Below, piece after piece: positions 1 through 64,000 of a DNA stretch of 64,000 nucleotides. Below the pieces are notes generated by a model. That model did not search any database. It was given only the letters and a program-made list of their open reading frames with translations, and was not told the DNA's origin. Location of the stretch: positions 18,534-82,533 of the forward strand of contig CAYQTU010000002.1 in assembly GCA_964420575.1 (NCBI GenBank). The letters run 5' to 3'. Positions within the stretch are counted from its first letter, which is position 1. Every line of letters starts with the position of its first letter. The stretch is from an uncultured bacterium. Lineage in GTDB: Bacteria > Omnitrophota > Omnitrophia > Omnitrophales > Aquincolibacteriaceae. Both the position numbers and the translations under genes were made by a program.

Positions 1-248
1 ATATTCTTTGCACAGATCTGACCATGCCAAAGATGCATGGCGATGAGTTCATCAAAATATTAAAAGCTTCACCTGAATACTCTTCAATCAAAATTTACAT
101 TGGCACAACTGGGGATCATTATGCGAATAATCGATTCCTTGCGGTGGGTGTGCGAGAAGTAATAAACAAGCCATTTGATCTCACGGGGCTTACTCTTGCG
201 ATGAGGCGATGGGCAGCCTGGGCAAATGAATTAAAGGAGACTAAGTAA
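1..248 (+). CDS. response regulator receiver domain protein, 5'-truncated by window edge
   Basis: In-frame translation from nt 3 reads ILCTDLTMPKMHGDEF..., closely paralleling the second receiver domain of the 6296..7093 protein (VLCTDLKMQEIDGDEL... KPVNLTDFLAALQRW); stop at 246-248. Confidence 0.7.
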   Translation, partial: ILCTDLTMPKMHGDEFIKILKASPEYSSIKIYIGTTGDHYANNRFLAVGVREVINKPFDLTGLTLAMRRWAAWANELKETK

Positions 249-251
249 AGA

Positions 252-644
252 ATGCCAGAAGCAGAGATCAAAAAATTACTGATCGTAGAAGATGATCCAG
301 GCGTGCTTGAAATGACCAGCGATCATTTCAAAGGAAAAGGATATGTGGTTCTGACCGCGAATAATGTCGAAGAGGGTTGGCGGACAGCTTATCGAGAGAG
401 GCCAGATGGCGTTTTGCTCGATTACAACTTACCCGATCATACTGGTGAAGAATTACTCAAACGGATAAAGAAAAATCTACCTCATATCCAAGTCGTTATT
501 ATTTCAGCCTGCGATGATGAGAAGATTAAAGAACAGCTCATGAAATCGGGGGCTGCTGCTTTTTTTGAAAAAGGTGATTGTTCAATTTCTAATGTGGAAA
601 AAAATATTAAAAAGTTGTTAGATGAGGCGGGAAAGATTAAATGA
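252..644 (+). CDS. CheY-like response regulator receiver (stand-alone)
   Basis: LLIVEDDPGVLE... acidic pocket, LLDYNLPDHTGEEL phosphoacceptor region, conserved K near C-terminus; 130 aa with no output domain. Confidence 0.85.
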   Translation: MPEAEIKKLLIVEDDPGVLEMTSDHFKGKGYVVLTANNVEEGWRTAYRERPDGVLLDYNLPDHTGEELLKRIKKNLPHIQVVIISACDDEKIKEQLMKSGAAAFFEKGDCSISNVEKNIKKLLDEAGKIK

Positions 645-1084
645 ATATAGTGTCATGCGACCATTGCCGGGATACGGAATATGTATTGGAATACCCGCTC
701 GAAAATACCTTACTCCAAAATGGCATCCACATGACCGATATTCCTCCGGATATTTTCAAAAAAATTCCTGTCGAATTACTACGCTACTGCCATTGTAATG
801 TTAGGATCCTTTTTTTCCCTCGCCAGATTAAAGCGATACATTGTTCAGGATGCGAAGACACGACGTGGCAGTTTTCTGAAAAAGCGAAACAAAAAGGATA
901 TTATTCGAAAAAGGTTCGAGATTTAAGCAGGAATGATCTTAAAAGTCTTCCCTGTGATTATTTTGAGCGTTGCCCATGCACAATTGATGAGCAAGGTTTC
1001 CGAGGGACAAAGCGTAAAAAAGCATTAAATGAGATTTTTGAATCTTTGAAGATCAGAATACCCAGATTCGGGTTTGGATTTTAA
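641..1084 (+). CDS. hypothetical Cys-rich protein
   Basis: 147-aa ORF overlapping upstream stop (ATGA); multiple CxxC/HC motifs; no recognisable family. Confidence 0.5.
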   Translation: MNIVSCDHCRDTEYVLEYPLENTLLQNGIHMTDIPPDIFKKIPVELLRYCHCNVRILFFPRQIKAIHCSGCEDTTWQFSEKAKQKGYYSKKVRDLSRNDLKSLPCDYFERCPCTIDEQGFRGTKRKKALNEIFESLKIRIPRFGFGF

Positions 1085-1164
1085 AGATTTATAGGCGTTA
1101 AAAGTGAAGCGTATCAGCCGATAATTTAGAGAGGTTAACTTTAAAAAGGTGGTCCATCGGCCGG

Positions 1165-1404
1165 ATGGAAAACATCGAGGAACAGGTAATAAAGATCATT
1201 GCGAGTCAACTTGAGCTACCTATCGAGAAAGTCAAACTCGAATCTCGTTTTGTGGAAGATTTAGGGATGGACAGCTTAGATAGCGTGGAGATCGTTATTG
1301 CTCTGGAAGAGTCATTTGGACGCCAAATTCCAGACATTGAAATTGAGAGGATGAAGCGAGTTGGCGATATGGTGAAATACCTGAAGCTACATCCCGAATC
1401 ATAA
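1165..1404 (+). CDS. acyl carrier protein
   Basis: 79 aa; canonical ACP phosphopantetheine attachment motif LGMDSLDSVEIVIALEESF; RBS AAAAGGTGG upstream. Confidence 0.85.
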   Translation: MENIEEQVIKIIASQLELPIEKVKLESRFVEDLGMDSLDSVEIVIALEESFGRQIPDIEIERMKRVGDMVKYLKLHPES

Positions 1405-1418
1405 AGGAAATCCGACCG

Positions 1419-1835
1419 ATGGAACAGAATCGTAAAGAACCAATCAAGATACTTTTTGTAGATGATGAAAGTGAAATTACAGAATTCCTCAATGATTTTT
1501 TTAGAGACAAAGGATATAAGCCTTATGTTGCCGGCACGGGTGAAAAAGCTATCGAACTTGTACATACGCAAAATCCAAACGTTGTTCTGCTTGATATACG
1601 GTTAACAGGGAGTCCAGGAAAAAATGACGGCATCGAACTGCTCAACGAAATAAAACAGTATGATGCCAAAATTAAAGTGATTATGGTTACCGGAGTCGAA
1701 GATTCATTCATTATAAACAAGGCTATGGAACTTGGGGCAAGCGATTATATTACTAAGCCGCTAAGCCTAGATTATCTCGAGAATACAGTAATCGCTAAAG
1801 TTCAAGAAGCTCTTTCGTCAAAACCGATCGCCTAG
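1419..1835 (+). CDS. CheY-like response regulator receiver (stand-alone)
   Basis: ILFVDDESEI..., VLLDIRL phospho-Asp region, MVTG...KP; 138 aa. Confidence 0.85.
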   Translation: MEQNRKEPIKILFVDDESEITEFLNDFFRDKGYKPYVAGTGEKAIELVHTQNPNVVLLDIRLTGSPGKNDGIELLNEIKQYDAKIKVIMVTGVEDSFIINKAMELGASDYITKPLSLDYLENTVIAKVQEALSSKPIA

Positions 1836-1857
1836 TTATAAAATTTTTAGATATGAA

Positions 1858-2085
1858 TTGGTAAAATTTGGTAGAAATACTATGACGAGTCCATGGTTTA
1901 CTATCGGACAAATTGCAAAGCATCTTCAAGTTTCGCGTGAGAAGATATACATCCTATGCCGGCAAGGGAAAATGCCTGCCTTCAAAGTTGGAGGCCAATG
2001 GCGTTTTGACGTGGAAGAAATTGATGCTTGGGTTAGACAATCAAGACAAAAGCAAAAAAGAAGCCATAACCTTAAAAGGAAATAA
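1858..2085 (+). CDS. excisionase/MerR-family helix-turn-helix DNA-binding protein
   Basis: TIGQIAKHLQVSREKIYILCRQGKMPAFKVGGQWRFDVEEIDAWV matches excisionase-type HTH (HTH_17-like) pattern. Confidence 0.6.
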   Translation: MVKFGRNTMTSPWFTIGQIAKHLQVSREKIYILCRQGKMPAFKVGGQWRFDVEEIDAWVRQSRQKQKRSHNLKRK

Positions 2086-2469
2086 TTGATGGTTAAAAAA
2101 AAGAAAATTCTTGTGATTGACGACGAAGAAATACTGACTCGAACATTTGTGAAGTTGTTGGAAAAAAGTGGCTATGATGCGTTTTTTGTTAAAACAGGTG
2201 ACGACGCTATCGAGATCTTTAAAGAAGTGGATTTTGATCTGATAATTTGTGATATGAGAATGCCGGGTATGAATGGATGTGAAACCTTAAAAGGCATTCG
2301 ATCAATGTTAAAAGAACAAAATAAAAAATATCCGCCAGAAATAGTGGTGACGGGTTATGCAGATGAAGATCTAGAACGGCAAGTTAAAGAATTACATCCC
2401 GCCGTTTATATGCATAAACCCTTCGATATTAACGAGCTTCTGAATCACGTTAAAAGGTTTATTTTATGA
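2086..2469 (+). CDS. CheY-like response regulator receiver (stand-alone)
   Basis: ILVIDDEEIL..., LIICDMRMPGMNG, HKPFDINEL; 127 aa. Confidence 0.85.
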   Translation: MMVKKKKILVIDDEEILTRTFVKLLEKSGYDAFFVKTGDDAIEIFKEVDFDLIICDMRMPGMNGCETLKGIRSMLKEQNKKYPPEIVVTGYADEDLERQVKELHPAVYMHKPFDINELLNHVKRFIL

Positions 2470-3455
2470 AATTTCTGGGCATTGTGCATTCATACGAAAA
2501 AGAAATTGATTTGTTAAAAAAGGCTATTGATAAGGAACAAGGCAATTGGTCCGCATATCAGCAGAAGGTTAATCAAATAATAAATTCAGTATTTGGTCTT
2601 TGTTGGGAATTTGAACGGCAGCATGCTGACAATGAAACGAAACTATACAAATTAAAACGATTGTTTAATAAGAATTTTATGCATTATTTCAGGCTCGGTC
2701 GATTGGGCAAGATGGTCATTGACAAGCCGTATGGCTATCATGGCGATTTTTATATTATTGATGAAATTTATAGAAATAAGGCCGCAACGTCGGGATTGGA
2801 AAGATGCCTAGATAATTATTTTCTTGAAACACCGGCATCTATCGCGACAAGAAACCGAAAGGAAGATTTTAAATCATACTTGAAAGAAATTATTGATAGC
2901 ACATCTTCAAACGAAATTCGCATAATGGATCTTGCGTCTGGTCCATGTCGCGATATCAAAGAATTGCTTGAAGAATATAAATCGGTTAGCGTTCCTATAA
3001 TCTTTGATTGTGTTGATCATGATCCTAATGCGATTGATTACGGCAAAAAAATATTAAGTGCTATCGACGCTAATGGAACCTCAATTAACTTTATTCAAAA
3101 AAATGCTATGAGGGTTGCTTTAACTAAATCAATCGAAAATTATTTTTGTTATAAATATGACGTAATTTTTTCTACGGGATTATTCGATTATCTCGATGAG
3201 CGTATTGCCACCCCTTTAATAAGAAATTTAAGAAAGATTCTAAAAAAAAATGGATTGCTCATAATTTCAAACTATCGGGACAAATGGGCTAATCCCTCTC
3301 GGCATTATATGGAATGGGGAGGCGGGTGGGAATTAATCTATCGAACAGAAGAACAATTTATTCAGTTATTTAAAGACGCTGGATTTAAGAATAATGAGTT
3401 ATCTTTAAAGTATGAACCTCAAAAAATAATGCAATATCGATTCGCAAGGAATTAA
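2466..3455 (+). CDS. class I SAM-dependent methyltransferase-like protein
   Basis: Motif I-like IRIMDLASGPCRDIKEL followed by acidic-loop FDCVDHD and motif IV-like DVIFSTGLFDYL; gene overlaps the histidine kinase gene start region (operonic). Confidence 0.5.
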   Translation: MKFLGIVHSYEKEIDLLKKAIDKEQGNWSAYQQKVNQIINSVFGLCWEFERQHADNETKLYKLKRLFNKNFMHYFRLGRLGKMVIDKPYGYHGDFYIIDEIYRNKAATSGLERCLDNYFLETPASIATRNRKEDFKSYLKEIIDSTSSNEIRIMDLASGPCRDIKELLEEYKSVSVPIIFDCVDHDPNAIDYGKKILSAIDANGTSINFIQKNAMRVALTKSIENYFCYKYDVIFSTGLFDYLDERIATPLIRNLRKILKKNGLLIISNYRDKWANPSRHYMEWGGGWELIYRTEEQFIQLFKDAGFKNNELSLKYEPQKIMQYRFARN

Positions 3456-3457
3456 AT

Positions 3458-5785
3458 TTGACCCCCGCGCAACATTATTTCACATCCGCGCTTATCACAG
3501 CTTTGGCCGCGTTCATTTTCGCGATATTTGTTTTTAAAAATTCACCAAATAGAAAATTGGCACATCATTTTATTTGGTATGCGCTCTGTATATCTCACTG
3601 GAGTTTTTTTGTTTTTGCTTGCACTTCTGTGTCAAACCATAAGCTTTCATACTTGTTGGCGCAAATATGTCATTTTATCGGCGTTTTTATACCCGTGGCT
3701 TTTTTACATTTTGTATATGTCCTAATGAATGATGAATCAAAAATTTTACGGCGAATTATAAAAATCTCATACGTAATTGTTGGATTGATATCATTGTGTA
3801 TTCTTATCAGGCCGCAACTTTTTATTACTGATGTTGTTCCAAAGCTAACGTTCTCATTTTTCCCAAATCCTGGACCACTATTCTATCTATGGACGGCTTT
3901 GTTTGTACTGCTTGTTCTGGTCGCTTTGATAGCCTTGTTTTTAGAAGCGAAAACAAAAAGCGGTGGCGAAAAGAAAAGAATATTATTTTTTTTAATCGCA
4001 AACTCACTTGGCTATCTAGGAGGAATCGGTTGTTTTTTTCCAGTTTATAACATTAGCGCGTTTCCGTTCCCCTACGGTATTTGGGGAGTGTTTTTTTTCG
4101 TCTGTGTTACTTTTTATGCCGTCCTCCGCTATCAGTTCATTGATGTTGAAATTATCGTCAAGAAGACATTGATTTTTGCTGGAGTGTTTTCTTTTATATT
4201 TGGGGTTCTTGCATTCGTACTCTTTTTTGCCATAGACATTTTGCAGCAACGCTTTGGAGGATCGCTGCGTTGGTGGTTGTTAGCAGTAACCACAGGTATT
4301 GTGGTATTTACAAGCAGAAAAGTAGAATTATTTCTTGTGGATGCGACTGACAAATATTTGTTTCAAAAAAAGTTTGATTATCGAAAAATTTTGAAGCATG
4401 CCAGTGATGGACTTTCGAGAGTCAATAGTCTGAAATACCAATTGGAGCTAGTAACTCACTTTTTGACATTGCGAACTCGAATAAGATCAGCAGCCATTTA
4501 TATCAGGGAAAATGGTGCGCCTGATTTTGTTCTTAAATCCTCTCGTTGCTTTGAAGGGGCGACATCATTTCCGACTCAACTATCCTTCGATTCCCAAATT
4601 ATTATGTATCTTAAAAAGGAAAGAACTAAACCATTTCTTGAACGATATGACATCGAGAATCAGAGCCGTAAGTATCAAAAAAACAGCTCCATGTTTCGCT
4701 ATGATTTGCTCGAGTTGAGAGATGAGATGCACAAGCTAAATGCCTATTTGGTTATTCCCAGTTTTTATCAAGATGAGTTGCAGGGTGTCCTCGTGCTTGG
4801 CGAGAAGCGTTCTGAAGAACCTTATAATGAGGAAGACATTAACCTCTTCCAGACGATCGCACAGGAGTCTGCGATTGCATTTGAGAATGCCCGCAAGCAC
4901 GATAAGTTAGTCGAACAGCATGAAGAAATGAAGCGCATTAACGAGGAACTCAGAAGAACACAGGAGGAAGTCATCCAGGCTAAGGAGGCCGCTGCGGTGG
5001 CTGCCATTTCAGCAGGCATTAGTCATGAGGTAAATAACGCTATTGTTGGTTTAACTGGCGCTATTGCAGAAATCAAGACCGTTTTCAATGGCGTTCGTAA
5101 AAGTATGATCGAATGGTTCCGATCCGGAGAAGCTGTGCCTGAGCGTCAGAAATACGACATCTTCATGAATTTAAAGTTAGCGACCGAGCATTTGACCTAC
5201 GCCAAAAACGCTAGTCACTATATCGAAGATGTCGTTCAAACTTTGAGTCAGATCGCTAAAGGCAAGAACGCGAAAATGACCAGGATTTCGCCCCGTATCT
5301 TTCTTAAAAATGCTGTCAGCGCGAGCATTCTTAGAACCTATGGGGACCGTGTGCGTAGCGAGGCTCTTGAAAATCCTCCCGAGCTTGATATGGAGAAGGA
5401 TATTCCTGCCATTAAAGGGCATACGGCTCTTCTCGATTCTGTATTTGTGAATCTCTTTAAAAATGCCATCTATGCCATGAAAGGTATTTCGCCCAAGAAA
5501 ATTAAAATTACCGCCATGGCCGATCCAGATGATAAAAGTATGGTTCGCATTGAATTTTCGGATAATGGCTGCGGAATCCCGCCGGAAGTGCTTCCAAAAA
5601 TATTCGATTATGGAGTCACTACCAAAGGAGAGCATGGTGAGGGGAAAGGCCTTTATAATGTTAAAATGATTATCGAGGAGCAGCACAAGGGAAAGATCGA
5701 TGTTCAAAGCGAAGTTGGGAAGGGTACGACATTTATTATTAGACTTCCTGTTTGGCAGGATGAGGAAGAGGACGAGGAAGAATGA
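3458..5785 (+). CDS. sensor histidine kinase, polytopic membrane N-terminus + GAF-like + HisKA + HATPase_c
   Basis: About 8 hydrophobic helices in aa 1-300; GAF-like region; H-box AISAGISHEVNNAIVGLTG; ATP-lid FSDNGCGIP...GEGKGLY...GKGTTFIIRLP; start codon TTG at 3458 per ORF track. Confidence 0.85.
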   Translation: MTPAQHYFTSALITALAAFIFAIFVFKNSPNRKLAHHFIWYALCISHWSFFVFACTSVSNHKLSYLLAQICHFIGVFIPVAFLHFVYVLMNDESKILRRIIKISYVIVGLISLCILIRPQLFITDVVPKLTFSFFPNPGPLFYLWTALFVLLVLVALIALFLEAKTKSGGEKKRILFFLIANSLGYLGGIGCFFPVYNISAFPFPYGIWGVFFFVCVTFYAVLRYQFIDVEIIVKKTLIFAGVFSFIFGVLAFVLFFAIDILQQRFGGSLRWWLLAVTTGIVVFTSRKVELFLVDATDKYLFQKKFDYRKILKHASDGLSRVNSLKYQLELVTHFLTLRTRIRSAAIYIRENGAPDFVLKSSRCFEGATSFPTQLSFDSQIIMYLKKERTKPFLERYDIENQSRKYQKNSSMFRYDLLELRDEMHKLNAYLVIPSFYQDELQGVLVLGEKRSEEPYNEEDINLFQTIAQESAIAFENARKHDKLVEQHEEMKRINEELRRTQEEVIQAKEAAAVAAISAGISHEVNNAIVGLTGAIAEIKTVFNGVRKSMIEWFRSGEAVPERQKYDIFMNLKLATEHLTYAKNASHYIEDVVQTLSQIAKGKNAKMTRISPRIFLKNAVSASILRTYGDRVRSEALENPPELDMEKDIPAIKGHTALLDSVFVNLFKNAIYAMKGISPKKIKITAMADPDDKSMVRIEFSDNGCGIPPEVLPKIFDYGVTTKGEHGEGKGLYNVKMIIEEQHKGKIDVQSEVGKGTTFIIRLPVWQDEEEDEEE

Positions 5786-6294
5786 TCCGGCAATTAATGG
5801 TGCTTGATAAGACGGGCGATATGGTTAAACACATCACTAAAGTGTTTACAGGGTTTATTCGAGGTTATCAAGTATTTCATGTTACCGATACCGATGAAGC
5901 GATCGCCCTAGCAAAGAAGCAGATGATAGACGTAGTCATCGTCAACGGTGAGGCATCTTTATCGGCGGATGCCATGAAAGTTCTAAAAGACAAGATCTAT
6001 CCTAAACCTAAAATTGTGTTATTGCTAGAACCAAACTTACTTGATACCCTTCCGGGGCTTGAAGGCAAGGCCGATTGTGTTATTAATTCTTCCAATTTTC
6101 GATCTTCTAAATTGCGGCGCACTATTATTGATTTGGCGCACAAGAAGTACATGGAAGAATACGAGCGTGAAAAAAAGGAGATCGTTGATCAAAAACATCA
6201 AGCCCAAATTGTCGAGCAAGAATTCGATGCAATTTGCGAGGAATTGAAGCAAAAATACGGGGATAAGCCGAAGGATTCGGAAGAGGAGAAATAA
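5782..6294 (+). CDS. degenerate receiver-like domain protein (phosphoacceptor Asp replaced by Asn) with C-terminal coiled-coil
   Basis: Receiver-like fold (LMVLDKTGDM...IDVVIVNGE...KPKIVLLLEP) but the beta3 position reads VIVNGE rather than D; overlaps HK stop (ATGA). Confidence 0.55.
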   Translation: MIRQLMVLDKTGDMVKHITKVFTGFIRGYQVFHVTDTDEAIALAKKQMIDVVIVNGEASLSADAMKVLKDKIYPKPKIVLLLEPNLLDTLPGLEGKADCVINSSNFRSSKLRRTIIDLAHKKYMEEYEREKKEIVDQKHQAQIVEQEFDAICEELKQKYGDKPKDSEEEK

Positions 6295-6295
6295 A

Positions 6296-7093
6296 ATGGG
6301 GAAAGAAAACGCGTATTCCGTACTGCTTTTGGATGATGAGATCATGGTTATTCGTCCTCTTGAAAGAGCGCTTAAAGCTAAAGGCTTTATCGTTTGGGGA
6401 ACCACGGATACGGAAGAAGCGGTTCATCTTGTTGAAGGGCACCGACCGAGCGTAGCGTGTATCGATCTTCATATGCCAAAAGTGAACGGTATTGAAGTGA
6501 TCAAAAAAATGCGGCAAATCATGCCCGACATTCGCATAGTTGTTGTTACGGGACATTTGGCAGAATTCCAAGAGGCGGTAGGAAGCCTTAATCTGCGAGT
6601 TGTTGAAAAAACTTCCCGCGTTGCACGAGAACTCGAAGCGGTCATTGCTGAGGAGCTGGAGCTTTCAAGGAAGGATCTTGATGGTCTCAAGACCCGCGAA
6701 AAGGTCAAGACCAAGCTCAGAGTTCTTTTTGTCGATGATGAAGCGGAGCAAGCCGATTTTAGTTGCGAAATAGTTACCTCTAGCGGCGCTGAGGCAGAAG
6801 CCGCGCACTCCCCGGAAGAAGCTATGGAGAAGATTCGGAATTTTAAACCAAACGTTCTGTGCACTGATCTTAAAATGCAGGAGATAGACGGCGACGAGCT
6901 GATTCGCAGGGCAAAAGCGTCCCCCGATAATTCCTGTATTAAATTGTATGTGGGGATGACCGGATTCTTTCACGAAAAAGAACGTTTATTGAATGCCGGT
7001 GCTGCCGAAGTGTTAACAAAGCCTGTCAATCTCACGGATTTCCTTGCCGCTCTCCAGAGGTGGGAAGAATTGATCGCCGGCCGTTCAAAATAA
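6296..7093 (+). CDS. tandem double receiver domain response regulator
   Basis: Two REC domains: VLLLDDEIMV...ACIDLHMPKVNG...VVVTGH and VLFVDDEAEQ...LCTDLKMQEIDGDEL...TKP. Confidence 0.85.
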   Translation: MGKENAYSVLLLDDEIMVIRPLERALKAKGFIVWGTTDTEEAVHLVEGHRPSVACIDLHMPKVNGIEVIKKMRQIMPDIRIVVVTGHLAEFQEAVGSLNLRVVEKTSRVARELEAVIAEELELSRKDLDGLKTREKVKTKLRVLFVDDEAEQADFSCEIVTSSGAEAEAAHSPEEAMEKIRNFKPNVLCTDLKMQEIDGDELIRRAKASPDNSCIKLYVGMTGFFHEKERLLNAGAAEVLTKPVNLTDFLAALQRWEELIAGRSK

Positions 7094-8479
7094 AGACGGA
7101 TTTGTAACGAGGAAAAAGTTAGTAGGTTCCGCAGGCGAGTAATTCCTGAACGAATAGCCAAGCGACATATCGCAGTAGATGGTATCTTCCCGGTCGATAT
7201 CCGGGTAATTGTGCCGCTCTCCAAGCTGGGCCCCAATTTTTCCATTCATTCCTTTGACAAGTAAATACCCGGGATTTTTTCCTTCCCATATCTTTTCTTT
7301 CAGCGGCGTGCTTCCTACGGTTGCTCCCTGTGGCATTGAATGAGTGCCCATGTTGGCTTGCCCCATAAAGAAACGCTGTTTTTCCAATCCGATTTTAAGC
7401 CAGGGATAAAAAGTCATTCCGAACCTGGCGCTATAATCATAAATCCCGCGCTCCGATCCTTTTGTGATCTGTGCATTCAGGCCGGAATTGAATGGTTCAC
7501 CGCGGAAGAACTGATCCATCGAGACCCCTACGCATTCGGCCAGACGTTCGAGTTTATCGATGGGGAAATTAAGGACCATCCCTTTCATGACTCTATCCAA
7601 ATCTCTCGGCGGAAGACCCGCTAGGAGCGCCACCTCACTCAATGGGATGGGCTTCTCGGGATCCGGCGATAACCAGATGCGAACCTGTTCAATGAGTGCG
7701 GGAATATCGAGATTCTCGCTTGTGAATCGTTTTGAACGGGGCATTTTTTTATCGTAGGCCAATACCGCTGTTGGGCTAAAACTTATAAGGATTTCCGCTT
7801 CGCGGTCTTTAGAAAGATTGACGATCGAATGTTCAACGCCTCCATTAAAAAGCACCGGCTGTCCGGCCATAATTTCTTCCGTTTCATTTTCCTCCGATAA
7901 AATTTTGATTCGTCCATTCATGTTCGCAAGATGAATGGTTATTGGTTTCGGAAGTTTTAAGCCAGTTATCGTTTTCCCCGGGGCGATCAGGAATGATGCC
8001 GCGAAAAAGTCCACCAGACTTTCAACCGGTGGGGTATGGACAATCACCCGGAAATCCGGCGATTCGGTATTTGGGTATTTGAAAAGCGTTTGTAAGTGTA
8101 AAAAAACACCATGCTTTGCATAGTCTTTTACTTCTTTTTCCGGAGGCATTGCCGCTTTCGTGATAAAAAAGTTGCCATAAAATTCTTCCCGCGCCATCTG
8201 AAAAAAATCATCAAGATTTGTATCTACCGCATGGGCCAGTTGCTTCACTTTTTGGGGGGTTGTAGTGAGCTGATGTGATGCACTCATTCGGATAATCGAC
8301 CCTTCCGAGATCCCAGTTTTCGTGGCGATTTGGATGTATTTGATTCGCTTTTGCCGGCTGATCGCCCAAAGCGCTCTTCCCACGGAAAATGTCTTTTGCC
8401 GCGGGAGCCGCGGGTTTTTTCTGAAGAATTCCTTTTGATAGTCCTTCCAGATCCTCGAGTACATACCTTTACTATACAT
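7085..8479 (-). CDS. XRE-family HTH / cupin-domain transcriptional regulator
   Basis: N-terminal HTH (IKYIQIATKTGISEGSIIRMSASHQ), central cupin-like beta region (GRIKILSEENETEEIMAGQPVLFNGGVEHSIVNL), second HTH-like segment (PLSEVALLAGLPPRDLDRVM); only long minus-strand ORF in this region. Confidence 0.7.
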   Translation of the reverse strand: MYSKGMYSRIWKDYQKEFFRKNPRLPRQKTFSVGRALWAISRQKRIKYIQIATKTGISEGSIIRMSASHQLTTTPQKVKQLAHAVDTNLDDFFQMAREEFYGNFFITKAAMPPEKEVKDYAKHGVFLHLQTLFKYPNTESPDFRVIVHTPPVESLVDFFAASFLIAPGKTITGLKLPKPITIHLANMNGRIKILSEENETEEIMAGQPVLFNGGVEHSIVNLSKDREAEILISFSPTAVLAYDKKMPRSKRFTSENLDIPALIEQVRIWLSPDPEKPIPLSEVALLAGLPPRDLDRVMKGMVLNFPIDKLERLAECVGVSMDQFFRGEPFNSGLNAQITKGSERGIYDYSARFGMTFYPWLKIGLEKQRFFMGQANMGTHSMPQGATVGSTPLKEKIWEGKNPGYLLVKGMNGKIGAQLGERHNYPDIDREDTIYCDMSLGYSFRNYSPAEPTNFFLVTNPSLF

Positions 8480-8585
8480 GATAAATTCTTAAATTGCAAT
8501 TTAGAGTGATAAATCAGCGTATATATTCAAGGGCCCAATTATTTGACTAACGCAAACTGATCGAGCATAGTTAGGTTAGAAGGAG

Positions 8586-9077
8586 GTGATGAAAATGGAG
8601 ATAACGGAAGCGAAACAAGGAGAAGCTGGAGTGGGAGAAAGCCATCGTATAAAGTCATATATTAGTCATAATTCTCGTATTTATGGCGGTGGCTTATTTA
8701 AACCCTTAGCAACGGCTAACAAGAAGATGGAAGATTTAGCTCATAGAGCGGCCATCATGAAAGCGTGGTTCGATAACCGGATGTGCTTAATTCTCATGCT
8801 TATTGAAATTCCGCGCTTCAAGGATCTGCGTACGATGCTGAAAAACGAGATGTTCCTGGAAGACATTGAACGTCATTTTATCGAATCGGGTGCTGCTGCC
8901 TATTTCCGGAACGCGTTTCGATATTTGCGGTGTTATTTTGGAGCTTATCCATGCGTAAAAAGACGTCAATCGGAAAAGGCCATTGAAATGATTGGACGGA
9001 TTTATCACGCCATGGGTTATGAGTTCCATTATTCGACCGGTCGCAGGCCGGTCCTAGCGCAAGCGCTTATTGCTTAA
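8586..9077 (+). CDS. hypothetical protein
   Basis: 163-aa ORF with RBS-like GGAGGTGA upstream; no family recognised. Confidence 0.5.
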   Translation: MMKMEITEAKQGEAGVGESHRIKSYISHNSRIYGGGLFKPLATANKKMEDLAHRAAIMKAWFDNRMCLILMLIEIPRFKDLRTMLKNEMFLEDIERHFIESGAAAYFRNAFRYLRCYFGAYPCVKRRQSEKAIEMIGRIYHAMGYEFHYSTGRRPVLAQALIA

Positions 9078-9256
9078 AACTTTAAAGCCGGCTTACTGCC
9101 GGCAGAAAAGGAGAATACAAGATGAACGGTAAATCGAAAAATAAACGGAAAGGATCCTTGATGTGGCACGTGGCCCTTCGTTACCGTTGGCTGCGCCGGA
9201 ACTGGAGTTATGTGCAGAGGATCATGTCAACGGAGCGCGAGATCGGAGGCGAGCTT

Positions 9257-9707
9257 CATGCGTGTTAATCAAGCGGACTTAACTTCTGATAAGCCCGTAT
9301 GGAGGAAAGATTTTTTAACCGTCGAATGGAACGGCCGGACTTTTCCCATCATGAGTTTTTACATGATCCACAAGGTCACCAAGCAGTTTTTGAATATCCT
9401 TGAATCGGATCAAGAAAGCAATGAAGACGAGAAAGTCCGGAGCTTCACTCCTCTCATGAATTGGTATCAGAATTTAAGTCAGTCTGTTCAGAATCTTTTT
9501 GCATCCGAGCTTTGGTGCGAATCCTTTAATGCGTGGCTTGCGATGCAGCGCTGGTGGTGGGAGGACGATGAGGTGAGTCGGTATGAAGCGATCCTGAAGT
9601 ACCACAAATTACGTCTTATTCTCAATCTTGATGAGCTTTTTGCGGGGCGCGCTGTAGCGGAAGAAGTGAAACAAGAAGGAGTTCGGAGTTTAGCAGTAAG
9701 TCGATAA
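9257..9707 (+). CDS. hypothetical protein
   Basis: ATG at 9257 preceded by GGAGG (9244-9248); in-frame with ORF-track 9210 start; Trp-rich C-terminal half. Confidence 0.5.
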
Positions 9708-9811
9708 ATCCCTGAATAGGGATCCGCCAGGATACTGGCGGAGGCAAACCCGCCGAAAGGCGGGGACGCAAAACCACGGATCTAAATCTTCCTTAAGGGG
9801 GATAAGATGGC

Positions 9812-9853
9812 CGGGTTACCGATGAGAAAAACGGTAACCCGGTTTTTTATTTG
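9812..9853 (+). terminator. rho-independent terminator
   Basis: CCGGGTTACCG-loop-CGGTAACCCGG 11-bp stem followed by TTTTTTATTT. Confidence 0.7.
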
Positions 9854-9896
9854 AACGGGAAATCGGAAAAATGAATGGGAGAGGACCCTTTTTAAA

Positions 9897-10112
9897 ATGT
9901 CTCAAGCGGAAGATTTGAAAAAGATCGTTGAAGCGCTTGTTCTCGAGAAGAACAAGACCGCTGCTGAAGTCCGGGATGCCGCTCGGGAGGGCCAAGAAGC
10001 GGTTGAGCGGATGCAGCGTTCCGTTTATCGCTTATACGATCTCGTCAGCAAACTATCGGAAAAACTCCTTCGCGTTGCCGGAGAATTCCAGAAAGAAGGG
10101 AATGCCCAATGA
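9897..10112 (+). CDS. hypothetical small coiled-coil protein
   Basis: 71-aa ORF overlapping the next gene by ATGA; heptad-like sequence. Confidence 0.45.
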   Translation: MSQAEDLKKIVEALVLEKNKTAAEVRDAAREGQEAVERMQRSVYRLYDLVSKLSEKLLRVAGEFQKEGNAQ

Positions 10113-10507
10113 TTCACGACCTAAAAGATCTTCGCGCCAAAAATAGCGCTGCCTATGACCTTATGGTGGAATTTTTGACAAGCGCCCGTGGTTCCAACCG
10201 GTTCTATGCGATCCGGAAATTTATGGAGCATCTTCTCCAGGAATGTTCCGAGAAGGAGATGGAAGCGGTGGATTTGAATGAAGTATTTCAGTTCGCTTTT
10301 TTCGGGTCCCATCTTTTGGTGATCCCTAAGGATCCTTTTGGGGATAACGATTTGCTGGTTTTGAAGAATTTTCGGGGAACTCATGATTTTGAATCCGAGC
10401 GGATTGTATTTTCGGAAGATTCTTTTAAAGTCGAGCCTTCGTTTTCGCTCAAGGACTATATCAAACGCTGTCTTTTAAGAGGAATTAACCGTGGATTTCT
10501 TTGTTAG
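10109..10507 (+). CDS. hypothetical protein
   Basis: 132-aa ORF translationally coupled to 9897..10112. Confidence 0.5.
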   Translation: MIHDLKDLRAKNSAAYDLMVEFLTSARGSNRFYAIRKFMEHLLQECSEKEMEAVDLNEVFQFAFFGSHLLVIPKDPFGDNDLLVLKNFRGTHDFESERIVFSEDSFKVEPSFSLKDYIKRCLLRGINRGFLC

Positions 10508-10843
10508 GTTTGGGACGGATAAGAAACGGGGAAAGTGGCGAAAAAGTCTTCCGGCCGAAGGCCCTGGTAGTTGCGCTCTGGCTGAGTTCGCGCTGCCTAG
10601 CTGCTTTCCCTCTACTTTCAAGCCTAACTGATCAAATTTGAGTTGTAAAGTTGCTGGGAACAAAAAATCGCATAAATTTTCTATAGATTTTAAAGGGAGT
10701 ATAAGGGGTCCGGTGCCTTATTTGCCGTAGAGTGCTTGGAAAAATAAAAATAAGTTAGTAAAAAATTTGAAAAATTCAAAGGTGTCGGGTATACTTCGAA
10801 ACGCTTTCGGAAGTTTTCGAGATAAAAGATTTCCCGAAAGCTA

Positions 10844-10908
10844 ACTCAGCCAAATAGACTCAGCCAGCAGTTCAAATAAACTCAGCCAACAAAATTAGAC
10901 TCAGCCAG
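10844..10908 (+). repeat. four direct repeats of ACTCAGCCA(A/G) in leader of giant gene
   Basis: Copies at 10844, 10858, 10880, 10899 (14-22 bp spacing), each followed by A-rich sequence; a fifth copy in inverse orientation (CTGGCTGAGT) at 10578-10587. Confidence 0.7.
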
Positions 10909-10988
10909 AGCGGAAGCGGTCCGCATTATTAAGGAGCGTTTAGCTTCTTAAGGGCTAATTAAAACTTTCGTTCTTCACAGGATTTCTT

Positions 10989-13900
10989 GTGAAGACTATT
11001 GGCTGGCTGAGATTCCGATTTGCGTTCAGGCTTATTTCTCTCGTTTTAATCCTAAGCCTCATTTCTTCGGATATTCTCTGGGCAAATCCCGTCTCCATGG
11101 TTCCATCTGCGGGGCAATCCGTCTATTCGCCGGGAACGGGTCTTGAGGGTTTTGCCCGTTTAAACGAATCCACTCGCTCCGATCAAAAAGATAAATCCCC
11201 GATTATCTACCACATTCAAGACGCGCATGCGGTCTTTGAAGCTCAACAAAACCTGGCGAAGATTGTTGAGGCGCTTATTCAGAAGGAAGGCATTGATCTT
11301 GTTTTGGTGGAAGGCGGTGCCGGGAATGTCAGCCTGACTTCTTTAAGGAGTCTAGCTTGGAAAAAAGTCCGTAAGCGCGTTGGCGAATCTTTTCTAAGGC
11401 AAGGAAAGATTACTGGCGAAGAATTCCTCGAACTTTCAAGCGATTATCCTTTTGAGCTTTATGGGATCGAAGACCCCGCGCTTTACCGCCAGAACCTGGA
11501 TGTTTTCTTAAGCGGCATCAGCAAAAAAGAGAAACTCTCAAAAGAGCTTGGGCGTCTTGATAGCGCTTTTTCGTCCCTGGAGTCATCCATTTATCCTTCC
11601 CGGTTTCGGGATCTCGAGGAACTGCGTTTGGCATGGCGGTTCGGGAAAGGAGATTTTCAGGTTTATCTCAATACCCTTCGCAAACTCATCAATGAATCTA
11701 AAGTCCCCGCGCATGATCTCCTGGAATGGCGTAAGCTCGGCAACTCCGAAACTGTGCGCTCCATTGACGCAGAGAAATTCCTGAAAGAGATAAACGTCCT
11801 TGAATCCAGACTCAGGGAGTCATTGCTTAATACTCAAGCGAAAAGGTTGTGGCGAGCACAGGAACACTTGAGGCTTCTCGGCCGTCTTTTTTCTTTCGAA
11901 CTCACTTCGGATGAGTACGCGCTTCTTAACGGTCAGCAGCATTTTGATTTAAAAAAGACTGGAGCCGATATCGAGCGTTTAATCCAGGATTCAGTGCATC
12001 TCCGAAAATCCTTCGCGTTTCTTCGCTCCGAATTCCCGGAATTTCTCAAGTTCTACGATCTTGCCCGGAAACGCGATAAAGCATTTATCAAAAATATTAA
12101 CTCTATCCTTCGGGAAAAACGGGAACGAAAAGTCATTCTTATCACCGGCGGTTTCCATTCGAAACATCTAGGAGCTTTGCTTAAAGAAGAGGGCATCTCC
12201 CGTATTTTAATCTCTCCCGAAATCACGGGAGCCAGTAAAAACATTGATTCTGATTACGCAAAGATTTTACGGGCGAAATCGAAATCCACGCTTCGCGCGC
12301 CGGCAACTTTGGGAAGCCCCTTCTATCCTGAACTCAAAATAACATTGGGGCGTGAGCAGGCAAAGGAACTCGGGGGGCATATCAAGCAGCTCATCAGTTT
12401 ACTGAATGTCGATCATCTGATGGCACCGGCTGCCTCGAAATCCGTTCTCCTTCGTTCCGAGCTTCGCATGGAATTATTCAATCATCTTGGTACATTTTTC
12501 GCTTTATCCAATAATGGGACGGCAGTCCATTGGATAGTCATAGGGAGCGCGGGTATCCTGGGTATCGGGATACTCGCGTTTCTCCTATCCAAGTGGAAGA
12601 AAAAACATAAAGCTACCCATCAAAATCCAGTTTTATTAGCTGATTCCGAGTATTCAAGCGACACGGAGCTTTCTTCTGATGAAAACAACGCCGATGAAGC
12701 CTTTGCAAACTTCGAAGCGACACTTGGTCACGCGGCTACTCCCGCGCAGGCATTTGCTTTTGAAAGCGGCCGGTTCTTCGGTTCAAGTTTTCCCGTCGCT
12801 TCTCAGGACCAGCATCTTCCGCCTCCGCCTCAGGAACTTCCTCTGCCGGTTCCGTTAAACGCGATCCCGGCGGATCTTGATCAAAAGGGAAAAACCGTGT
12901 TTGTGCTTCGTGAAGTTTTGCAGGCGATGGAAACGATGGATTCGACCATGCGCGGCCACCAGAAAGAATCCGCGGAACGCGCGATTCGCCGTGTCGTTTC
13001 GGAGGGGGACGGCACCCTCGATCACAGACGGTTCAGACAGTATCTCGAGGAAGACATTCATCAGTTTTTCGGGACTATCTTTCGGGAGATGCAGAAGCTT
13101 TCAACTACGCACAGAGAAACCGGAAATTATCAAGTCTCGGAGGAGATTGAAAAAGCGTTTCCCCGGTTCCCGCGCTATGTGAAATCCATTCTTAGCGAAA
13201 ACCCTGGTCTTAGCGAGGATGTTGAAGTCAGAGGGCTCATGAACCGGATCTCCGCGAAGCTTGGCGCAAGACCGCCCGTCGCAGAAGACCTCGGCGATTA
13301 CGTGGAACGTTCCTTTTCTCGGATCATGGAAGAGCGCGCTCAAACTCGGATGCCGGTTCTTCCCGTAGTCGAAACTCCCAAGCCCGCTCCTAAGAAGACC
13401 GTGGACCTTGGAAGAATTCAAGGACAGTTGCGGGATGTTCAAAGAATGCGGGAACGTTTTGAGGCGGATCAAATCAGTCTTCATGTGGAACTTACGCAAC
13501 TCGAGACGGAGTACCGGGAGCTTCAGGAAAGCATGGAGGATGCGAGACAAAAGAATGACACCGTGATACAGGAGGCGTTAGGCCCCTCCATTGACGCTTA
13601 TGAGAGCCGCATTCAACTTCTCCGGCATAACGATGGGGAGATAAAGGACCGTCTTCGCCAGATCAAAGGCGAGGAAGCGAAATTATCCGAGGAGCTGGAT
13701 GAGGCGACCGGGAGATCGGAACTGCGTGAGTTTCTTTCTTTCCCGATTGTATTTTCCTCGCTCGGGACCGGACTTCTCATGCTAACGGCTCTTTATCTGA
13801 CTAAGATCAATAGAGCCATACACCGGATCAGGGAGCTTACGGTAAAGAGCGGCAGGAGCTGGCCCTTTACATGGAAACAAGTCTTTGATGAAACCGTTCA

Positions 13901-16900
13901 TCTCAAAAAGGAGGAGAAACTCAGCATTTTTGACGGAACCTCGGAGCCTCCCGCTCAAGGGTTTGCCGGGTTTGGGGTATTTCTCGGCTGGGTCATTGGC
14001 GGTTGGGCTCTTTATCAGGCATATCACGGATGGGGTTGGAACACGGCTAAGATTCTACGCGGCGAGGGCGATAGCGCGTTTACTTTCGGGGGCTTGCTCT
14101 GGTGCCTTGAAATCTTTGCCGCGCCTATCGTTGGCGCGATCGTAGCTCCATTTTTAGCGTTCTTGGGAACTATCGCGATCAATCGCGGGAGAATGATTGC
14201 CCGCATTCTCAAATTCCCATTCGACTACGAAAAAGTTTTAGAACTTCATCTATCTGACTTTCATGCATATCACCAGCCTTTCTTGAAAAAAGCAGCCCGG
14301 TTTCTTTCCCACATGAAAAGCTCTACTCTTGAAACGATCCTTCGTGGCTGGTTCGATCGCGGGGAGGATGAAAAACTCAAAGCCGTTTTGGAGAAAAACG
14401 TTTGGTCCGGCGAAAATTACGCGCTCATTGCCCGGTTCCGGGACGAATTCGGTCTTAAGGAAGCGAAGAAAGCGCTTTTTACTGCCGCTGGCGAGGAGTT
14501 TGGGGGAAGACTTCTCCAAATCATTGATACGTTTAAAGCGGGGCTTATCGCGAAGAAGGTGAGCGGTGCTGGAATATTAAAGGACGTGATCCTCGAGGTC
14601 TTGAAGACCGAGAAAGAAAAACACATGGCGACGTACTGGATGACGCAGCTTATGTCCGATCCCGCGACTCCGTGGAACGCGGGTTTCGATAAAGTAAAAG
14701 CTTATTACGCGGTCCGGAAACGCGTGGATGTCTTGAAAACCGACGCCGCAAAAAAGTTCGGGCTCGATAAGGAGGATCTGGCTCAGGTTGATGCTCACAT
14801 CGGGAAATGGCGGGAGCGAATTCTCGCTCCGGAAAATAAGGTAACGGAACCTTCATGGGTGTGGTCGCTTATCTCGGAACTTCTCGGGAAAATCATCGCC
14901 CGTTCATCTACAAAAGTTTGGTTCATGCACATCCTCGAAAAATCCCATAGCTTGAACGCACCGTTTTTTGCACCGGCCAGGCAGCGGGAGCTGCTTTCGA
15001 GGCTTGACTGGCTCATTAATTACGAGATCGCGAAAAGCGATGTTTGGGCATCTGCGAGCGAATCTGAAAAGTCCGTTCTTTTAAGCGAGATGACGAGTCT
15101 TGAAGCTTTCCTTAAAGAAAACGGGGTGGATTACTCAATAGCTCTTCCGGATACTTTCACGAAAATCAAGGCTCTGAGTGCGCCAGAGCGGATCATGGTT
15201 CTTCGTGCCTTTAGAGGCCTGAATCCATCGGTCTACAAAAAAGATCCTCAGGCGGCGGGCCGTGCTTTTCAGCTTTTAGCGGACAAAGAAATACTGCGGG
15301 GGAGACTTGCCGCGAATAACGGATCGGCGGGGAGCATTCGCGAGCTTGAAGCGAGACTTGCCGTGCAAACTCCTGAGGACATTCAAACCCTTAAGAGTTG
15401 TTACGGCGTTCTCGCTGAAAAAGCGGACGCGAAAGCGCAGGGTGTTTTACTCGCGCTTGCCGCTCGCGCTCCTCCCGCGGTACTTCCTGTTTTTCTTAAG
15501 TCCTCGGATCATCTTGTGAGTTATTACGCGGCCCATCCCAAGGGCCGGGATTACGACAACCTTCCACTGTTGGCCGATGAATACCGGAAACGTTACGGCA
15601 GTCTTTTTTCCCTGAACGGGATTCTTCTTAATATCCTTACCGATCCCTCAAAACCTCAAGCTGTAAGAATTGAGGAAGCCGGGAAAACCATCGCGGGACA
15701 AGTCTTGGTCCGGATGGGATTTCCCGAAAACACGATCGGGGTCTGGGACAGCGTGAGCCCCGAGGAAATCATCCATGCGGTCGGGTACGAGGTCTTAAGG
15801 TATTCGGAAGAAAAGAAATCCGACGACGAGGAGAAACGAAGTTATTTCAGTCCCGAAGAAATCCGAGGCGAGGGCGAGAGATTCCTTCCGGCGCGGACCC
15901 GAAACCCGGTCGTGCGGAAAGCTCTCGAGAAAATGGGCCGGTTCGGTCTTTACAGCCACTGGGAAAGCGCAAGGCCCGCCTATTACCTTCAGTTTCTTGA
16001 AGACACGAAGGGTCTTGATCCCGAGTTCTTTAAACCCGGTGAAAAGGTTCGGGCCTCTTACGACGGCGAGTTCGTTTCTCCGAGGCGCGCAGGTTCTCTT
16101 GCTCCCATCAAAGATCCCATTCAGACCATGAAAGGCCTGATTCGAAATCTCCGGGACCGTTATCCGAATATTTACGACAATTTCATTGGTCCGAAGCGCG
16201 AGATCCTTGCCGGGAAACCTCTCGAGGATTTCATCACCGACGAGAAGAGTTTAATGTCCGTTGCCGGTCAGTTCCGCAAGAAAGTCGCGGATTGGCCTCT
16301 CTCCGAGGATGAACGCGTTGAAATGATGATACTTATTTATCAGGTGGCCTTTTCAAGCTCTCTTCAGCCTGTGCTAGGGAAATCCTCCGAGACGGAAGAA
16401 ACGAGGTACTGGCAGGACACTTTAAAAGCGTTTCAATCGGCAAGCGGTCTTAAGAAACAATCGGAGCTTTACCGAAACGTCACGGCCCGGATCAAGAAAC
16501 GAATCGATGAACTCATTGAGGAGGCCGGAGCGGGCCGCGAGGGAGTCGTTCAGTTTGTTTTGACGCGTGGTAGCGTCTCCGATTTCTTCAGGGGCGAGAT
16601 ATCGGAAGACTGCACTTCAGAGTTATGGAACATGCATTTTACGGACACGGTCGGTCTTCCGACCGATCCCGCGTTTTTATCGTTCCGTCTTGTCGAGAAC
16701 GGACGATGGATCGGAAACGCATACGCAATCGTGTTAAAAGACTCTTCCGGGAAATTCATTTTTTATCTGGATAACATTCCGGTCATGCTCAGGCACCCCG
16801 CGACAACCGTTCAGGTTAAATCCGATAAACTGATCCAGAATTTCTTCAAACAGTTGAAACCCGTTCTCGAGAACGCGGGCTTCGATTATTTCGTGATCGC

Positions 16901-19900
16901 GAACGATCCGTCCTCCCGCGCCAATCTCAGGACGTCCATAAAAGCGCTCGGCGGATCGGCAGAAACGAAGACCGTAACAAAACCCGGTGGATTCGGCGGG
17001 CAAAGCGAGTTCGGCGTATCAAGCGAATACATTCAAGGTCTCGGGACGTTATCTTCCTCGATTTCCGCGGCCGGCACCTGGATCACTCTCGATAACCGCT
17101 CGGCGCAGGCGCAGAAAAGCAAAGCGGAGCTTACCGCCCTTGAAAAACAGATTCAGGCGATGGAAGAAGACCGGAAACGCCTCGCGGCGCTCAAGGCCGA
17201 AAAAACGGGTCGCGCGAATCATCTTAAGACCGTTCTTCAAACGATCTCGCAGGGCTCGAAACGCGCGACAGCGCAGGCGCTTAATGAAGCGGCGCAAAAA
17301 GAAGAACTCGAAGCCGAGAGACTTTCCATCGAAACAAGAACGCTTGAAGAACAGGTGAAAGCGGTCCGGGGCCGTCTTACCGGGCTAAGGAATGAAGTAG
17401 CGCAAAGAAGCGAATTGAGAATGCCGGCTCTTTTAGCGCAATCGTTATTTCCTGATCTGTCTCCTGGGTTATTGCTCTTCGGACTCTGCGCCCTTCTTTT
17501 CGGCGGTCTCATAGTGATCCTCATCATTGACTGGTATAGCGAGCAAGTGAAGCGGGATGAGGAATATACCCGCTCCCTTGAAAGACATTCCGATGATTTT
17601 AGATACACTCTAAGACCGATTAATGAAACTCCCGGATGGATGAAGCATCCTCTCGTCGTCGAAGTTGGTGAGCTTTTCAAAACGGTTCTCGCGAATGTCT
17701 CTGCCGAGATCCGGGAACTCGTTCCACACCGCATTTTTTTACCGATCATGGGTTGGAGTATGGACCTTTCAAAAGAGGTCGTTAATGTCCTTTCCACGGC
17801 CCGGATCGTGCTTCTTGCCCTTAAGGAAAAAGGCTCGCTTATCCCGTTTCTAAAAGAGCAGCCTTACTATCAGAAATTCAAGGAGGAGGCCTCCGCGTTA
17901 GGTCTTGATCCCGAGTTTGATAAGCCGGGTCTTGTCTCGGAATTCGAGCTTTCCCGGCATAACGGCACAAAGATTTCTTTTGCGCTCGAAGTATCGGAAC
18001 GCACAGCGGACGATTTATTGCGCGGCGATATCAGCCGCGATTGCACCGGGCTTGGCGCGCACGCCGCGTTTTACGAAACAATCCCGCAATTTTTGCTCGA
18101 TCCCGGGTTCATTGATCTGAAACTCAGGATGCATGGAAGATGGGTGGGAAACGTTTACGTGATCGCGATGAAACGGGAAGGGAAACCCGTTCTTGTCATT
18201 GACGCCGTACAGCTGCATCCCAGTTTTGTGCTGTGGCCGATTCGTCCGGCGACGATTGCCGATGAAGCGGTGAAGCAGGTGACGGAATGGGCGAAAACGA
18301 AGAACTTCCAAGCTGTGTATATGAGCCGATTCATTTCAAACTTCTTTTATCTATACGACCATTTCGATCCGAAATACCCGCCCCAAAAAACCGAGATCGA
18401 GAAACTCGGAGGATTCAAGCACCTGAAAGCGCTCGGGCTTTGGGACGCGGACACTCGCCGCAATCAATACATCGAAACGTTTTCTCCGCACTGGAACGAA
18501 CCGCTAAGAGTGGACGCAAATAGCGCTCACCAGACACTTCTCCTTCGTCCTATTTGGAGCGCCGAAGCTCCAGCCCGTTCCGAAATGCGGACGGATAAGG
18601 TGTGGGATCTTGACGGATTCCATTTCGAAGTTCCGGAAAGCGATTTGAAGGGACTCCGCGGTGTGGAGGCGGAAAAGGAATCCAAGAATCAGAACCTGCT
18701 TTTGCGCGCTCTTGCGAGCAAGGAACTCGGTCTTTCGGCGGCGCTCAAGGAAGCGGTTCTTGATCCCGCCACGAAAATCCGGGTAAGAATCCATGACGAG
18801 ACAAAAACGGAACGCATTTATAAATTCATCATCGTTCGTCCCGACGGCCGCCGGAATTTCATTCTGGAAATCAATCCAAGAGGCGGGAAGTTCCATCCCT
18901 ATACCGAAGAGCTGAATCTTGTGGATACTGCGCTTATGACGGCCACGGATTCAACTGGGGAGGTGGATCTTCGGGATATTTTCACCAAGTTCGGGGAGCC
19001 GCCCGATCCTAAACTTCACGTGATCCCGTCCTTCGGAACCCTTTATGCACAGGAAATCCACAAGCACGGGTATGTGGACCAGGGCATGAAGATATTCGAT
19101 CTTACGATTAAGGACCATCCCACTCCGTCTATCCGGATCGCGACGAAAGCAAAGAACGCTTCCGAATTCTCGGGCGCAAAAGTGATTTATGATTTTAATT
19201 GGCAGAAGACGCCGTATGTTTTGGCTGTTTATTCTCCGGGAGCGGAGGTTTCGTTATCCGAACCTAGTACACCAATTCCTTCTGAAACCGTTGTTGTAGA
19301 AGCGCCGGTGAAAGCGGAAGCTCCAGAAGATTTAAGTCCGGTGAGCGTGCCGGAGCCTCCAGAGCCCGAAACTCCGGAGCCTGCGGCCGCAGTTGCTCAA
19401 AGCGCGGGAACAGCGGGAGTGTTGGGAGCGGGTGCCGCTTTCATCAAAGCGATCCTTGCCAAGAAACGGGAATCGTTATTTAAGGCCTCCATCCAGAAGA
19501 TTGAAAGAATCGGAAGCGATATTCTCGGGATTGCCCGGAAAGCCAAGGAAGCGGTAGAAACTGCTGTGGAACCCTCAGACCTTGACCGGCTGGAAGCCGA
19601 GCTTGCGTCTTCAGCAAGCGCGATTGACGAAGGCCTCGCCAAGCTCGAAGCGGAAGTCGCCAAATACAAAGACGGTTCGAAGGAAAGAACGGAACTTGAC
19701 GCTCTGAAACAAAAAATCAGCGGAGAAATCGAAGCGCTTAAGGAAGCGGATATTGCTCGCGAGGCTGCGGTTCAAGCGACAGATGATCACGCTAAAGCGG
19801 AGGAAATCTCCCAGGCCTTGGCCGAGGAATCCAGGAAATTAACCGCTCTGAAATCTCAGACTGATAAGGCCCGTGAAGAACTCGAGCGTTTAGAGCAAAA

Positions 19901-22900
19901 GACGCGGGATTTCACTACCCAGGAAAAGAAACGCAATGACCTGCTTAAAACCGTGGAGGAATTAAGCGCGCGGATCCGGGGAGAGGAAGAAACCCTTGCC
20001 GCTCTTAGCGAAAAAACCACGCAGGCCGAACGTGATCTGGAAGTCAAGAGATCCCAAGGGGAGACTCTCGCCCGGGAACTCGCCAGCCAGGAGTCCCGGC
20101 TTAAAGCGCTCCAAGCGGACCAGGAACAAGCGAGAACCGAGCTGACTGAAATCCTTTCGAAACTCAAATCCGCGAAACGCAGAGCTTCGGATTTAGCGAG
20201 AAAAACGAAGCAACTCGAAGAAATTTCGCGAAAGACCGAAGAAAAAGACCGGAAACTTTCCGCGAAAAACGATGAGCTTTCAAAAGCCGATCAAGCTCTG
20301 ACCGAAAAACAAAGATCTCTTCAGGCCCTCGATGAGACGTTAGCGGCTCGTGGCAGGGAAATCGCGGCCTTGGAAGAAAAAGCGGCAGGTCTTCGAACCG
20401 AAACCGAGGCGCTCGAACGGAGAAAAGAAACGCTTTCGAAATCGACTGAGGAGCTTGGCACGATGCAGTCCGAGGTATCCGCTGCCGAAGCCGAGCTTTC
20501 AGGGATCCGAAAACAGTACGAGGACGCAAAAGCCGAGTATGAGCGTGTTCTCGCGCTTAGCCGGGAGGAGCGCGGTAACCTAGCAACCATTCAGGCCGAA
20601 CTTTCAAAAGCACAGGAAGCGGCGCAGGCGATGGAAACGAAATTATCCGATCTGAAGGAGCAGGAGCGGAAAAGAGAAGCGCTACTTCGTCAAATCGCCG
20701 AGGCTGAAAGAGAGCTTGAAGTAAAGGCCGCTTCCTTAAAAGAGATAAACGCGGAACTTTTAAAACTCGATTCGAAGAAAACGGAGCAAATTCAAGACTC
20801 GGAAAAAACGGACTCTGAAATCGCGGCAAAAGCCGCGGAGCTTACCCAAGTCAAGGCGGAGACGGCAAAGCTTCAGAGCGACCTCGAAACTTTAAGAGGA
20901 AACATCGCATCGCTTCTGGGTGACATCGAAGCTAAAAAGCGGGAGGCCGCCGCTTTAGAAGAGGAAAAAGTCCGGCTGCTTGGGGAAGCGAAATCCATTG
21001 AAGAGAAAAACCGGGAGATTGAGGAAGCCCGGAGAAAATTAGAGGCCGAGCAAGCCGAAAGAACCAAGGCCGAGCAGGCGCTTGCTGAGGAACAAAGAAA
21101 AGCAAGTGATACGGCTCAGGGTCTTAAGACAGTCGGGGAACGTTTGAAACAGACTGTTCGTGATATCGCGGACCGCGAGACAAAAATCGCGGGTCTTACG
21201 TCTGAGGTTGAGACTGAGAAAGCGAAGACAAGACAGGCCGAGGCCGGGAAATCCCAAGCCGAGGCCGAGCGCGAGCAGCTTGAAGCGGATCTCACGCATG
21301 CACAGCAGGAGAAAAATGTTTTAGAGGAAGCTTTACGACAGGCCCAGAAAACTTCAAAAGCGACCGGAACTACCGATTCCGTGCTGGAAGGGCGGGAGAG
21401 CCTCGAAGCCCTTCTTTCGGAACTTCCCGAAAGTTTATGGCAGCTTCTCGGGCGTCATTTTCCGGGGCAGCATCAAACTTCCTTTCAACTCACGGTAAGT
21501 TCTGTCGCGAATGAACTCGCTAACGCGTGGAGCCGGAGCCCATTTTTCAGACGCATCATAAAAAATCTCGTGCTTTACCGTTCTCTTTATGTCTGGCTTC
21601 AAAAACAACCGTTCTATCGAGAGTTTAAGAAGGAAGCGGAAAAACTCGGGGTAAAATCCGATTTCGATAAACCGGGGGAATGGATCCGTTTTAATATTCC
21701 GGGCGATTCCGAAGGCTATTCTCTCGAACTTTCCAAAAGGGACGCGGAATATCTTCTTCGCGGATTCATGTCCGGGGACTGCACGAACTGCGGTCCCGGT
21801 TATGTGACAGGCTCATTCCTGACCGCTACCGCAAGCCACATCGTCGATCCCGGTTTCTTTAACTTCAAGATCTTGAGGAACGGCGAGTGGGTCGGGAATG
21901 TCTACGTGATGGCGATCCGCGAGAAAAATAAACCAGTGCTCGTAATCGATGCGATGCAGATTCCGTGGCAGAGCGCTTCTCCTCTTTTCATTCCTTTTGA
22001 TTTATCGCAGAGCAAGTTCCCGATCGTAAGTGAGAAGGACGCGATCACGTTGGCGGACGCGGTGATTCGTGCGCTGTCCGAATACTCCTCAAAAGCCGGG
22101 TTCCAGGAGCTTTGGCTCTCGAGCTTCGTTTCCAATTTCAGCGCGCTCAAACATCATTTCTATGGCGCTAACCAAGATGAATTTGATAAGCGCGTAACCG
22201 GGGAAGCGAAGATCGGCGGCTGGAGTGCGTTAAAAGCGCTCGGGTACGAAGGTCATCCTTATGTGGAATCTATTGGGAACCCCGAAGCGAAGAAAGTCTG
22301 GGAAGCGGAGGAAGTGCCGCCTCCAACTCAAGTTGAACCGCCAAAAGTCACTCCATCCACTCCAGAACAGCCCGTTAAAGGAACCCAGAATATTAAAGGT
22401 CTTGTTCAGCAGATAAGAGAAAGCGTCATGTTCTCGTACGGGAACATTGTCCCTCGCGGCATGGAATTCGTCGTGAAAGCACCGGGAGCCGGAGTACGGT
22501 GGATCGCTTTTGATGAAACGGCCAATGAATGGAGACTTTACGAGAAAGCGAATGGCAGAACCGAGAGTTATCCCTTATTTGAGATAGGAAGCGGTGTTCG
22601 CCAGCAATCCGGAACTCTCAATCTTTCAGTCATTGCTGTGGAACGCGGCGGAAAGAGGATTCCTGTCATCAGATTCTTGATGCTTCCGCCCATTAAACCC
22701 GGAATTCTTGAAACGCACGTTGAAGAAGGCGGAGCTATTTTCGAGGAATCGGGTGAGATGAAAGTAATGCCTTTTACGAAGAAAGGCTTCATCGTGGACG
22801 ATTCCCGTGGCGCGTTCTTTGTCCATCCGGGCGGAGACCAAGGTCTTGATTCGAAGGAAAATATCTCATTGCCACTTTCGAATCATTATGACGTGAGCCG

Positions 22901-25900
22901 TTCAAGGTTCCCGACCGCGAAATTCATTCTTGGGTGGCACACGAACCCCGGAGGAGAGCCCGCGCTTCACTCCGAAGAAGAAAACGAGATAATCCGTTCC
23001 AATGTCGAAGGCTTCCAGCTTGTCGCGAGCCCAAAGGGTATTTCTCTTGTCAGGTATTACAAAGAGGGAGAAGCATGGAAGAAAAGAACCCTTTTCACGA
23101 AAACACTGAATGAGGATTGGGCGAGCGATCTTGAAGCGGCGTTACAGGCGGAACTGGACGACAACGTTAATTTCTCGGCATCCGGGTTCCAGTTAAAGCT
23201 GGAGGACCGGAAGCTTCTTGACGTGGCTCTTGAGGAAGGCTCCAAATCCGCGTCACGGAACATCAAACCCGAGATCGAAAGACTACGATTTGACCTGACC
23301 ACTTATTACGAACTTGTGCCGGAGTCGCTACTCTCGTTTATTCAAGATTCGGATTTTAAGCTTGTCGTGGTTCGTCCCAAAACCCCAAGGGGAGAAAGAG
23401 CGCCTCCCATGGGTCTTGGCGTGTATCTCGGAAAACCGGGGCGTGATGTGTTCGCATCATTCAACGTCGCTCCGAAGGAAGACGCGGATGGTTTCGATGT
23501 CACAATTTATGTTGGAAATGGTATTTACGAACTTGCCGGTGAAAAAGAACGCCTTGAAATCATCGCGCACGAGCTTTATCAAGCTTTTAAGGTTGTCAGC
23601 GCCCAAAATCCAAGGAAATATCAGGCTGACATCGATCTTGAGATCAAGATCGATCAGGAAATCCGAAACGCCGAAGCGTGGGAGGCCCGGATTCCGAATG
23701 AGGAACGAGCGGACCTCGGTTTGATCGGCGGCGTGGCGAATAGAACGAACGCGCATGTCCGGGCCCGCGCATTTGCCCGGTTGCTTGGTTCAAAAAGCTC
23801 GGACGGTGTCGGGACGACTTATACCGCGCTTCTCAGGAACGCATGGGCGCTTGCCCGTAGGTTCTCAGGGAACGTTTCTCAAGAGGATACTCTAAATCCC
23901 GTTCCGCCCGTTTCTCACGATGCGTTTCGTTATACCCAGGACAGTTATCAGAATGTGGTGAGCCCGGAAAGTCTCAAGACTCTTTTTGAGATGAGCGCCT
24001 ACGTTCATGAGAACAAAGAAGAAGACCTCCTTCAATTTTTAGATCGAAAGATCGAGGATGGGAAACGCGTTCTTCTTTTCAACACGAACGCTCCGACCCC
24101 TTGGATTTTGAAGGACCTCAGGAAGATCGTCGAAGGTCTTTCCGCGGAAGGGAAACTCGGGACGCTTTATATCGATTTGCCGCCCGAAAGCCAGCGCTTA
24201 ATCGATGAATTTTTGCGGACCGGGCAAAGCTCCGAGAAACTTTCGAAAATTCTCGCGACCCGTTTCCCGGTCTTTCTCCCGCGCGAGTTTCAAAGACCCG
24301 ATTTGTACGAAAATCTTCTGCGCGCGGTTTACGAATTCAATCTTGAGGCGCGTGATTCGCAGAAAATAAAGGTGGTTGCTTATTACCGGGGCCGGATGCT
24401 TCCGTCCATGCCGGGACCGGGACAGGTTCCAGGCCGGCCGGGCAATGTTCCGCAGCCACCCGCTGGGTTCCCATTTGGGAACGCCGGTGAAAACGAGTTT
24501 CCCGCCGTGATGCCGCGGATGAACGAGCTGCCGTTCGCTCAAGGGATGTCTCTTCCTCCGCTTCCGCTTACGCCGGGGGTGAGAGAAGCGTTTAGCAGCG
24601 CTCTCTCTGAAGCCGGGAGGAATCAAGGGATTGCAATATTCATAAAACCTTTGGATGAGTTTCTGCCGGAGGATCTTGTCAGGAATCCGGAAGTCGCTTC
24701 CATTCTTCAGATCGATAAATACACAGGATTCGGTCCTGAGAAACCCGAGAATAAACTCGCGCTTTATATGTCGGAGCAAGCCTCTCCGAACCAGAAATCC
24801 TTCGCACTTCCCATTGGTTCGGAAGCGCCGTTCTATGAGGAATCCATTAATCCCGGCCTTCCTGGAGGAATGCGTTTTAATGAGTTTAACGCGTACCCGG
24901 ACCTGATCCTGAGCACGGCGGGAGACGGAGAAGATACGTTTGAACCCACTCCCGACGAGCTTGTTCCCGACGAAATCGCGCCGCTTGTTCCGGTAGGGAG
25001 CCGTTCCGAACTCAGGTTGCAAACGACACCGGCCGCTATAAAAGCTCTTCATGAAAGAAAAGCGGCCATTCGTGAGCTTTCGCGGATCGGGGAGCCTGCT
25101 GTGGGTCCTTTGATCGAGGCTCTCAATTTCCCGAGCGTATCTGTGCAACTGGGCGCAATCCAAGCGCTTGGCGCGATTGGAAGCGCGCGGGCCGTGAACC
25201 CCATAAACCATGTTGCCCAGGCCGCCGCATTAAAAGACGCGGCTCGGCTCGCGGTCGAGGAGATAAAAAGCAAGACGCCCGTGCCATCGAAGCGGGAACC
25301 GAACCATCATCAGCCGGTTCCTCAAATCCCGTCCGGGCGTTCCATTTATTCTTCCTTTAACAGTACTCGTTCCGACGAATTTATCCGTGTTCTTTTGAAA
25401 GCCGCTCCGATTGCCCTTGATATCGATGCCGAGACATTGATCCGGAAAGAACACGGGCGACTTTCTCTTTCCGGCTGGGGATTCGTGGAAGCCATTAAGT
25501 CTCTTGAGCGGAAACTTCCGGACGAGCTTTTGGGGCGGATACAGATCCGTGTGATCAATCTGAATCCCGAACTTCGCGAGGAAGAGATTCGGCGCGCGTT
25601 TGGAATCACGCCGGAACTTCAGAGCCTGATCCGGATCGAGAATGTGCCCGTCCGCCACCGCGCGTTTAAAGGTCTTGGAAATTTCCTCGAGAAAACAGCG
25701 CTTAAGATCGGTTCTGAGAAAAACCAGGCGCTTTGGAAAGACAGTCTCGACATTCTGGTGGAGAACCCGCGGCCAAGCGAAGTAATCGACGGCAGAAAGC
25801 TGTTCCTTACGGCGCTGCTTCATAAAACGCTTCGTTCCAGGATTTCGGAGGCTCTGAAAGCCGTCGTCGTCCGGTTGCTTCACGAACTCGGGGAAAGCTC

Positions 25901-26006
25901 GTTCATGGCCCCGGTTCATTTCAGTTCCGAGAACCGGAGCGCGCTTGGCCTTGAGTTTGTCGCGGAGCTGGACCGGGTCAATAAGCTTCTGGCGACAATG
26001 GCATAG
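10989..26006 (+). CDS. giant 5005-aa secreted/membrane-anchored multidomain protein
   Basis: Single uninterrupted frame of 15,018 nt; GTG start. N-terminal signal-peptide-like MKTIGWLRFRFAFRLISLVLILSLISSDILWANP. Several internal TM helices; Pro-rich linkers; a triplicated ~170-aa module with G-x-S-x-DCT / DPxF / NGxWVGNxYV motifs; coiled-coil of ~680 aa; C-terminal HEAT/PBS-lyase-like repeats (PAVGPLIEALN...VQLGAIQALGAIGSARAV). Minus-strand ORFs inside are short. Confidence 0.8.
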   Translation: MKTIGWLRFRFAFRLISLVLILSLISSDILWANPVSMVPSAGQSVYSPGTGLEGFARLNESTRSDQKDKSPIIYHIQDAHAVFEAQQNLAKIVEALIQKEGIDLVLVEGGAGNVSLTSLRSLAWKKVRKRVGESFLRQGKITGEEFLELSSDYPFELYGIEDPALYRQNLDVFLSGISKKEKLSKELGRLDSAFSSLESSIYPSRFRDLEELRLAWRFGKGDFQVYLNTLRKLINESKVPAHDLLEWRKLGNSETVRSIDAEKFLKEINVLESRLRESLLNTQAKRLWRAQEHLRLLGRLFSFELTSDEYALLNGQQHFDLKKTGADIERLIQDSVHLRKSFAFLRSEFPEFLKFYDLARKRDKAFIKNINSILREKRERKVILITGGFHSKHLGALLKEEGISRILISPEITGASKNIDSDYAKILRAKSKSTLRAPATLGSPFYPELKITLGREQAKELGGHIKQLISLLNVDHLMAPAASKSVLLRSELRMELFNHLGTFFALSNNGTAVHWIVIGSAGILGIGILAFLLSKWKKKHKATHQNPVLLADSEYSSDTELSSDENNADEAFANFEATLGHAATPAQAFAFESGRFFGSSFPVASQDQHLPPPPQELPLPVPLNAIPADLDQKGKTVFVLREVLQAMETMDSTMRGHQKESAERAIRRVVSEGDGTLDHRRFRQYLEEDIHQFFGTIFREMQKLSTTHRETGNYQVSEEIEKAFPRFPRYVKSILSENPGLSEDVEVRGLMNRISAKLGARPPVAEDLGDYVERSFSRIMEERAQTRMPVLPVVETPKPAPKKTVDLGRIQGQLRDVQRMRERFEADQISLHVELTQLETEYRELQESMEDARQKNDTVIQEALGPSIDAYESRIQLLRHNDGEIKDRLRQIKGEEAKLSEELDEATGRSELREFLSFPIVFSSLGTGLLMLTALYLTKINRAIHRIRELTVKSGRSWPFTWKQVFDETVHLKKEEKLSIFDGTSEPPAQGFAGFGVFLGWVIGGWALYQAYHGWGWNTAKILRGEGDSAFTFGGLLWCLEIFAAPIVGAIVAPFLAFLGTIAINRGRMIARILKFPFDYEKVLELHLSDFHAYHQPFLKKAARFLSHMKSSTLETILRGWFDRGEDEKLKAVLEKNVWSGENYALIARFRDEFGLKEAKKALFTAAGEEFGGRLLQIIDTFKAGLIAKKVSGAGILKDVILEVLKTEKEKHMATYWMTQLMSDPATPWNAGFDKVKAYYAVRKRVDVLKTDAAKKFGLDKEDLAQVDAHIGKWRERILAPENKVTEPSWVWSLISELLGKIIARSSTKVWFMHILEKSHSLNAPFFAPARQRELLSRLDWLINYEIAKSDVWASASESEKSVLLSEMTSLEAFLKENGVDYSIALPDTFTKIKALSAPERIMVLRAFRGLNPSVYKKDPQAAGRAFQLLADKEILRGRLAANNGSAGSIRELEARLAVQTPEDIQTLKSCYGVLAEKADAKAQGVLLALAARAPPAVLPVFLKSSDHLVSYYAAHPKGRDYDNLPLLADEYRKRYGSLFSLNGILLNILTDPSKPQAVRIEEAGKTIAGQVLVRMGFPENTIGVWDSVSPEEIIHAVGYEVLRYSEEKKSDDEEKRSYFSPEEIRGEGERFLPARTRNPVVRKALEKMGRFGLYSHWESARPAYYLQFLEDTKGLDPEFFKPGEKVRASYDGEFVSPRRAGSLAPIKDPIQTMKGLIRNLRDRYPNIYDNFIGPKREILAGKPLEDFITDEKSLMSVAGQFRKKVADWPLSEDERVEMMILIYQVAFSSSLQPVLGKSSETEETRYWQDTLKAFQSASGLKKQSELYRNVTARIKKRIDELIEEAGAGREGVVQFVLTRGSVSDFFRGEISEDCTSELWNMHFTDTVGLPTDPAFLSFRLVENGRWIGNAYAIVLKDSSGKFIFYLDNIPVMLRHPATTVQVKSDKLIQNFFKQLKPVLENAGFDYFVIANDPSSRANLRTSIKALGGSAETKTVTKPGGFGGQSEFGVSSEYIQGLGTLSSSISAAGTWITLDNRSAQAQKSKAELTALEKQIQAMEEDRKRLAALKAEKTGRANHLKTVLQTISQGSKRATAQALNEAAQKEELEAERLSIETRTLEEQVKAVRGRLTGLRNEVAQRSELRMPALLAQSLFPDLSPGLLLFGLCALLFGGLIVILIIDWYSEQVKRDEEYTRSLERHSDDFRYTLRPINETPGWMKHPLVVEVGELFKTVLANVSAEIRELVPHRIFLPIMGWSMDLSKEVVNVLSTARIVLLALKEKGSLIPFLKEQPYYQKFKEEASALGLDPEFDKPGLVSEFELSRHNGTKISFALEVSERTADDLLRGDISRDCTGLGAHAAFYETIPQFLLDPGFIDLKLRMHGRWVGNVYVIAMKREGKPVLVIDAVQLHPSFVLWPIRPATIADEAVKQVTEWAKTKNFQAVYMSRFISNFFYLYDHFDPKYPPQKTEIEKLGGFKHLKALGLWDADTRRNQYIETFSPHWNEPLRVDANSAHQTLLLRPIWSAEAPARSEMRTDKVWDLDGFHFEVPESDLKGLRGVEAEKESKNQNLLLRALASKELGLSAALKEAVLDPATKIRVRIHDETKTERIYKFIIVRPDGRRNFILEINPRGGKFHPYTEELNLVDTALMTATDSTGEVDLRDIFTKFGEPPDPKLHVIPSFGTLYAQEIHKHGYVDQGMKIFDLTIKDHPTPSIRIATKAKNASEFSGAKVIYDFNWQKTPYVLAVYSPGAEVSLSEPSTPIPSETVVVEAPVKAEAPEDLSPVSVPEPPEPETPEPAAAVAQSAGTAGVLGAGAAFIKAILAKKRESLFKASIQKIERIGSDILGIARKAKEAVETAVEPSDLDRLEAELASSASAIDEGLAKLEAEVAKYKDGSKERTELDALKQKISGEIEALKEADIAREAAVQATDDHAKAEEISQALAEESRKLTALKSQTDKAREELERLEQKTRDFTTQEKKRNDLLKTVEELSARIRGEEETLAALSEKTTQAERDLEVKRSQGETLARELASQESRLKALQADQEQARTELTEILSKLKSAKRRASDLARKTKQLEEISRKTEEKDRKLSAKNDELSKADQALTEKQRSLQALDETLAARGREIAALEEKAAGLRTETEALERRKETLSKSTEELGTMQSEVSAAEAELSGIRKQYEDAKAEYERVLALSREERGNLATIQAELSKAQEAAQAMETKLSDLKEQERKREALLRQIAEAERELEVKAASLKEINAELLKLDSKKTEQIQDSEKTDSEIAAKAAELTQVKAETAKLQSDLETLRGNIASLLGDIEAKKREAAALEEEKVRLLGEAKSIEEKNREIEEARRKLEAEQAERTKAEQALAEEQRKASDTAQGLKTVGERLKQTVRDIADRETKIAGLTSEVETEKAKTRQAEAGKSQAEAEREQLEADLTHAQQEKNVLEEALRQAQKTSKATGTTDSVLEGRESLEALLSELPESLWQLLGRHFPGQHQTSFQLTVSSVANELANAWSRSPFFRRIIKNLVLYRSLYVWLQKQPFYREFKKEAEKLGVKSDFDKPGEWIRFNIPGDSEGYSLELSKRDAEYLLRGFMSGDCTNCGPGYVTGSFLTATASHIVDPGFFNFKILRNGEWVGNVYVMAIREKNKPVLVIDAMQIPWQSASPLFIPFDLSQSKFPIVSEKDAITLADAVIRALSEYSSKAGFQELWLSSFVSNFSALKHHFYGANQDEFDKRVTGEAKIGGWSALKALGYEGHPYVESIGNPEAKKVWEAEEVPPPTQVEPPKVTPSTPEQPVKGTQNIKGLVQQIRESVMFSYGNIVPRGMEFVVKAPGAGVRWIAFDETANEWRLYEKANGRTESYPLFEIGSGVRQQSGTLNLSVIAVERGGKRIPVIRFLMLPPIKPGILETHVEEGGAIFEESGEMKVMPFTKKGFIVDDSRGAFFVHPGGDQGLDSKENISLPLSNHYDVSRSRFPTAKFILGWHTNPGGEPALHSEEENEIIRSNVEGFQLVASPKGISLVRYYKEGEAWKKRTLFTKTLNEDWASDLEAALQAELDDNVNFSASGFQLKLEDRKLLDVALEEGSKSASRNIKPEIERLRFDLTTYYELVPESLLSFIQDSDFKLVVVRPKTPRGERAPPMGLGVYLGKPGRDVFASFNVAPKEDADGFDVTIYVGNGIYELAGEKERLEIIAHELYQAFKVVSAQNPRKYQADIDLEIKIDQEIRNAEAWEARIPNEERADLGLIGGVANRTNAHVRARAFARLLGSKSSDGVGTTYTALLRNAWALARRFSGNVSQEDTLNPVPPVSHDAFRYTQDSYQNVVSPESLKTLFEMSAYVHENKEEDLLQFLDRKIEDGKRVLLFNTNAPTPWILKDLRKIVEGLSAEGKLGTLYIDLPPESQRLIDEFLRTGQSSEKLSKILATRFPVFLPREFQRPDLYENLLRAVYEFNLEARDSQKIKVVAYYRGRMLPSMPGPGQVPGRPGNVPQPPAGFPFGNAGENEFPAVMPRMNELPFAQGMSLPPLPLTPGVREAFSSALSEAGRNQGIAIFIKPLDEFLPEDLVRNPEVASILQIDKYTGFGPEKPENKLALYMSEQASPNQKSFALPIGSEAPFYEESINPGLPGGMRFNEFNAYPDLILSTAGDGEDTFEPTPDELVPDEIAPLVPVGSRSELRLQTTPAAIKALHERKAAIRELSRIGEPAVGPLIEALNFPSVSVQLGAIQALGAIGSARAVNPINHVAQAAALKDAARLAVEEIKSKTPVPSKREPNHHQPVPQIPSGRSIYSSFNSTRSDEFIRVLLKAAPIALDIDAETLIRKEHGRLSLSGWGFVEAIKSLERKLPDELLGRIQIRVINLNPELREEEIRRAFGITPELQSLIRIENVPVRHRAFKGLGNFLEKTALKIGSEKNQALWKDSLDILVENPRPSEVIDGRKLFLTALLHKTLRSRISEALKAVVVRLLHELGESSFMAPVHFSSENRSALGLEFVAELDRVNKLLATMA

Positions 26007-26018
26007 GAAAGGGATGAC

Positions 26019-27824
26019 ATGATTACCATGGAGAAGAAGAAACCGGAGAATGGTATTTCTGAGGAAGATAAGATCTATTTAAACGTTATCGAGAAAGCGG
26101 CTTTTGAAGGGTTTGCGAAACTCATCGATCCGGTCACGGAATTCCCGGTGGATATTGCGTCCGTTACGGGCGGGAATCTCGAATGGGATTATAAAAATCC
26201 GTATCGCAGCAAAACCTCTCCCACCAATATCGCGCTTGGATTCTTGTATGTATTGCTCGCTTGCGAAAGAGGCTTTATCAGTTGGGTAAAGACATACGAA
26301 CACGCGCTTCGGATGTTTGGGATGCTCAGGCTTTTGGAAACGTTCGAAGGATTTCATTACAACTGGTATTACCTAAACGGGAAAAGCGAGACGGTGCCTG
26401 TCGTGACGTATAACCGTTTTATCTCGTCGGTAGATAACGGCAACCTCGATATTGCGCTTATGATCGTCGCGGAATATTTCAAGAACTCGACTCTCGCGAA
26501 AAAAATACATAAACTGCTTGTAAACAGGGACTACCGTTTCTTTTTTGATAAGAACCCGAGCCGGCCGGGAAATCAAATGATAAGCGTGGGGTTTGACGCA
26601 CGGAAGGAGCAGTTCACTCCCTCCGATTACTCGGTTTTTAATACAGAAGCGCGAATGATGGTTCTGCTTTCGGTTTTGAAGGACCATGTTCCGGAATCCG
26701 CGTGGAAAAAACAATCTAGGCTTGTACGTACTTACAAAACCACGGAAGGAGAAATTATTCCAGTCGTGGCTCCTTGGGGCGGCAATCTCTTTGAAGGACT
26801 CTTTGCGGATGAACTGATTGGGGGAGATAGAATTGCGCCGAAAGCGTTTCTTTCGAATGCGCTTAATTTAATCAAAATCCATCAGGATTACGGGAAACGA
26901 ATCTCGGAATCCGGGATTTGGGGGATCTCAAATGGGGAAGTGCCGGGAGAGGATCGTTACGAGATGGCGGGAGTAAGAGACATTGCTTACAGCCAGTTCC
27001 CCGGCGAGTTCGTTACACCGTACTCGACTTTTCTTGCGCTTAAATACGATACCGCTGCTGCCATAGAAAATTTGAGGAAGATGGAAGAGCTGAATCCCGA
27101 TAGCTTTAACCGGAATTTCGGGTTTGTCGATTCCCTCGATCCCAAGACCGGCGTAATTAACCGAAACATTCTGAGCCTTGATAAAGGAATGGAATGTTTG
27201 GCGCTTGGGAATTTCCTGAACGCTATGGATGGAAAGAAAAGGACTTCCGATTATTTCCAGGATTATTTGAAAAACTGTCTTTGGCGCGAGAAAGCGGAAA
27301 AACTTTTGAAGGATGAAGAACGCCATCCTTCGTTTCAGGCGCTATCGGTTACGGGAAAACGCACGAAAAGAATCCAAGCGTCCTTTGTGATCTATATCCT
27401 TGGCCTTGAACGGGAGATCGTATCTTTTAAGGGCGAGGGAAAAGCGAAGGCCGAGTTTGAAATCGTTGGAAATCAAAGCAATAAAACACTGTGTGTGCTC
27501 TATGACGTCAGTGAGCGGTATTCTTTCTCGGGGATCTCACTTCGGATGACGGAAATTGGCATCGAACCTTTTGAGAATCTTCTTTTTACAATAAAAGGCA
27601 ATGAAAGACTCGGGATTCCAAAAACCATAAAAGTGGATCTCAAATGGAAAGGCGAGCTGATTCAATTCGGACATTTTCCAATAACGAAAGACTGGACCAC
27701 TGCGAGCCTTTCTTGTCCCTCGTATCCGAAGAGGCTGGATGAAATCTCCTTTGTCTTTGAGAATTCGGCAGTGGGAGACGATTTAAGTGGGGAGATTTAT
27801 ATACAAGCGCTGGCTTTGAAATGA
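26019..27824 (+). CDS. putative glycoside-hydrolase-like protein (six-hairpin / glucoamylase- or DUF3131-like)
   Basis: 601 aa; motifs SPTNIALGFLYVLLACERGFISW, GFHYNWYYLNG, GFVDSLDPKTG...LSLDKGMECLALGNFLNAM reminiscent of (alpha/alpha)6-barrel glycosidases; family assignment untested. Confidence 0.4.
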   Translation: MITMEKKKPENGISEEDKIYLNVIEKAAFEGFAKLIDPVTEFPVDIASVTGGNLEWDYKNPYRSKTSPTNIALGFLYVLLACERGFISWVKTYEHALRMFGMLRLLETFEGFHYNWYYLNGKSETVPVVTYNRFISSVDNGNLDIALMIVAEYFKNSTLAKKIHKLLVNRDYRFFFDKNPSRPGNQMISVGFDARKEQFTPSDYSVFNTEARMMVLLSVLKDHVPESAWKKQSRLVRTYKTTEGEIIPVVAPWGGNLFEGLFADELIGGDRIAPKAFLSNALNLIKIHQDYGKRISESGIWGISNGEVPGEDRYEMAGVRDIAYSQFPGEFVTPYSTFLALKYDTAAAIENLRKMEELNPDSFNRNFGFVDSLDPKTGVINRNILSLDKGMECLALGNFLNAMDGKKRTSDYFQDYLKNCLWREKAEKLLKDEERHPSFQALSVTGKRTKRIQASFVIYILGLEREIVSFKGEGKAKAEFEIVGNQSNKTLCVLYDVSERYSFSGISLRMTEIGIEPFENLLFTIKGNERLGIPKTIKVDLKWKGELIQFGHFPITKDWTTASLSCPSYPKRLDEISFVFENSAVGDDLSGEIYIQALALK

Positions 27825-27990
27825 GCGCGCGGAACTTGTAAACACGGCAAGATAGTTCAAAAGATCGTCCTCAATGCAGAACGCTAAAAATTACAAGAGC
27901 CGGGAGGGGAAAGGCGGATGCTTATTTCGATGAATAAGTTCATTTTTCGGGTTCGAAAATTGATGAATTCATCACTGATCTCGACGGGGT

Positions 27991-28230
27991 TTAACCTTCT
28001 TCTTCCATCTTTTTTAGTAATTCCCATTTCAAAAGGCCAAGGCTTTTCGCGATCAGTCCGATTTTATGCAAGGTGACCGACGCCTCGCCTCGTTCTATTC
28101 TCCCTTGATAACTGCGGTCCACACCTACATGATCGGCGAACGCCTCCTGGCTGAATCGTTTCTCGATTCGTAGCTTCCGGACGGTGCTTCCAAACTTTCT
28201 TTCTTCTTCACCCACGTTCCTTCTTTTCAT
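27991..28230 (-). CDS. XRE-family HTH transcriptional regulator
   Basis: VRKLRIEKRFSQEAFADHVGVDRSYQGRIERGEASVTLHKIGLIAKSLG is a canonical Cro/C1-type HTH. Confidence 0.8.
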   Translation of the reverse strand: MKRRNVGEEERKFGSTVRKLRIEKRFSQEAFADHVGVDRSYQGRIERGEASVTLHKIGLIAKSLGLLKWELLKKMEEEG

Positions 28231-28267
28231 AGCGTGTATGGTGAGCGAATGTTTTATTTATGTCCAC

Positions 28268-28325
28268 GGACTATAATCCTTCATGTTGCAGGAAGGTTTG
28301 CGGGATCACATCAAGGACTATAATC
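28268..28325. promoter_or_regulatory. two direct copies of GGACTATAATCC in divergent XRE/LacI intergenic region
   Basis: GGACTATAATCC at 28268-28279 and 28314-28325; each contains a TATAAT -10 hexamer; located between minus-strand XRE gene and plus-strand LacI gene. Confidence 0.5.
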
Positions 28326-28389
28326 CGTTGAAAATACGTAATAAACACGTTACTTTTTATTTATCGTTACTAAGTCAGCGAGGATTGAT

Positions 28390-29475
28390 ATGAGCGAAGA
28401 ATCGAGATTTCAAAGCCCGAAAAAAAGACCATCGATGAAAGACGTGGCCCGCGAGGCTGGCGTTTCAACGATGAGCGTAACCCGCTTCCTGAACACCCGG
28501 AAGCGAATGGAACTAAGTCCCGAAACGCGGGCGAGGATTGAGCTTGCAATCCAGAAACTCGCGTATGCGCCGAGTCCTTTCGCGAGGAAGCGAAACGCCC
28601 GGGAAAAATACACCTTCGGGTTATTAACCTCTCTGTCCAAAGAGATCATGAAATCCGGCTATCACATGGGAATCCTGGGCGGGATCGTGGATCGGGTATT
28701 TCAGACGGGGCATGCGATCAAGTTCTTTCATTACGCGAATCGTCCTTATGAAAGGCTGGAAGAAATCCTTTATGAGCAGGGGGTGGACGGTCTTCTTATC
28801 ATCACCTGGAGAATGGAACCCTCGCTTGTGCGGCTCGTTGGGAAAAGCCCGGTCGATCTGCCTCTTATTATTTTCAATGATTATACTGAAGAACTTAAAA
28901 CCAATATTCTTTATACAGACGTTCGGACCGGCATGAAAACCGCCGTTTCATATCTCGTGAGCAAAGGGTATTCGAAAATCGGTCTGATCAAAGCTCCGTC
29001 TGAACTTCTTTTCCAAAACGGAGGTGAATCCGAGATGCTTCCCTCCATGGATATTCAGGAAAAACACAAAGGGTTTCTTGCCGCTTTAAAGGAATACTCT
29101 CTTTTAAAGAAACAGTCCTGGATCCGGGAATGTCCGACTTATAAAGAATCGGACGCTTATACCGTGATGAAAAAATGGATTCAGACGGGAAATCTTCCCG
29201 AGGCCATTATTTGCACGAATGACGAGATGGCCTTAGGCGCGCTAAAGGCCTTAAAAGAGGCGAAACTCTGGTGCCCTGAGAAGATCGCTCTCATGGGTTT
29301 TGACGATATTGACCGGGGCCGATGCATTTCTCCGTCGCTTACGACGATGCGTCAGCCGCTTCATCAGATGGGCTCTGACGCTGTGGATTCATTGATTGAC
29401 CGGATCCAGTTCCCGGAGCATAAACCAATCCAGAAGCGATACGACGCGGAACTGGTTCCCAGGCAAACGGCATAG
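28390..29475 (+). CDS. LacI-family transcriptional regulator
   Basis: N-terminal HTH MKDVAREAGVSTMSVTRFLN plus periplasmic-binding-protein-like sugar-binding core; 361 aa. Confidence 0.9.
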   Translation: MSEESRFQSPKKRPSMKDVAREAGVSTMSVTRFLNTRKRMELSPETRARIELAIQKLAYAPSPFARKRNAREKYTFGLLTSLSKEIMKSGYHMGILGGIVDRVFQTGHAIKFFHYANRPYERLEEILYEQGVDGLLIITWRMEPSLVRLVGKSPVDLPLIIFNDYTEELKTNILYTDVRTGMKTAVSYLVSKGYSKIGLIKAPSELLFQNGGESEMLPSMDIQEKHKGFLAALKEYSLLKKQSWIRECPTYKESDAYTVMKKWIQTGNLPEAIICTNDEMALGALKALKEAKLWCPEKIALMGFDDIDRGRCISPSLTTMRQPLHQMGSDAVDSLIDRIQFPEHKPIQKRYDAELVPRQTA

Positions 29476-29600
29476 CAGTTTTTTCAAAGTGTCTTGTTCT
29501 ATAAAATTTTAACAGGAGTTATTGGCGTCAAGCCGGAAGGTGTCACCGTAAGTGAATTGCGTTGCGGGACTACCTGGAGATTCCGAGGAGGTATCCGTGA

Positions 29601-30002
29601 ATGACCGCGGATGCAAGGATAGAAAACTCAATACGAAAACAAGAGCTGAAAGGCGGTTTTGGATTGGAGCGTTGCGCGAACCCGAACTGCTCGCAGGTGC
29701 TTTATGAGAAATCCCAGGCTTACTGGAAGCACGCTCCCCGCAGGATGGTTTGCGGTGAATGCGAAAGGGACGTCATATTCCAGGGCACGGCATTCGCATC
29801 GAGCAACATGGGCGAGATTATTTATGTGTATTGGTGTGATTTCTGCAAAAGCGAATATCACGTGCGTATCCCTCTCGTGAAAAAATTCTGTTCCGTTTGC
29901 AAAATCGAATGGTACAAAAGCCGTAGTTTTCATTTGAGGGCCCCGCTTCCTCCTCACGATCCATCGTCCATCTCCTGCGCTCCTGCCACGATCATCGGTT
30001 GA
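29601..30002 (+). CDS. hypothetical double zinc-ribbon protein
   Basis: Four CxxC pairs (CANPNC, CGEC, CDFC, CSVC). Confidence 0.45.
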   Translation: MTADARIENSIRKQELKGGFGLERCANPNCSQVLYEKSQAYWKHAPRRMVCGECERDVIFQGTAFASSNMGEIIYVYWCDFCKSEYHVRIPLVKKFCSVCKIEWYKSRSFHLRAPLPPHDPSSISCAPATIIG

Positions 30003-30062
30003 TGGCTTAGTCGCGCTCGGTCAACCCCTTAATCCGCTAACCGTTAATTTTTTCCAAGCCAT

Positions 30063-30215
30063 CCGGCTTCCGCACCCGGGCATGCCGCCTTTTGGCCGCC
30101 TCTACACGCTTTTTCAGGTGTACGAACCGTTCGACTACGCTCCCTCGTCATATTTATTTTGCCTCGGGACCGTAGTCGAACGCTTCTAAGCCGGCATGCC
30201 GGGTGCGAATTCAAA
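30063..30215. repeat. long imperfect inverted repeat, candidate element boundary / recombination site
   Basis: TTCCGCACCCGGGCATGCCG...GAACCGTTCGACTACG (30063-30145) mirrored by CGTAGTCGAACG...CGGCATGCCGGGTGCGAA (30170-30212), asymmetric spacing; lies exactly where the + strand-only conjugation gene block begins. Confidence 0.5.
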
Positions 30216-30263
30216 GAAAAACTCCTTTTCCAACCTCTATTTTTAAAAAACAGAAAAAATATT

Positions 30264-30321
30264 TCTCAAAACCTACGAAAACCTATTCCGAACCCCCCTG
30301 TTTTGGCCCAATACTATGAGA
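30264..30321 (+). promoter_or_regulatory. conserved ~60-bp promoter-like element, copy 1 of 3
   Basis: TCTCAAAACCTACGAAAACCTATTCCGAA-N8-GTTTTGGCCCAATACTATGAG; near-identical copies at 47305-47365 and 52998-53063, all ~80-100 bp upstream of + strand genes. Confidence 0.6.
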
Positions 30322-30406
30322 GAACCTATAAATCAAAACGACCAGTCTTAAACCTGGTGCTACTTTTTTGGCCTTAAAGCCATAGACATAGAAAAGGAGA
30401 ACGACA

Positions 30407-30850
30407 ATGAAACGAGAACTGGACATCAGACGACGTGACTGTGCAATTTCCGTGAACTCGCAAAAGACCGTTTCCGGAAGTTTTTTGGCAAGATTGGGAA
30501 GGTTATTCGGTGCTGGCGTAAGTCTTGGTTTTGTGCTTTTTGTGGCCATAACCTCTTGCGCTTTGATGAACCGTGGTTCCAATTTTGCGTGGGCATCCTG
30601 GCAGGAGATGTGGAAAGAAGAAACACCGAAGCAGTCCCGGGAGATTGCGCTTCCGGTGCTGCCGAGCACCCGGAAAGCCCAACCCTATCGTCCGCAGGTT
30701 GTTGTGGCGCAGCAGCCATCCGTTATGGCTGCGGCGACCGTGAGACCTGTGGAGGATTACCGAATCGCGCAAGAGCGGCGCTTGCTTTTGAGCGATCTCT
30801 GGAGCCGTTTGAATCAGACGTTATCAACGGCCCGAAGTTTTTCGCGGTAA
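30407..30850 (+). CDS. hypothetical membrane protein
   Basis: RBS AAAGGAG 7 nt upstream of ATG; one TM helix (GAGVSLGFVLFVAITSCAL). Confidence 0.5.
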   Translation: MKRELDIRRRDCAISVNSQKTVSGSFLARLGRLFGAGVSLGFVLFVAITSCALMNRGSNFAWASWQEMWKEETPKQSREIALPVLPSTRKAQPYRPQVVVAQQPSVMAAATVRPVEDYRIAQERRLLLSDLWSRLNQTLSTARSFSR

Positions 30851-30946
30851 TCTTGATCGCAGGGTAAAAGGGGGAAGAGAGCAAATCTTCCCCCTTGCGG
30901 CGGTAAGCTTCTCCTTGGCGGGCCATTTCACAAGGAGGAGCTTCTA

Positions 30947-31711
30947 ATGAATCAACCGCCCGATAGCGAAAGTACCGCAATCGACGATTCTGACGATGAG
31001 TCAAAGATTATCACCCCGATTGAGTTAACGGATCGAGACATCGCGATTTTTAAATTGATCCACGAACACCGGTATTTGGCCTACGGCCAGATCCGGGAAG
31101 CGTTCTGGAAAGAGCGTTCGGAGTCGGCTAAAGCCTGTTACCGGCGGATCGAGCGGCTCATTAATTCAGGGTATCTTTCGAAAGGTTATTCCGGCCGAAA
31201 GAATCTGAACATCTATTTCGCGACCGAAAAATCCCTGGAGATCCTGAAAACTCGAAATCTCGATTCCGATATCCGACTTTATGAGCCCACCCCGTATTTC
31301 GATCGCTCCATCGACCATGATTTGAAAGTCGCAAGCGTAAGGATTTTCTTCCGGGAGTTTGGCCTGAGTGACTGGACCCCCGAAAGGGTGTTAAGGGAAC
31401 GCGATCATTTCTTTCGCGTCCCGGACGGTGTTTTGAATATTCGCGGGAAAAAGCTCGCAATCGAGTTCGAAAATCATCTGACGAAGAGCATGAAACGCTA
31501 TCAGGAAGTTTTTGATTATTACAGCGATCACAAGATCTATCTCCTGCTTCTCATGATTATCGACGGGGATACCAAGGACTGGCTCGTTCACGGAATGCGC
31601 TATAACGCCCAGAAGATCTGGATCACAACGTATCAGGAGCTGCTGAATGACAGGGAAGACACGCTTTTTGAAAATAAACGGGCCAGTTTCAAGCTGAGCC
31701 GGCTCTTTTAG
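30947..31711 (+). CDS. replication-relaxation (Replic_Relax) family protein
   Basis: 254 aa; N-terminal wHTH-like LTDRDIAIFKLIHEHRYLAYGQIREAFW...RRIERLINSGYL and C-terminal core HDLKVASVRIFF...VPDGVLNIRGKKLAIEFENH typical of this mobile-element family; RBS AAGGAGG. Confidence 0.55.
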   Translation: MNQPPDSESTAIDDSDDESKIITPIELTDRDIAIFKLIHEHRYLAYGQIREAFWKERSESAKACYRRIERLINSGYLSKGYSGRKNLNIYFATEKSLEILKTRNLDSDIRLYEPTPYFDRSIDHDLKVASVRIFFREFGLSDWTPERVLRERDHFFRVPDGVLNIRGKKLAIEFENHLTKSMKRYQEVFDYYSDHKIYLLLLMIIDGDTKDWLVHGMRYNAQKIWITTYQELLNDREDTLFENKRASFKLSRLF

Positions 31712-31719
31712 GGGGCGCG

Positions 31720-33540
31720 ATGCAAAAACCTCCTGTTAAAAGAGAACCGTTCCTCGTCCGTATGATCGGCGGGATTTTTGTGGGGATCCCTTTCGGGATT
31801 TCGAAGAGCATTCTGAATCTTTTGACGAGCCTTAAGCGTCCATCGCTTCAAAGACTGATCCCTGGGATACTTGTCTCGTTTTCGCTGTTTTGTGTTTTAA
31901 GGCTCGGCGCTCTTTTCGATCTGCTCGACCTTCTCTTTCAAAGCAGGCGGGTCGATCCCGGCTGGGCTGCGGGCGTGAAATTCGGGTTCTTTTTCCTGCT
32001 TTATCTCGTCATCACTCTCCCCGTTTTCCTGTGCTTTGCTTATTTGAATCAGGAAGCACGATTTTTCAAACAGGATCCAGTCAAACGAGACCCGTCTCCG
32101 GAACGGATGCGGTCTTTCCGCATGAAATCCGATTATCACAAGGTTTATCTGGGGTACGGCCTGAACCAGGAGAAACCTCTTTATCTCACCAACGACCAGC
32201 GCCTGATGCACTGCGAGGTGGTGGGAAGCACCGGCACCGGAAAAACGGAGTCCGTGCTTCTTCCGATGCTCGCCCATGACATCTCGCATGGGAAAGGCGC
32301 GATCATCATTGACGGAAAAGGGGACCTGGAACTCAGGGACAAGATCCGTTACATCGTCCATAAACAGAAGCGCGAGGATGACTTTTACTTCTTCTCGTTA
32401 AGCCATCCCCAAAAATCGAATACTTATAACCCGCTTTACCGCGGGAACCCCACGGAACTGAAAGACAAGCTCGTCAACAGCATGTCCTGGAGCGAGGAGT
32501 TTTACCGGCGCATGGCGGAACAAGCTGCGCTCACGCTTCTTAACGCCATCGCTTCCGCAGGCCGGAAACCCCGGTTTCGCGAGCTTCACGGCTATTTAAC
32601 GGACCTGCAAGCCTTACAAAAACTCTCGGATGAAACCAGGAGCCCGGTCCTGAAGGAAGACATTGGAAAAATGGTCACGGGTTTCAAGGACAATCACAAG
32701 TTTCTGGCCGGGTTAATATCCGATCTTTTCCTCACCTCAAGGAGCGAGTTCTCGGACCTTCTGGATACGGATGATCCCGATATCGATCTGCTTTCGCTTT
32801 ACGAGAATAACCAAATCTGCTATTTCGCGCTCGATCTTCAGAAATACGCGGATACTTCGCGGCGTCTCGGCCGGATGATCATCCAGGATATCCGTGCCGC
32901 TTCGAGCCATATCGTGTCCCATCTTACGGCTTACCGCCGTCATTTCTTCCCGGTGTTTATCGATGACGCCTCGAGTTTTTTGGAGCTTAATTTCATCGAT
33001 TTCCTGAATAAATGCCGGGCGAGCGGATATGCCGTTACGATTCTCCATCAATCCCTGGGGGACCTTGTTTACCGGGGGATGTCCAATTTCCAACAGCAGG
33101 TGGTCGAGAACACCAATATCAAGGTCATTTTGCGCCAGGATGATCCCTTTTCCGTGGAGAAGTTCGTGAAAATCGCCGGGACGCGCCGCACCATGATCGC
33201 GACTTACCAGACGCAGGAACAAATCCTTGGAAAAGGACTGACCGGCGCGGGCTCCGTTCGCGAAGGCCAGACTTTCCGCATCGAGCCGGACCTGATCCGG
33301 GGCCTTAAACGCGGCGAGGCCGCCTTGATCTGGAAAAACCCGTCTTTGTTGACCGATCATATTAAACTCGATTTCTTCGGGTACTCGAGTTATCCGGAAG
33401 AACCGTCCTCAAAAGACAACGGGGAGAAGATTCCAAAGAAAAAACGTGCAATAAAAACTCTCACCGAAGAAAAGGAGAAAACTCATGAGGAGATCAAAAA
33501 TCCGCTTGATATCATCAATCAATTAGAAAAAGAGAAATGA
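31720..33540 (+). CDS. type IV secretion coupling protein (VirD4/TraD/TraG-like ATPase)
   Basis: N-terminal TM helices, Walker A VVGSTGTGKTES, Walker B-like region FFPVFIDDASSFL, 606 aa. Confidence 0.8.
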   Translation: MQKPPVKREPFLVRMIGGIFVGIPFGISKSILNLLTSLKRPSLQRLIPGILVSFSLFCVLRLGALFDLLDLLFQSRRVDPGWAAGVKFGFFFLLYLVITLPVFLCFAYLNQEARFFKQDPVKRDPSPERMRSFRMKSDYHKVYLGYGLNQEKPLYLTNDQRLMHCEVVGSTGTGKTESVLLPMLAHDISHGKGAIIIDGKGDLELRDKIRYIVHKQKREDDFYFFSLSHPQKSNTYNPLYRGNPTELKDKLVNSMSWSEEFYRRMAEQAALTLLNAIASAGRKPRFRELHGYLTDLQALQKLSDETRSPVLKEDIGKMVTGFKDNHKFLAGLISDLFLTSRSEFSDLLDTDDPDIDLLSLYENNQICYFALDLQKYADTSRRLGRMIIQDIRAASSHIVSHLTAYRRHFFPVFIDDASSFLELNFIDFLNKCRASGYAVTILHQSLGDLVYRGMSNFQQQVVENTNIKVILRQDDPFSVEKFVKIAGTRRTMIATYQTQEQILGKGLTGAGSVREGQTFRIEPDLIRGLKRGEAALIWKNPSLLTDHIKLDFFGYSSYPEEPSSKDNGEKIPKKKRAIKTLTEEKEKTHEEIKNPLDIINQLEKEK

Positions 33541-33585
33541 AAATAACCGCTATTTAAAAGAGTTTCATAAGCGTTCGAGTTGCAA

Positions 33586-33633
33586 GGGGAGAGCACTGGG
33601 TTTCGATCCGGCCGCTCTCCTCTTTTTTATTTT
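33586..33633 (+). terminator. rho-independent terminator
   Basis: GGGGAGAGC...GCTCTCC stem followed by TTTTTTATTTT. Confidence 0.65.
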
Positions 33634-33728
33634 CAGCCCGGAAAAAGGAGGTGATTTTGGCAAAGAAAAAAGCTTCAGCAGTTTCATAAATGTTTCAAAA
33701 AACCAATAAATCCAAAAGGAGAAAGACA

Positions 33729-34241
33729 ATGAATACCAAGAAAGAAAGCACCAAACACAGCGACAAGATCATCAAGGACGTTCCGCGTTTCGAGAACGAT
33801 ATTTACCGCGTCAGTTCGTGGACCGGTAAGGACGGAGCGTCCTTTTTGGATCTTCACGTGTATTACAAGAAGAACGGGGAGTTCACAAAAACGAAGGAAG
33901 GGATGAACGTCCGCTCGGACTTCCGCAAGGAAATCGCGGAAGCTCTTGTGGCCGCGAAATCCGCTCCGGCGCTTTCCCTTCCCGCCGAAGGCAAGAACTG
34001 TGAAACGGTTCTCGTGACAAGCGTCTCGATTTCCGAAACCGAGCAGTACCAGGTTTCGAAAGTCCGCGGTCCGAAGAACAGTTTCGTGCGGATCTCGTAC
34101 GCCTTCAAGGGGGACGAAGGAAACTTCATCCCGAATGGCAAGAAAGCCCTGTCCATTCTGGAGTCTTCCGTGGAAGGCGTGGTGGAGGCCCTCAAAAGCC
34201 CGGAAGCCGAGCCTGCGAAGGCGGCCGTTCACGCCGCTTAA
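33729..34241 (+). CDS. tandem PC4/YdbC-like putative ssDNA-binding protein
   Basis: ATG at 33729 after RBS AAAAGGAGAAAG. Two repeats resembling the PC4 fold signature: IYRVSSWTGKDGASFLDLHVYYKKNGEFTKTKEGMNV and YQVSKVRGPKNSFVRISYAFKGDEGNFIPNGKKALSI. Confidence 0.45.
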   Translation: MNTKKESTKHSDKIIKDVPRFENDIYRVSSWTGKDGASFLDLHVYYKKNGEFTKTKEGMNVRSDFRKEIAEALVAAKSAPALSLPAEGKNCETVLVTSVSISETEQYQVSKVRGPKNSFVRISYAFKGDEGNFIPNGKKALSILESSVEGVVEALKSPEAEPAKAAVHAA

Positions 34242-34268
34242 TTCGCGCGGTATCAACCGGAAACTTAA

Positions 34269-34312
34269 GGGAGAGGTGGTTTTAACAAAACCGCTTCTCC
34301 CTTTTTGTTTTT
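34269..34312 (+). terminator. rho-independent terminator
   Basis: GGGAGAGGTGGTTTT-AAC-AAAACCGCTTCTCCC stem then TTTTTGTTTTT. Confidence 0.6.
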
Positions 34313-34495
34313 CAAGGAGGAGGTGATTTTTGTGCGGCTCATCATTCGCAAGCAGGATGAACTAAAACACGCCCATCTGATCCAGCGTTTCAAGCGCTTC
34401 GGCTGGGAAGTGATCGTGAAATGAATATCGGAACATGGGCGGGAAGTAACGCGTTCATTCCCGCCCATGTCTTCTACCGGGAAAGGAGTAGTCGT

Positions 34496-34726
34496 ATGAC
34501 GCGTTGTATTCGTTGCAAGAAAAGAATCAAAAGGAACGGTTATCAAATTTCTATCGTAAGACGGACAAGATCCGCGAACATTTTTAAGCCCGTATTTTTT
34601 TGGCACAGGGTTCTTGTCTCATTTTTGTGCTGGGCTTGCGTTCAAAATCCGGTCCGAATTGACAGGTTATTCAACCCAAAAGAAAAAAAGCAGGCTCTGA
34701 AACTTGCCCGGCTACGGGACTGGTAA
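34496..34726 (+). CDS. hypothetical small basic Cys-containing protein
   Basis: ATG 34496 preceded by GAAAGGAG; the ORF-track start (34421) would run through a perfect 11-bp hairpin (34433-34470), so the downstream start is preferred. Confidence 0.4.
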   Translation: MTRCIRCKKRIKRNGYQISIVRRTRSANIFKPVFFWHRVLVSFLCWACVQNPVRIDRLFNPKEKKQALKLARLRDW

Positions 34727-34740
34727 AGGAGGTTTTAAAG

Positions 34741-35199
34741 ATGCTTACACGCAAAGAATTACTCGAAATCGTGAATGAATTGAACAGCCAGAACGCCGGC
34801 CGCCAGGTCGGATACATCTCAGGTTACCGCGATCAATGGTTCATCGGGGGTTATATCGGCAGGGATAACTCCGACCGTCAGGAACTCGAACTGCATTTTT
34901 GTCAGGGGAGGAATGTCGGCCGGATCAATTTCAACGGCGGGTACACGGTTACGTTGGATATTACCCGTTGCAAGAACCAGCAGGAGGTGTTCGAGGAATT
35001 CGAACTCCTCGATCATCACAAGCGCTGCGAGAAGGAGCGGGCGGAAGAGCGGCAGGCAAAACTCGATGCCCGCTGTTTACGCTGCGTCAATTTTCTCGGA
35101 AGACTTACGAGAAACTGCAAACCCTCTTCAGAGTGCGGCTACAAACGTACTCGCCGCCGCGTCAAAGAAGCCCTAGCCTCGGTTAACGCCGGCTCATGA
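34741..35199 (+). CDS. hypothetical protein
   Basis: RBS AAAGGAGG 8 nt upstream; 152 aa; C-terminal Cys pairs. Confidence 0.55.
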   Translation: MLTRKELLEIVNELNSQNAGRQVGYISGYRDQWFIGGYIGRDNSDRQELELHFCQGRNVGRINFNGGYTVTLDITRCKNQQEVFEEFELLDHHKRCEKERAEERQAKLDARCLRCVNFLGRLTRNCKPSSECGYKRTRRRVKEALASVNAGS

Positions 35200-35483
35200 C
35201 CGTTAACAGAAAGGAAACTCTTATGCAACTCACTCGCCTCACCAAAAAAATTCATGGCAGTACCGCCTATATCTTCACGCCGATTCAGCAGGAAACCGGG
35301 AAGCGGATCAAACTCTGGATCAAAGAGAAATGGACCCCGAGAGGAAGATTAACCGGTTTTGACGTTACGGACGCGCGGACGGGAAGGAAATACCAGGCTA
35401 GAACCGCGCACTGCGATTTAGAGGGCTGTATTTGCGATGCCGTCATTCTCGGTTATCCCTCCCGACCCGATCGCAAAAAATAA
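35196..35483 (+). CDS. hypothetical protein
   Basis: 95-aa ORF overlapping previous stop; alternative ATG at 35223 with AAAGGAAA RBS. Confidence 0.45.
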   Translation: MTVNRKETLMQLTRLTKKIHGSTAYIFTPIQQETGKRIKLWIKEKWTPRGRLTGFDVTDARTGRKYQARTAHCDLEGCICDAVILGYPSRPDRKK

Positions 35484-35516
35484 GCGTCGTCTCAAATCAA
35501 ACCTAAGGAGAAAGTT

Positions 35517-35873
35517 ATGAAACTAAGAAAAAGAGAACTCGCCACCGTGCTTGCCGCGCTTCGAATGTTTCAGGCCCGGCCATCCACCGAAACCGGTCAT
35601 TTTGAGGATGTCCGGCCGCTTGGCGCAAAAAAGATTGATGGTCTGTGCGAGCGTCTAAATTGCGGTGTTTGTATCGGAGGGCTCAGCCACCGTAAGAATA
35701 AGGTCTTAAAGATCGTGGTGCATATCGAGGAAGGAATCGTTCAGGCGGTATACGCGAACGTTCCAAAAGCGAACGTCAGTGTTTATGACACTGATCCCGA
35801 ATTTAGAGAACTCGAGAAAGAGAAAAGGAATTTGAAACGGGCCATTAAGGGATTAATCGACGTTCGTAAATAA
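35517..35873 (+). CDS. hypothetical protein
   Basis: RBS TAAGGAGAAAG; 118 aa. Confidence 0.55.
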   Translation: MKLRKRELATVLAALRMFQARPSTETGHFEDVRPLGAKKIDGLCERLNCGVCIGGLSHRKNKVLKIVVHIEEGIVQAVYANVPKANVSVYDTDPEFRELEKEKRNLKRAIKGLIDVRK

Positions 35874-35899
35874 ACCGCACCATTCATTTAGAAATTCAC

Positions 35900-35936
35900 C
35901 GGGCAGGGCCGTGAAAGCGTCCCTGCCTTTTTCATT
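35900..35936 (+). terminator. rho-independent terminator
   Basis: GGCAGGG-CCGTGAAAGCGT-CCCTGCC then TTTTTCATT. Confidence 0.6.
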
Positions 35937-35952
35937 AAAGGAGGGAGAGTTT

Positions 35953-36456
35953 ATGGAATATCCGAACCGCGAAACGCTTCAAGCGGAGCTTTACCAGGAC
36001 CTGAAAAAACTGCTTCTTGAATATCACTCCGGTCTTTTTGAAACGAAGAAAAAGGAGGATGAAGGGGAACTTCTTATCAAGAAACTTTATCTCGATTCGC
36101 AGGAGGGCTGCGTTCCCGACGAATTTATCGGGGAGGAACTTCTCTATGCCGTGAAAGAGAAGTTTTACGCGATTTTCAGCGTGATCCGGGACAAAGTAGC
36201 GGCGGATTATTTGCACAAGAAGAACATCCATTGCCCCCCGATTTCAATTCTCATTGAAGCCTCGTATGAGGATGTCACGTATGTCGTTGTCTTGTTTCAA
36301 AACGCAGTGATCTCGGAGTACAACGCGAAGGCCTGGAATTTCGTGTGGATTTCACCCGAGGAACTCCAAAAAGAAATGGCGGATCTCTTTTACAAGATGA
36401 GGGACCGCCTTAACCAGTATTTCGTCGAAGGCATTCGCTACGTTAAACAAAAATGA
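35953..36456 (+). CDS. hypothetical protein
   Basis: ATG 35953 with AAAGGAGGGAG RBS (ORF-track start 35911 overlaps the terminator hairpin). Confidence 0.55.
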   Translation: MEYPNRETLQAELYQDLKKLLLEYHSGLFETKKKEDEGELLIKKLYLDSQEGCVPDEFIGEELLYAVKEKFYAIFSVIRDKVAADYLHKKNIHCPPISILIEASYEDVTYVVVLFQNAVISEYNAKAWNFVWISPEELQKEMADLFYKMRDRLNQYFVEGIRYVKQK

Positions 36457-36486
36457 CCCTGCTCACTTTAAAAGGAGAACATTCCC

Positions 36487-37593
36487 ATGAAGAAACTTTA
36501 TACAGAGTACAAAGGCATTTACGTGCTTCAGGATCCGGGGGATCTCGCGGCCCTGAAACTTGATTCGTGCGTTGTTTCAAGGAAAAGACACCAGATTTAT
36601 ATCGCTCCGCTTGAGAATCTTCAAACAAAGCAGGTGGAGGACAAGCGTAGTTCCGGGTATTCCGACCCTGTTTTCGGATTTTACGCCGCGAAACCCGAAA
36701 GATTCCTCGTGATTAATGGCGAGCGCAAGAACTCGAAATTCTGCGATCTTTGCAAGGACCGGTTGCACGGGATCACCGGCAACTGTTTTAACTATGGGGC
36801 GAAACCAGGCGGCTGTTCTTTCCGTCCGGCAAAGGCTCCGGGGAAATTCAATATCTCGCTTGCCGGATGGAAGTATTTAAAGCCCTCGCGCGTCAATCAA
36901 TACTCACCCTTTAAGAAACCTTGGAGCGCGGAATACATCCATCTCGATTCGAAAATAATTAACCGGAACAAACGCGCCCTCGCCGCGCGCAATGATTTTT
37001 GGGGCCAGCTTGAGAAGAAGAAGGCGAAATATTGCGCCCGCTGCATCTTCAAAGGCCGCTGTTACATGAACAGCATGCGGATCGCAGAGCGCTGCATGGT
37101 CACGGTCGAGAAAACCGAGAAACGCTCTTTAGGGAAAATTCATTCGAGATTCGGAAGTGTTGAGGAGTTTTTGAACCGGCTTGCTTATTGCGGGAAGGAG
37201 ATCGTCTGCCGTCCGAAGGGCGAGAAGCGGAAAACGAGGTGGGTGGTCACGAAACCCGTAGGCCGTAACAAATTCCTCATTCGAAAAAGAAGCCGGCCTT
37301 TCAAAAGAGCGATCGTTTCAAAGACGAGAATCGAAAGAAACGTGGTTCCGGAAGCGTTGCCGTCGCTTGAGCGTGAGAAGATAGCGACTTTTGCCTGGTA
37401 CTTTTTCGAAAAGTACTGCGCGAAAGATCAGGACGCGTACCGGGGATACCGGGGCCGCACGATTCGTATTCTTTCGGTCACTCCGGTTCCTAGCGGCATC
37501 GAGGTGAGCTATTACCCTTACGGCTGGGGCACTCCAAGCATCTCTCGAAAACAATTCCATTCATTTAATGAGATTGTGAGTTTCGAGCGTTGA
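36487..37593 (+). CDS. Cys-rich hypothetical protein, paralog A of tandem pair
   Basis: 368 aa; RBS AAAGGAGAAC; conserved with 37622..38680 over whole length (KFCDLCKDRLHGITGNCFN / CSFRPA / KYCARCIFKGRCYMNSMRIAERCMVT). Confidence 0.7.
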   Translation: MKKLYTEYKGIYVLQDPGDLAALKLDSCVVSRKRHQIYIAPLENLQTKQVEDKRSSGYSDPVFGFYAAKPERFLVINGERKNSKFCDLCKDRLHGITGNCFNYGAKPGGCSFRPAKAPGKFNISLAGWKYLKPSRVNQYSPFKKPWSAEYIHLDSKIINRNKRALAARNDFWGQLEKKKAKYCARCIFKGRCYMNSMRIAERCMVTVEKTEKRSLGKIHSRFGSVEEFLNRLAYCGKEIVCRPKGEKRKTRWVVTKPVGRNKFLIRKRSRPFKRAIVSKTRIERNVVPEALPSLEREKIATFAWYFFEKYCAKDQDAYRGYRGRTIRILSVTPVPSGIEVSYYPYGWGTPSISRKQFHSFNEIVSFER

Positions 37594-37621
37594 TTCACAT
37601 TCAAACCAAAGGAGAACCAAG

Positions 37622-38680
37622 ATGGAAAAAGTTTATACGGAGATCGATGGGACTTATGTTTTTCCGAAGCCCCGCGACCTTAGATCCCTCAAGCCTGATT
37701 CGTGCGCGGTACGGATCATGAAGGATAAACCCTGCGTGATTCCATTGAAAAATCTTCAGGGGAAGGAGGTCGAGAATGGGAACCGGCACGGCTATTCTTG
37801 CGTGTGGGGATATCACGACGATAAGAGCGATCCTTACATCGTCATGAACGGCGAGAAAAAGAAACCGAAGTTCTGCGATTTCTGTAAGGACCGTTTGAGC
37901 GGGATTACCGGCAATTGCCTGAACCGGGCCGTTAAACCCTCAGGATGTTCGTTCCAGCCGGCGGATGATTTGAAGCCTTTTGAGATCAATTTGACGGGCT
38001 GGAAGAAACTCCGTGCGATCGATCTCAACGAACGGACTCCTTTTTTAAAACCGTACATGGGCGGTGTTTCTTTTGATCCGAAACTCATCAAACAAAACCG
38101 AAAAATCCGGATGATCGCGAGGCACCTCCCGGAATATCAGGAACGGAAGCTCGAGAAATACTGTTCCCGCTGTATTTTTCAGGGAACTTGTTATCTCTAT
38201 AGCACTAAAGTGGCCGAGCACTGCATGGTCACCGAGGAAAAGACCATAAAAGGGTGTTTGGTGCAGATTCGGCGGCGGTTTGGGAACGTCGATGAATACC
38301 TCGGAATGCTTGCTTACTGCGGCGGCAAATTGACGTACAAACCCGAGGGGCAACCCCAAGAATCGGAATGGCGGGTCTCGCAGCCTTTCAGCAAGAAACA
38401 GTATGAGATCGTCGGGTCTTATTCCGGGTATAGCGGTTCGAAAGCACCAAGAAAACTCGTCGAGGATTCCGTAACGCCCGTTCGTGTTCCGACACGGAAT
38501 CGTGAAAAGATCGCGGCCCTCGCCTGGTATTACCTGGATCACTATCCTTTTCACCGGCTCTGGATTTCGCTTAAACAGGGGGGTATTGAAGCGACGCATC
38601 AAGTGCACGGCCACAACCGTTTCTTCCGCGCTGAGGTTTTTACGTCCTTCAACGAGATCCATTACTTCTTCTGTCGTTAG
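37622..38680 (+). CDS. Cys-rich hypothetical protein, paralog B of tandem pair
   Basis: 352 aa; RBS AAAGGAGAACC; KFCDFCKDRLSGITGNCLN / CSFQPA / KYCSRCIFQGTCYLYSTKVAEHCMVT. Confidence 0.7.
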   Translation: MEKVYTEIDGTYVFPKPRDLRSLKPDSCAVRIMKDKPCVIPLKNLQGKEVENGNRHGYSCVWGYHDDKSDPYIVMNGEKKKPKFCDFCKDRLSGITGNCLNRAVKPSGCSFQPADDLKPFEINLTGWKKLRAIDLNERTPFLKPYMGGVSFDPKLIKQNRKIRMIARHLPEYQERKLEKYCSRCIFQGTCYLYSTKVAEHCMVTEEKTIKGCLVQIRRRFGNVDEYLGMLAYCGGKLTYKPEGQPQESEWRVSQPFSKKQYEIVGSYSGYSGSKAPRKLVEDSVTPVRVPTRNREKIAALAWYYLDHYPFHRLWISLKQGGIEATHQVHGHNRFFRAEVFTSFNEIHYFFCR

Positions 38681-38733
38681 TCCTTTCACTTAATTTCAAA
38701 TCCATCACAAAAAACCAAGGGAGAAAACTGTTT

Positions 38734-39780
38734 ATGAATACCGTCGATTTAGTGAAAATCCTGAAACAATGTTTCCAGGCGAATGTCACGCCTCTTATCT
38801 GGGGTCAGCACGGGATCGGGAAAAGCCAGATCGTGCAGGCCCTCGCTTCTGAACTGAAATACGAATGCGTGGATCTCCGGCTTGGCCAGATGGAGGTTGG
38901 AGACCTGATCGGTCTTCCCTCAAAGGAGGAGGGAAGAACCGTATGGCTCAAGCCCTCCTGGTTCCCGAAAGAAGGAACGGTTGGGATCCTATTCCTCGAT
39001 GAGCTGAACCGTGCGCGGCTTGACGTGTTGCAAGCGATCTTTCAGCTTGTCTTGGAGAGGAGACTCCACACCCATCGTCTTCCGGACGGCTGGAAAATCG
39101 TGTGCGCTTCCAATCCTTCCGGGAGCGATTATTTCGTCAATGAACTCGATCCGGCGCTTCTTGATCGGTTTCTTCACATTCAGTTCCGGCCGGAACCCAA
39201 CGAATGGATCGGCTGGGGCAAGGACACCGGCAAAATCCGGGGAGAGATCCTCGATTTAATCGCGCGGTATACGCATCTTCTCGGAAGCCCCTCGAACGAG
39301 CTTCCTCTCGAAGTGCTTCCATCCCCGAGGTCCTGGGAGATGCTTTCCCGGATGTTGAACGGTCTTGAGGACCGGCTCTGGCTGCAATGCTCGATGGGTC
39401 TTGTGGGGAAGGAGGCGGCCATCGCGTTTATCGAGAGCCTAAAAAAGGATCAGGAGATCCCGATCAAAGCCGAGGAAATACTTTCGGATTACGCGAAAGT
39501 GAAAGCACGCGTTAAAAAATACTCGTCCGGGAAGAAGGCGCGTCTCGATCTTCTCAGGATCACGGGCGACGAGTTTTTAAGGATCCTCGCCAAGGAAGGG
39601 AAAGCAAAAGCGTTAAGCGCGAAAGAGAAAACGAATCTCGTGGATTTTCTCGATGAACTTCCCGTCGATCTCGCGTTTGCGCTCGTCAAGGAACTCGTCA
39701 AGATCCCGGAAGTGAACACGCTTCTTCATTCCCAGGAGAAATTCACGGAGAAGCTCGCGCAGGCCGCGCAAGCCTCTTAA
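38734..39780 (+). CDS. MoxR-like AAA+ ATPase (AAA_5)
   Basis: Walker A LIWGQHGIGKSQ, Walker B ILFLDELNRA, sensor region IVCASNP; 348 aa. Confidence 0.8.
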   Translation: MNTVDLVKILKQCFQANVTPLIWGQHGIGKSQIVQALASELKYECVDLRLGQMEVGDLIGLPSKEEGRTVWLKPSWFPKEGTVGILFLDELNRARLDVLQAIFQLVLERRLHTHRLPDGWKIVCASNPSGSDYFVNELDPALLDRFLHIQFRPEPNEWIGWGKDTGKIRGEILDLIARYTHLLGSPSNELPLEVLPSPRSWEMLSRMLNGLEDRLWLQCSMGLVGKEAAIAFIESLKKDQEIPIKAEEILSDYAKVKARVKKYSSGKKARLDLLRITGDEFLRILAKEGKAKALSAKEKTNLVDFLDELPVDLAFALVKELVKIPEVNTLLHSQEKFTEKLAQAAQAS

Positions 39781-39800
39781 ACGTACTTTTCAGAAATATA

Positions 39801-39830
39801 GGCGGGGATTTTTTTCCCCGCCTTTTTTCT
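39801..39830 (+). terminator. rho-independent terminator
   Basis: GGCGGGGA-TTTTTTT-CCCCGCC followed by TTTTTTCT. Confidence 0.65.
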
Positions 39831-39853
39831 GTCTACCCAAGGAGGAAAACCGC

Positions 39854-40237
39854 ATGGGTTATTACACGGATTTTACGGGCTCCATTGATTTACCGGGCAT
39901 TTCCGAAAAAGACACGCAGCATCTTGAAAACATCATTCGTCGTCATTTCCGGAACGCGGAAAGCGGAATCCGTCTTGAGAAAAACAAAGACGGCTGTTCC
40001 CTTGAGTTTTTTGCCAACTGGAAAAACTATAACGAGGAGTTCCAGCGGTTCGTGATGGCGGTTGTCCGGGCGTTTCCCAAAGCCGCAGCCGGCCGGATTG
40101 ATGCCTGCGGAGAGGATAGGGATGACAACTGGGCGCTCGAAGTCGGAGGTGGCAAAGTGATTTATATCAGCTACGAACAAGTCGCGAAAGATCGAACCGT
40201 CTATTTTGACGCAAAAGGAGGAAGACATCATGATTGA
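39854..40237 (+). CDS. hypothetical protein
   Basis: RBS CAAGGAGGAAAAC; 127 aa; between MoxR ATPase and VWA genes. Confidence 0.55.
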   Translation: MGYYTDFTGSIDLPGISEKDTQHLENIIRRHFRNAESGIRLEKNKDGCSLEFFANWKNYNEEFQRFVMAVVRAFPKAAAGRIDACGEDRDDNWALEVGGGKVIYISYEQVAKDRTVYFDAKGGRHHD

Positions 40238-41315
40238 GGAAATGGTCGTTTCACTGGTACAGACAAAACCGTTTTACGCGCATTTCATCCAGCAGATGAA
40301 CCGGATCGAGACGGAGAAGATCCCGACGCTTGGCGTGAATATAAAAGAGCGCATCAACCTCTATTTCAATCCGAAGTTTCTGGACCATCTCCGATTTGAC
40401 GAACGGGTCGCGTGTCTGGAGCACGAGGTACTGCATCTTTTGCATCTCCATCTTTTCCGGGGCGATGGCAAGAACCACCGGGTTTTCAATATCGCCTGCG
40501 ATCTTGCCATTAACACCTATATCGAGAACCTTCCGAAGATCGCGCTTTTCCCGAAACTCTTCGGGTTCGAGGAAGGCCAAACCGCGGAATGGTATTACAA
40601 GAAATTAATCGAGAACTCGGAGAAGCTCGCAGCAAAGATCGCGAAGGCGGGAGAATCCTTCCTTGACGATCACGAACTTTGGAAAGACTCGGAAGGAGAT
40701 CCCGAGTATCAGCAGGAATTTTTAAGGCGCGCCATCAAGATCTCGCTTGATGAAACGCAGGACTACGGTTCTTTGCCTGGGAACATGAGCGAGGAACTGA
40801 AGGAATTCCTGAAAGGCTCCCGCGTGAATTGGAAGAGCGTGCTTGAGCGATTTTTGATTCACGCCACGCTTGTCCGTTCGATTTTCTCGAGGAAACGTCC
40901 GAACCGGAGGTTCGAGGAGTTCCCGGGCGAAAAAGTGGAACAGAAACTCAAGCTCCTGATCGGGCTTGATACGAGCGGGAGCGTAAGCGACTGTGACCTC
41001 GCGCTTTTCTTCGCCGAGATCGAGAAAATCAAAGCGCTCGGCATGGACATCACGGTCGCTGAGTGCGACACAGAGATCGGAAACGTTTACCGCTACAAAA
41101 CACGGCCGAAAGCCGTATCGGGCCGCGGCGGCACGAGTTTCCGGCCGGTCTTTGATTTGGCCGAAAAACTCCGGCCCGATGCCGTTCTTTATCTCACGGA
41201 TGGAGAAGGCGCTTATCCGGAACGTTCGAAGTATTCGACGCTCTGGTGTCTTACTCCGGACGGGAATTTCTCGGGCTCATTCGGCAAAGTCCTGAAACTT
41301 CCGCAGAAAAAATAA
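40230..41315 (+). CDS. putative metallopeptidase-like N-domain + VWA (MIDAS) domain protein (DUF2201-type MoxR partner)
   Basis: ATG 40230 with AAAGGAGG RBS. N-terminal HExxH-like LEHEVLHLLHLHLF, C-terminal MIDAS motif LIGLDTSGSVSD plus conserved GGTSF...YLTDGEG. Confidence 0.65.
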   Translation: MIEEMVVSLVQTKPFYAHFIQQMNRIETEKIPTLGVNIKERINLYFNPKFLDHLRFDERVACLEHEVLHLLHLHLFRGDGKNHRVFNIACDLAINTYIENLPKIALFPKLFGFEEGQTAEWYYKKLIENSEKLAAKIAKAGESFLDDHELWKDSEGDPEYQQEFLRRAIKISLDETQDYGSLPGNMSEELKEFLKGSRVNWKSVLERFLIHATLVRSIFSRKRPNRRFEEFPGEKVEQKLKLLIGLDTSGSVSDCDLALFFAEIEKIKALGMDITVAECDTEIGNVYRYKTRPKAVSGRGGTSFRPVFDLAEKLRPDAVLYLTDGEGAYPERSKYSTLWCLTPDGNFSGSFGKVLKLPQKK

Positions 41316-41386
41316 GCAGCTCACGGCAATTAACCGGATCGGGCGGGAATGAATTCTCGTCCTTCCATTTTTAAGGAGACGATCTT

Positions 41387-41599
41387 ATGAAACCGCTTAG
41401 CGTGAAAGGATTAGTCGAGGTTCTTGGCGTGTTGTGCGGGCAGGGAGCCATCAAAAAAGACTTTGAAGTGTGGCTTGCTTCGGATGAAGAGGGTAATAGT
41501 TTCAGTCCGCTTCTTAACGAAACCAAGATCAGTATCGGAGTCGAAGACGGGAAAATCATTTTTTATCCGTCCTCGGCGCATGAAGTAACGGAACTTTAA
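41387..41599 (+). CDS. hypothetical protein
   Basis: RBS TTAAGGAGACG; 70 aa. Confidence 0.5.
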   Translation: MKPLSVKGLVEVLGVLCGQGAIKKDFEVWLASDEEGNSFSPLLNETKISIGVEDGKIIFYPSSAHEVTEL

Positions 41600-41621
41600 C
41601 TGAAATTTATGGGAGGAACCT

Positions 41622-42263
41622 ATGAGCAGAACACCATCTCCAAGATCGAGATCTGAAATGATTGATTTTCTCGAAAATCATTTCAGATATCCCACGATGA
41701 ATTCGTGGAACCGCGCGACAAGTTACGCTCGGAATATCAAGATCCACCGGCTCGGTCTGGATCGGGATACCGAAAGCCGCTGCTTCGAAATGCTTGGAAT
41801 CGAAGAAGCTTTCGAAGATTTTTCCGGCGTGCTTCGTGAGTTCGCCATCCGCCATGATTATGAGTGGCAGATCGGTCAAAACGGACGAAGCGGAGGGTAT
41901 CTGGTCCTTTACCGTGGAGGGAAGAGGGATTCTGGCCACAAAACGCGGTGTAATGTTTGCCGGATCCCGACGTGGTACGAGACCGAACAGCCGTGTCATG
42001 TGAGCGGCTGTCAAGGAACTCTCGAGATCGTCAAATCGCCTGTTTTGGAAGTTTATACGCAGCCCGGATTAGGAGTTGATGACGATCGGGATTACGAGTC
42101 CATGAATTACGATGATCTCCGTAAGCGGGTGCTTTTGATCAAGGACTTTGACGAGACCTGCGAGCGCGCGGTGAAAGCGTTCGTGGATTTCGCACGGTCT
42201 CACAAAATCGCGGAAGAGGAGATCATGGTTCCGAAGACCGTGAAAGTCCCGGTCGAAATCTGA
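41622..42263 (+). CDS. hypothetical zinc-ribbon protein
   Basis: RBS GGGAGGAACC; RCNVCRIPTWYETEQPCHVSGCQG Cys cluster. Confidence 0.55.
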   Translation: MSRTPSPRSRSEMIDFLENHFRYPTMNSWNRATSYARNIKIHRLGLDRDTESRCFEMLGIEEAFEDFSGVLREFAIRHDYEWQIGQNGRSGGYLVLYRGGKRDSGHKTRCNVCRIPTWYETEQPCHVSGCQGTLEIVKSPVLEVYTQPGLGVDDDRDYESMNYDDLRKRVLLIKDFDETCERAVKAFVDFARSHKIAEEEIMVPKTVKVPVEI

Positions 42264-42349
42264 GCTTCCAACCGATCGTTTCAATACCCTCTCGGGATGC
42301 AATAACGCATCTCTTCATTTCAATTCCAATCTTACGAAGGAGGACACTC

Positions 42350-42739
42350 ATGAACGAATGCGATATGGCCTGCGACATTTTAAGAAAAACGAAGGACGGG
42401 GATGACCTGTCTCCGGAACATCTTTGGCTCGTGGAGAACGCGGTCAACGGATTTTTGAACGAGAAAGGGCAGGAAAAGTTCCGTGAGCTTTACGCGGAAG
42501 TATCGTCCGGAAAGTACCGGAAACCCTATCTCCACGATATCGAGTTTCTGACCATCAGCCATGAGGGATTTGTTCATTGGCGCGGCAAGCATGTGGAGCA
42601 TTACGACATCTCGTTTGCATTCTCGGAGAAAGGGCGGGAAGCCGCGCTTGAGCTTGCCAAGCGGTGCCGGTACTTGGAGCAAAAGGACATCGAGGTGAAC
42701 GCGACAAACGTTATCTGGCGCTGGAGTAAATTCCAATAA
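42350..42739 (+). CDS. hypothetical protein
   Basis: RBS GAAGGAGGACACTC; 129 aa. Confidence 0.55.
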   Translation: MNECDMACDILRKTKDGDDLSPEHLWLVENAVNGFLNEKGQEKFRELYAEVSSGKYRKPYLHDIEFLTISHEGFVHWRGKHVEHYDISFAFSEKGREAALELAKRCRYLEQKDIEVNATNVIWRWSKFQ

Positions 42740-42776
42740 AAGCATTCACGATTTAAACGAAAGAAAAAATCAACGC

Positions 42777-42812
42777 AAGAGAAGCGACTTCGGCCTCTTC
42801 TCTTTTTTATTT
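42777..42812 (+). terminator. rho-independent terminator
   Basis: AAGAGAAG...CTTCTCTT stem with GC-rich inner stem then TTTTTTATTTTT. Confidence 0.6.
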
Positions 42813-42828
42813 TTAAAGGAGGTTTCCG

Positions 42829-43290
42829 ATGGGATTTGACATTGTTGGGCACGATCCAAAAACAGAAAAAGGCGAATATTTCAGGAATAACGTCTGGTGG
42901 TGGCATCCGTTATGGGGGTTTGTATCCAAACATTGCCGGGACATTCTGACCCCTCAAGAGATCGAAGCCGGATCCTTTAATAACGGCACGCTTATTCCCG
43001 CAAGAAAAGCGCGTTTGATCGGGCTTCGCCTCAGGTTCCTGCTCGATCAAAAAGAAGTGAAAGAGTTCGAGGAGGAATACAGAAAACACCTCGATTCACT
43101 GCCGGATGAGCCCTGCGATCTTTGCGCGGGCACGGGGAAACGTTACGACGAATTCGTGAAAGGGGATTGCAACGGCTGTGGGGGCAAAGGGAAGAAACGT
43201 CCCTGGGTCACGAACTATCCGTTTAAGGAAGAAAACGTAAAAGATTTCGCGGATTTCGCGATCGAATCCGGAGGGTTCAGGATTTGTTAA
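42829..43290 (+). CDS. hypothetical protein with DnaJ-type CxxCxGxG zinc-finger repeats
   Basis: CDLCAGTGKRYDEFVKGDCNGCGGKGKK; RBS AAAGGAGG. Confidence 0.55.
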   Translation: MGFDIVGHDPKTEKGEYFRNNVWWWHPLWGFVSKHCRDILTPQEIEAGSFNNGTLIPARKARLIGLRLRFLLDQKEVKEFEEEYRKHLDSLPDEPCDLCAGTGKRYDEFVKGDCNGCGGKGKKRPWVTNYPFKEENVKDFADFAIESGGFRIC

Positions 43291-43332
43291 AACGTAAGTA
43301 ATCGCAACATTTCAATATTTCAAAACTACGGA

Positions 43333-43370
43333 AAAGCGGGACGCGTGAAAGTGCGCGTTCCGCTTTTTCT
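43333..43370 (+). terminator. rho-independent terminator
   Basis: AAAGCGGGACGCG-TGAAAGTG-CGCGTTCCGCTTT then TTTCTCTTC. Confidence 0.55.
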
Positions 43371-43390
43371 CTTCTAGGAGGAAAAATCAA

Positions 43391-44011
43391 ATGGGATACA
43401 CACATTATTGGTATCGCAAGGACAGGGAAATAGAAGGGAAGATATTTGAGCGGATCGTCTCGGATTTCAGGAAATTACTGCCGGCGATTGAGAAACTCGG
43501 GATCGCACTTGCCGGCGGCAATGGATCAGGAGATCCCGTGATTGACGGCACTCTCGTTTGTTTCAACGGTTTTGAGAAGTGCGGCCATCCGGCGTCTTAC
43601 GAGCTTGGGATCGCATGGCCGTCTCAGAACGCCAAGGGTGTTGCGAATCCTTGGCGGGAAGATGTCGAAAGCGGGCATTGGTTTGGCGGCGCGACGATCG
43701 ATAAACGTACGTGTTCCGGGGATTGCAGCCACGAAACCTGCTGGTTTCCGCGGATTCTTCCGGAGGACCGTCACACCCGGTTCGATTCACACCCCACCGA
43801 AGAAGGCGGCAGCGGCTGGCACTTCAGTTTCTGCAAGACAGCCTACAAACCATATGACCTCGCGGTGACCGCGTTTCTTGTGATTGCGAAACATCATCTA
43901 AAAGAGAAACTCTCGGTCCAGTCGGACGGCGAGACCCAGCATTGGGCGGATGCCCGGATCCTGTGCGAACAGGTTCTCAGCTACGGCATCGGCTTCGAAC
44001 TGGACCGTTAA
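43391..44011 (+). CDS. hypothetical Cys/His-rich protein
   Basis: RBS TAGGAGGAAAAATC; 206 aa; CSGDCSHETCWF. Confidence 0.55.
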   Translation: MGYTHYWYRKDREIEGKIFERIVSDFRKLLPAIEKLGIALAGGNGSGDPVIDGTLVCFNGFEKCGHPASYELGIAWPSQNAKGVANPWREDVESGHWFGGATIDKRTCSGDCSHETCWFPRILPEDRHTRFDSHPTEEGGSGWHFSFCKTAYKPYDLAVTAFLVIAKHHLKEKLSVQSDGETQHWADARILCEQVLSYGIGFELDR

Positions 44012-44086
44012 AGTCAACCCATCCCTTAAACGAGCGGAAGGCGCTTTAGGGCGTCTTTCGCTTTTTCATTTGAAAGGAGCTTCGTA

Positions 44087-44254
44087 TGCATGAGGTGCTT
44101 ATGGAAACCGATGATCGCAGTTATTACACGGATCGTCTTACCGAGTTCACGGGAAAACCCCGGATTTTCTGGGCTCATGTCCCGTTCTCCGAACTCAAAC
44201 GAATCTTCGTGAGAAAGATCAAGGAAAAGGAGGAGGTGATCAGCCGTGAATGAA
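44087..44254 (+). CDS. hypothetical small protein (55 aa)
   Basis: ATG 44087 preceded by GAAAGGAG; not in ORF track because shorter than its length cutoff. Confidence 0.35.
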
Positions 44255-44393
44255 ACAGATTGGATCATTCTGCTTTTCATCGTCATTCCGGGGATCATTC
44301 TTTGCGCCGTCTTGGATACCCGGCGTGAGCAAAAAGAATTCAGGAAATGGCTAAGAGAGGGCAGATGGAAATTTGAAAAATTCAAGCACTGAA
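44247..44393 (+). CDS. hypothetical small membrane protein (48 aa)
   Basis: GTG start overlapping previous stop; hydrophobic WIILLFIVIPGIILCAVL. Confidence 0.3.
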
Positions 44394-44421
44394 AATCAAG
44401 AACATCAAAAAACAAATCCAA

Positions 44422-44454
44422 AACGCGAGGCCTTTCCGCCTCGCTTTTTCATTT
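44422..44454 (+). terminator. rho-independent terminator
   Basis: GCGAGGC-CTTTCC-GCCTCGC then TTTTTCATTTT. Confidence 0.65.
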
Positions 44455-44473
44455 TAAAGGAGGATATAAACCC

Positions 44474-45544
44474 ATGAAACTCGAAGAATTGGTCAAGACA
44501 CTCGAATCCGAAAAACTGAGGAAGTTCGATTATCTGGTGGACTCCCGCGATCTTTCGGCCGTTTCACAAGTCGGAGGTTCGCACGGGATTTCGTTCCGGG
44601 ATGCCGGAAAATTCCGGGAGTTATCCGAAACCACTCAATTCAACCTGCTGCGCGGCGCTCACCGTCAGATCGCGGATAAACTGGAGATCCCGGAAAAGTA
44701 TTACGATCGCCTTCTCCTGCATCCCGACGCCTGGGCCTTCAATGTGAACTGGTGGCTTGAGCGGGAGCCGAAGCATTTTCTGATGCGGACTTTTCAGGAG
44801 AAAAATGACGGTATGGGAATCATCCGGGCGCTTCTTTCGAATAGATACCGGGTGATCGATCACATGGACGCGCTTTTTACCGCTCTTGAGGAACTCCGGA
44901 AGTTTTCGGGGGTCCGCGTCGAATCCTGCGATCTTACCGAAGACCGGATGTATTTGCGGGTGAGTCATCCCGGGATTCGTGCCGAGATAAAACCGGGCGA
45001 TGAAATACTTGCCGGGATGATCCTCGCCAATTCGGAAACCGGGATCGGCAAACTCTATGTGAAACCCCGGCTTCTTCGTCTGGTCTGCAAAAACGGATTG
45101 GTGACGGATCTCGGGGTGGAGCAGGTTCATCTCGGGAAAAAACTTTCCGAGGAGTTTCTTTACTCGGATGAAACCCAGCGTCTCGAAAACGAGCTTCTTT
45201 TTCGGAAGATCAAGGACATGGTCCGCTCTATTTTCTCGCCGGACACGTTTCAGAAACTCGTCGATCTTCTTCGCGAGTCCGCTGAAGTGCGCGTTCTCGA
45301 ACCTGAGAAAGCGGTCAAGAATATCGTCACCCGTTATGTCCTTCGGGAAACTCAAAAAGAAGAGATCCTCCGGAGTTTCATTGACGGCGGCGATTCCTCC
45401 AAGTACGGCCTGATCCAGGCCGTGACGCACGCTGCTCACGCGGAAACTGATCCAAATGAAGCGTCTCGAATTGAGGCGATTGGCGGTGAGATTCTCGAGA
45501 TGGACCCGGCTCGTTTCGAGGAGTTAGTTACGATTAAAGCCTAA
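44474..45544 (+). CDS. DUF932-family protein (conjugative-element/phage-plasmid-associated)
   Basis: 356 aa; RBS TAAAGGAGGATAT; pattern HRQIADKLEIPEKYYDRLL...PDAWAFNVNWWL...LSNRYRVIDHMD...GMILANSETGIGKLYVKPRLLRLVCKNG resembles DUF932; untested by search. Confidence 0.5.
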   Translation: MKLEELVKTLESEKLRKFDYLVDSRDLSAVSQVGGSHGISFRDAGKFRELSETTQFNLLRGAHRQIADKLEIPEKYYDRLLLHPDAWAFNVNWWLEREPKHFLMRTFQEKNDGMGIIRALLSNRYRVIDHMDALFTALEELRKFSGVRVESCDLTEDRMYLRVSHPGIRAEIKPGDEILAGMILANSETGIGKLYVKPRLLRLVCKNGLVTDLGVEQVHLGKKLSEEFLYSDETQRLENELLFRKIKDMVRSIFSPDTFQKLVDLLRESAEVRVLEPEKAVKNIVTRYVLRETQKEEILRSFIDGGDSSKYGLIQAVTHAAHAETDPNEASRIEAIGGEILEMDPARFEELVTIKA

Positions 45545-45636
45545 GATCTGCCGCATGCTCTGGCGGGGAGTTTTTATTCTCCCCGCCGGGGGTCCTCCCT
45601 GGATTTTTCAATTGCATCGAAAGTGAGGTGATAAAA

Positions 45637-46017
45637 ATGAGAGGTTACGTTCTTGGCGAGATGCGGAAAGCTTGGGCTTGGTATAAACGGATCGTTTCGT
45701 TTTTCGCGCAGTGGATATTTCAGATGTTTCTTCGTTTGTTTATTCTCTGCGTGACGCTCTATGTTCTGGGTGGCGGCTGCCTTTTAAAGTCCTATCAAAA
45801 TAGCGGAAAAGGATCTGAACCGCCCGTTTCAACTCCGCTTGGAAACGGTCCCACCAACACGGATTATGAGTTTAATTCGCGAGGAGCGGTTCCCATTTAC
45901 CGTGAAAGAAACGAAGGACTCCAGAGCCAGCTTCGAACCAGTCAGTCGCAAGTGCGATCGTGGGATTATACGATCAACTCGATTAAAAACGATATCGAGC
46001 GTTGGTTCCGGAAATGA
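45637..46017 (+). CDS. hypothetical membrane protein
   Basis: ATG 45637 after AGTGAGGTGA; TM helix FQMFLRLFILCVTLYVLGGGCLL. Confidence 0.5.
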   Translation: MRGYVLGEMRKAWAWYKRIVSFFAQWIFQMFLRLFILCVTLYVLGGGCLLKSYQNSGKGSEPPVSTPLGNGPTNTDYEFNSRGAVPIYRERNEGLQSQLRTSQSQVRSWDYTINSIKNDIERWFRK

Positions 46018-46025
46018 CGGGGATC

Positions 46026-46070
46026 GGGGAGAGGGGTTGCTCCCTCTCCCCGAAAAGCGCTCTTTTTTTT
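46026..46070 (+). terminator. rho-independent terminator
   Basis: GGGGAGAGGG-GTTGCT-CCCTCTCCCC then GAAAAGCGCTC-TTTTTTTT. Confidence 0.6.
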
Positions 46071-46289
46071 GCCCAAAATCAGCTAATAATTTCACGTTTT
46101 CCTATTGTGTTTCTCGCAATTTTGATCATCCCTCATCAACCTCAAAAAATGTTTCGGCCGCCCCTTGCAAAAAAGAATTTCATACATTACAGTTCCTTTG
46201 CCCAAATGGGCACCCTGAAAAAAGTCTTTTCTTTTTTCGGGACGTTTGCGGTGGGTGATATGAGGCATCCACGCATGACATAAAGAACC

Positions 46290-46620
46290 ACCTATAGTTG
46301 GAGGCGAGACGCAAGCGCGTCTCGACGTATGCAGACTATAACTCAAGGCCGTGTGAGTCTGGACACGGCAACGCGGAAGGGTTGTTCGCGTCAGAGTTGT
46401 AGTGTGCCTCCAATCCCTTTTCCCCTCAGTTCGATCTTCACTCCTGTTTAAGTCCTGACCCTGTCAGGCGTCTGATCCTGGCCTGAATTTTTCCATTCAG
46501 GAACCTTCTCTCTTTTTTCAATGTCGATCCCTATCTTGGGATTCCTTCCAATGGGCATGGTGTCTTCGCATACTTCGCGGCCTTAAAAATCTTTTTTCGT
46601 TTTTAAGGCCCTCATTTCTT
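46290..46620 (+). ncRNA. candidate structured noncoding RNA or oriT-like multi-hairpin locus
   Basis: No credible ORF. Nested long-range pairings (TGGAGGC 46297 / GCCTCCA 46406 enclosing hairpins GAGACGC-aagc-GCGTCTC, CCGTGT-gagtctgga-CACGG, ACGCG-gaagggttgtt-CGCGT); further hairpins CCTGAC/GTCAGG, CCTGAAT/ATTCAGG, 11-bp perfect IR GGCCTTAAAAA/TTTTTAAGGCC (46579-46610). Bracketed by its own terminator. Confidence 0.35.
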
Positions 46621-46623
46621 GAA

Positions 46624-46658
46624 ACGGGCAGCCCCTTTCCGGGTTGCCCGTTTTTTTT
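46624..46658 (+). terminator. rho-independent terminator
   Basis: ACGGGCAGCC-loop-GGTTGCCCGT 10-bp stem then TTTTTTTT. Confidence 0.7.
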
Positions 46659-46697
46659 CCTCATTCCAGTTCTTCGCACGGCGGAAAGGACACCGCC

Positions 46698-47306
46698 GTG
46701 TCTACAAAGAACGAAAACGAAGAACAGAATCAAAACCTTGCCGAGGAGGCTGGGGAAGAAAGAGAAGAACGAACCAAATCAAGAACAAGGGCGGTTGATT
46801 TCATGCGTGTGGAAGATACGCAAGGCCAAACTCTCACTCACTTTGAACTGAAAGTGAAAGAAAAGATCGCCTGTGTCCCGAGTCCTTTTGAAGAACTCGC
46901 CAGGAAGGAGGATGAGGAAAACCGGTCCGAAGAGGTTCGAAACACACTGAGGGACTTAGTGGAGAAGGCTTTGACCGAGAAACAGAAAGCCTGGTTCCAT
47001 CTTGCGTACGTGGAAGAACTCCCGGACTTTGAGATCGCGAAACGCCTCGGCGTTACGAAACGCCGGGTTTCGTCTCTTAGAGCCGAGGCCTTAAACGCCT
47101 TCAAGCGCGTTTATGAGAAAGAACGGCTCAAGCAATATCTGGACACCTGCGCTCTCACGGAAAAACAGAGGCTTGTGATCGAACTCCGCTTTGAGAAGCG
47201 GCTCTCCTATAAAGAGATCGCGGAACGGTTGGGAGTGACGGTTTGGGCCGTGGATGACGTTTTAAAACGGATCCGGAAAAATTTTTTCTCTCGGGAAAAT
47301 TCGTGA
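46698..47306 (+). CDS. transcriptional regulator with two tandem sigma-70 region-4-like HTH domains
   Basis: LTEKQKAWFHLAYVEELPDFEIAKRLGVTKRRVSSLRAEALNAFKRV and LTEKQRLVIELRFEKRLSYKEIAERLGVTVWAVDDVLKRIRKNF; no region-2 detected. Start taken as GTG 46698 (alternative ATG 46803) because the ORF-track start 46644 lies inside the upstream terminator. Confidence 0.6.
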   Translation: MSTKNENEEQNQNLAEEAGEEREERTKSRTRAVDFMRVEDTQGQTLTHFELKVKEKIACVPSPFEELARKEDEENRSEEVRNTLRDLVEKALTEKQKAWFHLAYVEELPDFEIAKRLGVTKRRVSSLRAEALNAFKRVYEKERLKQYLDTCALTEKQRLVIELRFEKRLSYKEIAERLGVTVWAVDDVLKRIRKNFFSRENS

Positions 47307-47365
47307 AACCTACGAAGACCTATTCCGAACAGGGTCGTTTTGGCCCAATACTATGAGGGGAGATG
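47305..47365 (+). promoter_or_regulatory. conserved ~60-bp promoter-like element, copy 2 of 3
   Basis: GAAACCTACGAAGACCTATTCCGAACAGGGTCGTTTTGGCCCAATACTATGAGGGGAGATG; begins immediately after the stop of the region-4 regulator gene and ~95 bp upstream of the pilin gene. Confidence 0.6.
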
Positions 47366-47461
47366 CCACCCATTCAAATTTATTTGTGAGCGTCGCGATT
47401 CGCGGCTACCCCAGGGGGTTTAAGGCAAATCCCCCCTCACCTTATGAGGAGGGTAAAGAAC

Positions 47462-47779
47462 GTGAATGGAAAAAGTATTGGTCCAAAAATTCAAAAACTG
47501 GCCCTGTTCGGATTGCTCCTGTTGATCCGGGCACAGGTCGCGTACGCGGAAGCGACCTCGGAATCGGATTTAGGATCGTTTCTCGAGGGTGTCGGTGATT
47601 TTCTGATCCGAACGGTCGGTCCCGCCGTGCTCGTGATCGGGGTCGGAGTGGCCGGGGTCGGGATGGCGCTTGGCGATGAGCGCGCCATGCAGCGCGGCGC
47701 GCTTGCCGCGGGCGGCGGCGCTCTCATTTTGCTTTCCCGCGCGATTCTCGATTTCATCACGCACATCGCGCATTTTTAG
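47462..47779 (+). CDS. VirB2/TrbC-like conjugative pilin precursor
   Basis: GTG 47462 8 nt after GAGGAGGG; signal peptide ...LLLLIRAQVAYA|EA, two hydrophobic helices (TVGPAVLVIGVGVAGVGMALG; AAGGGALILLSRAILDFI). Confidence 0.6.
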   Translation: MNGKSIGPKIQKLALFGLLLLIRAQVAYAEATSESDLGSFLEGVGDFLIRTVGPAVLVIGVGVAGVGMALGDERAMQRGALAAGGGALILLSRAILDFITHIAHF

Positions 47780-47790
47780 GAGGTTTTGAA

Positions 47791-48069
47791 GTGAAAACGC
47801 TGAAAGGTTTCACGAAAATTCAAAGCAAGAACAAGATCCTCGGGCTCGAGTTCCTTGATCTTTTGATCCTGCTTCTTGTTTATCTGGTGGTGTTCGTTTT
47901 CTCCGCGAACCTTCTCCTCAACCTCGCGCTCGTGGCGGGAGCCTATTTTATTTTACGGCTCTACAAAAAAGGGAAGGCCCCGCACTGGGCGGGTTCTGTG
48001 ATCCGGTTCTTGCTAAAGCCCCGGAAATACGTTTTATGCCGGGAAAAAGAAGAGGAGCTTCCCCGATGA
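47791..48069 (+). CDS. VirB3/TrbD-like small membrane protein
   Basis: GTG after GGAGG; 92 aa with one or two TM helices; position between pilin and VirB4-like ATPase with 4-nt overlap. Confidence 0.45.
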   Translation: MKTLKGFTKIQSKNKILGLEFLDLLILLLVYLVVFVFSANLLLNLALVAGAYFILRLYKKGKAPHWAGSVIRFLLKPRKYVLCREKEEELPR

Positions 48070-50579
48070 AAACGAGTCTTCTCACTAAAACTCGGGACCT
48101 CATCCAGCGGGAGAATAGTCCCTCGTTTCTGCGTCAGATCGATCTTTATGACATTGAGGACGGAATTCTGCTTGGGGTAAGCGGCAGCATGGCTCGCGGG
48201 TTCTGGTTTGGCGGAAAGGATGTACTGCTTTCAAGCGAGGCCGAGATCGAGGATTTCGAAAGAAAGATGCGAAAGTTCTTAAACGCGCTCCCGGAAGGAG
48301 CAACTCTCCATTTCGTGGTCCGATCCGGGACTGGGGATGAAGACTCACTCAAGCAATACGCCTCTTCGATTCAAAGCGGAGTTTCGCTTGGAAAAACCTT
48401 TCTTGACGCGAAACTCGGCGCGTACCGGAAACATCCTCTTTTGAAAAAGGAAGTTTTTTTGTTTGTGGTGATCCATCCGAAGACGAGAAAACCGCGTTCC
48501 TCGTTTCTTCCGGATCTGTCCGTCGCATTCGGGAAAAAAGCGCACCGCCTCTCCGAACTTGAATACTCCGCATCGAGAGAAACGCTTCACGCGCTTACGA
48601 CCGAGATCGAGGAAAGTTTCCGTACGCTCGGTTTCGATATGCGCGCGCTTTCCGACCCAGAACTCACCAAGTACTTGTATGAGTTCCTGAACCCGTTTTA
48701 TTCGAAGGAATTCGTTCCCTTCGAGAAAGCCAATTTTAAAGCGAGCGACTCTGACCCGGCGAGCCTCAGAAGCCGTCTTTCGCTTCATCCTCCGCGTCTT
48801 GGGTACGAGTATTTCTATCTCGACCACTATTTTTACCGGGCATTGAATCTCGTCCGTTTGCCTGACTCCACGACTCTTAAATCCATGAAAGATTTCGAGC
48901 GCTCGCTCGGTAACGATTATTTCCTTACGGTCACTTTCGAGGTTCCCGATCAGGACCGCGAGAAATCGGAGATCCGGCGGTACGGGAACTTCGCGAGAGC
49001 GAAAACCTTTTACTCCCGAGCGAAGGATCATGACGCGCTCGCGCAAGCCGGGGAAACGGACGAGCTTTTGACGGAGATTGCCCAAAGCGCGGACAAGCTC
49101 TTTTACGTTTCGTTTTCCGTGATGGTGCGTGCCGAGACCTTGGGAGAAAGCGTCCGGTCTTCCAGGCAGGCGCTTCGTGCTTTCCGGGATCTCGGGGACG
49201 CTCAGGGGATCGAGGACCACATGAATCACGACCGTTTATTTCTTTCGTTTTTGCCGCTTCAGGGCGATGAAAACCCGCTCGCGTTCATAGTTCGTTCCGA
49301 AGTCCTAACGCATCTTCTTCCGCTTCAGGCGAGCTGGCGAGGGACGGACCGGATCGGGCTGCTTCTCAAGACTTACCGTAACGAACCGCTCCGCCTCGAT
49401 CTTTTCGATTCGAAGCTTCAGGCGAAACACAGCGTAATGCTCGGCACGACCGGGAGCGGAAAGAGTTTTTTTACGAACCACTTACTCCTTCATTTCCTGA
49501 TTGAGTCTCTGGATCATGAAGTGATCGTGATCGACCTGGGCGGCAGTTACCGGAAACTGGCCGGAGTTCTGGGCGGGTCTTATCTCGAAGTAGAATGCTC
49601 GGAAAAATACGCGTTAAACCCTTTTCCTGCCAAGGCAGTTCTTTTCCCGGACGGAGGAGCGGACGCGACTTTCATTCAGTTCCTGAAGGAACTGCTCAGG
49701 CAGATGATCGCCCCGAGACGGGAATGGTCCTCAAGCGAGAAGATGATCCTTGAACGGGCGATTCTGGAAGTCTACCGGAATATTGGTGCCCAGGATGCCC
49801 CGCTTCTCGGGGACATCGAAAAATGCCTTCGCAATTTCCAGATCGGGGATGAGGAGGACCGCAAGAAAGCGTATCAGTTCGCGAAAGAACTTACGCTTTT
49901 CACGGAAGGCGAGTACGGGAAGATCCTTAACCGATGCGGGGTCTTTGATTTTAATTCGCGGTTCACGGTTTTCGATCTCCGGAAGATTTCGCAATACCCC
50001 GAGCTTCAGGAGATCCTGCTGCTCATTATTCCGTTCGCGCTTCGCCGTAAATTCGAGAACTTGAATCTAAAGAAGATCCTCGTTTTGGACGAATGCTGGC
50101 AGCTTCTGAAAGACAGTCAGGGGACGGATCTTGTCGAGACCTTCTACAGGACCGCCCGGAAAATGAACGCCGCGGTTTGCTCGATCTCTCAAAACCCAGC
50201 GGATTTTCTCGAGGCGTCCATCGCGAGCGTCATGATCAATAACTCTCCGGTTAAATACATCCTTCGGCTCAAGGAAGGCCACGGGAAACTCTCGCTTTTC
50301 GGGCTGAACGAAAACGAGATCAAAGCGGTCGGGGAGCTTGAGGTGAGACCGGGCCGGTACTCGGAAGTGTTTATCAAATTCGACGATCGAAGCGTCATTG
50401 CCCGTCTTGAGCCAAGCGCTCTCGAGTATTGGGCCGCCACGACGGACGCTCTGGATTTGGCAGAGGAAACCCGGCTCCGGAAAGAACATCCGGATTATCC
50501 GCCGATCAAGATCCTCGAAACGCTTTCCCGGGAGTTTCCAAACGGCGTTAAGAAATCAAACGAGGCGGATCATGTCTGA
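48066..50579 (+). CDS. VirB4/TrbE/CagE-like type IV secretion ATPase
   Basis: ATG 48066 after GAGGAG; Walker A MLGTTGSGKSFF, Walker B ILVLDECWQLL, ~840 aa, conserved C-terminal region. Confidence 0.9.
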   Translation: MKTSLLTKTRDLIQRENSPSFLRQIDLYDIEDGILLGVSGSMARGFWFGGKDVLLSSEAEIEDFERKMRKFLNALPEGATLHFVVRSGTGDEDSLKQYASSIQSGVSLGKTFLDAKLGAYRKHPLLKKEVFLFVVIHPKTRKPRSSFLPDLSVAFGKKAHRLSELEYSASRETLHALTTEIEESFRTLGFDMRALSDPELTKYLYEFLNPFYSKEFVPFEKANFKASDSDPASLRSRLSLHPPRLGYEYFYLDHYFYRALNLVRLPDSTTLKSMKDFERSLGNDYFLTVTFEVPDQDREKSEIRRYGNFARAKTFYSRAKDHDALAQAGETDELLTEIAQSADKLFYVSFSVMVRAETLGESVRSSRQALRAFRDLGDAQGIEDHMNHDRLFLSFLPLQGDENPLAFIVRSEVLTHLLPLQASWRGTDRIGLLLKTYRNEPLRLDLFDSKLQAKHSVMLGTTGSGKSFFTNHLLLHFLIESLDHEVIVIDLGGSYRKLAGVLGGSYLEVECSEKYALNPFPAKAVLFPDGGADATFIQFLKELLRQMIAPRREWSSSEKMILERAILEVYRNIGAQDAPLLGDIEKCLRNFQIGDEEDRKKAYQFAKELTLFTEGEYGKILNRCGVFDFNSRFTVFDLRKISQYPELQEILLLIIPFALRRKFENLNLKKILVLDECWQLLKDSQGTDLVETFYRTARKMNAAVCSISQNPADFLEASIASVMINNSPVKYILRLKEGHGKLSLFGLNENEIKAVGELEVRPGRYSEVFIKFDDRSVIARLEPSALEYWAATTDALDLAEETRLRKEHPDYPPIKILETLSREFPNGVKKSNEADHV

Positions 50580-50699
50580 GGCGGTAGCGGAACGGCACAA
50601 ACGATGGATCGGAAGAATTCGCCGGAGACTGTTTCTCCGGTTCTTTTTGGGGGTTCTGATAATTAGCCTTGGATTTTTACTTTTATTTGGGAGGTAATT
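50571..50699 (+). CDS. hypothetical small membrane protein (42 aa)
   Basis: ATG 50571 overlapping VirB4 end; RRRLFLRFFLGVLIISLGFLLLFG. Confidence 0.3.
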
Positions 50700-50700
50700 T

Positions 50701-51468
50701 ATGAGGAAATCATCAAGGATTCTATTTCTGGCGCTCTTTTTACTGAGCGCCGCGATTCCGAGATCTTACGCGCTCATCGTGAACGATCCAATTCACACCG
50801 CGGTCAATCAGCTTCAAAACTCGATCCTTCAAACCGAGTGGGCGAAACAGATTGCGCTCGCGATCGAGCATCTCAACCAGCTCACGAATCAAACTATGGA
50901 GATCTTCCGGTTTCATTCGGGGCTGGATGAGATTTTAAATTCCATCATCGGCGATCCTTTACGGAATCTTCTCGGGCAGGGCACCACGAATTTGCAGAAC
51001 GCTTTCAGAGATCTCGGCCTTACCGGTTCTCAAATCCAGATCGTGCAGGGAGCGACCGGTCCAGAAGACATCCGTTTCGCTTTGGAGGATCTCACCGGGA
51101 AAATCCCGGAAACGGACGCGAAACCCTACCTCGCGTTTGACGAGATGCAGGTGGTGGACGCCTTCGATCTCGCCCGGCAGATCCGGCAGGCGGGAGACAC
51201 GACGCGCACTGCCGCAACCCAGATCGCGGATGAGGCCGTGACCGCAAGCCCGAAAGGGGCTGTGCGCCTCCAGGCGCAGGCCATGTCCCAGCTCATGGTG
51301 CTCAGTCAACAGAACCAGGAAGCCATGGCGAAACTGCTTGAACTTGAAGCCACAAAAATCTCTCAGGTCACGCGCGAAGAAAAACGCGTGGAAACGGAAC
51401 GCCTCAAATTCATGGAAGACGCCGGCGATTACGCGGACGGTATTGCCCGGGCGTTTATAGGAGCGTAA
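50701..51468 (+). CDS. secreted alpha-helical protein, possible VirB5/TrbJ-like
   Basis: Signal peptide MRKSSRILFLALFLLSAAIPRSYA; helical/coiled content; position after VirB4. Confidence 0.35.
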   Translation: MRKSSRILFLALFLLSAAIPRSYALIVNDPIHTAVNQLQNSILQTEWAKQIALAIEHLNQLTNQTMEIFRFHSGLDEILNSIIGDPLRNLLGQGTTNLQNAFRDLGLTGSQIQIVQGATGPEDIRFALEDLTGKIPETDAKPYLAFDEMQVVDAFDLARQIRQAGDTTRTAATQIADEAVTASPKGAVRLQAQAMSQLMVLSQQNQEAMAKLLELEATKISQVTREEKRVETERLKFMEDAGDYADGIARAFIGA

Positions 51469-51475
51469 TTATTTT

Positions 51476-52336
51476 ATGGCTGGTTTCTTTAGCGCAAACG
51501 AAGGGTTCCTCTTCACGAATGTGTTGCAGATCCCGAATCTTTTCGAGCAGCCGTATCAGACCATGTCACGGATCGGGTTTATCCTGCTTTCGATCCTTTT
51601 CATCGTGGCGATCCTTCATGAGAATTTTCAGGCGCTTAAAGGCAAGTCCGATTACACGGGCCTTTTCATCCGGGTCCTCTTAGTCGTCGGGCTTCTCATT
51701 CTTTACGAGCGGTTCTTCATCTGGATCGTGTACGGCTCGGATCTTGTGTCGAACGCGATCATGCCGCATGAAGAATTCCAGGAAGTCATTAAAGCGTTCC
51801 TCAAACAACCGTTGAGCTGGAAAACTGCGTGGAAATTCGATCTAAGACTTACCGCCACGGTCCTAAATTACGTGACCTACGCGATTGCCGGGGCGCTCCT
51901 TGGCGCGATTATGATGCTCCGGTTTCTGCTTTTGTCGTTCCTGTATGTTGTCGGCCCGATCGTGATCTCGGCGGGGATCTATAAAGGGACCGCTCAGGGC
52001 CTAAACGCCTGGCTTAAAAGTCTCGTCTCCATTTCCTCATGGAATATTTTTCTCGCGGTTCTCATGAAAGTCGTCTCCGTCATGAATCTGACCGCGATCT
52101 ATCTCACGGAAGAAAGCAATTTCATGATGATCCTCGCCGCGAACGTGCTTTTTATCGTGCTCTTTGTGCTCGTCCCGCTTCTTTCCAACCAGTTCGTTTC
52201 CGGGGGGAACCTGGGCGGTCTTGGCTCCATCGCGCTGGGCGCGTTTACCGCGGTAGCGACCCGTTACATCATTCCTAAATCGCCTTCATCCTCAAAACCT
52301 CAAACCCCAACCGGGCAAGGAGCCGGTTACAAATGA
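51476..52336 (+). CDS. polytopic membrane protein, possible VirB6/TrbL-like
   Basis: 286 aa with >=5 hydrophobic helices; C-terminal Ser/Pro/Gly tail; T4SS operon position. Confidence 0.45.
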   Translation: MAGFFSANEGFLFTNVLQIPNLFEQPYQTMSRIGFILLSILFIVAILHENFQALKGKSDYTGLFIRVLLVVGLLILYERFFIWIVYGSDLVSNAIMPHEEFQEVIKAFLKQPLSWKTAWKFDLRLTATVLNYVTYAIAGALLGAIMMLRFLLLSFLYVVGPIVISAGIYKGTAQGLNAWLKSLVSISSWNIFLAVLMKVVSVMNLTAIYLTEESNFMMILAANVLFIVLFVLVPLLSNQFVSGGNLGGLGSIALGAFTAVATRYIIPKSPSSSKPQTPTGQGAGYK

Positions 52337-52980
52337 AAACTCGATTCCACGAAAGACTCGAGACCATGAAACGCCGTTATTATGAGGTGTTCGGAGATCT
52401 GGAAGCGCAAGTCGAATTCCTGAAACTCATCAGTCTTTTTTTGCTCGCGCTTCTTTTTTTCACGATCTTTGGCGCTTTTCTGCTCGCGAAACGGCCGCCG
52501 GTGGTGATCCGGGTAAATGAGGTGGGACGAGCCGAAGCGATTCACGATCTTGAGCAGAATAACGCTCCGAGCGATTTCGAGCTTTTCGATTTCTCAAAGA
52601 CTTTCACGAAAAGATTCCGGGAACTCAACTCCTATACGCTTGCAAACGATACCGCCGAGGCCTGGAACCGCATGACGACGCGGTATCGGAAAGTCGCGGA
52701 CCGGGATCTTGTGGACTCCGGATTCTTCGCGAAATTCCATGATACCGGTCTTTACACGCATATCGAGTTCAAGGAAGAATCGATCGACCGGAATACTCCG
52801 GAATACGTGAAAATCGCGCTGATCGGGGTGCGGACCATCCTCAATTACAACGACCGGGATTATAAGGAATCGAGTCTCTTTAAAGCCGAGCTGCTTTTAA
52901 AGAAGGTTCCGAGAAGCAAAGAGACGCCTTGGGGCGTCCTTGTCGAAGACTACCGCGAAATCCTCCTCAATAAACTCTAA
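52333..52980 (+). CDS. VirB8/TrbF-like bitopic protein
   Basis: Cytoplasmic N-term, single TM (LISLFLLALLFFTIFGAFLLA), periplasmic ~150-aa domain; 4-nt overlap with upstream gene. Confidence 0.5.
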   Translation: MKTRFHERLETMKRRYYEVFGDLEAQVEFLKLISLFLLALLFFTIFGAFLLAKRPPVVIRVNEVGRAEAIHDLEQNNAPSDFELFDFSKTFTKRFRELNSYTLANDTAEAWNRMTTRYRKVADRDLVDSGFFAKFHDTGLYTHIEFKEESIDRNTPEYVKIALIGVRTILNYNDRDYKESSLFKAELLLKKVPRSKETPWGVLVEDYREILLNKL

Positions 52981-52997
52981 AAATCTTCGTTTTTTTT

Positions 52998-53063
52998 CTC
53001 AAAACCTACGAAAACCTATTCCGAAACACCCCGTTTTGGCCCAATACTATGAGGGGAGATGTA
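52998..53063 (+). promoter_or_regulatory. conserved ~60-bp promoter-like element, copy 3 of 3
   Basis: TCTCAAAACCTACGAAAACCTATTCCGAAACACCCCGTTTTGGCCCAATACTATGAGGGGAGATG, ~85 bp upstream of the VirB9-like gene. Confidence 0.6.
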
Positions 53064-53144
53064 CCGGTCTCCCGGGGGCCATTCGGGCCCTTCAAGATGA
53101 CTTGGTTTCTCATCCCCTCCATTTACATAAGGAGCGGGGAATCC

Positions 53145-54170
53145 ATGAGAAAACCAAATCAAATCTTTAGTTTTGCGGTGCTTGCCGCATTCGTCCTTGT
53201 TCATGCTTATTCTCTTTCCGCCTCGGAGATCAAAGACCCGCAGTCAAATGATGAGCCCGCAGTTCAGGAAGAAAAACAGGACTCGCTAAAAGATCGCCAG
53301 CATTTCAACAAGCTCAAGCGCAGCACGCAGAATATCTACAAAGTGACCATGCGTTCTACGGTCGCCTTCAAACTTCAAACCGCGCTTGGGTACGTCTCTA
53401 CGATCGATCTTCCGGAAAAAGCCCTCAAGGTGTTCGTGGGAGACCAGGAGCTTTATAAAGTCGAGGTCTATGAAAAACAGGTCCTCATAAAACCCATTAC
53501 GGATGAGTTGGATGCGAAAACGAATCTCGTGATCATTACCGCTTCCACGCGTCTTGCGTTCGATGTTTCGGTCGGCCCTCCGGATACTGCCGATTTTGTG
53601 CTCGATTTCCGGCTTCCTCAGGATGACGAAACGCTCGTCCATAACGCGTTTGAGGAAAAGATCCAGGAAAAGGTTGAGGAACTCCAAACCGAGTTCCGGA
53701 AAAAAGAAGAAAAACTCGGAGAGAAGGCCGAGGTGCTTTCCGAAGAGAAGATCAAGGAGAAGGTGGCAAGCGGTGCCCGCGCGCTTGATCTCAAAAAATC
53801 CAAGGCCGAGTCCGAGGTGCAGCTTAATCTGCTTTCGCTTTCCCAGGTTGGAAACAAGCTCTATCTTCGTTTCTCGGTCCTGAATTATTCAAAAACACCA
53901 TACCGCGTTCTTAAAACCTTCGTGGGAATCCAGACCTACGAGAAGAAATTCCTCGGCAAGAAAGAATCCGGGATCATCGAAATCCCCTCCGAACTCAAAC
54001 TCGCTTCAGTCATTAATCCGGACAGCTATGAGTACGGGGTTCTTGTGTTCGATTACCGCGCGATGGGGAAGGATGAAAAACCCGTGCTCCGGCTCCTGGA
54101 AGATACGCCAGCGGCCGGTTCTTCAAAACCCCGGAATTTCGAAATCAAAGGATTCGAGTGGTTCAAATGA
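53145..54170 (+). CDS. VirB9/TrbG/CagX-like outer-membrane T4SS component
   Basis: ATG 53145 after AAGGAG; signal peptide MRKPNQIFSFAVLAAFVLVHAYS; N-domain pattern VAFKLQTALGYVSTIDLPEKALKVFVGDQELYKVEVYEKQVLIKP...TNLVIITASTRLAFDV. Confidence 0.6.
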   Translation: MRKPNQIFSFAVLAAFVLVHAYSLSASEIKDPQSNDEPAVQEEKQDSLKDRQHFNKLKRSTQNIYKVTMRSTVAFKLQTALGYVSTIDLPEKALKVFVGDQELYKVEVYEKQVLIKPITDELDAKTNLVIITASTRLAFDVSVGPPDTADFVLDFRLPQDDETLVHNAFEEKIQEKVEELQTEFRKKEEKLGEKAEVLSEEKIKEKVASGARALDLKKSKAESEVQLNLLSLSQVGNKLYLRFSVLNYSKTPYRVLKTFVGIQTYEKKFLGKKESGIIEIPSELKLASVINPDSYEYGVLVFDYRAMGKDEKPVLRLLEDTPAAGSSKPRNFEIKGFEWFK

Positions 54171-55147
54171 AGGAAAGGATAGAAATGTTTAAGAAAAAAC
54201 CAGAAAAGAAACCGGACGATTTAACGCCTCCGCCGGAACAGGAATTTTTCGATGAACCGAAGCGCGTGAATAAAGCGGCGGGGTTCGTTCAGGATCTGTT
54301 TGAGAAGAAACGGTTCCGTGTTGCATTCGTAATCGCCGGAGTTTTCATCCTTTCAGTGCTTCTTTTCTATAAACCGTCCCCCAAACATATCGAGAGGCCA
54401 GTTCCTCAGCCGGAAGAGAACCGGATCGTTATCACGAGCCAGTCCATGGAACGCGCGATCGATTCCTCTGCGAAAGGGAAGACCTCGCGTGTTAAGCAAA
54501 TCGAATCCCGCCAAAATCTTTCTCAAAAACGCAAATTCACGAGCGAAATGGCAGTCTTCATCGAAAAGGCCGAAAAACCAAGACCGGAACTCTCTTCTCA
54601 GGGACGTACTGTTGATGTGAAGCTCGGTATCCCTTCCGGGACGAAGATTCCGGCACTTTTGAGCGAGCGGATCTTTTCGTTCAATGTCGCCGCTCCCGTG
54701 ACGGCAGTGCTTACCAAAGATTTCAGCCTCAAAAATCAAGTTTTGATCCCCCAAGGTTCCCGGTTCCTGGGGGAAGTGAACGTCGTGAAATCGGTGGACC
54801 GGGTGAACGTTCGATTTGATCTTTTGATCTTTCCGGATGGACGCGAGCTTCGCATCCGGGCGATCGCTCTTTCCGAGGATGGTTCGGGCGGGATTAAAGG
54901 AAAAGTGGATAAACACACCGACACGAAAGTCCTCAAGGCCATTGGGGAGACCCTGCTTGCCGGCGCTTCTCTTTTTGTCGGCGGGAGAAGCCAGGACGCC
55001 TACAGCCTTGAAGATCAGATGCGTGTCAATCTCGCGGACAATCTCACGAATCAGGCGTCGCAGGACTTACGAAGCGTCAAAGTGGACAAGAGCATTACGG
55101 TCGATTCCGGGATCAACATCCAGGTAATGCTTCTCGAAGCAATTTAA
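54158..55147 (+). CDS. VirB10/TrbI-like T4SS protein
   Basis: Cytoplasmic N-term, TM (FVIAGVFILSVLLFY), Pro-rich linker, C-terminal barrel pattern GTKIPALLSERIFS...VTAVLTKD...LIPQGSRFLGEV...RFDLLIFPDGREL...GSGGIKGKVDKH. Confidence 0.7.
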   Translation: MVQMKERIEMFKKKPEKKPDDLTPPPEQEFFDEPKRVNKAAGFVQDLFEKKRFRVAFVIAGVFILSVLLFYKPSPKHIERPVPQPEENRIVITSQSMERAIDSSAKGKTSRVKQIESRQNLSQKRKFTSEMAVFIEKAEKPRPELSSQGRTVDVKLGIPSGTKIPALLSERIFSFNVAAPVTAVLTKDFSLKNQVLIPQGSRFLGEVNVVKSVDRVNVRFDLLIFPDGRELRIRAIALSEDGSGGIKGKVDKHTDTKVLKAIGETLLAGASLFVGGRSQDAYSLEDQMRVNLADNLTNQASQDLRSVKVDKSITVDSGINIQVMLLEAI

Positions 55148-55171
55148 TCAAACAAGGAGGAGTACAAAACA

Positions 55172-55420
55172 ATGAAGAAAAGATACGAAGGCGGATTCAA
55201 GGAAGTGAAGAAGGTGGCTGTGGTCGAGACGCGGGACGGTGAGGAACTGCATTTTACCAAAGTGGAAGTGGACGGAAAAATCCGGGGGGATATCCGGTAT
55301 TTCACAGCTCGGGAAGGACAATCGATGATGCCGGGAAGACGGGGGATCCTGATTCCTGAAAATCCGAAAACGTTTCAGGAGAACGTTGAAAAACTGATCA
55401 AGAGTCTTTCGGAAAAGTAG
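55172..55420 (+). CDS. hypothetical protein
   Basis: RBS AACAAGGAGGAG; 82 aa. Confidence 0.5.
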   Translation: MKKRYEGGFKEVKKVAVVETRDGEELHFTKVEVDGKIRGDIRYFTAREGQSMMPGRRGILIPENPKTFQENVEKLIKSLSEK

Positions 55421-55473
55421 ACAAGGACCGGTGAAAGATCATGTTCGAATCTAAAAGGGAGGAATCGCTCGTG

Positions 55474-56826
55474 ATGAAAAAGGGTAACGTGTGGGGTGTC
55501 GCCGTAACGCTTTTTGCGGTCGTTTTGTTTTCCGCGAATGCTTTCAACGCCGCAGCGGCGGATGTCGCCCTTTCGCCGGAGCAGTTTGGGTCCCTTTTAA
55601 CTCTCGATGAAGCCGTGGCAAGAGCGCTCAAAAACCACGCGGAAGTGAAACGGGCGGTTGCCCGGCTTCAAAAAGAGGAGTCCCTTTACAAAGGGGCCCT
55701 CGCAGAGTTTTTTCCCAAACTATCCGGCGAGATCACGTCCGCAGTCGCGACGGGCGATAAACATTTCGTGAATTACGTGGATACGGGGATTGAGCAGCCG
55801 ATTTTTCAGGGCGGGAAAGCGGTGGCGCAGAAACAGAAACAAAAGGCGATTGTTCAAAGCGAACAATTACGGTTGGAGCAGGCCAAACTCGATGTCGAAG
55901 CCGGCGTCCGGGTCTTGTACGCCGAGGTGCTTTCGGAAAAGGAACTGACCCGGATCGCGCAAGGCGAGGTCAAGGAACTTTCCACGCAGTATGAGCGGAT
56001 CAAGAAACTCGTCGAGCAGGAGGTTCTTCCTCGCTACGAATTTTTCAGGATGGAGACGCTTTTCCAGGGCGCGAAACAAGCGCTCGTCAAACACAAGGAA
56101 ACCTGCGATTACCTGTTTACGGTTCTTAAGGAAACGATCGGGATCGGGGAAGGAGAATCCCTGGATCTGGAACCTCTCGGGGATTTCCAGGAACTTGACG
56201 AGAACGCGCTTTCCTATCTTACAAGCGCCCGCAAAAGCGATCCGGTCTATAAACTCCGGGACCTCAAGATCCGCGAAAAAGAGTATGAGAAAAAGGAGCT
56301 TTCCGCCGACCGGTATCCGCACTTAAGCCTTACCGCGAAATGGAACGAGGCGAGCGATGTTTTCGTGGACACAAACCGCGTGATGGTTGGTTTTGTCGGG
56401 AAATGGAACATCTGGGATTTCGGCAGGCTCGGTTCGAAGATCAACGCGAAATCTCATGAGATCGAGGAAATGAAATGGGAAGGCGAACTTCAGGTGAAAA
56501 AACACGAACGCGGGATTCGCGAGGCGTTTCACGAGGCCCGCGCCGTCCGCGAAAAGATCAGGTTAACGGAAGCGCTCATCCGCGAACGCGAGGAACTCTA
56601 TAAAAACGAAAAGACAAGATTGATCGCCGGGGAAAAAGGCTCCGGAGAATTGATCGATTCCTTTATGGCGCTCGAGGAAGCGAAGATCAAAAACGTGCAG
56701 GCGGTGGCCGAATACCGCGTTCTTCTCGTGAAACTTGAGAAAAAAGCGAATTTCGAAACGGAATCGCAAGGTTCCGAGACCGAAATGCCGGTTCCGCCCT
56801 TCGACTCCGGGGAGGTGGAGGAATGA
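55474..56826 (+). CDS. TolC-family outer membrane efflux protein
   Basis: ATG 55474 after GGGAGG; signal peptide MKKGNVWGVAVTLFAVVLFSANAFNAAAA; two OEP-like repeats with coiled-coil character. Confidence 0.7.
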   Translation: MKKGNVWGVAVTLFAVVLFSANAFNAAAADVALSPEQFGSLLTLDEAVARALKNHAEVKRAVARLQKEESLYKGALAEFFPKLSGEITSAVATGDKHFVNYVDTGIEQPIFQGGKAVAQKQKQKAIVQSEQLRLEQAKLDVEAGVRVLYAEVLSEKELTRIAQGEVKELSTQYERIKKLVEQEVLPRYEFFRMETLFQGAKQALVKHKETCDYLFTVLKETIGIGEGESLDLEPLGDFQELDENALSYLTSARKSDPVYKLRDLKIREKEYEKKELSADRYPHLSLTAKWNEASDVFVDTNRVMVGFVGKWNIWDFGRLGSKINAKSHEIEEMKWEGELQVKKHERGIREAFHEARAVREKIRLTEALIREREELYKNEKTRLIAGEKGSGELIDSFMALEEAKIKNVQAVAEYRVLLVKLEKKANFETESQGSETEMPVPPFDSGEVEE

Positions 56827-58409
56827 TGACGATCAAGATCCCCGTTCCCGGGTGGTTCAAGGACCCTAGAAAAAGAACGGGGCTTTTTCTTGGGACAGTG
56901 TTCGTGCTGACGCTTGCCGCCACTTATCTTGTGGCCTCCTCCGTTGTTATGACGGAAGACACGTTTCTTTTGAGCGCGGCATGGATCGCTGGCTTCGGGT
57001 TTCTCTTCTTTAACGTGGCCTATCTTTTTCTGACAAGCGCGGTGCATCCATTCCTTAAGACGCCTATCCTGAAAGAAGACTACGTGAAACGGTTCCCGAA
57101 AGTGGCGCTGGTTTATCCGATCCGCAATGAATCCTACGGGATGTCGCAGAGAATGCATTATTCGTTTTCCGGCAATAAATTCCATAACGTGGATCTGTGG
57201 ATTCTTTCGGATTCTGCCGAGGAGTTTTCGCCCTATGAAGCGAACCTTGTCGCGAAACTCGAAGCTCTTCATCCCGGCCGCGTGTTTTATAGAAGAAGAG
57301 CGCATCCGGTTGAGCGGAAACAGGGGAATATCGCCGAGTTTCTGCATTCGCATCCGGAGTATGACTACCTATATATATGCGACGCGGATGGAATGGTGCC
57401 CAAGGGGACGCTCCTTAAGCTACTCAGGAAAGCGGAACATCCCGAAAACCGGGATATCGCGATCTTTCAGGCGTTCGTCAGGATCGCGCACGCGACGACC
57501 TGGTACTCGCGCTTTGAAAGGATCGGAACGCAGTTTGCGCAGCGCCTGAACTTCGTCGCGGTTCAAGCGATATTCGGGCGCACTATCTCTTTCGGGCATC
57601 ATCATCTTGCCCGGAGAGAAGCGATTTCCAAGATCCGACTCCCCAAGGGACTGCTTTCGCACGATAACTGGGACACCGTTCGCCTGGATCAGATGGGATA
57701 CCGGGTCGCGTTTTGTCCGGATGTGGAGGCTTATGACGAAGCGCCCTCGAACTACCTTGAGGCGAAGGCAAGGGCGAGCCGCTGGGCACAGGGAACGCTT
57801 CAAGGCGTGCCCCTTATTTTTGAGCCGAACGTGTCGCTCGCTTCCCGGTTTCTCGCCGGCTACGGTATTTATCTTTACCTTTCGGATATCGTGTTCTTTT
57901 TTTGGGTGTTGCTCGGGCTCTTTTCACATTCCTTGGTCACCGGGGAACTGATCTATTTCCGGATCGATTCGCTCTGGATGAATTTTTTCTCGAATCAGAT
58001 CCTGAAATGGATCCTTCTGTTCAGTCTTGCGGTTGTTTTTCTGCATAAAGCCGTGATCGTGAAAACGTGGGAAGATGTCCGCCATTATCTTTATGAACTC
58101 GTTATCTCGACTTTGGTCACGCTCAATAACTTTATCTACAGCCCGCTCGCCATTCTGAGCATCCCTTTAAAGAAGCTGAACTGGCGGCCCATGGTGAAAA
58201 ACCCGTTCGCCACGGTAGATTTCGCCACCGCGGTCCGCTCGCTATGGATCGGGACCGTGTTCGGGCTCTTCGGTCTTTATTTTTGCACGAATCTCACGCC
58301 GTACTTCGTTTGGCAGATAACGCCCATTCTCATCAGTCTTATTTTTTCGATACCTGCAGTCTATTTCACAGCAAAATCAATTCCCGCGAAATTGAGAAGC
58401 TGGATTTGA
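56823..58409 (+). CDS. membrane glycosyltransferase family 2, OpgH/MdoH-like
   Basis: KQGNIAEF, YLYICDADGMV (D,D), DNWDTVR, RASRWAQGTLQ (QxxRW-type) plus N- and C-terminal TM helices; 4-nt overlap with TolC-like gene. Confidence 0.7.
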   Translation: MMTIKIPVPGWFKDPRKRTGLFLGTVFVLTLAATYLVASSVVMTEDTFLLSAAWIAGFGFLFFNVAYLFLTSAVHPFLKTPILKEDYVKRFPKVALVYPIRNESYGMSQRMHYSFSGNKFHNVDLWILSDSAEEFSPYEANLVAKLEALHPGRVFYRRRAHPVERKQGNIAEFLHSHPEYDYLYICDADGMVPKGTLLKLLRKAEHPENRDIAIFQAFVRIAHATTWYSRFERIGTQFAQRLNFVAVQAIFGRTISFGHHHLARREAISKIRLPKGLLSHDNWDTVRLDQMGYRVAFCPDVEAYDEAPSNYLEAKARASRWAQGTLQGVPLIFEPNVSLASRFLAGYGIYLYLSDIVFFFWVLLGLFSHSLVTGELIYFRIDSLWMNFFSNQILKWILLFSLAVVFLHKAVIVKTWEDVRHYLYELVISTLVTLNNFIYSPLAILSIPLKKLNWRPMVKNPFATVDFATAVRSLWIGTVFGLFGLYFCTNLTPYFVWQITPILISLIFSIPAVYFTAKSIPAKLRSWI

Positions 58410-58428
58410 AGAGGAGGAGCCAAAAGAA

Positions 58429-59496
58429 ATGAGTGACACACAGACGAACGAAAAACCCGAGAAAGACAAAAATAAAAACACGCAGGAGCCAGCTCTTTTT
58501 GAAGAGAAAACGGAGGGGGGCGGTAAATGGAAAACGAGAGTTTTCCTGATCCTTCTTATCCTGGGAGTGGGCCTTATTTTCTGGCCCAAGGGATACATCA
58601 AGGGAGAAGGGATTGTTCAAGCCGATCGGTTTGCGAGGATCGGGCTTACGAGTTCGGGGATTCTGAGGGAGCTGCTGCATAAGAAAGGGGATACGGTGAA
58701 GAAAGGAGAGTTGCTCGTGCGTTTCGAGAATCCGGAACTCTCCCGGAAATTCGAGGAACGGAAACTGAACCTCGAGATCCTGAATCACGATAAAACACGG
58801 CTTGAAAAGCAGGTTGAATTTCTCGCTAAAGACAAAGACCGGAAGAGCATTCTTTTCGAGAACGGAGTAATCGGCCGTCTTCAGTTCGATAAAGCCGCGC
58901 TGGATTATACCCAGGTCGCGGAAGAACTCAGTATGCGCTTAAAAGAGATCGAGTCGGTTGAAGGGGAAGTGAAATATTTGAAGGAAAGAGCGGAGTCACT
59001 TGAGCTTAAAGCGCCGTTTGACGGAATGCTTCTTACGGATCCCGGTATTACGATCGGGAATCTCTTGAAGGAAGGCGATTTTGTTTTGGAATTTGCGGAC
59101 CCGCGAAGTTTCTTTCTTGAAGTTCTTGTGTTTGAAAAGGAAGTGGAAAAGGTCGCGCCGGGAAACACCGTCACGGCCCGATTCCGTGCTTTTCCCTGGA
59201 AGACTTATTCCGGGGTTGTGACGGAGGTTGGTCCTCGCACCACCGATGAGATCGAGAAAGTTTTTAATGTGAAACACGTGGTCCCTTGCGAGATCAAATT
59301 GGATGAGTTCCCATCAAACGCGAAATACGGAATGCGTGCCTGGATCAAGATCAGCGGAAGACGCCGGATCTTGCAAAATAAGACGCCAGTAATCCAAAAA
59401 CCTTCTCAGGAGGAGCTTGCGAGATTCATCAATCCGAAGGCGCTCGATATGAAAGCTCCGGGTAAGGAGAAAGCAAACGATGTACCGGTTAAATAA
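58429..59496 (+). CDS. HlyD-family membrane fusion / periplasmic adaptor protein
   Basis: N-terminal TM, biotinyl/lipoyl-like hairpin TSSGILRELLHKKGDTVKKGELLVRFENPEL, coiled-coil, beta-barrel C-term. Confidence 0.75.
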   Translation: MSDTQTNEKPEKDKNKNTQEPALFEEKTEGGGKWKTRVFLILLILGVGLIFWPKGYIKGEGIVQADRFARIGLTSSGILRELLHKKGDTVKKGELLVRFENPELSRKFEERKLNLEILNHDKTRLEKQVEFLAKDKDRKSILFENGVIGRLQFDKAALDYTQVAEELSMRLKEIESVEGEVKYLKERAESLELKAPFDGMLLTDPGITIGNLLKEGDFVLEFADPRSFFLEVLVFEKEVEKVAPGNTVTARFRAFPWKTYSGVVTEVGPRTTDEIEKVFNVKHVVPCEIKLDEFPSNAKYGMRAWIKISGRRRILQNKTPVIQKPSQEELARFINPKALDMKAPGKEKANDVPVK

Positions 59497-59538
59497 AACA
59501 GCTTATTTATCAATTATTAAAAGGAGGGGGCATTACAC

Positions 59539-60336
59539 ATGAACGCAATTATTCTGGCAGCCGGTTTTGGAACGCGCCTTTATCCGTTGACCCAATTCAA
59601 ACCGAAAGCGCTTCTTGAAATCGGAGATAAAACCATCCTCGATCATTTGGTCGAGAAATTGGAAGCTTCTCCGGTCATTCAAAAGATCGTTTTAGTGACG
59701 AATGGAAGGTTTGCCGTCGATTTCATGGAATGGGCAAAGAAAAGGACCGCGTTGACTCGAAAACCGATCCGGATCGTTGAAAATAACGTGTACGAACCGG
59801 AAAAAAGATTGGGAGCGGTTCAGGACCTGCGGCTTGGAATGCAAGTCGAACGAAACCGCACGGCTGGTTATGTTGTTTTGTGCGGGGACAATTACTTTGA
59901 TTATCCGTTGACGCATTTCATTGGTCTTTACTGTACCGGGCACAGGAACGGCGCTTTCGTCGGACTTTATGACGTGAAAGACAAATCCGTCGCGACGCAA
60001 TACGGTGTCGTGGAAGTCGATCACACGGGACGTATTAAGGATTTTCAGGAAAAACCGGAAAATCCAAAATCAACGCAGGTAAGTGTCGGTGTCTACTACA
60101 TTCCGAATAAATTCCAAAGGTACGTTACGGAATACCTCGAAATCGAGAAACTGAATCCCGACAAGATCGGCGATTTTTTCGCGTGGCTTGCCAAAAAGGA
60201 AATTCTGCACGGCGTGGACTTTGACGGAGCCTGGTTTGATATCGGTTCAATCGAATCCTACGAAGAAGCGAGAGAGTATTTCGATACCAAGCGGTCTGCT
60301 GAATGCGCCTCAAAGGAGGGCAAGGGAAATGAATGA
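59539..60336 (+). CDS. sugar-phosphate nucleotidyltransferase (NTP_transferase family)
   Basis: MNAIILAAGFGTRLYPLTQFKPKALL signature G-x-G-T-R-L. Confidence 0.85.
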   Translation: MNAIILAAGFGTRLYPLTQFKPKALLEIGDKTILDHLVEKLEASPVIQKIVLVTNGRFAVDFMEWAKKRTALTRKPIRIVENNVYEPEKRLGAVQDLRLGMQVERNRTAGYVVLCGDNYFDYPLTHFIGLYCTGHRNGAFVGLYDVKDKSVATQYGVVEVDHTGRIKDFQEKPENPKSTQVSVGVYYIPNKFQRYVTEYLEIEKLNPDKIGDFFAWLAKKEILHGVDFDGAWFDIGSIESYEEAREYFDTKRSAECASKEGKGNE

Positions 60337-61513
60337 AAAAAATAGTCTCGTGAAAAAGGGGGAGGAAATAGCGAAAAGATCGGCGGAATACCGCGAGCTT
60401 TTCACTCAGATTTCGACACTGATTGAGGAAGGAAGAAAAGCCGCGGTTCGTCAGATTAATACGACGCTGATTGCGACTTATTGGATGATCGGGATGAGGA
60501 TTGTTGAATTTGAGCAGGGAGGCAAGGAAAGGGCCGCTTATGGGGAAGAGACCTTACGAAATCTCGCTGGGGAGCTTTCGAAGAAGTACGGCAATGGATT
60601 CAGCTTCCCACAGCTTAAAAATATACGTCAGTTCTATTTGGTGTATCGACAAGATGGGTTTAAACCATCCAGTCAGGTAGCACTCCAAAAAGGCTACACA
60701 CTGTGTAGCCAATTTCCCTACCTTCTTAGAGAAATAAACACCCATTTCACTCTTTCATGGTCTCATTACCGGCTCCTTATGCGAATAGAAGATCCTTACA
60801 AGCGCTCTTTTTATGAAAAATTGAGTGTTCAGAATCATTGGTCGGTCCGACAGCTCGACCGGGAAATCAATGCGCTGCTTTATGAAAGAACAGCTCTATC
60901 GAAACGTAAGGATATTGTGCTTGCTCGAGCCAATGAGAACCCGATTGTCGCAAGACCTGAAGATGAGGTTAAAGATTCCTATGTTTTAGACTTTCTCGGG
61001 CTTAAAAAAGATTACGCGGAATCCGATCTAGAGGATGCGTTGATCCGCCATCTTGAGAATTTCCTCCTTGAACTTGGCCGGGGTTTTGCGTTTGTTGCTC
61101 GTCAGAAAAGATTTGCCGTAGACGGCGACGAATACCGGATCGATTTGTTGCTCTACAACATCCTCTTGAAGGCCTATATAGTTCTGGAGCTGAAACTTAC
61201 CAAGTTCACTCATGCCCACGCCGGCCAAACGAATTTCTATGTCAATTGGGTAAAAGACAACGTTCTGCCGCAAGCGGAAAATGATCCGATCGGCATTATC
61301 CTCTGTTCTGACAAGAACAATACGACCGTCAGGTACGCGACCGGCGGCCTCAATAACAAGATTTTTGTCTCCAAATACCAGCTTCAATTACCAAAACCGG
61401 AAGAACTCGAAAGAGAGCTTGAACGCGGGAAGCAGCTATTCTTGCAAAATCACGTTAACCGTGAGGCCGGTCTCGATCAGAAAGCCCAAGAGAAGCGGGA
61501 GAAAGAGCAATGA
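60329..61513 (+). CDS. YhcG/DUF1016-type PD-(D/E)xK nuclease family protein
   Basis: ATG 60329 after AAAGGAGGG; N-terminal helical domain (LSWSHYRLLMRIEDPYKRSFYEKLSVQNHWSVRQLDREI) and C-terminal restriction-endonuclease-like core (RIDLLLYNILLKAYIVLELK). Confidence 0.7.
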   Translation: MNEKNSLVKKGEEIAKRSAEYRELFTQISTLIEEGRKAAVRQINTTLIATYWMIGMRIVEFEQGGKERAAYGEETLRNLAGELSKKYGNGFSFPQLKNIRQFYLVYRQDGFKPSSQVALQKGYTLCSQFPYLLREINTHFTLSWSHYRLLMRIEDPYKRSFYEKLSVQNHWSVRQLDREINALLYERTALSKRKDIVLARANENPIVARPEDEVKDSYVLDFLGLKKDYAESDLEDALIRHLENFLLELGRGFAFVARQKRFAVDGDEYRIDLLLYNILLKAYIVLELKLTKFTHAHAGQTNFYVNWVKDNVLPQAENDPIGIILCSDKNNTTVRYATGGLNNKIFVSKYQLQLPKPEELERELERGKQLFLQNHVNREAGLDQKAQEKREKEQ

Positions 61514-62151
61514 GAAAGATGATTTTTTTGATCCTGTGTTTTATCACGGTTGCCGGATGTGCGGCGCCTAAGCTCCCGGGAAAACCAGATATCGATAGTT
61601 CGCTCCATTCGGATCAGAGGCTATCGGTTGGGGTGGCGAATACCATAGATGAAAGAGACAGTGAAAAAATAGGAATGATCGGCGCGGCAGCCGTCATTGT
61701 TAAGAAAAGCGATCTCGCTGACTTAGTGGGAAACCGTTTGATTCGCTACATCAATGAAAAAATTGGCCTCGATGTGGAACGCGTCCAGCTCAATGAAACA
61801 GATTCCATAAAATTGATCACGACTAGAAAAAAGATGAAAGGCGTCATTATTTTGAAAATCAAGTCACTTAGCATATTTGCGGCGGGGGCTTTAACTCATC
61901 CCATTGAAGCAAAAATGATCCTTGAACTGACCGTTCTGGATGAAACCGGCCAAAAAGTTTATCAAAGGATAGCGAATGGTCACCATAAACAGCAGGTGAC
62001 GATTCCCATAACCGAAGAAACAACGAAAGCTCTTGTTGAATCGGTTATTAAAACGGCGCTGAGGCAATACGGCGAAGACCCGGATTTGAAAAAAATAATC
62101 GCCAAATTCAAATATGGAACTATTGGCGGAGTGATCGCCAGCATTTTTTAG
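61510..62151 (+). CDS. lipoprotein, hypothetical
   Basis: Lipobox ITVAGC at N-terminus (MRKMIFLILCFITVAGCAAP). Confidence 0.6.
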   Translation: MRKMIFLILCFITVAGCAAPKLPGKPDIDSSLHSDQRLSVGVANTIDERDSEKIGMIGAAAVIVKKSDLADLVGNRLIRYINEKIGLDVERVQLNETDSIKLITTRKKMKGVIILKIKSLSIFAAGALTHPIEAKMILELTVLDETGQKVYQRIANGHHKQQVTIPITEETTKALVESVIKTALRQYGEDPDLKKIIAKFKYGTIGGVIASIF

Positions 62152-62219
62152 AAAAACAAAACAAGGCCTATTCTAAATTTAAACACGGGAAAGGTAATTC
62201 AAAGAAAGGAGTAAGTAAA

Positions 62220-62819
62220 ATGAGACAGAAATTCACGATTGGTATTTTGGCGGGTTTGATGGTCGCGGCCTTCGCGGTTCAATCGCAAGCGATGGCGGCC
62301 GCGGAAGAATTGGTTATCGCTGATTTCAATACGGGTGACAAACCTAATAATATCGGGGGTGATTTCGGCGTATGGAATAAGGATCCGGATGACTCAACGC
62401 AGAAATCCGAAATGAAATTTGAGTCGGATGATACATTGGGTGATAGTACTGGTTATTCGATTCGCTTGGACTATGATGTGGACTCTCCGAATCCTGCATA
62501 TAACGGGTTCTGGATGAAGCTGAACGGCGTGGATGCGACTCCCTATAATTCTCTGACGTTTTATGTGAAAGGGGATACGAAAGCAGGATTCACGAGGCGG
62601 GTAAAGATCGAATTGAAGGATAAGAGCAACAAACCTTCAGCCTACATTGTTGGAAATATCACGGACCAATGGCAAAAGGTTTCAATCCCGTTTGATAAAA
62701 TTCGTCACATTCAGGATTGGAATTCGCTCAACGAATTCGTAATTGTTTTTGATGATCTGAATTCAAATCCTAAAACGGGAACAATTTTTATTGATCAGAT
62801 TGCTTTTTCAAAAGAATAA
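62220..62819 (+). CDS. secreted beta-sandwich protein, possibly carbohydrate-binding (CIA30/CBM11-like)
   Basis: Signal peptide MRQKFTIGILAGLMVAAFAVQSQA; motif GFWMKLNGVDATPYNSLTFYVKGD resembles CIA30-type domains; weak. Confidence 0.4.
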   Translation: MRQKFTIGILAGLMVAAFAVQSQAMAAAEELVIADFNTGDKPNNIGGDFGVWNKDPDDSTQKSEMKFESDDTLGDSTGYSIRLDYDVDSPNPAYNGFWMKLNGVDATPYNSLTFYVKGDTKAGFTRRVKIELKDKSNKPSAYIVGNITDQWQKVSIPFDKIRHIQDWNSLNEFVIVFDDLNSNPKTGTIFIDQIAFSKE

Positions 62820-62913
62820 GTTGGCTCTACTGTAAAGTAGATGACAGGCAATGCCGTCTCTAAGTACAATACGACGATAAATCCTTTTTTATGATAAGAA
62901 TAGAGAGACGGTT

Positions 62914-63123
62914 ATGAGGATTCCTTCTGGATCAATAGAACTGCATGAGGCAGCTCAAAAATACGGTCTTACTTGGGGTGGATTACGGAAAGCCATTGAT
63001 AGAAAACGTCTCAAGGGTTTCAAGATCGGCTTGACATGGTTTACTACTACGAAAGAAGTGAAACAGTATCTAGAGAAGCGAAATGTGGATAAGATCCCAT
63101 TGAAGTACAGGAAAAAAGCTTGA
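62914..63123 (+). CDS. excisionase-like HTH protein (putative recombination directionality factor)
   Basis: LHEAAQKYGLTWGGLRKAIDRKRLKGFKIGLTWFTTTKEVKQYLEKR resembles Xis/HTH_17 pattern; located just upstream of the serine recombinase gene. Confidence 0.45.
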   Translation: MRIPSGSIELHEAAQKYGLTWGGLRKAIDRKRLKGFKIGLTWFTTTKEVKQYLEKRNVDKIPLKYRKKA

Positions 63124-63144
63124 GGGAGCAAAAATTTTTTGATA

Positions 63145-63169
63145 GTATGTGTCTATCAAATAGACACAT
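63145..63169. promoter_or_regulatory. perfect 11-bp inverted repeat TATGTGTCTAT-caa-ATAGACACATA
   Basis: Direct reading of sequence; sits between the Xis-like gene and the recombinase gene. Confidence 0.6.
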
Positions 63170-63478
63170 AAGATAAGCGAAAATTGGTCTAAGAAGAACC
63201 CCGGCTTCAGAAATTTCCTCTTTGGGGCGCATTTAAAACGCTTCCCAAGGGGGTGGGCAACATGGGAGATCATAAGATCTCTCGACCGGGACAAGAGACC
63301 AAAAAGACAAGATTACAAAAAAGAAAAAAGCTCCAAAAAGTCGAGGTTTTGCTCAGATGTGAAGGAGAGCGATCCACTGAAAATGAATCTAATGATAAGA
63401 AAAATTCAAAAAACTCTTGTGAGACGATCGAATCCTTTCGCGACTTTATCTATTATTGGGCATTGGAGGTTGCGATAA

Positions 63479-64000
63479 ATGAACAACACAAGAACAACGG
63501 CTATTTATTGCCGGGTATCGACGGAAATTCAACGGGAAAGAGAAACGATTAATACTCAGAAAAAAAGGCTCGGGGATTTTTGTGAACGACAAGGTTTTAA
63601 TCCATTCGAACAATATATTGATGACGGATTCTCTGGAGGGGATCTGGATCGTCCTGAAATGACAAGATTGTTAAAGGATATCAAAGGCGGGAAAGTTGGA
63701 ATTGTGCTTGTTACTGAACCTTCACGGTTAAGTAGGGACTCGGGCGATAATAGTCACTGGATAGGGATATTCGAAGAGTTTGATATTGAATTTTATGCCA
63801 TAAATTATGGACTTAGGATTAAGCGAAACGAAAATGGCGGGTATAAAAATCCAATTTTGAAAACAGGCAATTTTATATCCGAATCGGAAAGAGATAACAT
63901 TCGGAATCGAGTGAGTTTCGCAATGTATCAAAGAACTAAAGAGGGAAAGTGGAATGGCGGAGTTGTTCCTTTTGGATATACAACCTTTCATGAAGAAGTA
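63479..64000 (+). CDS. large serine recombinase (resolvase/invertase catalytic domain), 3'-truncated by window edge
   Basis: MNNTRTTAIYCRVSTEIQRE... with catalytic-Ser motif Y-x-R-V-S-T-x-x-Q, then DDGFSGGDLDRPEMTRLL and LVTEPSRLSRD conserved blocks. Confidence 0.85.
   Translation, partial: MNNTRTTAIYCRVSTEIQRERETINTQKKRLGDFCERQGFNPFEQYIDDGFSGGDLDRPEMTRLLKDIKGGKVGIVLVTEPSRLSRDSGDNSHWIGIFEEFDIEFYAINYGLRIKRNENGGYKNPILKTGNFISESERDNIRNRVSFAMYQRTKEGKWNGGVVPFGYTTFHEEV

Follow-up and report, generated by a model that had tools for sequence, protein, structure and literature searches.

A conjugation gene cluster with a MOB_C-type relaxase, a candidate oriT and a large serine recombinase, probably the core of an integrated conjugative element of Candidatus Omnitrophota

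The window analysed here, a stretch of 64,000 nucleotides, carries a compact gene cluster whose order recurs at no fewer than 15 loci in Omnitrophota MAGs. From 30407 to 64000 every long open reading frame with a profile match or a conserved homolog lies on the plus strand, with tight or overlapping junctions and AGGAGG-like sites upstream of most starts, as a first-pass annotation had described. The left flank and the first operon comprise the following features.

27991–28230, −: Xre-type HTH regulator (HTH_3, 36.7 bits; HTH_31)
28390–29475, +: LacI-family regulator (LacI and Peripla_BP_3)
29601–30002, +: g29601, Cys-rich 133-aa protein with four CxxC motifs, conserved directly upstream of the inverted repeat
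30071–30207, unstranded: nested long inverted repeat, candidate oriT (outer arms GCACCCGGGCATGCC; inner arms of 21 nt)
30262–30320, +: promoter/operator copy 1, ahead of the relaxase–coupling protein operon
30407–30850, +: small membrane protein, first gene of operon 1 (homologs at the same position: L018, 78%; L025 and L029, 26–32%)
30947–31711, +: MOB_C-type relaxase, MarR-like wHTH and PD-(D/E)XK-like domain (Replic_Relax, 31.1 against 25.3 bits)
31720–33540, +: VirD4/TraD-type coupling protein, T4CP (TrwB_AAD_bind, TraG-D_C and T4SS-DNA_transf above cut-offs)
33690–34241, +: conserved 183-aa protein, possible PC4-like ssDNA binder, kept after the T4CP gene in relatives
34421–46017, +: accessory region (Pfam), variable in content among relatives
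36487–37593 and 37622–38680, +: Cys-rich paralogs of the accessory region
38734–39780, +: MoxR-like AAA_5 (Pfam)
40206–41315, +: DUF2201 metallopeptidase/VWA (Pfam)
44474–45544, +: DUF932 (Pfam, at or above gathering score)
46579–46654, +: two terminator-like hairpins (stems of 12 and 14 pairs, then T runs) closing operon 1
46644–47306, +: two-domain sigma-70 region-4 HTH regulator without region 2 (Sigma70_r4, 67.5 bits, two stretches)
47299–47357, +: promoter/operator copy 2, ahead of virB2

Of the gene types that recur beside the cluster, the Xre-type gene lies furthest left: a minus-strand HTH_31/HTH_3 gene stands at the equivalent position in L018, L025 and L029, and DNA homology between L025 and L029 begins at this gene. 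The LacI gene is a variable insert between it and g29601, being absent from L025 and L029 and only 57% identical to its counterpart in the closest relative, JAKLIQ01 (JAKLIQ), versus 85–90% for the adjoining genes. JAKLIQ has variable cargo of its own, an R-M cassette at 30003/30040. No family match was obtained for g29601 in profile searches; its dN/dS against JAKLIQ is 0.09, and genes homologous to it stand ahead of the repeat in L018 (85%) and in L025 and L029 (29%).

The inverted repeat folds as DNA with −43.1 kcal/mol (z = −6.4 versus shuffles) and is conserved in L018, L025 and L029, where six pairs are kept via two-sided compensatory changes; the relaxase gene lies 0.74 kb downstream. 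The first-pass annotation was right about the existence and good folding of this repeat, which it had taken as a boundary of the element. Because g29601 and the Xre-type genes stand to its left in distant relatives, the repeat sits inside a conserved block that reaches leftward at least to 27991, and these genes rule out the boundary role; the left end of the element is not at 30063. The repeat is an internal conserved element, and most likely an oriT.

In the relaxase the catalytic-type residues are conserved and the wHTH fold is supported. Its family, Replic_Relax (PF13814), belongs to the MOB_C superfamily, the traits of which were taken from a review article, so the earlier statement that a canonical MOB relaxase is missing has to be withdrawn. 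The coupling protein has the Walker A motif GSTGTGKT and scores 113.6 bits, below cut-off, with SXT_TraD, while dN/dS of the small membrane protein is 0.22. The 183-aa protein after the T4CP gene is conserved in L004, L006, L008, L016 and L029; the window protein gave no match to support its description as PC4-like, and a weak PF02229 match was found for the L029 homolog only. The accessory region had no PHROG or PADLOC matches, and the corresponding content in other relatives includes RadC, amidoligase/GATase, IS1595 or a group II intron.

A 59-nt promoter/operator repeat occurs in three copies of 81–95% identity. Different elements share its 3' half, GTTTTGGCCCAATACTnTGAG; its 5' half differs from element to element but is common to the copies within one element. 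The sigma-region-4 regulator, which probably starts downstream of its TTG, also matches UPF0122/YlxM and the sigma70-ECF superfamily; in every relative its gene immediately precedes virB2. No other core protein is as poorly conserved (76% to JAKLIQ; dN/dS 0.24), which parallels the divergence of one operator half. The remainder of the cluster is composed as follows.

47444–47779, +: VirB2/TrbC pilin (PF04956, 35.1 against 27.9 bits)
47791–48069, +: VirB3/TraL-like protein (TraL, 19.5 bits in Pfam and 20.7 bits with TIGR02762, both below cut-off)
48036–50579, +: VirB4/TraC ATPase (P-loop_TraG, 118.7 bits; AAA_10; TraC_F_IV)
50701–51468, +: secreted 255-aa protein at the VirB5 position, conserved in all relatives (48–87%)
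51476–52336, +: VirB6/TrbL-like polytopic membrane protein (TrbL, 20.3 bits, below 25.9; TraJ weak)
52333–52980, +: bitopic 215-aa protein at the VirB8 position, conserved (58–92%)
52995–53053, +: promoter/operator copy 3, ahead of virB9
53049–54170, +: VirB9/CagX (CagX, 37 against 34.2 bits; TIGR02781 VirB9, 41.8 bits, below cut-off), with the signal peptide near 53148 as the probable true start
54158–55147, +: VirB10/TrbI (TrbI, 67.7 against 35 bits; NF038091, 51 bits)
55172–55420, +: conserved 82-aa protein after virB10 (48–98% identity in all relatives covering the locus), no family match
55441–56826, +: TolC-like outer-membrane factor (OEP, 134.6 bits; TIGR01844 below cut-off)
56823–58409, +: OpgH/MdoH-like processive GT2 glucan synthase (Glyco_trans_2_3)
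58429–59496, +: HlyD/RND-type periplasmic adaptor (HlyD_D23 and HlyD_3; RND_mfp, 69 bits)
59539–60336, +: sugar-1-phosphate nucleotidyltransferase (NTP_transferase, 133.6 bits)
60188/60329–61513, +: YhcG PD-(D/E)XK nuclease (YhcG_C, 194.5 bits; DUF1016_N, 136 bits)
61510–62151, +: lipoprotein (lipobox VAGC)
62220–62819, +: secreted 199-aa protein (86% identical in JAKLIQ, 70% in L035)
62914–63123, +: 69-aa HTH protein, encoded shortly before the integrase gene, candidate recombination directionality factor
63479–64000, +: N-terminal 174 aa of a large serine recombinase, LSR (Resolvase, 90.2 bits), cut by the window end

Pfam matches at or above the gathering score bear out the earlier calls of a Replic_Relax protein, a VirD4-like ATPase, VirB2, VirB4, VirB9, VirB10, DUF932, YhcG and a serine recombinase. 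VirB2 is 97% identical to that of JAKLIQ, and VirB4 reaches 272 bits with the TraC-F-type model TIGR02746, below the 567 cut-off, its nearest plasmid homologs being from Myxococcus (27%) and Thermus (22–23%). The VirB3 and VirB6 calls do have Pfam matches, but only below cut-offs; position and conservation in all relatives also speak for the VirB3/TraL-like gene. For the proteins called VirB5 and VirB8, position was the sole ground, as neither matched Pfam, NCBIfam or PDB profiles; a single-sequence AF2 model of the latter was unusable (pLDDT 58). That VirB11 and VirB1 are absent was confirmed by profile searches of all plus-strand ORFs of 30–64 kb. The failure of profile searches to identify VirB5, VirB8, VirB7, VirB11 or VirB1, together with NCBIfam scores far below curated cut-offs for the T4SS, T4CP and MobC proteins alike, counts against an integrative conjugative element (ICE).

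The glucan synthase bears an RWAQG motif and matches NF003958 (MdoH) over residues 19–519 with 156.6 bits, below the 419 cut-off, and the closest NCBIfam models of the nucleotidyltransferase are UDP-glucose/NDP-sugar pyrophosphorylases. Synthase, adaptor, TolC-like factor and nucleotidyltransferase follow virB10 in 8 of 10 relatives (9 of 11 loci including the window). We know of no role of such a glucan-export module in conjugation. Further to the right, the YhcG nuclease is a member of PDC-S02, a candidate defence family (432 bits), the lipoprotein has homologs of 24–79% identity in JAKLIQ, L004, L008, L009, L011, L032 and L035, and the secreted 199-aa protein matches only MAM, weakly. The 69-aa protein, earlier termed Xis-like, scores 19.2 bits with HTH_17, short of the cut-off of 27; its gene likewise precedes the LSR in JAKLIQ (94%) and L032, and a 50%-identical homolog of 73 aa is encoded two genes upstream of a tyrosine recombinase in L035.

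The window part of the LSR (dN/dS 0.03) is 94% identical to the 555-aa LSR of JAKLIQ, which has Resolvase, Recombinase and Zn_ribbon_recom domains. There, the LSR lies directly against comM, which is interrupted at codon ~349 and truncated after NPCPC, with the DNA breakpoint at L023 13612–13618. The comparison with an empty site proposed in the first-pass annotation was informative: in a near relative (contig L036) comM is intact (505 aa) and flanked by the identical neighbours, and JAKLIQ defines the right junction, placing the right end of the element ~1.1 kb past the window. ComM homologs are mostly of 505 aa, and truncated forms of 353–366 aa recur. The window's own right junction lies outside the sequence, which we counted against the ICE reading. 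Integrase modules are swapped among members of the family, which carry LSR-1, an LSR of 29% identity (adjoining miaB in L032) or a tyrosine recombinase (L035, whose T4SS proteins are 64–84% identical to those of the window). One MAG holds two copies that are 80–83% identical, and identity between two MAGs is 94.5%. All 21 genes tested, including those for relaxase, T4CP, T4SS and LSR, have dN/dS of 0.03–0.24.

The combination of a conjugation module with a serine recombinase points to an ICE, and the dN/dS values, the comM junction, the empty site and the integrase swaps lend it support, as do the shared gene order, the variable cargo, the paired copies in one MAG and the conservation of the inverted repeat and the promoter/operator pattern. 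We therefore consider it probable that this region forms the part of an integrated conjugative element that serves conjugation and integration, and that such elements make up a family widespread in Candidatus Omnitrophota. By its sequence it appears to be a complete conjugation machine with its own relaxase, candidate oriT and integrase, kept by selection, and we infer that the element is mobile at present. The ICE proposed by the first-pass annotation is thus partly supported: the T4SS, T4CP and relaxase profiles, the LSR at a broken comM, the exchange of integrases and the two copies in one MAG agree with it, but the repeat as its end and the missing relaxase are wrong, and its size is unproven.

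Since the JAKLIQ LSR joins comM at codon ~349, the left end has to border on the 3' half of comM. Neither this half nor the adjoining Usp gene was found in the window or, for JAKLIQ, in the 6.9 kb that precede g29601; hence the left end is not locatable inside the window, and the proposed size of ~34 kb is unproven. No left junction was seen in the window or the JAKLIQ left flank, and the lack of any detected P'-arm or attB remnant also counts against an ICE. The first-pass annotation had named gene order shared with flanking genes in distant relatives as an observation that would speak against its proposal; such order is found in part, on the left side only, as an HK-RR-RR-(−)gene array in L025 and as a 55%-identical giant gene syntenic with the cluster in L029. 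This makes a long-resident or a larger element possible. The larger one would be delimited by the recombinase, far exceed 34 kb (at least 65 kb) and enclose the whole window, with the two-component genes, a c-di-GMP riboswitch, the 5005-aa giant gene, a glycoamylase and LacI as cargo. It would account for the absent comM 3' half, for the left-side genes accompanying the T4SS cluster while the right flank varies (comM, miaB or another giant gene), for the near-identical tetranucleotide composition of giant gene and T4SS genes (r = 0.94) and for the dS of the flanking glycoamylase (0.85), which equals that of the element genes and weighs against the ICE reading as well. Yet HK/RR are only 22–30% identical between window and L025, versus 47–62% for the T4SS core, and differ in composition (GC 0.40, r = 0.47); L025/L029 DNA homology extends only from the Xre gene rightwards, and the larger element, too, lacks a visible left junction. 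Moreover, chromosomal synteny around comM itself is deeply conserved in these genomes, so that conserved neighbours need not be cargo. We regard this alternative as unlikely.

It is similarly doubtful that the cluster has long been resident and is now immobile, either as an ICE locked in place once attL was lost or as a domesticated T4SS, and that selection keeps it for a host function such as cell–cell contact, DNA release/uptake or envelope glucan export instead of for self-transfer. The composition of the element resembles that of the chromosomal flank and gives no sign of recent acquisition, which speaks for such a resident and against an ICE, as do the missing attL, the locus shared by window and JAKLIQ with dS equal to the flank, the left-side synteny and the linkage of the T4SS to the glucan-export module. 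Against it stand strong purifying selection on the relaxase, T4CP, oriT-like repeat, LSR and its HTH partner, the near relative with intact comM, the interruption of this site in several lineages, the swapping of integrases and the presence of more than one copy in a MAG. A conjugative plasmid, or an assembly that wrongly joins plasmid and chromosome, would fit the plasmid-typical T4SS, relaxase and T4CP and the many contigs ending near the integrase, but is hardly credible given the same chromosomal-gene junctions in independent NCBI, JGI and ENA assemblies, the LSR–comM junction exact at DNA level and profile matches that include no gene for replication or partition.

Cumulatively, an integrated conjugative element of this kind might work as follows. 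The Xre-type repressor and the two-domain sigma-70 region-4 regulator would control three transcription units, each starting at a copy of the 59-nt promoter/operator. The MOB_C relaxase of unit 1 may nick the nested inverted repeat, the same unit supplying the coupling ATPase and accessory leading-region proteins, and units 2 and 3 would supply the mating pore, made of VirB2/3/4/6/9/10, from a deep TraC-like (F-like) lineage and lacking VirB11 and VirB1. The OpgH-like synthase, adaptor, TolC-like channel and NDP-sugar synthase could produce and export a glucan with a role in mating, through aggregation or envelope remodelling. At the right end, the LSR and its small HTH partner would integrate the element, the target in the closest relative being comM codon ~349.

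Two known systems invite comparison. The oriT2 of pAD1, on which the MOB_C relaxase TraX acts, is reportedly (Francia et al. 2013) also a large inverted repeat, like the one described here. The combination of MobC, VirD4 and a serine integrase is known in streptococcal IMEs, which speaks for the ICE reading of the present cluster.

Profile searches of the window ORFs against Pfam and NCBIfam, on which the family calls listed here are based, placed all ORFs with profile matches or conserved homologs between 30407 and the window end on the + strand, with tight or overlapping junctions.

Element genes recognised by profile match; weak matches are marked
30947-31711, + strand: Replic_Relax protein
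31720-33540, + strand: VirD4/TraD-like coupling ATPase (T4CP)
38734-39780, + strand: MoxR-like AAA_5 protein
40206-41315, + strand: DUF2201 metallopeptidase/VWA protein
44474-45544, + strand: DUF932 protein
46644-47306, + strand: protein of two sigma-70 region-4 domains
47444-47779, + strand: VirB2/TrbC
47791-48069, + strand: TraL/VirB3-like protein (weak)
48036-50579, + strand: VirB4/TraC
51476-52336, + strand: TrbL/VirB6-like protein (weak)
53049-54170, + strand: CagX/VirB9
54158-55147, + strand: TrbI/VirB10
55441-56826, + strand: TolC-like outer membrane efflux protein (OEP)
56823-58409, + strand: OpgH/MdoH-like GT2
58429-59496, + strand: HlyD-type adaptor
59539-60336, + strand: sugar nucleotidyltransferase
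60329-61513, + strand: YhcG
62914-63123, + strand: HTH_17 protein (weak)
63479-64000, + strand: serine recombinase, resolvase domain, cut by the window end

A relaxase, a T4CP, VirB4 and further mating-pore proteins are all encoded in the window according to the Pfam and NCBIfam matches, which is the gene content expected of an ICE. The VirB4 ATPase carries Walker motifs, as seen in the window sequence and the profiles, and the outer-membrane core is present as VirB9 and VirB10, with CagX and TrbI both above their Pfam cut-offs. VirB5, VirB7 and VirB8 were not picked out by profile searches of the window ORFs. The first-pass annotation had named a VirB5 (50701-51468) and a VirB8 (52333-52980), and these calls lack profile support of any kind: PDB profile searches with the two candidates returned chance-level matches only, and a single-sequence AF2 prediction for the VirB8 candidate could not be used (pLDDT 58). 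The absence of VirB11 and VirB1, reported in the same annotation, was borne out, as no T2SE or SLT match was found in any + strand ORF of 30-64 kb. Although TraC-F-type was the best model for VirB4, its score was 272 bits vs. a cut-off of 567, and the F-specific families TraF/H/N/U/W were unmatched in Pfam and NCBIfam. Among plasmid VirB4 proteins the closest, those of Myxococcus (27%) and Thermus, are only 22-27% identical, and the T4SS probably represents a separate deep lineage. The element probably works like an ICE joining a MOB_C relaxase, a TraD-like T4CP, a TraC-like VirB4 pore without VirB11 and a large serine recombinase (LSR). The initial description of a ~34-kb ICE starting at 30063, between an inverted repeat and a serine recombinase, is partly confirmed, and its reading as an ICE partly supported; its boundaries need correcting and its size is unproven.

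The Replic_Relax protein (30947-31711) matched PF13814 with 31.1 bits vs. a gathering score of 25.3; the NCBIfam model MobC_subf scored it at 43 bits (E = 2.8e-11), below the cut-off of 200. PF13814 is the Pfam counterpart of the MOB_C superfamily, and CONJscan puts Rel_PF13814 proteins in MobC (PMC5357655), so the first-pass annotation, which recognised no canonical MOB relaxase, needs correcting on this point. The protein combines an N-terminal MarR-like winged helix-turn-helix with a C-terminal PD-(D/E)XK domain in which D, ExE, K and RY are conserved. A relation to PD-(D/E)XK enzymes is described for MOB_C relaxases in general, and a winged helix at the N-terminus for TraX of pAD1 (PMC12857230). 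Fifty homologs were found; aligning 17 of these showed E40, D160 (in PDG), E173, N176, K180 and Y185 to be invariant and E175 and R184 nearly so. These residues correspond to the pattern reportedly mutated in TraX by Francia et al. in 2013. The nearest plasmid match is only 24% identical, direct comparison with the CloDF13 ORFs detected no similarity, and a scan of viral contigs with the relaxase profile returned no relatives. We conclude that the element encodes a recognised, though divergent, MOB_C relaxase with predicted nicking activity. As a separate observation, one homolog (P0029), 56% identical, is on a 33.7-kb contig labelled as belonging to a Desulfobacterales MAG, which reflects either transfer outside Omnitrophota or mis-binning.

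Scanning a genome collection with VirB4 recovered 15 loci of 57-89% identity, nine titled Candidatus Omnitrophota/Omnitrophica and six uncultured bacterium. The backbone conserved by tblastn runs from Replic_Relax, T4CP and the PC4-like protein, through a variable middle, to the region-4 regulator and VirB2 through VirB10, and on to an 82-aa protein, TolC, GT2, the adaptor, the nucleotidyltransferase and a lipoprotein at 61510. The relative closest to the window is JAKLIQ010000005.1 (JAKLIQ). Comparison of the two gave a dN/dS of 0.03-0.24 in all 21 element genes tested, among them the relaxase, T4CP, pore genes, glucan module, small HTH and LSR, which argues that these genes are functional and not decaying.

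Only the Resolvase catalytic domain of the LSR lies inside the window, but the JAKLIQ ortholog, 94% identical over the visible 174 aa, is a 555-aa protein with Resolvase, Recombinase and Zn_ribbon_recom domains, and its gene is convergent with a comM that stops after ...AAMNPCPC. In a metagenome contig, AMWB02136182.1 (L036), comM is intact (505 aa, 91% identical) and has the same neighbours as in JAKLIQ; DNA homology between the two breaks off at 13612-13618 of L023, the comM side of JAKLIQ, equivalent to comM codon ~349, and a restored comM (attB junction) would read ...GCCACAAGGACAAGG... The right junction (attR side) and the empty site are seen in relatives only (JAKLIQ and L036); the left junction was found neither in the window nor in JAKLIQ. 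Among ComM homologs, mostly 505 aa, nine are forms of 353-366 aa, and the two short forms inspected also adjoin LSR genes, which belong to other elements. In Omnitrophota, no fewer than three different elements with an LSR break codon ~349 (L023 13590-14663; P0061 in ERZ1426832; L117 10001-12642). Conservation of the genes on the 5' side of comM extends over ComM identities of 60-91%. The recurrence of short ComM forms beside LSR genes of several elements marks codon ~349 as an LSR hot spot in this clade. Separately, locus L037 carries two extra copies of the last ~38 comM codons (2751-2864 and 3444-3539) after an intact comM, and these look like scars of other islands aimed at the comM 3' end.

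The integrase itself is exchanged within the family. At the same place, locus L032 has an LSR only 29% identical, beside miaB, and locus L035, with T4SS proteins 64-84% identical to those of the window, has a 650-aa tyrosine recombinase. Among near relatives comM is intact or interrupted, integrases and right flanks differ, and cargo varies between family members. One MAG holds two copies of the cluster, 80-83% identical to each other, one of which is 94.5% identical to the copy in another MAG. Taken together, the LSR-comM junction, integrase exchange, paired copies and variable cargo fit the behaviour of an integrative mobile family.

The inverted repeat at 30071-30207, which folds into a strong structure and lies 0.74 kb upstream of the MOB_C relaxase gene, had been taken as the left boundary of the element. 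It is internal to a conserved block: a Cys-rich 133-aa gene (29601-30002, g29601) and a minus-strand Xre-type gene recur to its left in L025 and L029, two related clusters whose relaxases are only 47-50% identical to that of the window. These left-hand genes recur in distant relatives, as does the repeat, and its role as a boundary is therefore rejected. Its outer arms are nearly identical in L025 and L029, its inner arms differ, and six base pairs are preserved via changes on both sides. Position inside the block and compensatory changes also rule it out as an att site. The two-sided changes and the conservation in L025 and L029 point to a structure-constrained DNA element, for which an oriT is the best reading we can infer.

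The window to the left of 30 kb holds the following.

Features left of 30 kb
Response regulators and a 7TM histidine kinase
9734-9824, + strand: c-di-GMP-I-GGC riboswitch RF03167 (68.5 bits, gathering score 59), followed downstream by a 132-aa ORF and the giant ORF
10989-26006, + strand: giant ORF, 5005 aa, sole family match HEAT_2 near the C-terminus
26019-27824: PF10091 glycoamylase (profile match)
Xre-type gene on the minus strand; LacI regulator (profile match)

If the element lies in comM, its left end must adjoin the comM 3' half, with the Usp gene of L036 beyond. Both are absent from the entire window and, in JAKLIQ, from the 6.9 kb that precede g29601. No P' arm or attB remnant was found in the window or the loci searched, and a ComM C-terminus scan of metagenomes for attL was dominated by generic ComM via DRIDIHIE, with a single close locus, in which comM is intact. 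Homology between the window and JAKLIQ is broken only by a 5.85-kb R-M cassette between window positions 30003 and 30040, and the glycoamylase flank has a dS of 0.85, the same as the element genes. Left-side synteny is conserved in distant relatives: in L025 an HK-RR-x-RR-(-)gene block resembling window 3458-8479 precedes the cluster, and the place before the L029 cluster is taken by a giant gene with 55% identity to that of the window. DNA homology between L025 and L029 is limited to the Xre gene and rightwards. GC and tetranucleotide composition gave no sharp left edge; the T4SS, glucan and giant-gene segments are alike in composition and also like the chromosomal flank, and GC is low in the LSR module, the R-M cassette and the HK/RR block. 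The only Logan match identical to the window was a 2.5-kb contig.

Two readings of the left side remain, each given a low probability. Either attL has undergone loss or rearrangement and the element has long been resident, or the LSR delimits an element of at least 65 kb carrying the giant gene as a passenger, together with the c-di-GMP riboswitch and two-component genes. The C-terminal half of the giant ORF is 55% identical to the giant gene that immediately precedes this T4SS cluster in L029-L031, and its N-terminal ~400-aa module is common to other giant genes (L035, L117) at 24-27%. Were this larger element real, conjugation would be linked to giant-gene spread, with a self-transmissible element carrying Omnitrophota giant genes between lineages. 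A role in predation or host attachment has been suggested for such genes. That the giant gene behind the L035 integrase reflects a circular permutation of the window was rejected, as the two have in common only a 27%-identical N-terminal module, which a chromosomal giant gene shares too.

Expression of the element may be organised by a 59-nt sequence present in three copies (30262, 47299 and 52995), each heading a gene block. Its 3' half (GTTTTGGCCCAATACTnTGAG) is conserved across elements; its 5' half varies between elements and is uniform among the copies of one element. We read this as a putative common promoter core joined to an element-specific operator; a canonical sigma-70 scan did not call the 59-nt repeats as promoters. 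The obvious candidate for binding the repeat is the adjacent two-domain region-4 protein (46644-47306), the fastest-evolving core protein (76% identity, dN/dS 0.24 vs. JAKLIQ). The first block ends in strong hairpins that resemble terminators (46579-46654). A hairpin with a T run at 30341-30368, ~20 nt downstream of the first copy and ahead of the first gene, may be an attenuator or short leader RNA.

The TolC-GT2-adaptor block was found in eight of the ten relatives covering the interval and is missing in L008 and L011. The best GT2 score against the MdoH equivalog was 156.6 bits vs. a cut-off of 419; nonetheless the alignment is full length. We know of no described counterpart, in conjugative systems, of a glucan synthase/adaptor/TolC/nucleotidyltransferase block within the pore operon, and with low confidence regard mating aggregation via a glucan, or envelope remodelling, as its likeliest role. 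PF10091 'putative glucoamylase' genes occur on both sides of the locus (window 26019-27824, L023 19951-20633, L036 3377-4654), and a beta-glucan theme may connect host and element genes.

Among the accessory genes, searched with PHROGs and PADLOC, only YhcG was matched. This nuclease (60329-61513) scored 432 bits against PDC-S02, listed in PADLOC as a candidate single-gene defence family, and its gene is kept beside the integrase module in JAKLIQ, L032 and L035. Tandem Cys-rich paralogs of ~360 aa (36487-37593 and 37622-38680) are conserved in JAKLIQ and in a further related cluster, L016 (41-46%); neither matched Pfam or PADLOC, and the first had no PHROGs match. In L025/L026, a group II intron reverse transcriptase/maturase (13439-15253; RVT_1, Intron_maturas2, HNH) sits between the T4CP and PC4-like genes.

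Omnitrophota are ultra-small bacteria, most of them uncultured, for which a predatory or symbiotic life is suspected; to our knowledge their mobile elements have barely been described. Our literature search returned large odd elements without classical ICE machinery and one textbook plasmid, and no VirB-type ICE family in this phylum. The conjugation system, which is conserved, kept by selection and native to the phylum, would be a natural route of gene flow. The locus is also a candidate genetic tool, as it combines a candidate oriT and a relaxase with an LSR whose comM target is defined, and it allows a test of why a glucan synthase and exporter sit in a mating-pore operon.

The closest parallels to the transfer functions are the MOB_C systems TraX/oriT2 of Enterococcus pAD1 and MobC of CloDF13. 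The likeness comprises the PF13814 family and an adjoining VirD4-type T4CP gene, an N-terminal MarR-like winged helix with a C-terminal PD-(D/E)XK-type domain bearing conserved acidic, Lys and Arg-Tyr residues, and, close to the relaxase gene, a large inverted repeat that has short direct repeats ~60-85 bp away; here, in contrast, the host is a diderm candidate phylum and nicking is predicted. Streptococcal IMEs of class 8 share the trio of MobC relaxase superfamily, VirD4 coupling type and serine integrase, a combination described for streptococcal IMEs (PMC5357655), but these are small, mobilizable only, without a mating pore and in Gram-positive hosts, whereas the window has a full VirB-type pore. 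F-like and SXT-R391-like T4SS provide the best models (TraC-F-type, SXT_TraD, TraL), and VirB11 is absent as in F-type systems (PMC12857230). The window scores are, however, less than half of the curated cut-offs, and VirB9 and VirB10 fit P-type models. Glucan systems pairing a GT2 with a membrane-fusion protein include BgsA/BgsB of Sinorhizobium. With these and OpgH/MdoH the module shares a processive GT2, flanking transmembrane segments, full-length MdoH alignment and a periplasmic adaptor partner, but it has no OpgG, and its GT2 is built into a T4SS operon that also encodes a TolC-like protein and an NDP-sugar synthase. LSR-borne integrative elements that insert within genes include Tn5397/TndX, SCCmec Ccr and SPbeta, and the present family resembles them in having the LSR gene at an end of the element, where in JAKLIQ it converges on the interrupted target, and in precise intragenic insertion at comM codon ~349 in the closest relative. 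In Acinetobacter, comM is the island hot spot of AbaR, and there as here several different elements use the same site; AbaR, however, moves by Tn7-like transposition and not by an LSR, whereas the window element has an LSR.

Follow-up and report, generated by a model that had tools for sequence, protein, structure and literature searches.

A conserved nested inverted repeat upstream of a MOB_C-type relaxase gene is a likely origin of transfer of a conjugative element in Omnitrophota

The window analyzed here, a 64,000-nt stretch of a contig from an uncultured bacterium of the phylum Omnitrophota, carries a set of conjugation genes preceded by a large inverted repeat (30071-30207). The first gene of the mob operon (30407-30850, + strand) encodes a 147-aa product without a Pfam match, which a hydrophobic stretch in the translation suggests to be a membrane protein, and a gene of 129-136 aa is called at this position in other loci. 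It is followed by the gene for a 254-aa relaxase of the MOB_C superfamily (30947-31711, + strand; PF13814, Replic_Relax, 31.1 bits against a gathering score of 25.3, E 3.2e-7) and by that for a VirD4/TraG-type coupling protein (31720-33540, + strand), which matches TrwB_AAD_bind, TraG-D_C, and T4SS-DNA_transf. Further right are accessory genes for a MoxR ATPase, a VWA/DUF2201 protein, a DUF932 protein, and a protein with sigma-70 region 4 only, and then, at ~48-55 kb, type IV secretion system (T4SS) genes for VirB4/TraC, VirB6, VirB9, and VirB10, the last of which ends at 55147. A 29-nt stretch is common to the genes at 36487-37593, 37622-38680, and 44474-45544, the third of which matches DUF932, and these three genes may be paralogues within the element. 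In related loci, a gene for a PC4-like single-stranded-DNA-binding protein follows the coupling-protein gene (L147 and L149-L151), with a RadC gene next in L149-L151, or a group II intron reverse transcriptase is found downstream of the coupling-protein gene instead (L152 and L153); in several assembled genomes, the relaxase locus is present twice, on separate contigs. The left flank of the repeat comprises a 133-aa ORF, genes for a LacI-type regulator and a glycoamylase-like protein, and an ORF of 5005 aa.

The repeat is a nested and asymmetric structure of 137 bp, with an outer stem (P1) of 15 bp and an inner stem (P3) of ~20 bp, as located with a repeat tool and by inspection of the sequence and alignments. 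The 5' arm of P1 is CGCACCCGGGCATGCCG (30071-30087), and its 3' arm, CGGCATGCCGGGTGCG (30192-30207), is one C shorter, leaving a 1-nt bulge. The arms of P3, at 30124-30144 and 30166-30186, are 21 nt long and 90% complementary and enclose an AT-rich apical loop of 21 nt (30145-30165); the 5' arm holds GAACCGTTCGACTACG (30124-30139), in which CGACTAC at 30132-30138 reads GTAGTCG on the - strand, and the 3' arm holds CGTAGTCGAAC (30171-30181), together with GTAGTCG at 30172-30178. The earlier note had quoted four arm segments, all of which were found at the places just given, and had described their spacers as unequal, as borne out by measurement: outer and inner stems are separated by 36 nt on the left (30088-30123) and by 5 nt on the right (30187-30191), so the asymmetry is real. 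The long spacer contains a weak small hairpin, P2 (30103-30122, TACAC/GTGTA), which is marginal in the window, and ends in a conserved TAC directly before the inner stem. The inner pair ranks first among only eight inverted repeats of similar size in the 64-kb window and is the sole nested one. The second in rank, a 38-bp near-perfect palindrome without a spacer (ACATGGGCGGGAAGTAACG / CGTTCATTCCCGCCCATGT, 34433-34470), is found at the start of the ORF at 34421-34726. Folding z-scores of the repeat are -6.4 (+ strand) and -8.5 (- strand) as RNA and -5.4 (+ strand) and -9.1 (- strand) as DNA, and in neither case did a single shuffled sequence fold equally well. The repeat is thus far beyond chance.

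For comparison, 23 genome loci with homologues of the relaxase (45-85% identity) were fetched; the homologues that have names, and the contigs that encode them, are mostly assigned to Candidatus Omnitrophota, other labels being Alphaproteobacteria (L006) and Desulfobacterales (L149). BLAST placed the repeat upstream of the relaxase gene in most of the 23 loci, and a covariance model built on 16 copies found exactly one copy per locus, in the orientation of the genes and 700-900 nt upstream of the relaxase start. In all, the 23 loci hold 19 full copies and 2 truncated by the end of the contig, the other two contigs ending short of the site, and the repeat was also present in 6/6 further loci with sufficient upstream sequence, i.e. 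in all 27 related loci that extend far enough upstream of the relaxase gene. With the covariance model, neither the window nor any of the loci yielded a second copy; its weaker reverse-strand matches coincide with the inner hairpin of the one copy. When 30000-31800 was compared as DNA with 72,556 plasmids, there was no match, and among 80 loci listed by a metagenome scan with the 16-nt outer arm, the real element was present in only 4, only 1 of them new; the others are chance matches to a GC-rich 16-mer.

Across 23 distinct sequences, 94.7% of the cells pair (Watson-Crick or wobble) and 23 of the 34 pairs show compensatory changes. When the partner column was slid by 1-3 columns, pairing fell to 32-41%, and none of 500 shuffles reached any of the measures. 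The changes jump straight from one Watson-Crick pair to another, with G-T nearly absent among ~700 cells: leaving out a doubtful terminal pair, there are 3 G-T cells on the + strand and 11 on the - strand (seen as C-A/A-C on the + strand). The 5' arm of P1 hardly varies in sequence between loci, although compensatory changes are seen at 10 of its 15 pairs when the 23 sequences are compared. In the inner part, the TAC ahead of P3 and the GT.GTCG of the 3' arm are invariant in an alignment of 16 sequences, as is GAC.A in the 5' arm in alignments of 16 and 17 sequences. The repeat is therefore a conserved structured DNA element, the structure of which is under selection. A universal three-way junction with P2 as a conserved third helix was also considered and rejected. 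Per-sequence folding gave a P2-type hairpin in most loci, with at least six different stem sequences, and a weak one or none in 5/23; P2 is thus lineage-dependent, as well as marginal here, and the element is therefore described as a nested hairpin with an asymmetric junction.

Strong folding on both strands, clear covariation, and an intergenic site between co-oriented genes would also be expected of a structured RNA, be it an element in the 3' UTR of the zinc-ribbon gene to the left, an RNA that regulates the mob operon, or an antisense RNA acting through its fold. This reading is very unlikely because wobble pairs are nearly absent and replaced by direct changes between Watson-Crick pairs, which is unusual for RNA, because no Rfam 15 family matched even at E up to 10, save for a meaningless match to mir-651 (22.7 bits against a gathering score of 106), and because the stem sequences are themselves highly conserved. 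In addition, no promoter-like site was found in a scan of 29400-31000 for sigma-70-type promoters on either strand, and the same design and core are known from DNA origins of transfer. The repeat might, on the other hand, act in double-stranded form, as a palindromic operator of a mob regulator, as an insulator, or as the terminator of the upstream gene; it sits between that gene and the mob promoter, and its outer arm is made of the small palindromes CCCGGG and GCATGC. Such a role is hardly probable, given that no T tract follows the repeat on either strand, that a terminator scan gave no terminator-like site overlapping it, and that a size of 137 bp with compensatory changes in both stems indicates pairing between the arms rather than a fixed binding sequence; the design and the nick core are, moreover, shared with known origins of transfer (oriTs).

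The left flank bears on the claim of the earlier note that the repeat coincides with a switch from mixed host genes to + strand-only genes of the element and that it marks the left edge of a conjugative block. A survey of ORFs of at least 120 aa that are not inside a longer ORF showed that 8586-30002 is already entirely on the + strand, so there is no such switch at the repeat. The 133-aa ORF (29601-30002, + strand) has a conserved place beside the repeat in 18 of 20 loci; in 17 of them it comes immediately before the repeat, and in L003 it is 4.6 kb upstream. Its alignment shows four invariant Cys pairs. The protein probably consists of two zinc ribbons, judged by its sequence, and may be an accessory DNA-binding protein: it weakly resembles the zinc ribbons of NrdR and TFIIS, although the zinc-finger profile matches reflect cysteine spacing only, and it gave no Pfam match, a poor structure model (pLDDT 59.7), and no significant fold match. 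A 178-aa ORF upstream of the repeat in L001, considered as a diverged homologue of this protein, proved on comparison not to be one. The LacI-type gene (28390-29475) is kept upstream of the repeat in 7 loci. The repeat can thus be called a left edge for the block of mob and T4SS genes but not for the element, conserved genes being present on both sides in most loci.

What lies at the left foot of the repeat is a variable cargo slot (29978-30067, 90 nt in the window). In the nearest relative, the relaxase of which is 85% identical, this slot is occupied by a 5.9-kb restriction-modification (R-M) cassette, and in L003 by a different R-M system with an Eco57I/TaqI-like methylase and an XhoI endonuclease. 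Homology to the window begins at 30068 in the nearest relative and at 30070 in L003, and it is this coincidence with the left foot that would favor an attachment site or the physical end of an integrated element, with recombinase-binding arms at attL, both among the options raised in the earlier note. The break at 30068, however, is explained by the cassette inserted there in the nearest relative, which is syntenic again past it (zinc-ribbon gene, LacI-type gene, glycoamylase, and giant gene); because R-M cassettes occupy the slot, the left foot borders variable cargo and is not an end of the element. Furthermore, the window holds no second or even partial copy of the repeat, no integrase was found among the ORFs scanned, and neither the window nor 13 related loci have tRNA genes, which leaves no tRNA-linked integration site. 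With the zinc-ribbon gene flanking the repeat in nearly all loci as well, an attachment site or element end is extremely improbable, and this part of the earlier proposal is not upheld.

As a discrete mobile element, the region is putative, neither ends nor an integrase having been found. Several features of the left side are of note. The only large - strand gene of the window (7085-8479) is 23% identical (E 1e-24) to a 439-aa HTH_3 + cupin protein, which L011, L016, and L018 encode 3-4 kb ahead of the repeat; from this weak homology, the shared backbone may extend more than 20 kb left of the repeat. The G+C content is 0.34-0.48 (mostly below 0.45) in the first 9 kb of the window and 0.39-0.41 in its last 2 kb, against 0.43-0.55 (mostly 0.47-0.55) across 9000-62000, a contrast that may mark an acquired segment much larger than the T4SS block. 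A c-di-GMP-I-GGC riboswitch (9734-9824, 68.5 bits against a gathering score of 59) is found ~1.2 kb upstream of the 5005-aa ORF (10989-26006), with a 132-aa ORF (10109-10507) between them. Giant genes recur a few kb left of the zinc-ribbon/repeat/relaxase block (5005, 8308, 5012, and 5092 aa, and a fragment), e.g. at 10989-26006 in the window, 1-6213 in L154, 1-850 in L151, and 25-2976 in L020, in loci with relaxases ~46% to 85% identical to that of the window; rather than belonging to the host, the giant gene may be carried as cargo by the conjugative element.

On the right, the sequence between the repeat and the mob operon contains a promoter-like 59-nt motif (30262-30320) and three direct repeats of the type A(A/G)AACCTA(C/T) (30268-30276, 30278-30286, and 30321-30329), which together span 30262-30329 on the + strand; the direct repeats lie 61-122 nt past the inverted repeat. 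The earlier note had placed a copy of a conserved promoter motif ~50 bp past the repeat, which agrees with a start 54 nt after it, and further copies begin at 47299 and 52995. The direct repeats are candidates for a binding site of the relaxase or a regulator and, with the motif, for the promoter of the mob operon. In other lineages, different short direct repeats (of the AAATGTTC type) occupy the same place. Because the motif recurs at two other operon starts, it may be a promoter or operator and not a relaxase site specific to an oriT. The motif (AAACCTACGAAAACCTATTCCGAA...GTTTTGGCCCAATACTATGAG) stands before three operons of the element (30262-30320, 47299-47357, and 52995-53053), and its second copy begins at the stop codon of a 220-aa protein (46644-47306), the sole Pfam sigma match of which is region 4; motif and region-4 protein may together form an element-specific transcription system. 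The leader of the mob operon also contains two small hairpins (ACCAGTCTTAAACCTGGT, 30341-30358, and GGCCTTAAAGCC, ~30371-30382), which stand just before the ribosome-binding site of the first gene and are conserved in sequence in most related loci.

The constant partner of the repeat is the relaxase gene. PF13814 corresponds to MobC in CONJscan (PMC5357655) and belongs to the PD-(D/E)XK nuclease superfamily (PMC3424549). The predicted fold of the window relaxase comprises an N-terminal MarR-like winged helix followed by a restriction-endonuclease-like domain, and the features of the family can be recognized in it, namely a PD-(D/E)XK domain with DEE acidic residues, a Tyr matching Y181 of TraX (the MOB_C relaxase of the oriT2 system of pAD1, which like pAM373 is a pheromone plasmid of Enterococcus faecalis), and the winged helix. 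BLASTP detected no similarity between the window and pAM373 relaxases, and hhalign aligned them with E 3.5e-4 and a probability of 37%, pairing IEFEN..K....RY with FEIEL..K....RY, i.e. the invariant D/E/K residues and the position of Y181, which is reported to be essential in TraX. As modeled, the window relaxase fits the MOB_C family at the level of the fold, and because pairwise similarity is absent, its kinship to characterized MOB_C relaxases is at the superfamily level.

Known MOB_C origins provide the closest parallels for the repeat. One is that of CloDF13 (MobB/MobC), the MOB_C prototype in enterobacteria and a small mobilizable plasmid which, unlike the element in the window, has no T4SS of its own. 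Its nested repeat (9650-9783) is 134 bp long, with 14-bp outer and 19-bp inner arms and spacers of 16 and 5 nt, and like that of the window, it lies upstream of the mob operon and has unequal spacers; its loop, on the other hand, is 47 nt long and contains sub-hairpins. The nick of CloDF13 is given as 5'-GGGTG/GTCGGG-3' (Nunez and de la Cruz 2001, as quoted in PMC5935869), and the quoted sequence maps to 9755-9765 on the + strand, inside the inner arm and within GTGGTCG, which is also the Omnitrophota consensus. In CloDF13, the transferred strand is both the stabler folder and the template of the mob genes, which in the window holds for the - strand, although the long spacer would be on the opposite side of the inner hairpin should the same strand rule hold. 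Plasmid pAM373, typed MOBC and carrying a "replication-relaxation family" gene, has a nested repeat of 142 bp with perfect arms (outer 14392-14409 / 14516-14533, 18 bp; inner 14422-14446 / 14474-14498, 25 bp) between the genes for the coupling protein and the PF13814 relaxase, ~600 nt upstream of the latter, and beside it are five direct repeats with a 12-nt period. TraX binds five direct repeats 70-120 bp from the nick (PMC12857230). The nested repeat is shared with the window, where short direct repeats also lie nearby; in contrast, the arm sequence differs outside the core, the spacers are 17 and 12 nt as opposed to 36 and 5 nt here, the direct repeats are on the other side relative to the relaxase, the gene order is coupling protein, oriT, relaxase, the host is Gram-positive with a different type of T4SS, and the relaxases are related at the profile level only. 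Francia and Clewell (2002) reportedly described a large repeat of ~140 bp common to pAD1 and pAM373, with the nick said to be inside it and the direct repeats said to confer specificity.

A third parallel comes from a search of the window relaxase against 72,556 plasmid records, which gave two weak Bacillus matches only, the best by tblastn (24% identity) being on pP05_2-m of Bacillus thuringiensis (NZ_CP083098). This plasmid has a nested repeat of 112 bp with perfect arms (21 bp outer and 19 bp inner) and spacers of 20 and 1 nt. As in the window, the order is repeat, PF13814-like gene, coupling protein, the long spacer is on the same side, and TACGAACC stands ahead of the inner arm with GACCAC within it; unlike in the window, the repeat is ~200 nt from the relaxase-like gene, and the plasmid is uncharacterized and typed as non-mobilizable in PLSDB. 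The core reads GTGGTCG in CloDF13, GTGGTCA in B. thuringiensis, ATGGTCA in pAM373, and GT(A/G)GTCG in Omnitrophota, where it is found in 21 of 23 sequences of the family, and T(G/A)GTC(G/A) sits 9-11 nt from the loop in all four lineages (10 nt in pAM373). The chance of sharing this core is ~3e-8 by a rough, after-the-fact hand estimate that allows four hexamer variants and three positions in three further lineages. The oriTs of HUH relaxases (F, R388, and RP4) also lie beside the relaxase operon and have a hairpin near the nick on the transferred strand, but there the nick falls in single-stranded sequence a few bases 3' of a short hairpin, whereas in the window, as in CloDF13, it is predicted inside the stem of a nested repeat of far greater size, and the relaxase is of a non-HUH type. 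No covalent intermediate has been reported for MOB_C (PMC12857230).

Taken together, the repeat is likely to be the MOB_C-type oriT of a conjugative element. Among the options of the earlier note, this is the one that the data bear out: the repeat invariably precedes a gene for a MOB_C-type relaxase, after which comes that for a coupling protein, it is a large nested repeat in the size range of those origins (~110-140 bp) upstream of the mob genes, and the core lies within its inner arm. Because this design and core are shared with known MOB_C origins, the repeat is best read as an oriT with its nick inside the heptamer. It is as such an ordinary functional part of the conjugation module and not a new kind of element, although we know of no MOB_C-class oriT described so far in Omnitrophota. 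In the mechanism that we propose, the 137-bp repeat would form a long hairpin, either by extrusion from the duplex or by folding of the single strand, the winged helix of the relaxase would probably dock on DNA close by, possibly on the short direct repeats 60-120 nt away, and the relaxase, encoded 740 nt downstream, would nick one strand within the GT(A/G)GTCG of the inner stem. The VirD4-type coupling protein would then pass the nicked strand to the T4SS encoded at ~48-55 kb, and the hairpin of the transferred strand would serve for recognition as well as for termination and rejoining in the recipient.

Nicking, its position, and its strand are what we infer from these comparisons. Because the arms are symmetric, the heptamer is present on both strands, and the candidate nick falls either on the - strand, between 30136 and 30135, or on the + strand, between 30174 and 30175. 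We lean toward the - strand, which appears the more probable of the two by a moderate degree. It folds more stably in 23/23 loci, as the transferred strand of CloDF13 does (-53.7 against -43.6 kcal/mol), it serves, like its CloDF13 counterpart, as template for the mob genes, and the bias of G-T mismatches is toward it (10 against 3 cells, one-sided p ~0.05, calculated by hand). Against it, the long spacer and the TACGA before the inner stem match the CloDF13 transferred strand on the + strand of the window, and the TACGA arrangement on the + strand also matches the B. thuringiensis plasmid. The strand call is therefore weak, since the spacer side and TACGA point to the + strand and the mismatch bias is at p ~0.05. 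If the - strand is nicked, the genes on the left side would be the first to reach the recipient and those of the mob and T4SS block the last. The consistently better folding of the - strand, and the position of the repeat next to co-oriented cargo genes templated by that strand, would also suit another single-strand signal, such as an ssi/sso-type replication origin or an Frpo-type promoter acting in the recipient, perhaps besides an oriT. This is nevertheless unlikely, as neither strand gave a site in the promoter scan, the invariant core falls on the mapped nick sequence of CloDF13 quoted above, and the repeat is always paired with a relaxase gene.

The identification of the repeat as a probable oriT is of interest because few origins of transfer have been defined for MOB_C relaxases, the mechanism of which is poorly understood. 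Elements from Pseudomonadota, Bacillota, and the uncultured phylum Omnitrophota share a single layout, in which a nested repeat carries the nick core in its inner stem, giving a concrete prediction of the nick site and a pattern for finding MOB_C origins in metagenomes, and the repeat offers a fixed reference for asking whether R-M cassettes and giant genes travel with the element. From a broader point of view, we tentatively consider, as a possibility that is still rather doubtful, that the repeat starts the leading region of a family of Omnitrophota conjugative elements with co-oriented cargo on the side transferred first, including swappable R-M cassettes in the slot adjoining the repeat and, at a greater distance, giant genes of 5,000-8,300 codons, one of them behind a c-di-GMP riboswitch. 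If this is true, conjugation would be a route by which the giant proteins characteristic of these nanobacteria move, and the nested repeat with its TGGTC core would be a cross-phylum signature of MOB_C origins that could be used for prediction.

Follow-up and report, generated by a model that had tools for sequence, protein, structure and literature searches.

What is the role of a noncoding sequence that recurs, almost unchanged, ahead of separate transfer operons of one conjugative element? The question arises from the 64,000-nucleotide stretch of Omnitrophota DNA analysed here (the window), where a noncoding unit of ~80 bp is present in three copies, all on the + strand and each ahead of one transfer-gene operon. 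An initial annotation had placed three copies of a promoter-like motif at these sites before + strand operons and proposed a dedicated promoter/operator. Our analysis bears out the three copies and suggests, with a probability of roughly 0.65, that each forms a complete promoter, dependent on an activator, within an integrative conjugative element.

Three copies of one unit in the window

Exact matches to the 21-mer GTTTTGGCCCAATACTATGAG lie at 30300, 47337 and 53033; allowing up to three mismatches adds no other in the window, and 100 dinucleotide-preserving shuffles gave none. The same statistics hold for the left half, AAACCTACGAARACCTATTCCGAA, at 30269, 47306 and 53002, and a relaxed scan allowing up to five mismatches revealed no further core copy in the window. 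The downstream half is, as originally described, invariant over 21 bp in three of three copies. From the end of the core (position 25) to the start codon the distance is about 81 nt (ATG 30407), 99 nt (GTG 47462) and 86 nt (ATG 53145), in agreement with the 80-100 bp first given. The units and the operons that follow them are:

30245..30326, + strand: unit A whole, beginning with an A/T-rich stretch
30268-30279 and 30280-30294, + strand: distal and proximal box of unit A
30295-30301 and 30302-30326, + strand: C-rich spacer and core (TTTGGCCCAATACTATGAGAGAACC) of unit A
30407, 30947, 31720: operon after unit A (ORF, relaxase and coupling protein, then further genes)
47282..47363, + strand: unit B whole
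47305-47316 and 47317-47331, + strand: distal and proximal box of unit B
47332-47338 and 47339-47363, + strand: spacer and core of unit B
47462, 47791, 48036: operon after unit B (pilin TrbC, TraL-like, VirB4)
52978..53059, + strand: unit C whole
53001-53012 and 53013-53027, + strand: distal and proximal box of unit C
53028-53034 and 53035-53059, + strand: spacer and core of unit C
53145, 54158: operon after unit C (CagX/VirB9-like, TrbI/VirB10-like)

Several details of the earlier description required correction. The spacer between the halves is 7 rather than 8 nt, the direct repeat is AACCTA-N4-AACCTA with a 10-bp rather than an 11-bp register (the second repeat of copy B reads GACCTA), and copy A ends in GAGAGAAC, not GAGGGGAGA. 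The unit measures about 80 bp instead of ~60 bp, since conservation runs on upstream into the A/T-rich stretch. The view that the short ORF 30159..30377 (peptide QNLRKPIPNPPVLAQYYE) merely translates the repeat stands; it is not a credible gene because conservation is at the nucleotide level and ends at the edges of the unit.

A nearly invariant core with a predicted -10 element

The unit is bipartite, with a nearly invariant core, TTTKGCCCAAKACTNT followed by a purine run, and a variable upstream part of 27 bp. The core is kept in relatives that were retrieved without the DNA motif (L005, L050, L052), and is eroded though recognisable in the two most distant relatives, L053 and L054. Within it we predict the following promoter elements:

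30310..30324, + strand: predicted -10 region and start window of unit A (AATACTAT), with overlapping candidate -10 hexamers AATACT and TACTAT and a predicted start window at 30320-30324
47347-47361, + strand: predicted equivalent in unit B
53043-53057, + strand: predicted equivalent in unit C

The candidate hexamers AATACT / TACTNT occupy core positions 9-14 / 11-16. As a consensus match only, the A2 and T6 of a TATAAT-like sigma-70 -10 hexamer are kept in all copies except those of L053 and L054, where neither candidate hexamer has both key bases together. Only one core position varies freely, the one at which the weakest constraint would be expected. Promoter scans found no canonical sigma-70 promoter match at the units and no TTGACA-like -35 hexamer 16-18 bp upstream at any of the three; the expected -35 position holds CGAACC, CGAACA or CGAAAC, varying among elements. 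Conservation of the core over about 23 bp goes far beyond the needs of a -10 hexamer.

Two other promoter classes were considered for the core and rejected. Sigma-54 promoters require GG at -24 and GC at -12, both invariant and spaced by 10 bp; here 14/33 copies have T in place of the second G of TTTGG, and no GC lies at the required distance. Promoters of single-subunit polymerases, of which the T7 class III promoters resemble the unit in block length (about 23 bp) and in ...ACTAT-GAGGGGAGA, were discarded because no such polymerase domain is present in the scanned element ORFs, among which the sole ORF of more than 610 aa is the VirB4 ATPase.

Occurrence in related elements

Pattern scans of 185,579 species genomes yielded 8 loci and those of metagenomes 31, together 39, and all that were inspected belong to this element family and precede transfer, relaxase or xis/int operons. 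In total, related Omnitrophota elements supply about 50 distinct copies, each of which opens a transfer, relaxase or excision/integration operon and points toward it, with none in an unrelated context. Also, homologous elements retrieved via the regulator protein described below have the unit at equivalent, syntenic places. The position of all these copies at operon starts supports the proposal that the conjugation module has a dedicated promoter/operator, and the genome and metagenome motif scans exclude an intergenic repeat that is widespread without regard to operon starts.

Some copies reside on small mobilizable elements, which have a relaxase and a recombinase without a transfer apparatus. 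Five of these (L038, L037, L029, L045, L009) carry two to five tandem complete units, boxes and core, of differing clusters, and downstream of these tandem units come Replic_Relax genes and a serine recombinase. The order is units, Replic_Relax, serine recombinase in L038, L037, L045, L027 and L009, and unit, HTH_17, tyrosine integrase in L012. Stacked units of different types would form an OR gate if they are activated and would have no regulatory sense if they are repressed; they make sense as activator-dependent promoters, not as operators.

A tandem region-4 protein as the candidate regulator

Unit B adjoins a gene whose stop codon (47304-47306) overlaps the distal box, with the A/T-rich part of the unit doubling as its C-terminal codons:

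46698..47306, + strand: candidate regulator, 202 aa, with a disordered acidic N-terminus, a conserved segment (residues 29-63) and two tandem sigma-70 region-4-like HTH domains (residues about 94-140 and 155-197)

In the predicted structure, a hairpin and a single helix accompany two sigma-4-like domains of four helices each. FliA/sigma-28 region 4 is the closest match of both HTHs, and residues 12-136 align with regions 3-4 of FliA/WhiG in the NCBIfam sigma models. Domain and profile searches matched region 4 alone, twice, with no sigma region 2 in the protein or in any element ORF scanned, and in a profile comparison with E. coli RpoE only region 4 aligns. A sigma-70 family sigma factor was therefore rejected. 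No FlhC/FlhD domain is present in the scanned element ORFs, and the tandem region-4 protein is the sole co-varying DNA-binding candidate. Its own gene has no unit upstream and is preceded by terminator-like hairpins, an arrangement that fits a hierarchy from regulator to targets.

Boxes co-vary with the two HTH domains

Clustering sorts the upstream 27 bp into 13 types, constant among the copies of one conjugative element and different between elements. These sequences align without gaps and with fixed spacing (AAA at -33..-31, T at -28, CCT at -20..-18, CC at -14/-13), and the boxes are asymmetric, non-palindromic direct repeats. In 10 related regulator/box pairs, Mantel correlations were 0.86 for HTH1 with the proximal box and 0.86-0.87 for HTH2 with the distal box, against 0.56 and 0.64 for the crossed comparisons, although part of this correlation is shared ancestry because all genes of an element co-diverge. 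In a scan by position, -36..-23 goes with HTH2 and -22..-8 with HTH1.

A natural recombinant, L049, shows the same division. Its HTH2 is 94% identical to that of L042, and its distal box differs from that of L042 at 2/18 positions versus 11/18 for L047. By contrast, its HTH1 is nearest to that of L047 (69% vs 49%), and in its proximal box it does not differ from L047 at all (0/9 positions, against 4/9). Moreover, L025 and L039, relatives with HTH1 only, share the proximal part alone. These comparisons support the assignment of the distal box to the second region-4 domain and of the proximal box (the predicted -35) to the first, and the module-wise co-variation likewise favors the earlier suggestion that the 46698..47306 protein binds the motif. 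Such co-variation indicates probable recognition, not the sign of regulation.

Leader helices in operons B and C

Two of the three operons, B and C, have a leader helix in which the purine run, from core position 16-17 onward, is paired with a segment adjacent to the Shine-Dalgarno (SD) sequence:

47354..47371, + strand: 5' arm of the operon B leader helix, beginning within the core purine run (TGAGGGGAGATGCCACCC)
47415..47440, + strand: 3' arm of the operon B leader helix, GGGG..GGC..ATCCCCCCTCAC
53050..53059, + strand: 5' arm of the operon C leader helix, TGAGGGGAGA
53106-53119, + strand: partner in the operon C helix, TTTCTCATCCCCTC, before the SD AGGAG at 53130

The 3' arm of operon B ends 5 nt ahead of the SD GAGGAGGG (47446-47453) and could pair alternatively with the 5' arm or with the SD. 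Unit A has no comparable leader helix. The helix makes the -10 assignment uncertain, because the start would lie too near TACTNT for sigma-70 if the whole helix forms in RNA.

Proposed mechanism and alternative explanations

We propose that the core supplies a -10-like element (AATACT / TACTNT) and a purine-rich start region, with transcription predicted to begin about 19-23 nt into the core, and that the two element-specific boxes replace the -35 hexamer, extending one helical turn further upstream. The first HTH of the regulator would occupy the proximal box at about -35 and the second the distal box at about -45 to -55, and the box-bound 202-aa protein would recruit or complete host RNA polymerase. 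Since one regulator would read the boxes of all three transfer operons, these would be switched on together. On mobilizable elements, units before relaxase or excision genes would respond in the same way, with mixed boxes allowing any of several helpers to switch them on. We infer regulator binding, activation by this binding and the position of the transcription start from sequence; activation rather than repression is favored because the -35 hexamer is missing and tandem arrays are present on mobilizable elements.

A repressor acting on a constitutive core promoter, with boxes overlapping the -35 as for KorA/KorB of IncP plasmids, is unlikely. The boxes do overlap the predicted -35 position, co-variation is silent on sign, and the regulator matches the KorA repressor HTH (KORA) weakly, with 25.3 bits (E = 1.8e-5) under the 26.7-bit cut-off, the KorA-operator complex also being one of many small HTH matches in a fold search. 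However, no -35-like hexamer would let such a promoter fire unaided, and mixed-box arrays would be permanently on unless all matching repressors were present. The direct-repeat, non-palindromic boxes and the sub-threshold KORA score led us to reject a KorA-type global operator. Quite unlikely, too, is that the protein, rather than being a classical activator, provides promoter recognition for a split or appropriated sigma, with its first region-4 domain at -35 on the polymerase flap, GCCCAATA in the core read by a host group-3 sigma or a partner, and transcription starting at about core position 19. Sigma-28 (FliA) promoters have the consensus TAAAGTTT-N11-GCCGATAA, and GCCCAATA agrees with GCCGATAA at 5/8 positions. 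The similarity of both HTHs and of residues 12-136 to FliA-type regions also speaks for this arrangement, the very high conservation of the core suggests a specific reader, and a start 7 nt past GCCCAATA would place the whole leader helix in the RNA. Yet region 2 is lacking in the protein and in the scanned ORFs, the proximal box is unlike a sigma-28 -35 (a TAAA-type -35 is absent from the units), and the spacing is about 3 nt off consensus.

The leader helices raise the question of whether transcription of the block instead comes from further upstream and the block acts within the leader, for instance in antitermination or processing. Although the purine run is an arm of a well-supported helix in operons B and C, this is very improbable: the helix is missing at unit A, the motif itself is unstructured (z = 0.05, 0.07 and -0.12) and has no Rfam match, the upstream boxes co-vary with protein HTH domains and not with each other, and mobilizable elements carry the units right at the beginning of their genes. 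Repetition on a mobile element and the ORFs that span two copies (30159..30377 and 52940..53170) might suggest a transfer origin, partition site, recombination site or short coding repeat, which we regard as the least probable of all. The units are always oriented toward the downstream operon at a fixed start-codon distance, a separate and better transfer-origin candidate lies at 30124-30186, the peptide frame is lost in copy B, and conservation has no 3-nt periodicity.

Relation to known systems

The closest analogues of the proposed activator-dependent units are the SetCD/AcaCD and TraR box regulons, although regulator family and motif differ. SetCD (SXT/R391) and AcaCD (IncA/C) are element-encoded master regulators with a class II box at or near the -35 of every transfer operon, and unrelated mobilizable islands carry the same boxes before excision or mobilization genes, exploiting the helper (PMC4344509, PMC4207636, PMC5058578). 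Here too, more than one transfer operon is preceded by the same box, its distance to the predicted core promoter being constant, and boxes are present on mobilizable elements without a transfer apparatus. However, SetCD and AcaCD are FlhDC-like heteromers with an unrelated box sequence, whereas the candidate regulator is a single chain with two sigma-region-4 HTHs. Also unlike those systems, this one, known from sequence alone in the phylum Omnitrophota, has a core promoter nearly invariant family-wide, boxes diversified into at least 13 types, and mobilizable elements that stack several unit types.

TraR of Agrobacterium Ti plasmids is an activator with a sigma-4/LuxR-type HTH whose box lies near -42 or -62 of several tra/trb promoters. 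The tra boxes are palindromic, 18 bp long and occupied by a dimer that requires its ligand, whereas here two direct, non-identical boxes lie 10 bp apart and one chain has two tandem HTHs and no ligand domain. Middle promoters of phage T4 combine a MotA box at about -30, sigma appropriation by AsiA and a good -10 with no -35 hexamer. They resemble the proposed promoter units in having a -10 without a -35 hexamer and a box for a mobile-element protein that, in the units, would take the region-4 position, but MotA and AsiA are unrelated in sequence to the regulator. KorA/KorB of IncP (RK2) exert global control through the same short operator at many conjugative-plasmid promoters; these are repressors with palindromic operators at strong sigma-70 promoters, whereas the units have neither palindrome nor -35 hexamer. 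Orf7 of Tn916 is sigma-like. Orf7 and Orf8 are small element-encoded activators of transfer-gene transcription (PMC5812530). Tn916 differs in using one promoter and read-through after circularization rather than a repeated unit before each operon.

Implications

To our knowledge, transcription signals and mobile-element regulation are experimentally unexplored in the Omnitrophota, a widespread uncultivated phylum with no genetics. The unit offers a sequence-defined candidate regulon in which one candidate regulator has three targets in each element and nature supplies about 13 variants of specificity; a natural domain swap (L049) predicts the assignment of HTHs to boxes. More speculatively, and with considerable doubt, tandem region-4 proteins might be modular polymerase specificity adaptors, one domain replacing host sigma region 4 at -35, the second carrying recognition one helical turn upstream, and the conserved N-terminal segment or a partner reading the invariant 23-bp core. 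If this were true, conjugative elements would have invented sigma appropriation with an 'address code' of two boxes, varied from one element lineage to the next, and parasitic mobilizable elements would collect addresses in tandem, answering any of several helpers. The stacked units of mobilizable elements do resemble multi-helper sensing. If the activator-dependent model holds, regulator/box pairs would constitute a set of orthogonal promoter/activator parts, and the boxes would serve as markers for mobile elements and helper relationships in metagenomes.

Three copies of a noncoding unit precede transfer operons

From ~30.1 kb onwards the whole window is taken up by a conjugative element with all of its genes on the + strand; a serine-recombinase fragment lies at the right edge. 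Three copies (A, B and C) of an ~80-bp noncoding unit precede its relaxase/coupling protein, pilin/VirB4 and VirB9/VirB10 operons.

Units and genes of the conjugative element
30245-30326, +, unit A
30947, +, Replic_Relax/MobC-type relaxase
31720, +, coupling protein
47282-47363, +, unit B
47462, +, TrbC/VirB2 pilin
47791, +, TraL-like protein
48036, +, VirB4/TraC ATPase
51476, +, TrbL/VirB6-like protein
52978-53059, +, unit C
53145, +, CagX/VirB9
54158, +, TrbI/VirB10
55441, +, outer-membrane channel

The right half of the unit, GTTTTGGCCCAATACTATGAG, is identical at 30300, 47337 and 53033, the places claimed in the initial annotation. Allowing up to three mismatches, neither strand of the 64-kb window contains another match, and 100 dinucleotide-preserving shuffles produced none; the left half gave the same outcome in both analyses. 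When the copies are aligned with their flanks, conservation runs from an A/T-rich stretch to a few bases past the purine run GAG(A/G)G(A/G)A, and sequences outside these limits are unrelated. The unit stands 82-100 nt ahead of its gene block in all three cases. Numbering starts with the first T of TTTKGCCC (30302, 47339 and 53035 in A, B and C), and negative positions lie upstream of this core. Three details of the initial annotation required correction: the halves are separated by 7 nt rather than 8, AACCTA recurs after 10 bp rather than 11, and copy A ends in GAGAGAAC.

Other features lie near the units in the window or in related elements from other genomes and metagenomes (loci L003 to L054). 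A LacI-family gene and a 133-aa ORF (function not assigned) flank the left end of the element (window 28390-30002; L005 1707-3313), and in L035 this pair lies ~6 kb farther from unit A; it may be an insertion-site mark or part of the element. Unit A and the relaxase operon are closely preceded by a 21-bp inverted repeat (30124-30186; arms 30124-30144 and 30166-30186) with the loop motif CTCCCTCGTCAT, then a palindrome (30184-30209). The same hairpin also occurs in L005, and in the mobilizable elements L038, L037 and L045 it sits between an array of units and the relaxase gene. Its arms change in compensation, from CGACTACG/CGTAGTCG to CGACCCCA/TGGGGTCG, and the repeat is likely a transfer origin common to conjugative and mobilizable elements. 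Outside the conjugative element, the window carries a c-di-GMP-I-GGC riboswitch (9734-9824, +; 68.5 bits against a gathering score of 59) ahead of ORF 10109-10507 and a 5005-aa ORF (10989-26006).

Distribution and anatomy of the unit

Directly before unit B lies the gene for a putative 202-aa regulator (46698-47306, +) with two tandem helix-turn-helix domains, HTH1 and HTH2. Only 13 relatives, at 90% clustering, were found among 5.8 billion sequences, and a profile search of 1.8 billion representatives yielded ~60 full-length clusters of ~200 aa together with shorter, one-HTH forms. Contigs whose regulator is 46-78% identical are syntenic with the window and carry the unit at equivalent places. 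The regulator homologue of L003 (GCA_030688765.1, JAUYJJ010000019.1) is labelled as a Candidatus Harrisonbacteria bin, the other labelled hosts being Omnitrophota; this reflects either a binning error or an element in a second phylum.

A degenerate core, TTTKGCCCAATACTNTGAGRGRA, matched 8 loci when a single genome was scanned for each of 185,579 species, five labelled Candidatus Omnitrophota/Omnitrophica and three 'uncultured bacterium', and 31 loci in metagenome contigs. Mapping the window proteins onto all loci placed each match before a relaxase/coupling-protein, pilin/VirB4 or VirB9/VirB10 operon, or before a diverged relaxase belonging to a small element. One further match (L012 4689-5370, -), at the edge of a different small element, precedes an excisionase-like gene (HTH_17) together with a tyrosine integrase gene, and thus excision and integration genes can also be wired to the unit. 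No scan locus from species genomes or metagenomes has an unrelated context, which excludes a widespread intergenic repeat family, the alternative named in the initial annotation. The dedicated promoter/operator proposed there holds, as a family-wide bipartite unit confined to transfer, relaxase and excision-integration contexts. Our literature search returned nothing specific on Omnitrophota conjugative elements or on tandem region-4 regulators of transfer genes.

Approximately 50 distinct copies define the anatomy of the unit. Since the core was fixed by the search pattern, its conservation in pattern-found loci is no proof, and an unbiased view comes from elements retrieved through the protein alone.

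Cores of elements found through the protein
L005, TTTTGCCCAATACTATGAGGGGAG
L052, TTTTGCCCAATACTATAGGGGGAAG
L050, AATTGCCCAAGACTATGGGGGGAG
L053, TTTTCCCAAATACATGAGGGGAGGAG
L054, TTATCACCTTACTAAAGAGGGGAGCG

In this set the core proves to be truly conserved, with erosion only in the most distant relatives. Upstream positions were unconstrained by the pattern, and an ungapped profile of 33 copies reveals AAA at -33 to -31 (in 30, 32 and 33 copies, respectively), T at -28, CCT at -20 to -18, CC at -14/-13 and RAA at -12 to -10, as well as a C-rich spacer at -5 to -3 and an A/T-rich stretch at -57 to -39. Positions this sharp in an ungapped profile mean that the spacing is fixed. The stretches separating the anchors vary strongly from element to element: single-linkage clustering of -34 to -8 gives 13 types, and copies inside one conjugative element are all of one type.

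A putative regulator with two region-4 domains

The regulator ORF ends at 47306, its stop codon overlapping unit B. Its only domain matches are two sigma-70 region-4 domains, and FliA region 4 is the best solved relative of each half in sequence profiles. In the predicted model (mean pLDDT 76, exceeding 85 over the HTH domains), the disordered and acidic N-terminus is followed by an invariant segment (residues 29-63) folded as a short hairpin and a helix; then come two four-helix domains, both of which fit sigma region 4 at 0.8-1.4 A. A hidden sigma region 2 was rejected after profiles, the structure model and fold comparison failed to find one. The region-4 matches by profile and model, together with the absence of region 2, indicate that the regulator is a DNA-binding protein of two region-4 domains and not a complete sigma factor.

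Protein distances were compared with box distances for 10 pairs of regulator and unit B. HTH1 co-varies with the proximal box (-21 to -8; Mantel r 0.86, p 0.0002) and HTH2 with the distal box (-34 to -22; r 0.86-0.87, p 0.0002), whereas crossed comparisons give r of 0.56 and 0.64. In a sliding 3-nt scan, -36 to -23 go with HTH2 and -22 to -8 with HTH1. The clearest case of matching is the natural recombinant L049: its HTH2 shares 94% identity with that of L042 and its distal box differs from that of L042 at 2/18 positions (11/18 from L047), while its HTH1 is closest to that of L047 (69% versus 49%), with proximal-box differences of 0/9 from L047 and 4/9 from L042. Shared ancestry inflates all of these correlations, but ancestry alone does not explain the module-specific pattern and the L049 recombinant. 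Some relatives have the first region-4 domain only (L025 312-857, L039 796-1437 and further short profile matches), and the units of L025 and L039 keep only the core and the proximal part, AACGGGAC.

Upstream of the regulator gene, ~680 nt of noncoding DNA (46018-46697; for example GGCCGTGTG...ACACGGCAACGCGGAAGG) are strongly conserved across elements, including in a relative of 46% identity. At the end of this region, only 44 nt before the start codon, stand two hairpins resembling terminators (46579-46610 and 46621-46654, the latter with a T run). Rfam gave no match. The region could act as a long regulatory leader, or as a noncoding RNA, that steers the regulator by attenuation.

The unit as a probable activator-dependent promoter

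The core holds the overlapping hexamers AATACT and TACTNT, both of which keep A as base 2 and T as base 6, the most important bases of a -10 element. The only freely varying core position, 15, is among the least constrained of a -10 hexamer. Next comes a purine run; 6-9 nt past either hexamer correspond to core positions 19-25. Transcription starting there would put the proximal box over -35 and the distal box at about -45 to -55. No TTGACA-like hexamer occurs at the proximal-box position, and a consensus scan found no sigma-70-type promoter at the three units. This geometry matches a class II activator site, or a protein acting in place of sigma region 4, and the upstream A/T-rich stretch could serve the C-terminal domains of the alpha subunit. 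We assign a probability of roughly 0.65 to the activator-dependent promoter model; the unit itself is real, bipartite and family-wide.

Several other readings were rejected. A sigma-54 promoter is ruled out by the lack of a conserved GG, and a Bacteroidetes-type -33/-7 promoter by the absence of TTTG and TAnnTTTG from the right places. The block resembles a T7-like promoter, but no polymerase gene was found among the element ORFs scanned. It forms no hairpin of the kind that serves as a single-strand promoter in leading regions. Structured RNA was also rejected: the three blocks fold no better than shuffles, and Rfam searches of the blocks at gathering and E <= 1 thresholds were empty bar chance-level matches. 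A sigma-70 arrangement, TTGCCC-N17-TATAAA, which uses the A/T box of leader A, is present in A-type leaders only and so cannot explain the shared block.

Conservation of the core far exceeds the needs of a -10 element. A candidate reader is the regulator's invariant N-terminal segment; it would come to lie beside HTH1 on the DNA if the chain runs antiparallel to the promoter. Another is a host FliA-type sigma factor, because GCCCAATA is alike at 5/8 positions to GCCGATAA, the sigma-28 -10 element. The combined demands of a -10 element, a discriminator and the RNA 5′ end are a further candidate cause.

Leader helices

In operons B and C the purine run also forms the 5′ arm of a leader helix.

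Leader helices in the window
47354-47371 with 47415-47440, +, pairing in leader B
53050-53059 with 53106-53119, +, pairing in leader C

All 15 B-type leaders, the most distant included, pair positions 16-33 with a segment ending just before the Shine-Dalgarno sequence (-24 to -36 kcal/mol; z -2.5 to -7 against shuffled arms). Compensating changes are present in the distal part of the helix, and distant relatives (L047, L005, L025, L052, L053, L054) show such changes. Most C-type leaders form the same helix and A-type leaders lack it. The helix joins the 5′ end of the predicted transcript to the partner segment, CUCCCCUCA, which in both operons stands just before the Shine-Dalgarno sequence. 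This segment could equally pair with the Shine-Dalgarno region, to which it is complementary, and hence the helix may keep the ribosome site open. The complementarity suggests a translation switch or a stabilizer of the 5′ end. If the whole helix is in the RNA, transcription would start near position 17-19, which would fit AATACT or a sigma-28-like element better than TACTNT; the starts predicted from the helix and from the -10 argument are a few nucleotides apart.

Features conserved in leader A (window 30326-30406, and the A-type leaders of L005, L010, L011, L023 and L026) are TATAAA, an A/T box occupying core positions 26-31, together with two hairpins, CCAGTCTTAAACCTGG and GGCCTTAAAGCC. 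Nothing in this leader pairs with the purine run of the core.

Arrays of units on small mobilizable elements

On small integrative mobilizable elements that encode a large serine recombinase along with one or two Replic_Relax proteins (L038, L037, L029 and L045), 2-5 units of different types are stacked in tandem arrays.

Arrays of units
L038 488-875, five units
L037 5475-5649, -, three units of three types
L029 12156-12356, three units of three types
L045 2510-2610, -, two units
L034 10380-11277, five ~233-bp tandem modules
L009 2967-3843, -, five ~233-bp tandem modules

No transfer apparatus was found in the DNA analysed for L038, L037, L029 and L045. L038 is an ~4-kb element inserted beside spoVG, ispE, hisG and ftsH; it combines five tandem units, repeated every ~97 bp, with an inverted repeat, a pair of Replic_Relax genes, one small ORF and the gene for a large serine recombinase. 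Each unit has its own core; there are at least four box types, and two match boxes of conjugative elements elsewhere. The remaining small elements are built on this plan. L009 and L034 carry one unit of the window's type before the relaxase and also five variant units in tandem. A variant unit (TTTTGCCCAAGACTATAGGAGAT) opens each of their ~233-bp modules; behind it come a hairpin resembling the one in A-type leaders and a short ORF that has a ribosome site.

That the whole unit is duplicated, and not the box only, shows that box and core act together at fixed spacing. Stacking different types provides a sensible OR logic only if the cognate protein activates each unit. Were the units operators for repression, the absence of any single repressor would suffice to turn an array on, and mainly for this reason we prefer activation. 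Mobilizable genomic islands that carry SetCD or AcaCD boxes follow the same logic (PMC4344509, PMC4207636, PMC5058578); a limited literature search found no description of multi-type stacking.

Relation to known regulons

The unit would operate in the manner of the master-activator regulons known from SXT/R391 elements, IncA/C plasmids and Ti plasmids, but it differs from these in regulator family, box architecture, invariant core and host phylum, and belongs to none of them. In its box architecture, two direct boxes would be read by two tandem region-4 domains.
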